In this document: positions 1-34,845 of the stretch, one piece after another
How the letters are laid out: each line of letters opens with the position of its first letter
Numbering within the stretch: the stretch's first letter is position 1
Assembly (NCBI GenBank): GCA_008632985.1
Contig: QPGO01000136.1
Location: 186,001 to 220,845 of the forward strand
DNA length: 34,845 nt
Reading direction: 5' to 3'
Origin: Psammoneis japonica
Lineage: Eukaryota
The notes under the pieces: generated by a model
Databases searched by the model: none
Told to the model about the DNA's origin: nothing
The model's input: the letters and a program-made list of their open reading frames with translations, nothing else
Made by a program: the position numbers and the translations under genes

Positions 1-2
1 TC

Positions 3-716
3 TTGCCCGGCATGGCACATGTGGTGCAACATCATGCCGTCATGAGCACGTTGCTGACACCGGGAACTAGTACTACAAACAACATGCAAGCGTGTCTCCA
101 CGCCTTTCCTATATTGTTATTGACGTGTGTCTATCAAAACATTGTTCCGTCCGTGACGAAAATATTAAATTATCAACGAACTCAAGTCACGGCGGCACTA
201 ACGTTGGGATCGCTCTTGCCATTGATCATGTATATTGCATGGAGTTGGACCGTGTTGGGAGGTGGAATGGACACTTCCAGTTTGGTGGGTGGACCACTGC
301 TGCAAGTCTTTAGCATTGCCGCCGTCACCGGATCGGCGTTGGGATGTACAATGTCGATTGCCGAAGAAGTCGATACGGTTATTCTCGAGTCCAAACAAGA
401 GACAATACTACAAGACGTCAACAAGAAGGGTTTCAATTTGTCGTCCGTGCTCCTTTCGGTTTCGGTTCCACTCGCTGCGGGTTTGCTCTTTGCGGGTGGC
501 AAGGACTTTGATGCGGCACTCAGTGTGGCGGGGACCTATGGCGATCCACTGCTGTATGGTGTCATTCCGGCATGCATGGCGTATACCCAACGACAAGCGT
601 CTGGGGAAAACAAGAATAGTTTGGTGCCATCGTCGCTGCTGAATGTATTGGGAGTGGGATCCATGCTGTTTTTGGGACAAGAGTTGGTTGAGGATGTTTC
701 AAGCGTACTTTCATAG
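3..716 (+). CDS. Aromatic amino acid (Trp/Tyr) permease, TyrP/HAAAP family; 5'-partial
   Basis: Open frame from the window edge to TAG 714-716. Multiple hydrophobic helices with family-like motifs FPILLLTCVYQNIVPSV, GSLLPLIMYIAW, FSIAAVTGSALG and AGTYGDPLLYGVIPACMAY. Confidence 0.8.
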   Translation: MPGMAHVVQHHAVMSTLLTPGTSTTNNMQACLHAFPILLLTCVYQNIVPSVTKILNYQRTQVTAALTLGSLLPLIMYIAWSWTVLGGGMDTSSLVGGPLLQVFSIAAVTGSALGCTMSIAEEVDTVILESKQETILQDVNKKGFNLSSVLLSVSVPLAAGLLFAGGKDFDAALSVAGTYGDPLLYGVIPACMAYTQRQASGENKNSLVPSSLLNVLGVGSMLFLGQELVEDVSSVLS

Positions 717-939
717 ATGCAGCAAAGCTAGCTAGAGCACAATTTTGATTTACACAGCAGCTGCTCTTTCTTTGACTCTAGATCAAGCACATCAGTCGGT
801 TTTTGGGACAAGAATTGGTCGAAGACGTTTCAAGCGCACTTTCATAGATATGGTACTATCGAAAAGCTAGCTAGAGCTCATTTTGACTATGCAACAACTG
901 CTCCCTCCTTTACTCTCTGGACACTAGGACCTAGATCAA
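669..939 (+). repeat. Diverged tandem duplication of the permease's last 15 codons, stop codon and 3' UTR (copy A ~669-786, copy B ~800-939)
   Basis: FLGQELVEDVSSVLS* (669-716) versus FLGQELVEDVSSALS* (800-847); both are followed by aaagctagctagagc...attttga...ctgctc...ctagatcaa. Confidence 0.9.
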
Positions 940-1554
940 ATAATAAGACGTGCAACAGGCGCTTAAAATAGCACATGATGCGCGCGCGTGCGCTTAAATA
1001 CTCTCTACCGTATCCGTCACTACAAAACTTGAAATTTTCAGAACTTCCTCCAATTGGTGGATCGCCTCGCTCTTCTACATGTACCGTAGGGCCTTATTTG
1101 GTGTTTCTTCGGTCGTCTCTACAGGTACATGAGACGTACCGTACTATCGGGTTGAAGCTGCACTAAGACAGAACGTTCAGATTATCAATCACGCTTTTGA
1201 GCTGGCATAAGGTATCATCGTCATTGGCTCAACGACGTCTCCTTGACCCTCGTTGCGTTGTTGGTGTGGTCATCAGGATGTGGGGCCCCGCTGTTGCTAC
1301 TGCTCCTCGAGCCGCAACAAGAGCAATGAGCCGCCGCATTTTAGTCGGCAGCAGTCCTCATCATCCTGGCGCCCTCCATCAACTTATTGCTCTTCCCACA
1401 GCGGAATCGACGTCGAGGAAGATCGCCACGGCCACGCATCCGTGCAGGGGAAAATACGGCAGAAGCGCTTCCCGAGACGAACGCAACCGGACTCGAGAGA
1501 GTAAAGAGTAAGAAACATGGCGTTTGATACTGGAGACAACAAAAGATTCAGGAC

Positions 1555-2502
1555 TTGCGGCAGCAGTTGTCGCCGTCGGCGGAAGAAAAAGATCTTGCAT
1601 CACAACCCACCCAAAAAGCAAGGGTGACCGCGAAAATTCCCTTCATCAGACCAGATCGTCTCCTCTCGAAAGAAGAATTCGGCCAACATATGGGCAACCT
1701 CTATGACGAACTGAACCATCATTTGACAGAGCTTCACCCGACCGACCAGCAGTGGCTGCAGCAAGATCTCGTGGCGATTGCAGTCGGCGGGCTTGCCTTG
1801 ACGGAGTTGATGCAGATAATTAAGACCGATGTACTACCACAGATTAAAGGCAACAAGAAAGATCACGATTCCGTGAACAGATTGGTAGAATGGTATAAAA
1901 GGACGAGCATTGAGCAATACATGGAGCATCTTGGTGAACTTGAGGCGCTGAGTACCGAAACGAAAGGCATCCTTGGTGCTGCGCTGCAGGTTCCCAAGGA
2001 AGACTTTCGGCCCATGGAGGAACGCGTGTTGGATATCAAATTGCTTGCGGTGCATTCCGACTTTCGGTCTCACTTTTATGCACAACGTGGTGACTTGTTC
2101 ATGCGAAACCGCAGCGATTGGCTCGGCAGCGGGGTTGGCGTCAGCATGCTTCCCACGTTATCGAACCCCTGCGACTGGTTTCAGGAGCCTCTCCATCCGA
2201 ACGAGGAGGAAAATACTTTGGACAAGGTCAAGAGGGGTGATATCGTGAGCTTTTTGATCCGCTATAAAAACGGTAATGTTCGGCCCCTTGGCAAACGCAT
2301 CACAGGACTGCCGGGAGACGCTGTCCGAACCATTCAAGGCAACAATGTGAGGGTGCCCAAGGACTGCTTTTGGGCCGAGGGTGACAATGCCGAGCAATCC
2401 AGTGATTCCCGCCATTTTGGGGCTGTGCCAGCACAAAACCTTCGGGCCCGCGTGTTGGCTGTCTTGAACAGATCTCCCCTTGGCTTGAGATTCTTTTGGT
2501 AA
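1555..2502 (+). CDS. Peptidase S26 family protein, mitochondrial inner-membrane protease (IMP1/IMP2)-like, with N-terminal extension; start uncertain (first in-frame ATG at 1690)
   Basis: Catalytic Ser box GVSMLPTL, RGDIV, catalytic Lys box KRITGLPGD, and VPKDCFWAEGDNAEQSSDSRHFGAVP. Confidence 0.85.
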   Translation: MRQQLSPSAEEKDLASQPTQKARVTAKIPFIRPDRLLSKEEFGQHMGNLYDELNHHLTELHPTDQQWLQQDLVAIAVGGLALTELMQIIKTDVLPQIKGNKKDHDSVNRLVEWYKRTSIEQYMEHLGELEALSTETKGILGAALQVPKEDFRPMEERVLDIKLLAVHSDFRSHFYAQRGDLFMRNRSDWLGSGVGVSMLPTLSNPCDWFQEPLHPNEEENTLDKVKRGDIVSFLIRYKNGNVRPLGKRITGLPGDAVRTIQGNNVRVPKDCFWAEGDNAEQSSDSRHFGAVPAQNLRARVLAVLNRSPLGLRFFW

Positions 2503-2863
2503 GGACGCTGCTTCGTACTAGTACGAAACGTGGAGTTTGGCACCGCTCACAGCCTGCCCTAGTGTAAACGCCGGGATGGCGGCCATCAGTAGCGACCAAG
2601 GCTCGGGACAGTTTGTGGAAATGAGGACGTAGAGAGCGAGTGAGTGCCGCTTAGCGATGCTCGCAGGCGGGGCGACCGCTTTATACATTTCAGAGAAAAA
2701 CTGTTGCTTCTCATCCTGTTGCCAGAGAAAGCAATTTTGATTAAAGTAACAACTTCTTCTTTTTTTTTTTAAATAACACCAAGCAAATCAGTTGTTCTCG
2801 TGTAGCTTACTTTCATTAGTTGCTTCGCTCGTCGCGCAAACTCCAACAACAACAGCATGATAG

Positions 2864-4078
2864 TTAATCTTCCCACCCCATTGTTCCGTTGATGGTCACT
2901 GCATGCATGCCTGCATTGTGGTTGACAAGACAGGGAGTACAGCTGCATTCTTTGCAACGCGTACCATCTTGTTGAATGGGATACATGCCATTGAGAAACC
3001 CATCGATGCCTGCTCGGTCCCATCCTGGATAGCAACGACACGACGTGTGCATGGGGATTTGTTCCTCGTGAAACTCGGGATGAAACCGTTCAAACAAGTA
3101 CAGCGCCACGCGAAAGGGTAATTGGTCGTTGATGACTTTTCTGTTCTTGGTTGCGACATTGTTGTAAATGTGCTCGCTGACAAGAGGAACAAAGTGACAA
3201 AAGGTATGAACCAACTGCCGATGAAAGTTAAACAAGATGGTGCCCGTGTTGCGATCTCCAAAGTACTGCCAATCCGTGAGAACATTCTTGTCGCCCGGAA
3301 TCCATTGCTCGGGACCACCACTCCCAAAGGGATACTGATCCAGTCCAATCGCAAGATCCACAATGTTTGTCATGGGCATGGCCCACAGTCTGTCGCTAAA
3401 GGGCCTTGACAGGGCAAAGAGTTTCTCGAAGCCAGGACAAGGATAGGCATCCGAATCCAAAACAATGGTTTGTTTGTAGGGCGCAAAAATATAACTGCTC
3501 AGCGATTTGAGCCAAAAATTGGATGATCCCTGTTCCAGCAAGGTATGATTGTCATTGCCCTTGTAAAGACCCGACTTGGTTGCAATCACATCATCAAACA
3601 CGGTGCCGTTGGCCCATAGGCGGCACGCGTCGGGATGTTGTGGGATTCTTGTTGTTCCTTGACACTTTTGCAAAATATCCAAATGATCAGGAGACGTCAT
3701 GAGAGCCAGCTTGATATCGGTGCGATCGCCAAGTATCTTTCGAATTCGACGACCATTCTGAAGGGCCTTGATGGTGTATCGGTCAAACTTGCCTTCGGTT
3801 GGTCCAATCACCACTCCCAAATTACCACGAGTGTGAGAGGATTTGAAATCCGCTGCACTGCGTCTTTCGGCCTCTTTAAGAATATCCAAATACACAGAAT
3901 AGACACCGTATCCCGGGGATGATTCTTTGTCAGCCTCGTCGGTTCCGCCTTTTTCTACCTCGTCTAACTTTCCTCCAACTTGTGGACAAGACATTATGTT
4001 CATATTCAGGACAGTTATGAAAACAGCAAACACCAAGAAAAGGATTGCCTTGCAGCCGACAAAGTTTTTCATAGTCAT
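2864..4078 (-). CDS. Putative GT-A fold (nucleotide-diphospho-sugar) glycosyltransferase, type II membrane protein
   Basis: Intact 404 aa ORF with an N-terminal TM anchor (AILFLVFAVFITVL), a DxD motif in APYKQTIVLDSDAYPC, then RNTGTILF and NDQLPFRVALY motifs. Confidence 0.7.
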   Translation of the reverse strand: MTMKNFVGCKAILFLVFAVFITVLNMNIMSCPQVGGKLDEVEKGGTDEADKESSPGYGVYSVYLDILKEAERRSAADFKSSHTRGNLGVVIGPTEGKFDRYTIKALQNGRRIRKILGDRTDIKLALMTSPDHLDILQKCQGTTRIPQHPDACRLWANGTVFDDVIATKSGLYKGNDNHTLLEQGSSNFWLKSLSSYIFAPYKQTIVLDSDAYPCPGFEKLFALSRPFSDRLWAMPMTNIVDLAIGLDQYPFGSGGPEQWIPGDKNVLTDWQYFGDRNTGTILFNFHRQLVHTFCHFVPLVSEHIYNNVATKNRKVINDQLPFRVALYLFERFHPEFHEEQIPMHTSCRCYPGWDRAGIDGFLNGMYPIQQDGTRCKECSCTPCLVNHNAGMHAVTINGTMGWED

Positions 4079-4619
4079 TTTCTTCTTTTTGAGTCACGTG
4101 TCTAAGTAGTACCGGTGTAGTGTATACACAAGTTAGCTTCTTCTTCTTCTTCTTGATGTTTTGTGCGATTCGGCTGTGCGTGTCAAATCACAAAGAGATG
4201 CTGACCTAGAACTCCAGAGTAGAGAAAGGAGAGACGTTAGTACTTAGTAGCGCGGGTATTACTATCTCGAAAAACAACCCTTGCAATCAATAAAGAGTAG
4301 TTTGCGACATGTAAGGCCGAAACGACAGCGCAACAGCCGAAAAGTTTGACGAAAAACAAAAATCCTCACAACATCACTGAAACAGCGGACCATCGAAAGG
4401 GCTCGTCTTTTGCTTCATATTATCACCCAATCGCAGCAGCCTCACCTTCGTCTTCACACGGACGGTTCGATTCACATGCACAAACAAGAAACCATAGATA
4501 GAGTGAAGAGTGAAGGTCGTCAGCAAGTCGTCATGTTCACTTTATGTGCAGCAATGCAGCCGCGCGGTTGGTTTTTCAGGTCAGTTATGCTTTCGGTCTT
4601 TTTATTTTTTATTTTTTTT

Positions 4620-5449
4620 TTGAAGCAAATGCATCTTTCATTACACGGCATGGACAGAACATCAGCACATTGTGTCTCAAAGCCAATCAATTGTGGGGAT
4701 CTCTTCCTGTTGAACTGGGTCTCCTTCCAAGCTCCTTTGGTCTGGAAGTCCCAGATGGATTTGCAATGCTTGCGTTTGCTCTTGTCATCATGGACTCACT
4801 CTGCTCAGTCTCATGGTGCACTGGAGTCTCGCCAGTTTGACCCATGCTGACCACAGCTTTGGTGTCATTGGATCAATCTCAGGAACTCCCATCAGAATTG
4901 GGGTCACTCACTGGCCTGGGTGGGTGGAGATTTTTTTTTCATCTTTTTGCATGTCGTTGTTTGCGACTTCTGCCTCTGTCATTTGCCTGGCTGCTCACTT
5001 TGTGTTTGGTGTTTTTTTTTGCGCCGCTTTGCTTCATCAACGTCCAGCTCGTTTGTTCCTTCACCACAATGACATCTCAGGAACCATTCCAACAGAAATT
5101 AGGTTGCTTGGAAATTTGAGCAAGTGCCTGCAATTCAAAAATGGGGCATTCATTCCTTGACTTGCAACCTGTTTTGACTGTTGTGGTTTGTGTGTGGCTC
5201 CAACATGCAGCTGCTTTGACACTGGGTGGCAGTGTGCTTGCAGGGACCATTTCTTCAACATTTGGCACCATGACAAAGTTGGGTGAGAACAAGGAAAAAA
5301 TGCTGTGGCATTTGATGGGTGATGTTTCCTCTCTTCTTGTCTTGTGTCACCTTTTCTCCATCAGAGCATTTTTGCGCCTTGCCACAAATTCATTCACAGG
5401 GGTGTTTGAATGCTGTCTGAGCTTCATTCAGAAATGTCGCATCTTCTGA
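4620..5449 (+). pseudogene. Decayed intron-containing leucine-rich-repeat gene (plant-specific-type LRRs)
   Basis: LRR fragments in different frames: LCLKANQLWGSLPVELGLL, LPSELGSLTGL, LFLHHNDISGTIPTEIRLLGNL, LTLGGSVLAGTISSTFGTMTKL, FLRLATNSFTG. They are separated by intron-like spacers ending in CAG; the donor at 5120 reads GCAAGT. Confidence 0.75.
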
Positions 5450-6122
5450 TTTGATGTGAACAAGACCATTGCTTTTTGACCCAAGGACATCCCTTGCATT
5501 CTTTGTGTGCCAGGCGTGTGAGTCTCTCAAAAGGTTTCACCCCCAAATGGTGGAGAGCTCAGCAGAGCCCAGCCGCGGATGTCACAGCAAGTTGCGACTC
5601 TGTCGCTCACTCTCTCAAAGCTCACTCAATGAAAGTGACTAGCTAGATCTGTCAAGGGTCACAGCAGCTAAATGCAGCAAGGCAGCTGCTTCTCAGAAGT
5701 GAGAAAACCAGAGACCTGCACATGGCCCGCACGAGGTGTGCGATGAATGCCTGGCAGCTTTGTTGGCCAAAGTCTTCCGAAGTCCTCGCTGTCTGTCTGG
5801 CAATGTCAATCTCTGGAGCTCTCTTTCTCTTGATTCATTTCTAAAAGATGCAACGCTGAATTGGATTGTAGTTCCCTCCAATGCAACGGGGTCCTCAAAG
5901 TCTACCTGTTAATTGAGGGGGCACCAGTTTAGTGTGACAGCCAGACGTTGGAGGGAGAAAAATGAGAATGACGTCAGCAGGGCAGGTGGAGGTTTTCTTC
6001 GATCTTATCTTTGCTGCTGTTTTGGTTTTTTGTTGCGTTGCGTTATTGCTTGTTGCGGGACACGGTTTCCAGTTTGGAGAGTTGCTGTGGCCACATTTGC
6101 GTTCTTAACAACCGTTTCAACA

Positions 6123-8463
6123 ATGAAAGGAAGCTCATTGTGGGCAAACGTCTTTTTGTGCCTTGGTCTAATTAGTCAGCAAACCATGTCGTTTGTTCCT
6201 TCCTTTTTGATGAAACGGGCAGCTGGTCGAGCCATAGGCGCCGCATCTGCTGCTGCTTCTCTGAATCCAGCGACGACACCTAGGAGTGCATCTGCAGCCA
6301 CATGTGACGCTCCGACAATAACAAATAATCCACTCTTGCAGAATTGGTCGGCCGAGCCCTTTCATTTACCGCCCTTTTCAAAGATTGAACCACGACATTT
6401 CAAACCTGCTCTCGAGCAATCCATGAAGGAGCACATGGACGATTTGCGTGCCATTGTAAATGATTCAGAAGAAATGATTTCGAGAGCGTCATTGCAGCCT
6501 ACGATCGTGCCGGTGGACTCATGGAGCGGGTCGGATCGGTCTTTGGGAACATGTGCAGCTCCAAAAATACGCCGGATTTGCAAGAAATTCAACTCGAAAT
6601 GTCCCCCATTCTCAGTCGACATTCGAGTGCGTCCTACACGTTGCCCGGTTTGTTTGACAAGATTGACAAGGTATATCAAGAACGGAATAATTTGGATTTG
6701 ACGGACGAACAAGTGCGTCTCGTGGAGCGGATTCGCATGGACTTTGTCCGAGCGGGTGCCAATTTTAGCGAGGAAGCCAAGAAGAGTATACCGAAATCAA
6801 GGCCAAGCTAGCATCCTTGTGCACCGAGTTTCAACAAAACGTTATGAAGGACGAGGAAGAATACGAAATGATTTTGTCGCTAGACGACTTGCAAGGATGT
6901 CCGCAGTCTCTGGTAGAGGCGGCGCGTCAGGCGGCTGAGGAACGCAACAAGGGGGATGACGAGTACGTGATTACTCTCTCGCGGTCGCTCGTGGAACCAT
7001 TCTTGACCTTTGCGGATCGACGTGATTTGCGCCAACAAGCCTTTGAAGCGTGGATGAAAAGAGGTGAAATGCATCCGGATCGTGATAACATCAAGATTGC
7101 GCAAGAGATTTTGAAGCTTCGTCAAGAACAGGCGAAATTGCATGGGTACAAGACGTTTGCTGACTACCAATGTGACGATATGATGGCCAAAACACCCGCC
7201 AATGTCATGGAGTTGTTGGAGAATGTCTGGGATCGTGCCAAAAAGGCTGCAGACAGGGAGCGTGAAGCATTGGAAGAGTACTGTCGTGAATCTGGGACAG
7301 AACTAACAGACGGGATTCAACCGTGGGATTGGAGATATTATGCCGAGAAGGTACGCAAGGCCAAGTATGACTTTGATGAGTCGTTGCTCAAGCCATATCT
7401 GTCTCTGGAGAAAGTTACGGAAGCCGTCATGGCCGTGTCGGGTAATCTATTCGGGTTAAAATATGTCCGTCGACCCGACATTGAAGCCTACCATCCAGAT
7501 GTGGATGTTTATGAAGTTCGAGAAACTCTGGCGGATGGGACGGACAAGCTCGTTTCCATCTTTATCCATGACAACTATGCCCGGCCATACAAATCAAGCG
7601 GAGCATGGATGAGCGAATATCGCACTCAAACGAAAAATCTTGGAGCAGATTTGGACGAGATTGATGGCGTACCCATTGTGTCCAACAATAACAACTTTGC
7701 AAAAGGCAAGGCGACGCTCCTGTCCTTTGACGACGCCCTAACCCTTTTCCACGAGATGGGTCACGGTCATCATGGGATGCTGTCCAACGCAAGCTACAGT
7801 CGCCTGGCGTCCACAAATGTTTTAACCGATTTTGTAGAGCTGCCTTCTCAGCTCCTAGAGAATTGGTTGGAACAACCCGAGGTGCTCAAAAAGTACGCCA
7901 GGCATTATGAAACCGATGAACCAGTTCCGGACGAGTTGCTAGAAAAGCTCAAGGCTGCGAGTCGTTTTAATGAAGGGTTTGCGACAATCGAGTACACTTC
8001 CTGCGCACTCTTGGATATGAAAATGCATCAGATCGAAGATTATTCAGACTTTGACCTAGTCGAGTTTGAGCGAAAGGAGCTTGAACGCTTGGGTATGCCA
8101 CAAGGCATAGTGATGAGACAGTGAGTAGTGCATTGAGTCCTGTTTGGCTAGTGCACCCGTATCTCCTCACATCGACCCTGTACTCTGTGACGTTGCAGCC
8201 GACCTGCGCATTTCCAGCATCTCTTCAGTGGTTCTCATTATGCAGCAGGATATTACGTCTATCTATGGGCGGATGTTCTTGCTGCTGATGCGTTTGCGGC
8301 ATTCACTGAGACAGGTGATGTATTCAGCAAGGAGACGGCTAAGAAGGTCCGACTACACATTTATTCATCTGGCAACACGGTTGCACCGGACGAACTTTTT
8401 CGTCGCTTCCGAGGACGTGATCCTGAGATTCAGTTTGTCCTTGAGAAGAAGGGACTACTGTAG
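6123..8463 (+). CDS. M3A metallopeptidase (peptidyl-dipeptidase Dcp/oligopeptidase A-like), probably organelle-targeted; exons 6123-8120 and 8199-8463; two 1-nt frameshifts (~6473, ~6782)
   Basis: NNPLL, PPFSKI, QPWDWRYYAEKVR, KSSGAWM, HEXXH motif LFHEMGH and DFVELPSQLLENW. Intron GTGAGT..TTGCAG 8121-8198 joins MRH-RPAHFQHLF, followed by YAAGYYVYLWA and FRGRDP. N-terminus is a signal peptide followed by S-FVP, like a diatom bipartite presequence. Confidence 0.92.
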
Positions 8464-9206
8464 CATATAACACCATAAAGTAGGGCACACAAGTCTGTCA
8501 CTTGCAGGCAGCATCAGCGTATCACTCGGAGGATGAATTCGCGGAATTTTATTCGTGAGAGTGGGAGTGACCAAAATTTCGCAGACATAGTCATGGACAA
8601 ATTTGAAAGTGTCTTATGAATCAAGACATTTCAATACAATATTTTTTCAAATTTGATTGGCGAACAATAAAGACCTTTCAATTAATGGAAAAGCATCGGT
8701 GAGATAGTCACCCTCGCAGAAAGACACTTCCACGCTCAACAATTAGGCCCAACGGTCCTCGCGGTATTGGAAAAACCATGTCAGTCATTACGAACACCGC
8801 ACAAATAAATCCTTGTGCGATTCCATAAACAGAAACGGATCTAAGCCCCGACAAAATCCATAATCCATTCGAAAGAAATAATATTTAAATCGATACCAAG
8901 ATAACGAGAGGTCATCTGTCCAATGTCTCTTTTTACTTAACAGTTCGAAAGACTTATCTTATTTTAATTATGGACTGATCGTATGATAGAGCGTTGTTAT
9001 GAGATCTCAACACGATCCACGCTGTTTTTTGGACGGTGGGCTATCATACCACAGCTCCTGTACAACTCAACTGCTGTCCTACAGCGTTTTACGCAAACTC
9101 ACTGTAGGCACCTCGTTTGTTTGACCAACAAGAGTGCTCTGCAACCCACAATAACTTTCTCACATAAGAGGGAGAAGCAACCCGTTTGCCATTGCTGTAG
9201 GTACAA

Positions 9207-10260
9207 ATGATGCTTACGCCCATGAACAGCTCAATGATTGATCCACTCCTCCATGCATCAAAGAATGTATGTCCTGATGATGAAGTGACAGACCAGAACT
9301 CTAAGCCTGGTGGACAGTCGAATCCCACAAACACGAACACCACTGATAGAGACCAAGATCAAGAGGAGGGACAAGTCATTGATTCTCCTAATCGTCATGC
9401 TGGTGACAATAGGAAGAACGCCTCGTCGTTTCCAAACAAGGTAAGATTCAGTGGTCCTCGTGCTGTACTGAGGTTTTGTTTGTGGGATTAGCTCAACTGA
9501 TCTTGCGTTACAACAGCTCTTTGACGTATTAGCTTCAAATGACTATGAAGATATCTTCACGTGGCTTCCCGACGGCAAGTCCTTCAAGATTCTCCAGCAA
9601 GAAGAGTTCGTATCCAATATTCTTGAGGTCCACTTCAAGGGCGTCAAGTATTCAAGCTTCACTCGGAAGCTTCGACGTTGGGGCTTTAAGAGACATTTGC
9701 GGGGGGAAGAGACTGGGGCATTCTTTCATAAGAACTTCCAACGCGATAGAGCTGATTTGCTAAAGAAGATGACTTGCTACAATCCTCATCCACCGAGGAC
9801 TTCCAACAGCAGCATGGGGGCTCGTGTGTCTGCAGCTCGCCTTGCCGATCTCACTTCAAGAACAATGTCGTCTCCTTCCATTTCGTCATTTCACTCCCCA
9901 CCCGCTGCTTCGCTTTCTCAGCTCGCCGCCCATTCGCCAGCCATGCTCCACCCAAGAGCCAGCTCCTTGCCCACCCATGATACTCTAAGGACGCCGAGTC
10001 TTCTCAACATGGTGACACCTACACCTCTGAGTTCTCTGCAACCAAGCGCAACTTCACCCTACCTTGGTGATGACCTTACACCAGAAGTTTGGCGTCGTCA
10101 AGATCTCAACACGGTCATTGAGCTGGAAGTTGCTCGTCGCCTTCGAGAGAAGCACAGATTGACACGAATCACGAGGCAGGCCTTGGAAAACTCTGACTCC
10201 ATGAGAGCCATGGATAACCTATTGAAATACGGGGGCAGCCCATCCTTTCCGCCCTACTAA
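9207..10260 (+). CDS. Heat shock factor (HSF-type DNA-binding domain) transcription factor; exons 9207-9440 and 9517-10260
   Basis: Intron GTAAGA..CAACAG 9441-9516 gives in-frame SFPNK-LFDVL...IFTWLPDGKSFKI...HFKGVKYSSFTRKLRRWGF...FFHKNFQRD. Confidence 0.92.
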
Positions 10261-10717
10261 CGAGCTGGAAATACTTCAGGAAGCTAGCGCTCGGGGAGGC
10301 GCATCGGTAATGATGTGATGACGACATTATTGACGGGGAATCGATCCTTCTTTCGAGTACCGTAAGGAGTATAAAACTGCATTTTTTTGGTTTTCAGTTC
10401 TATGGTCAATGATCTGTATCCGCATACCTGCGCAAGTGTGCTCAACAAGACATTGTAGCTGCGAGGCACCAGAGCAACGGTTAGAGAGCGTTGCGTACAC
10501 CAACAGTGAATGCACGCAGGGCATTTTTGTATCGATCAGTCAATCTGCTGTATTAAGTCGTACAGTACGAGCTTTAGTTTTATGGTCGATGATCTGAATC
10601 GCCGACATCCCGGCTTCAAAGACATTTCATATAGAGTGTGTGCACCAACTGCTGCGAACGCTCGTGGTTGAACACATACCGTAGCCTATCTCAACCCGTC
10701 GTTACGTCTTTAGCCAC

Positions 10718-12604
10718 CTACTCGAACACAGCAGTCATAAACTTAATAAAGCGATTCGCGTATGTTTCTGGATCCACACAACTGATTTCTGCCTCTGCGT
10801 TTCCTGCAGCCTTTCGAATCACAGTCTCGCCCCACTTGCGGGCGTTGTATTGTTGCAAAATGTCAATAATGCCTGAACATGCAAAAGATGTCACCATGTG
10901 TGAGACAACAATGTGGTATGCGCAAGTCACAATTTCACTGTGCGTTACATACCAAAAAAGTAAATTTCTCTCGTATCCTTCCCACCGTCGCCGACTTGGC
11001 TTTCCACTCCCAAATCAGGTCGCAAAGTAATAGGATTGACATCCAGACTCATAAACTGCACGCTCCTTTGAAGCTCAGAACCTGCATCCGACGATGAATC
11101 AGAAGCCCAGGAATAGGCATCGTCTCCAAAGGACGACATGGCTTGCTCTCGTTGGGAATCCCACGTAAAGGCACTGTCTTCGTCACTCTCCAGCGCGAGC
11201 GCCGCTTGCGCCGCCTCGAGCAGGTCTGTATTGAGTTTGGCTTGGGCCGCATGCTCCTCGTCAAGCTCGACACCGTCCAACAAGTGTCTGCGAAAGGGAG
11301 TGTTGGTTCTCATGAGACTTCTTTTGCGGACTTGCCCCTTTTTGTTACTTCTACTGTCGGTAGCACCAGAAGCAGAATATTCCGCCATTCGTTGTGACGA
11401 TGACTTGTCATTCTTGTCCACACGAAGATGCACGCCAAGCAAGAGCGAATAATCCATAATTCCCATGCGTGCCAAAAAGGTTGCGTCTCGTCGCATTTGC
11501 AACATGATTTGCTCCTTGACCGCTTGCCCCACTAGGAGTTTTCTCCCCTCCTCCAAAAAATCCAAATCCTTGTGTACCGACTCTCCTCGATTCGCCCGAC
11601 GTCCCGCGGTGGATCCCTTGAGGTCCCACGTTTTGTGGATTTCCCGCTCCGTATTAAAGACCGACTTCATAATGACAAAATGAATCGCTCTTCCCTGATC
11701 GGGCATTTTGACGCGGTACATTCCATAAAAGTGTGTCAAGAAGGAGTGAGGATTATCCATGAGGTGCTTGTAATAGCGAGCAAGGATTTCGTGCAAAAGA
11801 GTGACTCTTCGCTTGTCATGGTCTTGATCATGTACTGACCGTCGTGACTGAAAAAGAAAAACTGAAAATCAGAAAAGCAGTGGGGGGAGCGTGAGAAGAA
11901 CATGCGAAGATGTTCAGATTCATAAGACACTCTTTAAACTCATTCGTAATTTAACAATTCGTTTTCCTTACCTGCCCGGACTTGGCGTTACTCATGAATT
12001 CCACGAAATTGAACTTGCCGCAAATCGAATGCAAAAAAGACTGATTCTCTACTCCAAACGCACTCCGTATTCTAGCAAAGATGAGCGGCGCATACGCCTT
12101 GAATTCGTACCCAAACGGCAAGGGCTTTGCGTTGTAATGAGATGTGATGCAGTGCTTTCCACTCTCAAAGTGGTACTTTCGTATCCGTGCCCATTCTTTC
12201 TTGAGATGCTTGCCCTGCAGAATCTGGTTGGGTTCCAACTCGGCCTCGCGCAGAGCTTCATCGCCACCGACAACTTCTCTTATGCCCAAAATCATTCCAG
12301 CCGTCAAGGCGTATTGAGCGTGTTGCCGGTTAATCTTTCTACCACTCTTTGTAATGCTACGTTTCTCGTTGGCTTGTGCCTGAGGAATGCCGTACATGGA
12401 GCTCTGCCTGTGTTGTTCGGGTCGCAGCAGGGCGGACGCTGGAATCGAGTCGACGAGATCCGTGGGGATCACTTCGAATTCAGGCGGTTCTTCTGTAGCG
12501 CGATAGCTTAGTTCATCCACAAGAGGAACAAACTTTTTCTTTTCAACCATGGCAAGGTCTTCTTCGTCGTTTAGTTGTGTCGTCATTGGTCGATCTTTCA
12601 TCAT
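10718..12604 (-). CDS. PIP5K: Phosphatidylinositol-4-phosphate 5-kinase; introns 11862-11971 and 10873-10952; one 1-nt frameshift at ~11796; start uncertain (frame stays open upstream of ATG 12604)
   Basis: PIPK motifs FKAYAPLIFARIRSAFG, AKSGQ-FFFFSHDGQYMIKT, WDLKGST, KDLDF, IMDYSLLLG, YFFG-IIDILQQY and ISCVDPETYANRF. Both introns have canonical GT..AG ends. Confidence 0.93.
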
Positions 12605-12962
12605 AAACACTATACCGGTACGAGCATGTGTGCCCCCTTTTCTCAGTAGAGGAGATTGTTTATAATTCTTCTCTCTAGCTTCTGCGTCTGGTAGCAATTT
12701 ACAAAAGTATCTTTGTTTAGAGTTGATTAGTAAGGTGTTTGTGGTGGCCGTGGTTTACTTCACGTCTCTATCGGCGGCAACTCGTCATGGTTTTGTCTCA
12801 TCGCGTTGGGTGGCAGTTGGCAGTGGCGATGAATCAACTACATCCTTCAGTCTTGAATAATATATTTTTAAGAAGGTGGTCCAGAGATTGCTTGGTACAT
12901 TTTTCACGTAGAAACTACCCGAGACCAAGCACGCGTACATTCCTACACAGACAGGGCCTTTA

Positions 12963-15900
12963 TACGAAGAAGCCATCCGGGCTGCAGCCCCTGATGTCGA
13001 CTCCCTCCGCGATCTCATCGCCTCGTGGAACCCACCGAAGCCCGTGCCCCGCTAACTTGCCCCTTCTGCTCCTGGTCTCCTTCTTCCATCGATGCATCAT
13101 CCCTTCCCACCACCACACGCAGCCACCTTCGCCAGGAGCATCCCCGTCTCTCCCTTTCTCATGTGCCTGCGTCCTTCTTTGACACCGCTGGTTTGCACGT
13201 CTGCAGGCATTGCAATCACAGCCAACACACCTGCCCAACCGCCGTCCACCTTCGCAATCACTTGCAGAACAAGCATTTTGCTCCTTGCTCCTCCCTCAAC
13301 ACTGACATTGTTCTCTCGTCCCTCCACAATCCAGGTGACTGGGGCTCCTCGCACAATGGCTCCATGCTCTCGCACCCGATCCTCCGCCTTTCCGAGCTTC
13401 CTGTCGCCGCAAGCTCTCATCCTCCGCCCGCAAGGAACTCTACTCTGCCCTTCATCATGAGATGCGCTGGGTGCTGGCTGCCTCCCAGCCCCTGTCTGAC
13501 CCTTCCCATCTCATTCCTACGTGGCAACGTGACTCTGCGCCCTTCTGGAAGCTTCCTCCACTCTTTGAAGCTCTCATTCTTGCTCCTGTTCCGTCACGCT
13601 CCAAATTTGGCCCTGCCATTGCCTCCTGCTTGTCCCTCTTCCACCATGGCTGCATTCGCCAACTCTGCCAAGAAGCCTGCTCCCACACGCCATGCCTCTC
13701 TTCATCTTCCCCCGACTTTTCTGCTTCCACCTGTTGCCACTCCGCTCAAGTCTGCGCCGATGAAGACAATTTCACTTGGCCTGCTCCAAGCTCACCTCCG
13801 CGCTTCCCACTGCTGCCGTCACTCCTGAATGCCTCCCTGACATCCTCAAGCTCCACCCTCCTCGTCTGCATCCCTCCGACCTCCCTGATCCCCCTTCAAC
13901 TTGCTCGGCCTCCTCCCTTCATGACGAGCCTGTTGAACTCTCCTCCGATGCTCTTCTTTCTGCTCTCTCCAAATGTAAACCTGGGACTGCCGCTGGCGTC
14001 TTCGCTGATTCTACTGACCTCTTCAAGTCCTGCGCCCTCTGTTCCACCAAAACTCTGACAGGAGTTGCTCAATGTCCCCATTTGCCATCCTTCCGTGAGC
14101 TTGTTCTTCTCCTTCTTCATGGCTCCATTCCTCCCTCCATCCATTCCTTGTTTGCTTCCAACTGCTTTGTTGCTCTTCATAAAGATGCCAGTGACCTCAA
14201 CAAGCTTTGCCCCATTGGAGTCAGCGCTGCTCTCCGTCGCATTGCAGGCTCCGTCGTCATGACTCTCTTTGGATCTGAGTTCACTGAATGTCTCCTCCCA
14301 GACGGCCAATTCGGCATTGGTGTCAAAGGTGGCCTCGACTATCTCATTCACTCTGCTCTTATCAACATTGAACAATGTCTTTCTTCTGCTGACTCTGCCA
14401 AGGTTCTTCTTCTTCTCAACCTTGTCAACATGTTCAACGAAGCATCCCGAGACGCCTGTCAACACGTTCTCACCTCCATCGCTGCCTTCCATCCTCTGCT
14501 TCCTTTTTTTGACCTTCTGTGTCAAAGTTCCAATGCTTGCTGGCATCGCCGACCCGATTCTTCCTGGGGCTCCTTTCTTCAAGAAGAGGGATTTGCTCAA
14601 GGATGCCCTCTCGGTCCTGTCTTGCCAGTCTAGCCCTCTCTCTGGTTCTTCGTCCAATCAACCAAGAGCTCCGAGAACAAATCCCTGGCCGATCCTCTGT
14701 CTCAGTTGGCTCCTGCATTGATGATGCTCATGCTTTTCTTCCCCATTCCGTGCTCCCGTGGTTCCTCGAACGCTTCTCCGCCCTCGGCGCTCCCTGCGGG
14801 ATCTCCCTCAACCTCCGTAAAACCAAAAACCTCACCTCCATTGCAGGTGTAGCCCCATCCCCACTCTCCCCCCTTCCCGTGCCGATCCCCTCCGTGCTGC
14901 TCCCTCCTTCTTAAACCCTGCCAATGACCCCTCCTGCAACCCCGAACTCACCTCTGGTGTTTGCTTCCTCGGACAGCCCCTTGGCTCTCATGACTTGCCA
15001 GCTCCTTCCTTTCGGATGCTTCCTCTGCTCTCTCCGATAAAGTCGATGTGCTTCTCACCCGTCTTCATGATAAACAAACCCAAGCTCAACTCTTCAAACA
15101 CTGTTTTGTTCCATCCTCTGCCCACCTCTTGGGGCTGACTTCCATTGCAACTTCGACCCCGACAATCCTCCCGACCCCTTCCTCTGGACTTCTCCGTTTC
15201 AAGACTTCCTCCTCACCGTTGCTCACCGCTTTCTTTACTGCGCCACATCCTACGCCGCTCCTTTTCCTGATCATTCCATTGCCATCGCTTTCCTCCCTGC
15301 CTCCTTGGGCGGGTTTGGTCTTCGGGATCCAACAGCTGCTGCCATTCCTTCCTTTTTGGCATCACTCCTTCGCTCATTCCGCTTTGCTTCGCACGGTGTC
15401 AGCCTGCCGTCTGGTGCTTCTGTTTTCCTTCCGCGCTGCTTTCGGCTCTCCCTGTCTTCCTGGTCCAACCCTTGCTCTTCCCTGCGACTCTGTGTGCTCT
15501 TCCGTCGCTGTGCTCCCGTTCTTGCTTCTGCCTCCACCCTTTCCTCTTCTTCCTTGGCTGTTCTGGTTAAATCGGCCGCTCTTCCTGGCCTGGCTCGCCG
15601 TCTTTACCATGAACATCAACAGCAAGCAGTTGCCTCCATTCTTGCTAACTCATCTTACGATGTGCAATCTTCGCTGTCTTCATTGCTGTCTCCGCTTACA
15701 AGCCTTCCTCTTCATTCCTTCTCCCGTCACTTCCCAAGCTCCCGTCTTTCTTCGGACACCTGCGCCATTGCTGCTCTTCGCAAGCTTCGCCTCCCCGTCC
15801 TCCCTCCGTCCCTTGTCAACACTCCCTGTCCCTGTGGCCATGCAATCCTTGATGCTTGTGGTGACCATGCCTTTTCTTGCCACCGTGCCCACAAGTCCAA

Positions 15901-16776
15901 GCTTTCCAATGGTCTCCGCGACACTGTTTTCATCCTAGCCCAAACCCTGGGACCCCTTGCAGAGTTCTGTTGCTCCCCCAATGACGTTCATCTCGAGCCT
16001 GCCAACCTGCTCCCCACCCGCCCGCTTCTCCATCCCGCCAATGTCGGCATTTCAATTCCCCCTCCTGCCTCCCTTTCTGCTCCTTCCCCCGTCATCATTA
16101 CATTGCAGTGGACGTCACCATCCCCAAAGCTCCTTCTCGCCCTCCTCCAGGTCTGCCTGCTCCCTCTTCTCCTGTTTTAACTGAGGCACACCACTGAGCG
16201 CGAGATTGAAGTTCCTTGGCCCCTCTGCTTCCTCTGCTGATGGATCCCTTGTTGTTTCTTTGCTCAACAATGATGGCATCTTCCTGCTCCCCTTCACCGT
16301 CGATCACCTTGGTGGTCTCGGCTGCTTTGCTCACCGCTTGCTCTTTGGCCCTGCGCCTTCTTCCATCTGCTCTCAGCCCAAGCCACCCTGGTCCTCTTCC
16401 TCTGACTTTCGTCACTCCGTTGCCTCCCACTCCGCCTTCCTCTGTGCTTTGTCATCTCCGTCTGCAATCCTTCCGTCTGCTGACTTCGCATGGCGTCGCC
16501 TGTCCACCGATCACTTTGGGAGCACCTGCCGCACAGCCTCCCCATCCCAGTGGGCCACCCAAACCCTTGGCCACAACGTCGTTCTTCACCTTTCTACGCA
16601 CATCCTCCGATTCACTTCCTCCCTCCCTGCTCCCTCCTCACCTGCACCTTCCTCTGAACGCCCTTTGTCCTGTGTCCTTTGGCCCTTATACTCTGCCGTC
16701 ACTGCAGCCACCTCCGTGCCTCCCTCTGCTGTTCCCTTCCGCTCTACACAGGCTCTCTTGATTTTCTGTTTTAAAA
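12963..16776 (+). mobile_element. 5'-truncated, degenerate CRE-clade non-LTR retrotransposon (copy 1)
   Basis: Colinear with 30962-34810. Two C2H2 fingers (CPFC..HLRQEH, CRHC..HLQNKH), RT motifs (PIGV..LRRI, QFGIGVKGG, NMFN, GFAQGCPLGP, [Y>C]IDD), LPASLGGFGL, CCHC knuckle CPCG..DHAFSC and RLE-like VDVT...LPFTVDHLGGLG. Ends at TTTTAAAA; many frameshifts. Confidence 0.92.
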
Positions 16777-17421
16777 CAGAAAGCATGGCACTCCGCATCA
16801 GCGACTCATGATGACACCACTTGACGACCATGCATCAAAATGGCGTCTTCCGAGTCTTTCTGCAGCTCCTCTTTCACTCACCCGATTGCTCCAAAAGGGC
16901 CAGGGAAAGCTCTTGTGCTTCTGTTGTGATGGAATGGTGTGAACACAAGTTGTTCTTTTCATTCCAAAATCTCAGAACACAGTGCAACAGATTGTCAAGG
17001 TGCACCTGCACATTGGCTGTGCTGTCAGGCAAATCAACGCCATTTGCTGTTCACTCCAGAACAACAAAGGAGACGTGGTGCCCCAATGAATGCACTCTGC
17101 ACTCACTTGATGAATTGCAAAGATGACAACTCTTGTTGCTGAAACTCCTCTTGAGGACCGAGCCACTTTTGGGACTCATCACAATGACCCATTTTTGTCG
17201 TCCCGTCCTTCACCCTCTAAATTTGTTGTGTTGGCCAACAAATGGGGCAAATGAGTCACAAATTTCTGGGTCATAAACTGCCTTGCAGCCAAAAGACGTG
17301 ATTCACACCTTCAGAACTGCCATGATGCACTGGTCTGCCAAATCAAACTCCGCATCAAAATGGATGGACAGTCAGGGAGAACTCTTGTCAAAACTGCACG
17401 ATGCAATGAAATGATGTTTGG

Positions 17422-17914
17422 GGTGGCACGGGCACAAAAGTGGGCCAGATTCCATGCATGCAGAGCTTGGCATGTTTTCCACACAAATCACCAAAGTCAG
17501 CTTGCCAACTTGAGCCATCTCCCGGATGATGGAAACTTGGACATTTCACACAAAAAAGTGTTTGGACCACTTGGTTGCACTGCCCTCAACTTGTTCATTG
17601 AGAGAAGTTGCAAGTTTTCATGTGTTCTTTGTTTGGTGTGGCTCTTTAAAACCCAGTTGTTGTGATTTTAGCACCTTTCTGATTGGATTTGTTGCATGTC
17701 CTCAGAAACCTGTGAAAACTTGTGACTTCTCTTCACAAACAAGTCAAGGGGAGTGCAGCTGAGCAGTCCAAACACTTTGTCATGTGAAATGTCCAAGTTT
17801 CCATTGTCTGGGAGAGGGTTCAAGTTGGCAAGCCAACTTTGGCAATTTGTGTAGAAAACATGCCAAGCTCTGCGTGCACAGAATCTGGCCCACTTTTGTG
17901 CCTCCTGCACCACC
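17422..17914. mobile_element. Foldback/MITE-like element: ~200 bp inverted arms (17422-17622 and 17711-17914) around a ~90 bp spacer
   Basis: ggcacaaaagtgggccagattc...cagagcttggcatgttttc...ggaaacttggacatttcaca...aagttttca is matched by its reverse complement. No credible coding capacity; no TSD seen. Confidence 0.8.
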
Positions 17915-19979
17915 GCGAGATTGACTCCGAGTCACGAATCTTGAATCCTGCATCATGACCCGCTTGACTCACTCAAAGTTCTTGAAAGAGTTTGAAATTG
18001 CTGCAGCTGCTGCACTGCAGAGATTTTGACCCCCACCAGCCAGTGCCATGAAGTGCAAGAGAGAGAAGATCATTGTCGGCCTGTCAATCTTTGAACCAAT
18101 GTGTCACGAGCACACCCTGGGTGGGTGTTGTTCATGACAGCACACACTTGAAAAAGGGCTGACTGTCCCAGTTTTGTTTTGCCACAGAATTCCCAAAATT
18201 CCCCGGGATTGCCACCTTTCACCACGACTTTCCATGGAAGCAAAAGTGGAGCCGCACATGGTCAACAAAACATGGCAGACTGATTGACGATGTTTGTTCT
18301 TCCCTTTGACCTGTCTTGTGCGCAGAATGCAGTGTGTCATTTTTTCTTCTTGTGTCATGTGGTCACAAATGCAAACCACAATGGCTCTAGAGCAAAGGCG
18401 CCAGGGCAAAAACAGAGCCGCACATGAGCAATGTCAACATGTGTGATTCAATGGCTGAGTTCATTCTTCCCTTGCTCTGCCACAAGGGGCCACTTTGTGT
18501 CAATTTGTTGATGCATCTGTCATGGTCATTGGTGGCAGAGTGTGCTGGCTGGCTGGACAATGTGTCAAAAAGCACACCCGCCCACATGAAATGCAGCGAG
18601 AACTGCCGCGCTGCACTCATTTTTTGTTCCTTCCTCTGACCCCTTTCAGTCATTCCTTCCCACTGAATTGCCTTCATTTCCTGGGTGCTCCCCCAAAGGG
18701 CAAGGCAATTCCCCCTCACCCTCACCATTTTGGGGAATCCCCAAATGGGCACAAAGCCAAACCAAGCTGGATGTTCGTGGAGCACCTTCATTTCACGGGC
18801 AAGTGCAAGCGACGGACAAAATTCAGAGTCAACTCTCCAGTGGGACCCATGGCAACTGCAGCATCAGTCAACTTGGCACCCCCAAATTTTCTCTGGAGCA
18901 GCACACAAGTTCACATTGGAAAAACCCAAGCAGCGCGGTGTGGGAAAACACGCGACGGTGGTTGCATTGCGAGACATCCATCGCTGATGCTGTGCACAGC
19001 ACAGTGACATGAAAGACAACTTGCCAGTGCTGTGTCATCTGCAGGTGGAAACAGTGCCACGCCCTGCATGATCTTTGGTCAATGAAGCCAAAAAATGCGT
19101 GAAAAGTGTGCAACAATTTTGAGGCCATTGCGGTTGACAGAGGAGCACCCAAGTTCGCATTGAAAACACTCAAGGGCAGCATCAAACACTTGCACAAAAG
19201 AGGTTTGGTTGCACAGGGAGGCTTCAGAGGCGATGCATGATTGCAGAGGTCAGTGTGGGCTCACAACCCAACAGAGACTCCAGTGTGTGGTGAAGCGACC
19301 TTTTCCACTGACACTCCCCCAGTTTGGGACTTTTGGGCTTGCGCACTGGTCAAAAGTTGGCCGGATCAGTCTGGGTTGACCGTTGACCACTTGGCATTTC
19401 TGATTGGCGCAATCACAAATTGCTCTTGTGGGAGAAAGAATTCTTGATCCGGGGGGTGGGCAATGACCACAAGAACTGCATGTTGTCGGCACTCCGCACT
19501 TTGTTGCTGCTCCTCCACAGTGCTGTAGAGTCGTAAAAGCGGCTTACGATCATGTGACTTGCCGGCATGCCCTCGATTTGTCACAGTGAAAATTGTCCAG
19601 TTCACACACAATGCCAAATTCTTGATGTCACAAAAGGAATCAGTGTGTGGGAAAGAATTTCAAAAGCAGACAAAAATGCCAATTCCACATCAGATTGCTC
19701 AGTCGCACACAACATTCATCTGGAAGCTTGCCAATTTGAAAGTCTTTCAAATGTCCATTGTAACAATTGTCATCGTGATTCTGGTCATTAAAAAGTGTTG
19801 TGACAAAGAGTCTCTCGCAGCATTCCACTGTTCTCCCCCAAGACATTTTCACTTGGCACCCTGCCACTGCAACCCTCACACAAAACGAAAAACAAGAATC
19901 GAGTCTTTAGAGCCACTGTTGAGTCTCATCCACTGAACACTCACAAAACAGGATCAAGCCAAATCTCAAACAAGAAAAG

Positions 19980-22170
19980 ATGAAAATCATTGGCAAGGGT
20001 GTTTCTCTCTTTCTTGCTTTTGCTCTTTGCGATGCTGCTGGTGCGTGGCATTGCTGCATGGCAAATCGTGCTTGGGCGACAGCGCCTTTTCGATGAGACA
20101 AGAGCGGCCAACAAATTTGCATCTTTTTTGTCTTTGTTCTTCCTCAGACCTGACGGCAAAGCCGGGACTCAGGGATGGTGCTTCTCCAGAGGCAAGCAAC
20201 AACACCGTTCCCCACAGCGATCATTCCCTTTCGTCGGTCGTTCTGACAACTTCTGCTCATTCGGTGACAACTTTCACATGTGTTCTCGCAGGACGTCGTC
20301 AACCCTAACGCTGAAGCCGAGTCCGACAGGTTGCTCGCTGTAAGTGGATAAAAGATTTCATGTCGTTTAGTTGAACAAACTTTTTTCGTCATTTTCTAAA
20401 ACATCCGAATTGCTCAAACGTCTTTCAGCATGCTTTCCTGCTGAGGGGGCGTGCTGTGAAACTAAACGTGGTCATCTGAAATGCACAGTCACACAGCAAC
20501 GCGACTGTCAAGGTCGAGGTGGCCACTGCATTGGAGATGGAAGCAGCTGCAGACCAAACAAGTGTGCAAGCATCCCAAGTCCCATGCCACCAACTACGCC
20601 GAGTCCTCCGACACCAACGATGGATGGAAAGGAGGGAGCCTGCTGCTTGAGGTTCCGGCAGGTCTTGTCTTGATGAAAAAGAGTTGCTGTCTCCCTGTTT
20701 TAACCCCAATGCTTTGCCACCTTGCTTTGTGCAAATCACATTTTGCATTTACAGGGATCGATGCTTTGTTGCTTCGGAAGACATGTGCAAGTTTAAGAAC
20801 GGAATTTACCGTGGGGACGGCACGGCAAGTCTCGTCACTGTTTTGAGCACAGAATGAACATGCATGTGCAGATCTTGCAATGACCCATTTCGTTCTTTCC
20901 TCTTGTTTTCAGACCTGCATTTCCGGTGGCTGTAGGACCAGGGGTGCATGTTGCTTGGGTTCTGGTGAATGCCTCCCCTTTGAAAAGAAAAACACGTGCC
21001 AAAGGGCACTCGGTGGCACCTTCCAAGGAGTCGGCACAACTTGTCAAGACGGAGTGTGCCGTGTTGCCCCTCCTTTTGGTCCTGGTGCTCCGCCATCTGG
21101 TCCTGGTGTGCCTCCGTCTGGACCTGGTGCTCCTCCTTCCGGTCCTGGCACTCCGCCGTCTGGTCCTGGAACTCCGCCGTCTGGTCCTGGAACTCTGCCT
21201 GTCCGGTCCTGGTGCTCCTCCGTCTGGTCCTGGCACTCCCCCTTCTGGCCCGGGCACTCCTCCTTCACCCACGCCACCCACTTGGCAAGAGGGAGCTTGC
21301 TGCTTGCCCTTTGGAAACAGAACTGCGATGTTCTTTCCAAAAAAGACTGCACTCGTCAGGGTGGAGCACACCTCGGAGACGGCAAGACGTGCACCACTGC
21401 AAGATGCCCAAGGCAAGGAGCCTGTTGTTGTGACAATGGCACTTGTGGCAGGACGACATTGTCTGGATGCGACAATGGAGTCTTTCAGGGTCGCGGTGGC
21501 GAATGCAAAGACGAGAATGGCTCAACCATTTGTCCAATGCCAGCTCCCACTCCATCTCCCACGCCTGCCTCCCACACCTGCTCCTGCGCCTTCTCCCATG
21601 GCTGCTCCCACACCTGCTCTGACGGGAGCATGCTGCATGCCGTTCAGACGCAACATGTGCGAAGTTCTCTCCAGTGCAGACTGCACTCTTGAAGGAGGAG
21701 CACACCAGGGAGATAATCAGGCGTGCCAAAGGACACGCTGTCCAAGGTGTGGAGCTTGCTGCCTTGAAGATGGCGATTGCTTCTTGAGCACCTTGGCTGG
21801 TTGCAACAATGGCAAAGTCTTTCAGGGTCGCGGCACTGAATGCCATGATGGCACCGGTGCGCCTGTGTGTCCGGCGGCCCCACCCACGGTTGAAGTGGGC
21901 CGCTGCTGCCTTCCCAACGGCGATTGCGACGCAACCACCCCTGCAGAATGCAATGATCAGTTCGGAGTGTGTCAGGGAGTTGGTGCTGCGTGCGGTGGTT
22001 CCGATGATCATTGCAGCGAAACAGGAAGTTGCTGTGTGGATTTCAAGCCATTCTGTGTTGATGTCAATGTTGCGGTTTGCAAGAAGAAGCGAGGCGACTT
22101 CCAGGAAGACACCACATGCTTTGACACCTGTTGGTGTCCCGGTGAGGCCTGGGCTCGGGGATGCCAGTGA
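19980..22170 (+). pseudogene. Decayed multi-exon gene for a secreted protein with nine Cys-rich GACC modules and Pro-rich linkers
   Basis: Signal peptide MKIIGKGVSLFLAFALCDAA from ATG 19980; intron-like spacers (GTAAGT at 20340; donors at 20658 and 20825 read GCAGGT and GCAAGT). Repeated G(A/R/S)CC-x-C-x-C-x-G-x-(Y/F)xGxGxxC modules; at least three frameshifts after 21200. Confidence 0.75.
21078..21267 (+). repeat. Coding minisatellite, 9 x 21 bp, encoding GPG(A/V/T)PPS
   Basis: Units such as ggtcctggtgctccgccatct with third-position variation; unit 6 carries a 1-nt insertion. Confidence 0.92.
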
Positions 22171-23313
22171 CCGAAATCGCAACATGTGTTTTAGCGAGGA
22201 GACATGTGATGTGAGAACAAGCCAGTGATGTTGTGCCACCATGACACCTCTGCACAATCACACCTGTCCGAGCCCCTCCGCAATGAGAAGCAAACAGGGC
22301 TTGGGTCCAAGTTAAAAAAAAACAGTGTCCATGTTTTGTGAACATTGCACAAGCAGTGGGTGTCCGGCAGCAGTTTCAAGGCCTCAAATGTTCATTGGTG
22401 GTGACTGACATGTTCTCAGAGACCTCGAACAATCCACTCATGACGACATGTGGCATGGTGGAGCATGACAGTGCCAATTCAAGACCCCAGAATAATTCTT
22501 CCAACTGTCTTGGAAGTCACCATGAGCGGCCGCCGGCCACAAGGGTTGCGCACTTCCTTCATCCAAAATGACGACCTCGAGACAGCGACAGCCACAAGCG
22601 GCAAAAGTCTCCACTTGCTCAAACACTCTCGTGTGTCGCAATCATGTCCCAAACAGCACACAAAAAGTCTTTCGGCCGAACAGTTTGAATGCAATCAATC
22701 GGACATGAGCACAAGACAGTGAAAGGAAATCCAAAAACTTCTCCATCAGGACCACCAGCAGCTTGCCCTGATCAACCGCCAAGGCAACACATCGCATTGG
22801 AGCTGAGGAAAAGAAATTTCGGCCAGGACAAACTCGTCATTCACAAATGGCATGGGAACTAAATTGGAGAGCCTGTGCTCAGCAAGTGCACACAGGTGCT
22901 GGTCACTGCATCCGACAATCGCAGAACAGCGTGCGTCCAACCTTCAACAACAAGGAAGGCAGAGTGCAGTCTTGAATGAATGGCTGGAACAAACTTGCAA
23001 CAATGCTCTAAGACAGGTTCGAAATCTGTCTGCATCGCTTGATGAAGATCGTCTGTCGTCTGCCGTGTCGATGCCTGGCGATTTTGCGTCTGTCATGCAA
23101 TCATTCAGAAAAGACTGTCGTCCCATGGCACCCCATGGCACCCCTTCGCAAGTGGAGAATGTGGTTTTAATGTCATGGTGATGTGATGTTCACGTCATGG
23201 ATTTTTCATGCGTTGTCATGTCACTTGATTTTGCATTTGCACACAAATGCCAACAGCAACAGGAAAAATCCTGAACCACACTCTTTTCTCCCTGAATCTC
23301 AAGGACGAGTCGT

Positions 23314-23930
23314 CTGGAACCGACCACAGGCAAAGTCATTTTTTGACCTTTCTCGCAACCACGAAAAAAGCACGTGTCACATCGGATCAACCATGATGAT
23401 GCCTTGCGACTCTTCCCCAATGCCTTCCCAGGACACCGTTCCCACTGGCACTGTTGACAATGGCGCTGATGCAACAGGCAATGTCATCACTTCTGTTCTG
23501 AGTGGCCTGATGTGTGCAAAACAAGATGCTGCAAACTGACGCTGTTGTCTCCATGCTCCACTGCCTCCCACAGATGCTGTCACAAATGCCAGCACCGCCC
23601 CTGTGTTTCTTTTGACTGGCATGCCCGACACTGTTGCTCACTCCCTCAGTGCAACAGGTGCTGTTGATGCTGTCATTGTCTTGTGCCAACAACATCTGCT
23701 GTCAATTGCTGCAAACTGACACTGCCATTTCCATGCTGCGCTGTCTCCAACAGACAATGTTGCAAGTGCCAATGCTGCACCTGCACTTGGCTTCACCAGC
23801 ATGCCCGACACTGTTGCTCCTGCCATCACTGCATCATGTTGCAGGCGCGCTGTTGATGCTGATCCACAATCAAGTGCAACCAACTCACACACTGTTTTCC
23901 ATTCCCGCCCCACTGCCTCCCACAGATGCC
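23314..23930 (+). repeat. Left inverted arm with three ~170-180 bp internal subrepeats
   Basis: cctcccacaga-like core at ~23564, ~23743 and ~23915; translates as DSSPMP..DT..SVL.GLM.AK.DA.N...PPTDAVTNAS like the right arm. Confidence 0.8.
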
Positions 23931-26479
23931 ATCATGAGCACCAAGATGTCAATGTCTCCCCCATCATCCCCAACCCCTCCCAATGCTGCTGCACCCCACA
24001 TGGGCGGACGGTTGCCCACTTGCTCTGGCAGTTGTCACCCAAATGCAACTGCCGTGTGATCCAGAAGACATCATTTTTTTTTCTCCTGATCCCACGCCTG
24101 TTGCGCAGGCTCCAACTTGCAATTGGTCCACTCTGGTTGTCCCCTCTCCTGAACGCATTCCCTCTGAGCATTTGTGTGTTGTTGTTGAAGGCATGGAAGG
24201 GCAGGTTCTCAAGCCATCAGGTTTGCAGCTTTGCACTCAAAACAGAAAACAGAAAATCAAGGAAGAGGCAACATTGGAGCTGGACAAATCCACCTTGCTT
24301 TCTTTTCTTCAAGACCCTGTTGTTGACTCTTCTTTTTCTTCTGGGTCTTTCTTGCCTCCCAATGTTCCTTCATTGATGAGAGAAATGCAACTCTAAATCA
24401 CTGTCCAACAACAAGCAAAAGCAAAATGCTTCCAGTGACTCAGCCGAGCCACCCGTCCCCGTGCAACATCACCTTCAAAAGCATTTTCAGAAAAAGTTGT
24501 TCCCTGAAGTTGATTGGGCATTGTTGGATTTGAACCAACTCCTTGCACACCATCACAGTCATTTGATTCTGGAGAACATCCTTTGAGTGCCGGTCAGTTC
24601 CAAGATTGTTCTTTTGATTTCTTCTTCCCATGACACTTTTGCACTGACGTGGAAGCCCGTGCTCACTGCCATGTGTGCTGGCTCTCCCTCCATTGCTGTT
24701 TGCACTGGCAAGGAATTCTTCTTCATCATTGAAGCAACCATTTCCAGCCAGGCCCACCAAAAGAAACTGCAAGAAAAAGACTCAACTGCAACAGAACTGG
24801 AGCACCTTTGCACTCGCCAAGGCGGTGGTGCTGTCGTTGTTGCACCGGTGGGCAGTGCATCTGTGTCTTTTGAGGTCAAGCACTGTGACATGTTCCACTC
24901 CTGTGCAACGTTGCACATGTGGGCTGCACTCTCCCGCACAACAACCACATGCGTTTGCTGCTGGGAAAAGTGAAAAACACAAACCATCATGCTGCAATGC
25001 TCAATCGGTGTGTGCAGGAACTGCGGGGCAATGGCCGTGCTGTTCATGTCCTTTGCCACAATGAGTGTGACCCACTTTTAAAGGACAGCAAACTGGGTGC
25101 TCAGCTGGCCCATTGCAAACAAGGTGGCATTTCTGCAGATTGGACTCGGCAGTTGTTTGACATTGGCACAAGCAACACCACGTTAAATGACTTTGTTTCA
25201 TTTGTCAGGGGCTCATGCAAGACTGCCATTTGTTCCTGTTTTGGATGGTTCATGGCTTTGACCTCCCCAATTCTTGATCAGGCTGCTGTTGTGGCAATCA
25301 CTTGGCAGTTTTGCAAAACAATGCCATTCCACTGCATTGCATTGAGCACTTTGTTGAGCTGCGAGGCAAAGAAAAACCTTTCCACCAAACAACAGCTCCT
25401 TCCCATTTGGGATTGGTTTGTTTTGCATGTTTTCATGTCCATCATGCACATCCAAAATTCTCATTCTTTTGCATGATGGTCCTGCCGCAACACTGCTGCC
25501 ATGTGTGGATCATTGGGCTTGACATCGAGATCAAAGCTTTCTGTGTGTTTTGGACAAGCGGCAACACAACAAACGCCATTGCAGAAGACACGTTTGTTTG
25601 CCAACTGTGCAACTGTCATGGACAATGCAAACAAGTCCTTGATTGCTTCTGAAACCTTTGGCGCACCCACATTTGACAATTCTCAGGTGCATCTTTGCCC
25701 CATTGTCATGCCATTCCACATGTTTTGTTTCTGCATTCATGGCACCAACTGTCCATTGATTTCTCATGCTTCTTGAGGTGGTGGAATTGCTTGAGTTTCA
25801 GTGCAACCGCCAGTCCTCCAATGTCGCCAAGACCACCTCTTGAATGTTCATCAAGCCGCATGTCCAGCCCCTTGCCCAACTTTGCATCTTGTCCAACGGC
25901 AATCTCTCCACCTGACTCCATCACTCATGTCAACCAATGCATTCCTTTGCCATGTGGCATGCCCACATGTGAGTCCAACCCTGCTTTGCTTTGTGCTGAT
26001 GCATTGATTGCAGCCTTCCAAACCTCCAATGCATTTCTGGAAGCTGCAGATTCAACTGGCACCCGTGCAGCCCGGCATGCATCAATTGTGTCTCTTGCAA
26101 CTGTGGCACACATGCACCGAAACTGTGTTCCTTGGGTTGGCGCTGCTTTTCTTTTCAGCCCACCTCTGGTGTAGAATCCATTGATCAGATGCAGGTCCAA
26201 CAAAAGCTCACACCCAACTGAGCGGCAAAGGGATTCTGCCACTCCTGCAATTTCTTCCAATGACACGTGAAACACAGGTTTGGTGTGGCACACCTCCACA
26301 TGTGTCCATCTTAATTCCTCCAGTTTCCTGTGAGGATGAGACGACAAGCAAAGGTGCCGGCAAGGTCATGCTTGGTCTGCTTCAGCTGTTTGACATTGTC
26401 AAAGCTGTGTTGGCACACAACAAGGTGTCTCGGGAGAATCTGTGCAAGACGTGGTCCTGTCGGAAGACTGTCAAAAGCA

Positions 26480-28055
26480 TTGGCAGCACAGAGAAAGCAA
26501 GGCTGGAATGGCAAATTGGCATGGAGAGAATCAACAAAGGCGGCAATGTGATGTGCCTTTTGTTCCTTGGTTAGTGTCCCAACAAGAGAGACAATGTCAA
26601 ACAAATGGAAAGCGTCGCTCCAATCCAACCATGTTGACAAGTTTGCCTGAAACGTCTCAATTTTGGTTCAGTGGTTTGAGCAGAAAATGCACTTGTCTGC
26701 ATCAGAACCAGCTGCAAGCAAGGCAGAGAGCATGTTGGAGACAATTGTGAATGGGCAATCACCACAAATGTCACCAAGAATGACACATGATGATGCCTCA
26801 TGTCATCAGGTGATGGCCAATGGCAGTGGTCAATGTTTCTCCCAATCAAATTCTCTGTGGACAAGACAATTGGGTGTGTTGCATGTTGCTGTCATGAGAA
26901 GCAAGGGAATGGAATGCATTGAGTGCACCCACAAAAGAAAGCAATCACGGAGGCCCTGGAATTTGGACCAAAATGACAGGCACAAAAAGATGAATTTTGT
27001 GTCCAAGGCAATCATCCGAAGCAAACCATTGTGCAAAATGCCAAGAAGGAGCTGCAGCAGCACATCATTGGCAACTGTCAACTGAGGCAAGCAAAACAGG
27101 AAAACCGTGCCATGCACTGAAGGTGAAAGCTGCCACATCCAGTCAAAGAACCTTTGCATGTGAGTTGGATTCTTTGAAATCTCATCCAAATGAAAGGCTG
27201 AGACAGGTCCATGTGTTGCTGGCCTTGTTTGGCTCATTGCATTGTTTTGCGGCACTGATCCAAACCAAGGGACAACAGAGGGATGACAGCAAGGATGATG
27301 CCTTGAAGACAAACCCCCACAATGTCACGAACAAGGGATTTGCCACCACCAGTGGGTCAGACAAGCAAGAAAGGATGGATGTTTTGGTTCTGCATTGATG
27401 CAAGGATGCTGCACCCCATGTTTTGCTGCCAAGCATGAGGGTGCTTGCCAAAGACATCAACAGAGATGCCAACACAGGAATTGTGGATGGCGTTGACTGG
27501 CAGTGCAGGGTTGGCATTGACAGCATCTGTGGGAGGTGGTGGGGCAAGAATGGAAAGCAGCGTCAGTTGTTGGCACCACTCAATTGTGGATGTTGTTGGC
27601 ACAACAAAGTGGCAGCATCAACAGCACAACAGCATTGGGCATGCCCATGGACCCCAACGCAGGTGCAGCATTGGCATTTGTGACAGCATCTGTGGGAGGC
27701 GGTTTGGCGAGGAAACAACAGTGTGAGTTGGCGTCATTTAATTGCAGATGTCATTGGCACAAGTCAATGACATGTTGTCAACAGTGCCGGTGACAGCAAT
27801 GGCATGAGCAACAGCATTGGGCATGCCGGTGGACCCCAATGCAGGTGCAGCACTGGCATTTGTGACAGTGTCTGTGGGAGGCGGTTTGGTGAGGAAACAA
27901 CAGCGTGAGTTGGTGGCATCTCGTTTTGCACGCATGAGGCCGTTCAGAACAGAAGCAATGATGCTGCCTGTTGTGCCAGTGTCATTTGCAACAGTGTCAG
28001 CAAGAATGGTGTCCTGCTGCAAAGGCATTGGGGAAGAATCGTGAGACATCAACAT
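26480..28055 (-). pseudogene. RecQ-family (SF2) DNA helicase remnant with repetitive N-terminus
   Basis: Minus strand: Q-motif VFGKHPHAWQ; motif I LLV*PTGGGKSL (PTGGGKS at 27356-27336); motif Ia AVIPLLSLGLDQ; Ib FLFCLPQ; degenerate II LRMIALD; III IPLLLMTATC; IV KCIFCSN; then LVGTLTKEQK..FLCAANA. Stops and frameshifts present; motif VI not seen. Confidence 0.85.
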
Positions 28056-28132
28056 GGTCGAGTGGAGTTGACGCGTGCTTTTTTGTGGTGTGGAAATGGC
28101 CGAAAAAGTGTCTTTGGCTGTTCGGTTCCAGG
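27518..28132 (-). repeat. Right inverted arm with three ~165-180 bp internal subrepeats
   Basis: tctgtgggagg core at ~27526, ~27689 and ~27871; reverse complement aligns to 23314-23930. Confidence 0.8.
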
Positions 28133-29373
28133 CAACTCCAGATTTGTGGGCACCATGGGATGGGAGTTTTTACTTGACGACATGTGCACATTCACAAGAA
28201 CATGAGCACATCCGACTCAACGCATGTGATGTCACAACACATCGCCCACACCCAGCACATCCCATGGGACCACGGGACCATGGGCAGTCACGTGGCGGTC
28301 TCCACTTCAGTGCTTCAGAAGTCAAGTCATGATGGCAGCTTTTCTGCCACAAGAAAAGCATTGCCAGATCGATCAAACCATGGCGGCTCCTCTGTCTGCC
28401 ATGCAATGCAGCAGTCGGTCCATGTTGTACAGCAGTTGCTTTGTGGCAGGGCATCGGGCTTGCACTTTGCGCGTACCGGCACGTACGGTGACTACTCTAC
28501 ATGCCCACCGGTGGAGAGAGGAGCACGAGGTGCGTGCTGGAGCGCGCAGCTGTGGGTGACGAAAACGAAATGAAAACAATGGTAATTCGTGTGGCGATGG
28601 CGTCCCATGATGGATGCAGTGGCTCTTTGCTGCACCTCCCGAAGTGGCCTCCCGACCCTCCGCCATGGCCATCCTTCTTTTTGCGGATCCTTTTCCCTGC
28701 CGTTCTTGCCTTTGCCATCGTCTCCTTTCTTCATTCCCTTTCGGTCACTCCCTTCGCTCCTTTCGCCTGTACATTTCTACGCCCCTTCTACTGGCCCCCA
28801 GTTTCCACGATTGCCAATTGCCCTTCCAACTGCTCACTCCATTGCCCTTCCACTTTTCTTCACTCCCTTTCTTCATCCCAACAACTGCCCCCTGCCATTT
28901 CCCTTTCTGCTCTTCCTCATGCCCTCTCTCCTTCTCTGCCTTGTTCGTTTCTTTTCCCTGTGGCCCCTCTCTGCCCCCTGACCTCTTCCCCATTTCCTCC
29001 TCCAGCAACCCCTTCAATTGCCCCCCTTCCTCCCATGACTCCCTTCGCGCCTTTAGTTGTGACTCCTCTCCTATCGTTCCACATGCCTTTCTATGCCCCT
29101 TTGAACACGATTGCTTCCGCACTCCTCTACAGCTTCCCCTGCCCTTCGGCCCTCTCCACTGCCCCTTTCTCTTCCATGACTCCCTTCGCGCTTCTGCTTG
29201 TGCCTTCCTCCCTGTGTTTCCATGCATCCTCTACGATCATTTGTGTACGATTGCCCACGTCATGCCCTCACCTTCCCTCCTCCTATCTTTCTACACGTTC
29301 TGTGACCTTGTCGCTGTTTTTGGCGATCCGCACACAACAACGACTCTCTGCAACTTTCTCTTCTCGCTTGATC

Positions 29374-31054
29374 ATGTCCACTCTCGCCTCCGCTCCTCCC
29401 GCTGATGTCAAGCTTTTAGCTCAGGTCCTTCATCCCACTGACCTGCCTGATGTGCCTGCCATTGCTCTCACGTCTGATGTCATTCGTGACATCATTCTCA
29501 AGACGCTGGAGCATCACAGTCGGCGCGTCTCTCCGCTCCTCCTCACTCTTGGCTCTGCGACGCTTGCCGAAACCAAGAAGCGCTCCTGTCCTCACCAGAA
29601 TCAGTGGGCGTCCTACTCTCACGTTGCTCTTCACCCGGTGACCCCCGATGGCACCACCTTTTCCTTCGAATCCTTCCGCAGCCAAGCGCTCTCCTTTCTC
29701 CTTCAGAAATGGCATCTACACCCTGCGTCGCACTTCACCCCCTTCCGCTCCACTGGCTCCCCTTCCAATTTTCTCCACCCTGACTTCTCTCCGGTTTTGG
29801 CTGTGGACAATCCTTGGGCTCGGCGCTGTGCCTTTGTGATCCCGGCCTGCAACTCTTTCGAAGAAAAGGCTCATGGTGTCCTTGCTGGCCCCTCTTCAAC
29901 CCTCTACAGTTCTTCTCGACGTGCTTCTGAGTTTCTTCTATCCCGCCTTTATTCCTTCCTTGTTGGCAAGATCTCCAGCACTGCGACCAATCCCATCCTC
30001 CAATCCTTCCGAGACTGTCCCACCTTTCTCAAATCTCGTTGGAATTCGTCCTTCGCAATGCCCTGCTAACTCGGCCCAGGCGCGACGCCGCTCTCTTCCG
30101 GTTTTTTACATTTCCACTGCCTCCGATGCCGTCTGGAACACCCCACTTCACATCACTGATCCATCCAATGCGCCGCCTGCCTCCTTCTCCATCCTGGGGA
30201 CCTCCACTGCCATCATTCCCTTCCCAGCCCCGGCCAACTTTGCTTCCACCTACAACGCCCTCTCCAAGCTCATTTCGCGTCAGAGCAACATGAAAGTGGT
30301 TGTCTCTGACCGTCTTCTTCTTCCTCTCACCCAACCTGGCATCAGTCGTCTCCTTGCCACAACCAATCTTCGCTCCCTCATCCCCATCTTCTCTGCTCAT
30401 GACTCCCTCCCAATCAAGCACAAGCTGCTCTTTTTCCCGTCTCCGTGCACAATTGCTCTTGTGGATGCCAACCCACATGACTGTCCCGGCTTTCCCTTGG
30501 ATCTCCTTACCTCTGTGGCGGAATCTACCCATGACGACAGTGTGACTTCCCCATCCTGCGCCTCTGCTGCTCTTCAGCCGCCCGCTCCCTCTCGAGATTC
30601 TTTCTCGTGTCGTGCCCTTGAGCTGCTTGCTCAAGACTGGCAGCTCCCCAAGCCCCAAGATCCGCTCCCTGCTGCTGCATCTCCTTCCTCCCATCCTCCC
30701 CAAGCCCGCTCCCTCACCACCGAGCCTCCTCCCTCCAAACGTCCCCACTCTTCTCCCGACACTCTCTCTCCGCCCCCCGCCATTCCTGCCGTAGTTTTGC
30801 AGACTTCTCCGCCCCCCACCACTCCCGATGCAATTGTGCAGACCGAATCTGATGACTCGGTTTCTCCCCAACAGTCCCAGCGCGAGATGGAACTCTTGGA
30901 TGTCCTTGATGCCTTCGCAGGTGCTTGCTGCCCGGCCCGCCTTTCTACCTGGCAACCTTTCTACGAAGAAGCCATCCGGGCTGCAGCCCCTGACATCGAC
31001 TCCCTCCGCGATCTCATCGCCTCGTGGAACCCACCGAAGCCCGTGCCCCGCTAA
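29374..31054 (+). pseudogene. Retrotransposon ORF1 (unknown function, Pro/Ser-rich C-terminus), one frameshift at ~30025
   Basis: MSTLASAPPADVKLL...QSFRDCPTF continues in the next frame as SNLVGIRPSQ...SWNPPKPVPR* (TAA 31052-31054); the last ~30 codons are conserved in copy 1. Confidence 0.6.
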
Positions 31055-34000
31055 CTTGCCCCTTCTGCTCCTGGTCCCCTCCTTCCATTGATGCCCCTTC
31101 TGCTCCTGGTCCCCTCCTTCCATTGATGCATCATCCCTTCCTGCTTCTGTGTGCAGCCATCTTCGCCAGGAGCATCCCCGCCTCTCGCTTTCTCATGCAC
31201 CTGCGTCCTTCTTCGATGCCGCTGGTTTGCATGTCTGCAGGCATTGTGATCACAGCCAATGCACCCACCTGTCTACCACCCACCTTCGCAATCACTTGCA
31301 GAACAAGCACTTCGCTCCTCGCTCTTCCCTTGACACTGACATTGTTCTCTCGTCCTTCCATAATCTGGGTGACTGGGGCTCCTCGCTACAATGGCTCCAT
31401 GCTCTTGCACTCGAGCCTCCGCCTTTCCGAGCTTCCTGCCGCCGCAAGCTCTCGTCCTCTGCCCGTAAGGAACTCTACTCTGCTCTTCATCAAGTGACAA
31501 GCTGGGCACTGGCCGCCTCCCAGCCTCTCTCTGACCCCTCCCACCTCATTCCTACGTGGCAACGTGACTCTGCTCCCTTCTGGAAGCTGCTCTTACTCTT
31601 TGAAGCTCTCATTCTTGCTCCTGTCCCGCCACGCTCCAAGTTTGGCCCTGCCATTACCTCCCGCTTGTCCCTCTTCCGCCGTGGCTGCATTCGCCAACTC
31701 TGCCACGAAGCCTGCTCCCATGCGCCACGCCTCTCCTCATCTTCCCCCAACTTTTCTGCTTCCACCTGTTGCCACTCCGCTCAAGTTTGCGCCGACGAAG
31801 GTAACTTTCACTCGGCCTGCTCCAAGCTCACCTCTGCGCTTCCTGTTGCTGCCGTTACTCCTGAGCGCCTTCCCACCATCCTCAAGCTCTACCCTCCTCG
31901 CCTGCACCCCTCCGACCTGCCCAATCCTCCTTCAACTCGCTCGGCCTCCTCCCTTCATAATGAGCCTGTTGAGCTCTCCTCCGATGCTCTTCTTTCCGCT
32001 CTCTCCAAATGTAAGCCTGGGACTGCTGCCGGTGTCTTTGCTGATTCTACCGACCTTTTCAAGTCCTGCGCCCTCTGTTCTGCCAAAACCCCAACAGGTG
32101 TTGCTCAACGCCCCTGCTTGTCATCCTTTCGTGAGCTTGTCCTTCTTCTACTCCATGGCTCCATTCCTTCCTCCGTCCATTCCTTATTTGCTTCAAACTA
32201 CTTTGTCGCTCTGCATGAAGATGCCAGCGACCTCAACAAGCTTCGCCCCATTGGCGTCGGCACTGCTCTTCGTCGCATTGCCGGCTCCGTCGTCATGACT
32301 CTCTTTGGTTCTGCATTTGCCGAATGCCTCCTCCCAGATGGTCAATTTGGCATTGGTGTCAAAGGTGGCCTCGATTATCTCATTCACTCTGCTCTTGCCA
32401 ACATTGAACCGCATCTTTCTTCTGCCGACTCCACCAAGGCTCTTCTTCTTCTTGACCTCGTCAACATGTTCAACGAAGCATCTCGAGATGCCTGTCGACA
32501 CGTTCTCACCTCCACCCCTGCCTTCCATCCTCTGCTTCCTTTTTTTTGACCTTCTATGTCAAAGTTCCAGTGCATGTTGGCATCGCCGACCCGACTCTTC
32601 CTGGGGCTCCTTTCTTCAAGAAGAGGGATTTGCCCAAGGATGCCCTCTCGGCCCTGTCTTCGCCAGCCTGGTCCTCTCTCTGGTTCTTCGTCCGATTAAC
32701 CAAGAGCTTCAAGAACGCATTCCTGGCCGTTCCTCTGTCTCAGTTGGCTCCTGCATTGACGATGCTCACGCTTTCCTTCCCCATTCCGTGCTTCCATGGT
32801 TCCTTGAACGCTTCTCCGTTCCTCGGTGCCCCCTGCGGAATCTCCCTCAACCTCCGTAAAACCAAGATCCTCACCTCCATTGCCGGTGTTAGCCCCATCC
32901 CTGCTCTTCCCCCTTCCCGCGCCGATTCTCTCCGTGCTGCACTTTCCTTCTTAAACCCCACCAATGACCCCTCTTACAACCCCGAACTCACCTCTGGTGT
33001 TCGCTTCCTTGGACAGCCCCTCGGCTCCCACGACTTCGCCACCTCTTTCCTTTCCGACACTTCCTCTACTCTCTCCGACAAAGTTGACATGCTTCTCACC
33101 CGTCTCCATGATGAACAAACCCAGGCTCAACTCTTCAAGCACTGTTTTGTTCCATCCTCTGCTCACCTCCTTGGAGCTGACTTCTGCTGCAACTTCGACC
33201 CCGACAATCCTCCCGACCCCTTTCTCTGGACCTCTCCGTTTCAAGATTTCCTCCTCACCGTTACTCACCGCTTTCTACACTACGTCACTTCCTTCGCCGC
33301 TCCTTTTCCCGACCACTCCATTGCCATCGCCTTCCTTCCTGCCTCCTTGGGCGGGTTTGGTCTCCAGGACCCAACAGCTGCCGCCATTCCTTCCTTCTTG
33401 GTGTCGCTTCTCCGCTCGTTCCGCTTTGCTTCGCACGGTGTCAGCCTGCCATCTGGCGCTTCTGTTTCCCTTCCGCGCTGCTTTCGGCTCTCCCTGTCTT
33501 CCTGGTCCAACCCTCGCTCTTCCCTGCGACTCTGTGCGCTCTTCCGCCGTCATGCTCCCGTTCTGGCTTCCGCCTCTGCCCTTTCCTCTTCTTCCTTGGC
33601 TGCCCTGGTTAAATCGGCCACTCTCCCTGGCCTGGCCCGTCGTCTCTACCATGAACATCAGCAACAAGCAGTGACCTCCATCCTTGCTAACTCATCTTAC
33701 GACGTGCAATCTTCACTCCCTTCATTGCTGTCTCCGCTTACAAGCCTCCCTCTTCATTCCTTCTCTCGTCGCTTTCCAAGCTCCCGCCTTTCTTCGGATG
33801 CCTCGCTGTTGCCGCCCTTCGTAAGCTTCGTCTCCCCATCCTTCCTCCGTCCCTTGTCAACACTCCCTGTCCCTGTGGCCATGCCATTCTGGATGCCTGT
33901 GGTGATCATGCCTTTTCTTGCCGCCGTGCTCACAAGTCCAAGCTTTCCAATGGTCTCCGTGACACTGTTTTCATCCTAGCCCAAACTTTGGGTCCTCTTG

Positions 34001-34785
34001 CAGAGTTCTGTCGATCCCCCAATGACGTTCATCTTGAACCCACCAACCTGCTCCCCACCCGCCCGCTTCTCCGTCCCCGATGTCGGCATTTCAATCCCCC
34101 CTCCCGCCTCCCTTTCCGCTCCCTCCCGCCATCACTACATTGCAGTGGACGTCACCGTCCCTCAAGCTTCCTCTCGCCCTCCTCCAGGTCTGCCTGCCCC
34201 CTCTTCTCCTATCTTAACTGAGGCACACCACTCGAGCGCGAGATTGAAGTTTCTTGGCCCCTCTGCTTCCTCTGCTGATGGATCCCTTGTTGTTTCTTCG
34301 CTCAACAACAATGGCATCTTTCTGCTCCCCTTCACTGTAGATCACCTTGGTGGTCTCGGCTGCTTTGCCCACCGCTTGCTCTTTGGTTCTACATCCCCCT
34401 CCGTTTGCTCTCAGCCCAAGCCACCCTGGTCCTCTTCCTCTGACCTTCGTCACTCCGATGCCTCCTACTCCGCCTTCCTCTACGCTTTGTCATCTCCGTC
34501 TGCAATCCTTCCCTCTGCTGACTCCGCATGGCGTCGCCTGTCCGCCGATCGCTTTGGAACACCTACCGTACAGCCACCCCATCCCAGTGGGCCACCCAAA
34601 CTCTTGGCTACAACGTTGTTCTTCACCTTTCTACGCACATCCTCCGATTCACCTCCTCTCTCCCTGCCCCTCCTCACCCATACCTTCCACAAAACGCCCT
34701 TCGTCTTGCGTCCTCGACCTTTTACTCTACCGTCTCTACAGCTACCTCCGTGCCTCCCTCTGCTGTTACCTTCCGCTCTACATAG
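31024..34785 (+). pseudogene. Retrotransposon ORF2: 2x C2H2 zinc finger, reverse transcriptase, CCHC knuckle, restriction-like endonuclease; frameshifted
   Basis: KLRPIGVGTALRRIAG, QFGIGVKGG, LDLVNMFN, EEGFAQGCPLGPVF, SCIDD, VRFLGQPLG, LPASLGGFGL, RP.DV..IAVDVT, LPFTVDHLGGLG; stop TAG 34783-34785. Confidence 0.88.
31058..31127 (+). repeat. Exact 35 bp tandem duplication
   Basis: gccccttctgctcctggtcccctccttccattgat occurs at 31058-31092 and 31093-31127; it is single in copy 1. Confidence 0.95.
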
Positions 34786-34845
34786 GCTTCCTTAATCTTC
34801 TATTTTAAAATCATCATCACTATATTCAAACACAAACACCCATGA

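Follow-up and report, generated by a model that had tools for sequence, protein, structure and literature searches.

Genes and features of the locus

The window, by which we mean the whole 34,845-nt stretch of Psammoneis japonica contig QPGO01000136.1 (GCA_008632985.1) that was analyzed on its forward strand, contains a small LRR gene whose body has been almost completely stripped of the dinucleotide TpA. The features considered below are as follows.

2864 to 4093, minus strand: left neighbour, an open 409-aa ORF with normal TpA and CpG and no Pfam family
4533 to 4739, plus strand: exon 1 of the LRR gene, with start codon, hydrophobic N-terminus and LRR unit A; the ATG is at 4544 as assembled, or at 4533 if the read contig's extra T behind 4579 is real
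4643 to 5639, no strand: TpA-erased, CpG-poor island, recognized by dinucleotide counts, gap ranking and agreeing read contigs
4857 to 4919, plus strand: exon 2, LRR unit B, 63 nt instead of 72, with three codons (L-S/T-G) missing and N7 replaced by S
5048 to 5119, plus strand: exon 3, LRR unit C, 72 nt, better preserved than the other units, LFLHHNDISGTIPTEIRLLGNL; its match to Pfam LRR_1 has E 0.045, below cut-off
5100 to 5101, no strand: the sole TpA of the island, across the codon boundary of ATT and AGG (Ile-Arg)
5120 to 5125, plus strand: donor of intron 3, GCAAGT, equal to GTAAGT after a TA-to-CA change
5211 to 5282, plus strand: exon 4, LRR unit D, 72 nt, with N7 and P14 both replaced by S
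5367 to 5449, plus strand: exon 5, a half LRR unit, Cys-rich tail and TGA stop, from the gene model
5640 to 6000, no strand: right shoulder of partial depletion, with 8 TpA against 18.5 expected (P = 0.005) and 10 CpG against 18.0 expected (P = 0.03)
6124 to 8460, plus strand: right neighbour, an M3 peptidase gene without introns, its frame restored by read contigs at 1-nt assembly indels near 6468 and 6781
12957 to 28200, no strand: TpA-poor, CpG-poor repeat tract with an island-like dinucleotide signature, its left edge being the start of a 3.85-kb repeat

The island overlies the body of an LRR gene of plant type with five exons: the TA-free zone begins some 110 nt past the ATG, which is about 25 nt before the first LRR unit, and ends 190 nt past the stop codon. 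Joined together, the five exons give an open frame of 161 aa to the TGA, or of 165 aa from the ATG at 4533 when the extra T of the read contig is included. The preliminary description of this DNA had placed a dead LRR gene under the island; the LRR gene is there and may be dead, although its spliced frame is open in either version. The introns are all in phase 1 with AG acceptors and measure 117, 128, 91 and 84 nt, and each of the 72-nt exons encodes a single repeat. The gene carries the tandem 24-residue, plant-specific LRR pattern LxxLxLxxNxLxGxIPxxLGxL. Searched against the PDB, a profile of the five units retrieved 77 sequences at E<=0.01, headed by plant LRR receptor ectodomains (GSO1, 1.4e-62), and against a library of 1.84 billion proteins it retrieved 43,249 at E<=0.001. 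When single units were compared with Pfam, unit C alone reached LRR_1, at the sub-threshold value given above. A homologue search with exon 1 (65 aa) against longer proteins yielded 25 candidates, none of them at E<=0.01.

The splice donor GCAAGT, already pointed out in the preliminary description, is found at intron 3 and is exactly the TA-to-CA product of GTAAGT. The remaining donors are GTCTGG, GTGGGT and GTGAGA; none of the island donors has kept GTA, and both GTGAGA and GTGGGT are likewise reachable from GTA-type donors. An intact PIP5K intron elsewhere in the window begins with GTAAGG.

On the left, language-model look-alikes of the 409-aa ORF are nucleotide-diphospho-sugar transferase-like proteins, a similarity that serves only as a lead to its possible function. 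On the right, the closest relative of the M3 peptidase is 72% identical, and two relatives come from marine eukaryote transcriptomes. Read contigs carry 1-nt insertions relative to the window at 4579, 5727, about 6468 and about 6781; the M3 peptidase frame becomes continuous with the latter two, which shows that small indels are among the errors of the assembly. Relatives of the peptidase were present at 79 metagenome loci. The 10 closest of these contained no LRR units, and 9 of the 10 had no neighbour genes in common with the window, so these loci cannot polarise the changes in the island.

Dinucleotide content of the island and the repeat tract

Positions 4644-5639 (996 nt) contain exactly one TpA, at 5100; around the island TpA is found up to 4603, 4610 and 4642, then at 5100, then at 5640, 5644 and 5669. 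Base composition predicts 65.5 occurrences (O/E 0.02). The local genic background, defined as positions 1-4643 plus 5640-12900 (TA O/E 0.56, CG O/E 0.96), predicts 36.4 (Poisson P(<=1) = 5.9e-15). The single TpA in about 1 kb reported in the preliminary description is therefore borne out on both counts, and so is its remark that CpG is sparse: 16 CpG are present versus 55.9 expected by base composition (O/E 0.29) and 53.8 by the local genic background (P(<=16) = 1.5e-9). CpA and TpG have O/E values of 1.95 and 1.54, respectively. The two TA-free gaps of the island, 458 and 540 nt in length, are the largest among 448 gaps in positions 1-12900, where the median gap is 19 nt and the largest outside this pair is 226 nt.

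This erasure extends equally through coding and non-coding sequence. The island introns have no TpA in 420 nt, compared with 5.0-5.3 per 100 nt in three non-coding controls from the same window and 5 in the 110 nt of the intact PIP5K intron, and the 190 nt 3' of the LRR stop also have none. In the neighbouring ORFs TpA occurs at 0.095 per codon, which predicts 12.2 in the 127.7 codons of the island. The part of the protein encoded within the island has no Tyr, versus 4.0 expected from the neighbouring ORFs, together with 4 Cys (1.6 expected) and 3 His (3.9 expected). Because exons, introns and 3' flank are all erased and Tyr is absent, the erasure is not a coding or codon-usage effect.

Relative to the local background, the island has lost 35.4 TA and 37.8 CG and gained 36.3 CA and 28.5 TG. 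The combined loss of 73.1 is close to the combined gain of 64.8, and the other 12 dinucleotides are near background. Loss of TA and CG with gain of CA and TG is what a mutational process would be expected to leave, and the co-depletion of CpG is consistent with a silenced or methylated state. A matching signature characterizes positions 17000-28000 of the repeat tract, with a loss of 709.1 and a gain of 741.3. Over 69 bins of 500 nt, TA O/E correlates positively with CG O/E (Spearman +0.84) and negatively with CA/TG (-0.81). TpA is somewhat under-represented even in the normal genes of the window, as the background O/E of 0.56 indicates.

The depletion is restricted to about 1 kb, and the genes on either side are unaffected, in agreement with the earlier view that the mutagenic process is local. 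TpA had also been described as returning abruptly on both sides. On the left this is correct, the edge being sharp, with CpG dense to 4594 and TpA to 4642; on the right the return is graded, through the shoulder at 5640-6000. Positions 4300-4642 have normal CpG (20 versus 17.1 expected) and slightly low TpA (10 versus 17.6). An Rfam search over 3500-6500, a tRNA scan and a tandem-repeat search returned nothing relevant at the island edges, and the search for terminal repeats or target duplications flanking the island returned only short, chance-level matches.

The 3.85-kb repeat that opens the tract occurs in two copies, at 12957-16810 and 30956-34845, which differ by 436 mismatches in 3847 aligned positions. 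Some 166 TpA are expected in each copy, and the first has 31 and the second 61, with 22 common to both. At 32 sites the second, less depleted copy has TA where the first has CA or TG, and the reverse is true at 6. CA versus TG makes up 38 of the 89 adjacent double differences (the next class has 8), a pattern that is expected if an ancestral TA or CG was struck on opposite strands in each copy. However, 240 of the 436 mismatches are other transitions, with an excess of T/C over A/G differences (257 versus 114), and TpA editing is thus not the sole process in the repeat DNA. TpA density falls at 12963, no more than 10 nt from the start of the repeat at 12957, so that the depletion of the tract is delimited by the repeat element. 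The tract of about 15 kb has no recognisable genes. A Pfam search of 65 ORFs (13, with 7 of them in the 13-34.8 kb tract, plus 52) detected no mobile-element domain and a single sub-threshold match to GIDA.

Copy number and coding state of the LRR gene

Sequencing data consist of three DNA runs from one sample, of which we used the k-mer contigs of run X1, a run that may derive from the assembled sample and is to that extent not fully independent. These contigs cover 30 of 30 bins of positions 3000-7500, at a depth of 58-62 in the island and 57.5-58 in its flanks. The island therefore has the same depth as its flanks and is, at the k-mer level, single copy. The preliminary description had assigned the gene to a typically multicopy family, and the X1 contigs give little sign of this: besides the equal depth, they offer only one diverged paralogous exon of 70 nt. 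It lies on a separate 540-nt contig (depth 41.8) that matches positions 5053-5122 alone, with 10 differences, and which, judged by that match, is an LRR exon from elsewhere in the genome. The same contigs hold no paralogue at a likeness of at least 85% over the rest of the island, and old, diverged duplicates of its sequence may exist. When the island was searched against the whole window with blastn and tblastx, no copy emerged. Being single copy by depth and without similarity to the rest of the window, the island bears nothing that marks it as a repeat.

Away from contig ends, the contigs show five clean differences within the island (4819 C>A, 4891 A>G, 5023 G>A, 5050 C>G and 5376 G>A). 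None of the five creates a TpA, and three are of the CpG/CpA type. Restoration of the TA sites by short reads had been named in advance as a refutation; the X1 contigs, possibly from the assembled sample, restored none.

To evaluate the repeat units we built an LRR reference profile from 2346 units of the 150 best library proteins. Against this profile, N7 (98% in the profile) is gone in units B and D, i.e. two of five units, P14 (99%) is gone in unit D, and G18 (91%) is R in unit C, percentages that overstate residue invariance because the reference units were chosen for high scores. Unit B has in addition suffered a 9-nt deletion that removed the three codons L-S/T-G. Tyr is the commonest residue at repeat position 3 of the reference units (16%), compared with none in the island. 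Where the consensus is most clearly lost (N7 to S, P14 to S and G18 to R), the changes are ordinary transitions, neither of the TpA nor of the CpG type. The last of these bears on the sole TpA of the island: as Arg here occupies a site that is Gly in 91% of the 2346 reference units, the TpA at 5100 would most simply be a later G-to-A change. With one TpA left, nothing remains to be mutated in the island.

Changes from TA to TG or CA cannot create an in-frame stop codon under the genetic code, as TAA becomes TGA or CAA and TAG becomes TGG or CAG. The open frame is for this reason weak evidence for function, and the chance of meeting no TGA in 135 codons of TA-free DNA is about 0.056. In a reversal test, CA and TG in the LRR exons were returned to TA and scored against the 2346-unit profile. 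More than 1 bit was gained by 3 of 30 nonsynonymous TA-restoring changes and by 14 of 112 other transitions, and there was no enrichment; given that former TpA is expected at only about 12 of the 62 candidate sites, the test has low power and is uninformative. Decay of the gene is suggested only by the lost near-invariant residues and the 9-nt deletion. On this footing a relic or crippled LRR gene appears more likely than a working one, and it was probably crippled by missense and splice-site changes, not by stop codons.

Origin of the island and comparison with known systems

Probably the island is a footprint left in situ by a TpA-to-TpG/CpA hypermutation, which acted alongside CpG decay and erased TpA from the repeat tract at 13-28 kb as well. 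TpA would have been converted to TpG or CpA (A:T to G:C at 5'-TA-3') on either strand across the body of a small, single-copy LRR gene, the direction from TA to CA or TG within the island being the one that we infer; the bias of 32 sites to 6 between the 3.85-kb repeat copies of the same window points this way. A plausible chemistry is the deamination of adenine to inosine by a deaminase preferring a 5' T. The CpG-to-TpG/CpA decay that is typical of methylated DNA would have accompanied the loss of TpA. The process may have been aimed at the gene because it lay in silenced, methylated chromatin, or because it was recognised by small RNA or through homology to a paralogue; the LRR gene would in either case have been treated like transposon DNA nearby.

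The same state could have been imported, with the LRR segment mutated elsewhere, in a TpA-erased repeat or a heterochromatic paralogue, and delivered by segmental duplication or gene conversion, so that no mutator acted here. The sharp left edge fits such an arrival, as do the start of the TA-free zone about 25 nt ahead of the first LRR unit and not at the start codon, and the existence of a paralogous LRR exon elsewhere in the genome (the 540-nt contig, for 5053-5122 only). We nevertheless consider import unlikely: the frame of one exon passes from an ATG in normal DNA straight into erased DNA, the right shoulder is graded in both TpA and CpG over about 350 nt in a manner that resembles in-situ leakage, the X1 contigs offer no paralogue at least 85% alike over the rest of the island, and neither terminal repeats nor target duplications accompany it. 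Very unlikely, in our estimation, is a transcription-coupled editing of the host receptor gene, by a deaminase that works from about 100-200 nt downstream of the promoter, fades past the 3' end, and may diversify the LRR receptor instead of silencing it. It would explain why the island starts about 110 nt past the ATG and has a graded shoulder past the stop, in a single-copy gene whose spliced frame is open. The 72-nt single-repeat exons and phase-1 introns form an architecture friendly to shuffling, and repetitive LRR exons are described for Ectocarpus ROCO genes (PMC3341825). Yet introns and 3' flank are erased to saturation just as the exons are, the CpG decay points to silencing, near-invariant LRR residues have been lost, and a matching signature covers 15 kb of repeat DNA without recognisable genes. 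The open frame is to be expected anyway, because no stops are made and a TGA-free run of 135 codons arises with the chance given above.

Selection or a compositional quirk, by which TpA would be avoided for the sake of RNA stability, codon usage or LRR coding, has in its favor that TpA is low throughout the window, normal genes included (O/E 0.56). We regard it as highly improbable, since the depletion is total, affects exons, introns and 3' flank alike, is matched by a gain of CA and TG and a loss of CpG, spares the neighbouring genes and the intact intron, and extends to Tyr, the commonest residue at LRR position 3 in the reference units (16%). The least credible source, with next to no weight, is an artefact of assembly or polishing. 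The read contigs do reveal single-nucleotide indel errors in the window (at 4579, 5727, about 6468 and about 6781), but the k-mer contigs, from a run possibly of the assembled sample, reproduce the island at normal depth with five substitutions, none of which restores TA.

The in-situ footprint that we favor shares properties with several known mutators. RIP, in Neurospora and other ascomycetes, converts CpA to TpA, and hence enriches TpA, makes stop codons and needs duplicated sequence. It is like the island process in being a dinucleotide-specific transition mutator that works on both strands of defined segments, disables genes and transposons, and is tied to DNA methylation. It differs in having the opposite chemistry, as the process in the island removes TpA, makes no stops and struck DNA that is single copy by depth. 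RIP was rejected for the island on its dinucleotide ratios (TpA O/E 0.02, CpA 1.95, TpG 1.54), which are the opposite of those that RIP leaves. Deamination of 5-methylcytosine leads to CpG decay of methylated DNA. The CpG O/E of 0.29, the excess of TpG and CpA, and the CpG/CpA nature of three of the five read-contig differences resemble such decay, which accounts for about half of the CA and TG gain but for none of the TpA loss. In AID somatic hypermutation, and in the LRR variable lymphocyte receptors of lampreys that are built with cytidine deaminases, cytosine is deaminated in somatic cells and receptors are diversified. The likeness lies in a deaminase-type change that is restricted to about 1 kb of a single gene, begins sharply past the start, fades on the 3' side and has an LRR gene as its target, whereas the island is an inherited, saturated loss of TpA that includes introns and looks like inactivation.

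As a protein, the LRR product resembles plant-specific LRR proteins, with units that follow LxLxxNxLxGxIPxELGxLxxL, and its gene resembles the repetitive-exon LRR genes of Ectocarpus in having one repeat per exon (PMC3341825). It differs from both in that it is limited to five units, lacks any kinase, ROC-COR or other domain, and has lost several near-invariant residues.

The closest parallel comes from Bigelowiella natans, a chlorarachniophyte and thus of a different lineage from this alga. According to Mettrop et al. (bioRxiv 10.64898/2026.01.13.699255), de novo TpA-to-TpG/CpA mutations arise in mutation-accumulation lines of this species, hypermutation strikes integrated giant-virus and virophage DNA, and host-type domains occur among the CDS that are depleted of TpA. 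Common to both organisms are the loss of TpA and gain of CpA and TpG on both strands, in sharply bounded regions of an otherwise normal nuclear genome. The mutations were caught arising in B. natans, whereas here the end state alone is seen. The targets in B. natans are viral insertions of 25-186 kb that keep 3.3% TpA, compared with a saturated, 1-kb, single-copy host LRR gene that also shows CpG decay. Where Mettrop et al. deal with foreign or mobile DNA, the island is a single-copy LRR gene with introns and no mobile-element feature. Our literature search found TpA-specific nuclear hypermutation described only in this 2026 preprint, and no description from a diatom. The same footprint appears to be present here in a second alga, where it lies on a host gene and is resolved to about 1 kb; what would be new is the gene-sized precision on a single-copy host gene.

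So narrow a footprint, about 1 kb, whose neighbouring genes a few hundred bases off are unaffected, limits the ways in which the process can be aimed. It rules out both chromosome position and simple spreading from repeat tracts, and leaves chromatin state, small RNA, paralogue homology and transcription as candidates. By analogy with the transcription-coupled hypermutation of the AID type, there is a slim chance that the editor is not a repeat detector at all and can be aimed at one transcription unit of a single-copy host gene, from about 100 nt inside it and with a fade beyond the 3' end. Since this editing never introduces a stop codon, genes that undergo it would still be translatable, and its action on an LRR gene could then silence or even diversify members of the receptor family. 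On the reading that we prefer, the damage differs from that of fungal RIP in being done by missense and donor changes (GTAAGT to GCAAGT) and never by new stops, and a second difference from RIP is that TpA editing goes along with CpG decay. A rare targeted DNA-editing process seems able to strike one host gene with gene-sized precision, and small gene-sized islands such as this one are natural test objects for methylome, small-RNA and mutation-accumulation work.

Repeats of the TpA-poor tract

The 15-kb TpA-poor tract of repeat DNA begins immediately after the PIP5K gene. At its left edge (window 12944-13053), dense TpA ends at 12963, no more than 10 nt from position 12957, where a repeat measuring 3.85 kb or more begins. 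This repeat is present twice, and further repeats lie within the TpA-free tract:

12957-16810, repeat copy 1, at least 3.85 kb
30956-34845, repeat copy 2, reaching the window end
21053-21287, tandem repeat with a 21-nt unit, eight overlapping 66-nt copies
23364-23667 and 27778-28084, long inverted repeat, arms of ~240 nt, 74-79% complementary, ~4.1 kb between them
17431-17620 and 17713-17902, hairpin inverted repeat, arms of 190 nt, 84% complementary, 92-nt spacer

The two copies of the 3.85-kb repeat share 88.7% identity at a spacing of ~18,038 nt and may represent either long terminal repeats or a tandem pair of an 18-kb element; a Pfam search with the ORFs of both copies returned no domain. 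Copy 1 is the more depleted, retaining 31 TpA against 61 in copy 2. Both inverted-repeat pairs may be remnants of DNA transposons or foldback elements. The 21-nt tandem repeat, for which a family was sought and none found, would yield a Pro/Gly/Ser-rich repeat if translated on one strand.

Mismatch spectrum between repeat copies

Transitions outside the TA and CG classes account for 240 of the 436 mismatches between the copies. On the + strand, T/C differences are twice as frequent as A/G differences, and this excess is clustered at TYC, CYC and GYC contexts. The strand-biased T/C excess is a second pattern in the repeat pair, besides the TA and CG classes.

The island and its right neighbor

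The sole TpA of the ~1 kb TpA-erased island over the LRR gene falls at position 5100, across the codon boundary ATT|AGG; the LRR consensus at this site is Gly (GGN). Judged by this codon context, it seems to be a fresh G-to-A change post-dating the erasure (the proposed TpA-to-TpG/CpA hypermutation), rather than a survivor. Compared with the window, contigs assembled from public DNA reads have one inserted base at each of 6468-6469 and 6781-6783, and also at 4579 and 5727. The insertions at 6468-6469 and 6781-6783 restore one continuous frame to the neighboring M3 peptidase gene; the assembly therefore contains residual 1-nt indel errors.

Intermediate zone

Adjoining the fully erased tract is a zone of intermediate composition:

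28200-34845, TA O/E 0.13-0.64, CG O/E 0.6-0.9

This zone is a candidate location in which TpA erasure might be seen half-way.

Follow-up and report, generated by a model that had tools for sequence, protein, structure and literature searches.

In ascomycetes, RIP converts CpA to TpA and leaves A+T-enriched sequence. Hypermutation of TpA to TpG or CpA was described in April 2026 in Bigelowiella natans, where, according to the accessible part of the preprint, 230 of the 231 de novo changes that arose in two integrated viral regions during a mutation-accumulation experiment were A→G or T→C, all of these at TpA, the per-generation mutation rate rose about 1000-fold in some lines only, and coding sequences low in TpA were enriched for reverse-transcriptase (RT) and DDE domains (bioRxiv 10.64898/2026.01.13.699255). 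Locally targeted TpA loss has so far been reported only in this one preprint, on an unrelated alga, and our literature search found no report of TpA hypermutation in diatoms; the statement in the original prediction for the present locus that no described pathway acts in this way is outdated, since the same signature is reported from B. natans.

The window analysed here comprises 34,845 nt of the pennate diatom Psammoneis japonica (GCA_008632985.1, contig QPGO01000136.1, positions 186,001–220,845, forward strand), in which a nest of repeats adjoins host genes (Table 1). By analogy, what is seen here corresponds to the TpA hypermutation that was directly measured in B. natans: only TpA→TpG and TpA→CpA are involved, on both strands, foreign or mobile DNA is affected while adjoining genes are normal, and the lasting trace is TpA depletion together with a gain of CpA+TpG. 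Of the 34 1-kb windows at this locus, 11 pass the cluster thresholds given in the accessible preprint text (TpA observed/expected ≤ 0.43 and CpA+TpG ≥ 1.52), including seven consecutive ones from position 21001. Unlike in that study, the host is a diatom (stramenopile) rather than a rhizarian, the mutations are read from decayed copies rather than measured as new events, erasure is far fuller (0.02–0.09 compared with 0.45 in the giant-virus region of B. natans), and CpG decay, on which the accessible preprint text is silent, runs alongside (bioRxiv 10.64898/2026.01.13.699255).

The locus resembles ascomycete RIP in that the changes are transitions governed by a dinucleotide context, repeats and mobile elements are targeted and neighbouring genes are spared, but the chemistry is the reverse and so is the direction of change. 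The two standard RIP indices point the opposite way, with TpA/ApT low (0.07 in the middle block, 0.21 in copy 1) and (CpA+TpG)/(ApC+GpT) high (1.79 and 1.73) rather than the reverse, and fungal RIP was rejected as a candidate.

Table 1 Features of the window (positions in nt of the window; ratios are observed/expected)
Feature	Position	Strand	Properties
Internal control, host genes and intergenic DNA	1–12956	.	Ordinary TpA and CpG outside the island 4643–5640
TpA-free island among normal genes	4643–5640	+	1 TpA in 998 bp; CpG 0.29; CA 1.95; TG 1.54
Repeat nest	12957–34810		Two putative non-LTR-type retroelement copies and 11.7 kb of unclassifiable repeats
Retroelement copy 1, with RT gene	12957–16776	+	5′-truncated; ends in TTTTAAAA; 31 TpA; CpG 0.67
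TpA-erased block, unclassifiable repeats	16777–28491	.	42 TpA; CpG 0.44; TG 1.76; CA 1.69
Inverted-repeat pair	17422–17911	.	84% alike
Inverted-repeat arm	23307–23784	+	74% alike to arm 27659–28138
Inverted-repeat arm	27659–28138	-	Partner of 23307–23784
Retroelement copy 2, longer	28575–34810 (5′ start approximate)	+	Shared part 30956–34810; 59 TpA there; CpG 0.77
Degenerate RT ORF, copy 2	31068–34662	+	Six frame segments; 31–49% identity to P0121–P0128
TGC (Cys), first position of RT YxDD box	32752–32754	+	Aligned copy-1 codon also TGC

Copy 1 has a TpA observed/expected ratio of 0.19, copy 2 one of 0.37 and the block between them one of 0.06, compared with 0.52 in the genic part (0.56 with the island left out, at a CpG ratio of 0.97 and an A+T content of 52.0%) and 0.8–1.05 in the intergenic spacers beside genes. 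Across the 11.7-kb middle block, where 200 shuffles predict 733 ± 20 TpA against the 42 present, TpA-free runs reach 1226 bp, and no Pfam domains were found in the ORFs. The A+T content of the block is 50.1% versus 52.0% in genes, and AT (0.86), AA (1.30) and TT (1.21) are not depleted. The border is sharp: TpA falls to 0–0.2 no more than 300 bp from the boundary of the element at 12957, and the same drop occurs across the island. The original prediction of a local action that spares genes is borne out by these borders and by the spacers. Its description of a TpA-poor block beside normal genes holds for the block, but the genic part is not uniformly normal because of the single TpA left in the island, which might, as a lead only, be a decayed leucine-rich-repeat gene fragment.

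Alignment of the shared parts of the two retroelement copies spans 3811 columns at 89% identity, with 360 transitions and 53 transversions among 413 mismatches. At the 59 TpA of copy 2, copy 1 has 22 TpA, 17 TG and 14 CA; at the 31 TpA of copy 1, copy 2 has 4 TG and 2 CA, copy 1 being the more decayed in both TpA (31 versus 59) and CpG (0.67 versus 0.77). At 38 further sites one copy reads TG where the other reads CA, and pyrimidine-purine steps show 39 double differences versus 6.5 expected (13 versus 6.6 at the purine-pyrimidine control steps). All ten example pairs searched, of the 11 quoted in the original prediction, fall at aligned positions, and the recurrent difference at TA is stronger than was stated there. 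The differing share per site is 0.49 for the A-bearing and 0.42 for the T-bearing position of TpA, as against 0.03–0.23 in other contexts; at CpG sites it is 0.18–0.32. A→G is not spread equally over all contexts, the counter-case raised in the original prediction, but is 4–16 times as frequent per site at TpA as elsewhere. Both products arise at similar frequency (21 TG versus 16 CA, p = 0.51), as expected of a strand-symmetric process. TpA-linked differences are nevertheless a minority, about half of the mismatches lying in contexts other than TpA and CpG, and 91 single differences are CpG-linked (CG versus TG or CA). An unpolarised count (YpA 16/243, TpR 21/248) masks the effect because TpA is rare and TG and CA are common. 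The inter-copy differences are distributed 84:55:242 over codon positions 1:2:3, implying that much of the 11% divergence predates insertion and accumulated in active lineages under selection, which blurs estimates of rate.

The direction of change was determined at the 129 codons with an amino-acid difference between the copies, 44 of which are informative against eight protein relatives of the RT (P0121–P0128, 900–1416 aa); the base is thus 44 nonsynonymous codons and relatives of 31–49% identity. Loss of TpA is backed by 12 codons, 5 of them with a single change and 7 with a TG/CA double difference, and gain by 0 of the 44, although TG and CA sites are about 10 times as numerous as TpA, so that equal per-site rates would yield many gains. 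A TpA ancestor in the 7 double-difference codons is the parsimonious, though not the only, reading. No sign was seen against the eight relatives that TG/CA is ancestral and TA derived. In the same sense, Tyr makes up 0.6% and 1.1% of residues in the copies versus 1.6–2.8% in the relatives, and Cys 4.3% and 3.1% versus 1.1–2.0%. Two other arguments for direction fall away. The CIDD version of the YxDD box is ambiguous, as the Cys codon does not separate the copies (by eye, the first residue in the eight relatives is Y in 5, F in 1 and V in 2), and GCAAGT, read as decayed GTAAGT donors, occurs 7 times in the block and 7 times in the shorter genic part. Polarity, per-site share and symmetry of products support a strand-symmetric, TpA-specific transition process that destroyed TpA in repeat or silenced DNA while sparing neighbouring genes, as was predicted. 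Because TpA is self-complementary, A→G and T→C are indistinguishable, and adenine is not established as the base hit.

Two unrelated inverted-repeat pairs of the middle block bear the same trace. Within the pair at 17422–17911, 20 of the 26 transition differences sit in 10 TG/CA discordant sites, and the more distant arms have 19 such sites; the strand split at discordant sites is 3 versus 7 and 11 versus 8, respectively. These sites show that one and the same ancestral site was converted independently after duplication.

We consider it likely, with a probability of roughly 0.75, that TpA is erased by a directed, enzyme-made lesion in silenced repeats, in which two decays, of CpG and of TpA, coexist. 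CpG in these stretches has decayed to TpG or CpA, presumably through the familiar deamination of 5-methylcytosine, and TpA to the same products through a second process at least as fast. The silencing pathway would also steer the lesion to TpA in double-stranded DNA, where either adenine is deaminated to hypoxanthine or thymine is oxidised to a G-pairing base. Either strand would be struck with equal chance, and replication would fix the lesion as A:T→G:C, giving TpG or CpA according to the strand. Such a system may serve genome defence. Thymine is a live alternative to adenine as the target. A preference of 5-hydroxymethyluracil for TpA is described in older literature. Thymine is plausible because this base, made by TET/JBP enzymes, is enriched on dinoflagellate transposable elements, so that an enzymatic, silencing-linked thymine modification of mobile elements is on record in another SAR lineage; unlike the present case, a mutational consequence is not reported in the accessible part of that study (PMC11572971).

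TpA and CpG ratios are tightly correlated across 70 windows (Spearman 0.84), with CpG at 0.27–0.77 in the affected stretches; CpG is depleted with a gain of TpG and CpA in the middle block (0.44) but not in the genes (0.97), the pattern of 5-methyl-CpG decay. This co-located CpG decay is the evidence that the affected DNA is probably silenced. TpA loss resembles 5-methylcytosine decay in turning a self-complementary dinucleotide into TpG or CpA in presumably silenced repeats, in the same stretches, but removal of TpA is beyond the reach of cytosine deamination. Copy 1 has lost more of both (CpG 59 versus 32, TpA 31 versus 6). The proportion of TpA loss to CpG loss is uneven across the two copies (odds ratio 2.8, p = 0.035), which means that the decays lack strict coupling; it is at most a hint at activity in some lines only, as reported for B. 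natans. The tight co-depletion would fit a passive by-product of biased replication or repair in methylated, compact chromatin, with TpA as the most exposed step, brought about, for example, by T:G mismatch repair that is tuned against 5-methylcytosine deamination and restores G:C, or by a specialised polymerase. A parallel in its favour is very-short-patch repair, to which the scarcity of CTAG in E. coli is attributed, the site being turned into CCAG or CTGG. We nevertheless regard such a by-product as unlikely: a context-free T:G bias would lift G+C and deplete AT, AA and TT, which are unchanged, as is A+T; related elements elsewhere decay at CpG (0.6–0.9) with ordinary TpA, so 5-methylcytosine alone does not cause TpA loss; and the process in B. 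natans, being on in some lines only as far as the preprint text reports, suggests regulation (bioRxiv 10.64898/2026.01.13.699255). Stretches of low look-alike depth are as TpA-depleted as those of high depth, summed contig depth being a weak proxy for copy number, and targeting of repeats is thus inseparable from targeting of a domain.

An error of base calling or polishing, in which a TpA modification in heterochromatin is misread as G or C by a long-read caller, is quite improbable. In its favour, a public run from 2019 without a library on record (X1), which may be of the assembled sample, contains just 0.54 of the sampled 31-mers of 12500–22499. Against such an error, four k-mer contigs from this run (depth about 57–65) match 24155–28547, departing from it at 16 letters over 4396 bp; that stretch contains 13 TpA, whereas the frequency seen in genes would predict far more than 100. 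Misreading would have to affect about 95% of sites, and could produce neither the third-codon bias nor the replacement of Tyr by Cys or His at conserved residues nor the co-located CpG decay.

The symmetry of products bears on ADAR-like A-to-I editing of repeat RNA, fixed in DNA by reverse transcription. ADARs are, to our knowledge, known from animals only. The affected family is a retroelement, and A→G with a preferred 5′ U, as in ADAR hypermutation of double-stranded RNA, fits the TpA context, a point also present in the discussion of the preprint (bioRxiv 10.64898/2026.01.13.699255). ADAR, however, acts on RNA and leaves a one-strand mark: editing of sense RNA would give TG alone, yet CA is as common, and repeats that lack RT are struck even harder, as is the leucine-rich-repeat-like island. 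Differences between the inserted copies, moreover, disrupt conserved residues, an indication of decay in situ. We therefore hold RNA editing to be very unlikely.

Related elements show what the family looks like elsewhere. Across 80 metagenome loci their median TpA ratio is 0.69 (about 0.6–0.8), and 0 of 416 1-kb windows pass the preprint's thresholds, so depletion is not a trait of the family. This leaves hardly any credence for an intrinsic or selected composition, whereby the elements arrived TpA-poor or TpA is avoided on account of, for example, UA-cutting RNases or stop codons. TpA lies below 1 in most genomes, and the genes here are also below 1 (0.56), but we know of no selected avoidance that approaches the 0.02–0.06 to which non-coding decayed sequence falls here. 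The copies differ twofold in TpA (31 versus 59) at 89% identity, and the TG/CA discordant sites represent independent conversion after duplication. A generic GC bias, through drift or through gene conversion among repeats, shares the net change from A:T to G:C but has a negligible chance of being correct, given the unchanged A+T, the undepleted AT, AA and TT and the 4–16-fold excess of A→G at TpA.

Beyond a directed lesion at TpA, a broader and rather doubtful possibility is that diatoms bear a second symmetric, CpG-like mark at TpA, a modified adenine or thymine that accompanies 5-methylcytosine on silenced mobile DNA and erases TpA by its mutagenic decay, and that the same system operates in Rhizaria. 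If so, the TpA mark would be an ancient means of genome defence, SAR-wide or eukaryote-wide, and a comparison of genomes that carry the signature with genomes that lack it could reveal its enzyme.

The repeat itself is best classed as a putative non-LTR retrotransposon, on the grounds of an RT domain, no terminal repeats, 5′ truncation and a common 3′ end. No direct repeats flanking the copies were found. Both copies terminate in TTTTAAAA, and copy 1 begins 2.4 kb into copy 2, lacking its 5′ part (about 28575–30955). In tblastn, copy 1 is matched by P0121, P0123 and P0126 over 13016–16613 with shifting frames. Pfam RVT_1 scores 13.9 bits in the copy (E = 0.045), under the cut-off of 29.6, which three of the four relatives scanned pass (P0121, P0126 and P0127) and P0123 does not (25.2 bits). 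At the 5′ edge of copy 2, a single-depth contig stops at 28547, a loose end lies at 28574 and a high-depth contig begins at 28633; the summed depth of look-alike contigs climbs toward the 3′ end. Zinc-finger and endonuclease-like motifs can be read by eye in the element.

The window comprises a genic part and a repeat nest (see table). In the genic part, the best named matches of the M3 peptidase ORF come from pennate diatoms (Bacillariaceae, Nitzschia and Pseudo-nitzschia; ~70-72% identity), and its top unnamed match reaches 80%. A dinoflagellate origin, suspected from how the TpA-free DNA looks, is rejected on the strength of the host genes. The nest contains one element in two direct copies (hereinafter copy 1 and copy 2), which are 88.6% identical over 3734 bp and both end in TTTTAAAA; copy 2 reaches ~2.4 kb farther upstream than copy 1. 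In shifting frames, the part common to both copies codes for a protein that shares 31-49% identity with eight proteins 900-1416 aa long (hereinafter the eight relatives). Four of these were scanned, of which three pass the Pfam RVT_1 cut-off and the fourth lies just under it. A search for terminal repeats of the element found none, and the element can be classed as a non-LTR-type retroelement. Zinc-finger-like and nuclease-like motifs can be read by eye in the relatives. A Pfam scan of 60 ORFs of 4350-31051 returned no family at E <= 0.01. A DNA search of the repeat block against 80 metagenome loci with related elements (hereinafter the related loci) yielded only matches of 66-79% shorter than 260 bp and one 35-bp match of 91%, and the block thus has no DNA outgroup.

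Features of the window on the forward strand. TpA o/e, observed/expected TpA.
Feature	Coordinates	TpA o/e	Observations
Host genes	1-12956	0.56	Ordinary
Island among normal genes	4643-5640		~1 kb; single TpA; CpG observed/expected 0.29; GT-type intron starts
M3 peptidase ORF	6769-8124		
Repeat nest	12957-34810		
Copy 1	12957-16776	0.19	
Overlapping ORFs	13025-16811; 28492-34808		Several, 150-525 codons, more than one frame, + strand
Middle block	16777-28491		Between the copies
Near-palindrome	17422-17911		Two 190-bp arms, 84% alike, spacer ~90 bp; 10 TG/CA discordant sites in 190 bp
G+C-rich stretch	20849-22200		G+C 0.55-0.65; short internal direct repeats near 21062-21266; open frame of 428 codons, no Pfam match
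Inverted-repeat pair	23307-23784 with 27659-28138		19 TG/CA discordant sites in 475 bp
Copy 2, extra 5' part	from ~28575	0.26	
Copy 2, shared part	30956-34810	0.37	
Tandem duplication in copy 2	31057-31129		38 bp (31057-31094 = 31092-31129), at RT ORF start; copy 1 without it

The strongest evidence for loss of TpA comes from the middle block, on which the original prediction made only the general remark that the whole block is TpA-poor, as indeed it is. The middle block contains 42 TpA compared with 733 +/- 20 in 200 shuffles (minimum 668), and the longest TpA-free runs extend over 1226, 1167 and 1138 bp. The observed/expected ratios of TG and CA rise to 1.76 and 1.69, respectively, and that of CpG is 0.44. 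A and T are not lost generally, since AT, AA and TT stand at 0.86, 1.30 and 1.21 and the A+T content is 50.1% (52.0% in genes). In contrast to fungal RIP, both standard indices are inverted, with TpA/ApT at 0.07 and (CpA+TpG)/(ApC+GpT) at 1.79. The overlapping ORFs of the copies exist because TAA and TAG are nearly gone and A is scarce, and are mostly spurious.

In a global alignment of the two copies, 413 of the 3811 aligned columns are mismatches (360 transitions and 53 transversions). The differences fall on codon positions 1, 2 and 3 as 84:55:242, and the differing codons comprise 208 synonymous and 129 non-synonymous ones, indicating that a large share of the 11% divergence dates from lineages that were active and subject to purifying selection. 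The copies had been predicted to differ repeatedly at TpA sites, with TG or CA as the alternative state, and we confirm this observation; all ten example pairs searched, of 11 quoted, lie at aligned positions. The 59 TpA sites of copy 2 read TpA 22 times, TG 17 times and CA 14 times in copy 1, and the 31 TpA sites of copy 1 read TG four times and CA twice in copy 2. The difference rate, whose ratios are rough because much of the divergence stems from active lineages, is 0.49 per A-bearing and 0.42 per T-bearing TpA site versus 0.03-0.23 in other A or T contexts and 0.18-0.32 at CpG; A-to-G rates are thus not equal in all contexts. At a further 38 sites one copy has TG where the other has CA, the product expected from one ancestral CpG or TpA decaying independently in each copy. 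Pyrimidine-purine steps show 39 double differences versus 6.5 expected from single-site rates, with control values of 13 versus 6.6 at purine-pyrimidine, 10 versus 17.2 at YY and 0 versus 3.5 at RR steps. TpA is not the whole story of the divergence: 91 single differences are linked to CpG, and other contexts hold about half of all mismatches.

An unpolarised context table (C/T before A, 16/243; A/G after T, 21/248; average, 9.4%; maximum at CpG/TpG, 62/396) suggested that TpA-linked classes are unenriched, which would refute the prediction. The scarcity of TpA beside the abundance of TG and CA makes such a table misleading, and this reading was dropped after per-TpA-site rates and polarity had been obtained. 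On the sense strand (30956-34810 versus 12957-16776), CpG has changed to TG 62 times and to CA 29 times, and T/C differences before C amount to 88/909, the complementary class to 3/196; the third-position excess (242/381 differences) probably accounts for both asymmetries.

For the direction of change, conceptual translations of the copies were aligned with the eight relatives, a codon being informative when one state occurs in at least three relatives and the other in none (44 of the 129 amino-acid-differing codons). Five single changes destroy TpA (Tyr to Cys twice, Lys to Glu, Thr to Ala and Leu to Pro). At seven TG/CA doubles (Asn to Asp three times, Thr to Ala twice, Leu to Pro and Val to Ala) the conserved residue requires one base of a TpA, either its A or its T, and a TpA ancestor is the parsimonious though not the sole reading. 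None of the 44 codons contains a newly made TpA, though TG and CA sites together are ~10 times as frequent as TpA sites. CpG loss, with the usual polarity, accounts for 16 single changes and three double differences. The amino-acid composition agrees with loss of TpA, Tyr being at 0.6% and 1.1% in the copies versus 1.6-2.8% in the relatives and Cys at 4.3% and 3.1% versus 1.1-2.0%. Two other arguments for direction fare worse: CIDD at the RT YxDD motif is weak evidence, its Cys codon TGC being present in both copies, and a conversion of GTAAGT donors to GCAAGT is unsupported, since GCAAGT is not more frequent in the block than in genes.

TpA has become TG 21 times and CA 16 times (p = 0.51), and discordant TG/CA sites also occur in two unrelated repeat pairs of the middle block, where those of the 190-bp pair account for 20 of its 26 transitions. 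Together, the symmetry and these sites point to a process acting on DNA, on both strands and beyond the retroelement. The core of the original prediction, that TpA is lost rather than gained (12 codons versus 0, of 44), symmetrically and locally, is therefore supported. A chromosome-strand-specific process was considered and rejected, as the inverted repeats show no bias (11 versus 8 and 3 versus 7). In the stretch that contains the near-palindrome, look-alike contigs reach a depth of up to ~2000, compared with ~60 for single-depth pieces.

The loss has a sharp border. TpA observed/expected is 0.8-1.05 in gene spacers, in 300-bp steps, and no more than one step from the element edge at 12957 it has fallen to 0-0.2. 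The TpA-free island among normal genes indicates that the process extends beyond the large repeat block and recognizable transposons. It looks like a decayed leucine-rich-repeat gene fragment and its best Atlas feature matches are all LRR clusters (0.91-0.94, with low recognition); this assignment is a lead only. Over 70 500-bp windows, TpA observed/expected correlates with that of CpG (Spearman 0.84) and inversely with TG/CA (-0.81). The same copy has lost more CpG (59 versus 32) and more TpA (31 versus 6), in a ratio that is not the same for both copies (odds ratio 2.8, p = 0.035). Diatom cytosine methylation is described, in the accessible part of one report, as residing mainly on repeats and silent genes (PMC12344493), and the CpG decay suggests that the TpA-poor DNA here may be methylated. 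Over the element and some of the middle block, contigs at least 80% alike have 10-70x single-copy depth, a value that does not give copy number, and other stretches, equally TpA-free, lie near single depth, so that repetition and membership of a silenced domain are inseparable as the trigger.

We favor, at a probability of about 0.75, a targeted process in which the silencing machinery would direct an enzyme-made lesion to TpA in double-stranded DNA and replication would fix it. Because TpA is self-complementary, A-to-G on one strand is indistinguishable from T-to-C on the other. Adenine might be deaminated to hypoxanthine, as a preprint proposes in its accessible part (bioRxiv 10.64898/2026.01.13.699255), or thymine might be oxidised to a base that mispairs with G. 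We give these two chemistries roughly even odds. The modified thymine base of dinoflagellates prefers TpA. Enzymatic thymine modification on silenced mobile elements in dinoflagellates, as far as the accessible text describes it, provides a precedent (PMC11572971).

The main rival, that repair or replication is passively biased in methylated chromatin, is unlikely; many related loci have CpG at 0.6-0.9 with normal TpA, and CpG decay alone thus does not bring TpA loss. An artefact is more doubtful still. In X1, a 2019 public run of unrecorded library, possibly the assembled sample, k-mer contigs contain 0.54 of the words sampled from 12500-22499, and four contigs (depth ~57-65) agree with 24155-28547 except for 16 letters in 4396 bp. 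The matched stretch has 13 TpA, where a gene-like frequency would give well over 100, and the match argues against a long-read base-calling artefact, without full independence. RNA editing, set beside changes that point to DNA, is very improbable, and an intrinsic or selected composition is equally so: across 1-kb windows of the related loci, the median TpA observed/expected is 0.69 and the 1% quantile 0.27, and none of 416 windows combines TpA <= 0.43 with CpA+TpG >= 1.52, compared with 11 of 34 here. TpA depletion is not a trait of the element family. GC-biased conversion, in a block that has not generally lost A and T, is the least probable reading of all.

To our knowledge, no process that destroys TpA in selected regions of a eukaryotic genome was known before 2026. 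The statement that no pathway had been described has since been overtaken by one report (April 2026), which in its accessible part concerns mutation-accumulation lines of the chlorarachniophyte Bigelowiella natans (bioRxiv 10.64898/2026.01.13.699255). There, two integrated viral regions mutate ~1000x as fast as the rest of the genome, in some lines only; 230 of 231 changes are A-to-G or T-to-C, all 230 on TpA and yielding TpG or CpA. RT and DDE domains are over-represented among low-TpA coding sequences, an ADAT2-like deaminase is put forward as the candidate, and CpG and diatoms go unmentioned in that accessible part. Compared with B. natans, the diatom signature is far more complete, lies on retroelements and accompanies CpG decay. 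Our literature search, with most subscription journals outside its coverage, found no report of TpA depletion for diatoms or stramenopiles. The kind of process has thus been described once before, in another supergroup lineage, and the diatom case is new.

The same signature in a diatom means that the process is no quirk of one species, and ties it to chromatin carrying, by its CpG decay, putative cytosine methylation. Interest is high, as the phenomenon is widened to diatoms, linked to CpG-decayed DNA and made accessible to a comparative search for the enzyme: contrasting genomes that have TpA-erased blocks with those that lack them could reveal a deaminase or dioxygenase. Diatoms are transformable for knock-outs. 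TAA and TAG stops disappear from TpA-erased repeats and long false ORFs arise, in which gene callers will over-predict. In genomes with TpA erasure, dating repeats by CpG decay or by plain divergence will give wrong ages.

Pyrimidines make up 69% of the retroelement sense strand (12957-16776, 28575-34810; C 39%, T 30%), and Ser, Pro, Leu and Phe abound in the encoded protein. This skew is common to the closest metagenome relatives (L002, L003, L006, L009, L036 and L077; purine 0.28-0.36) and is a family trait, because transitions cannot make it. Three short metagenome contigs (L005, L008 and L010) with TpA observed/expected of 0.26-0.33, CpG of ~0.6 and TG of 1.5-1.8 may be another organism's milder version of this decay.
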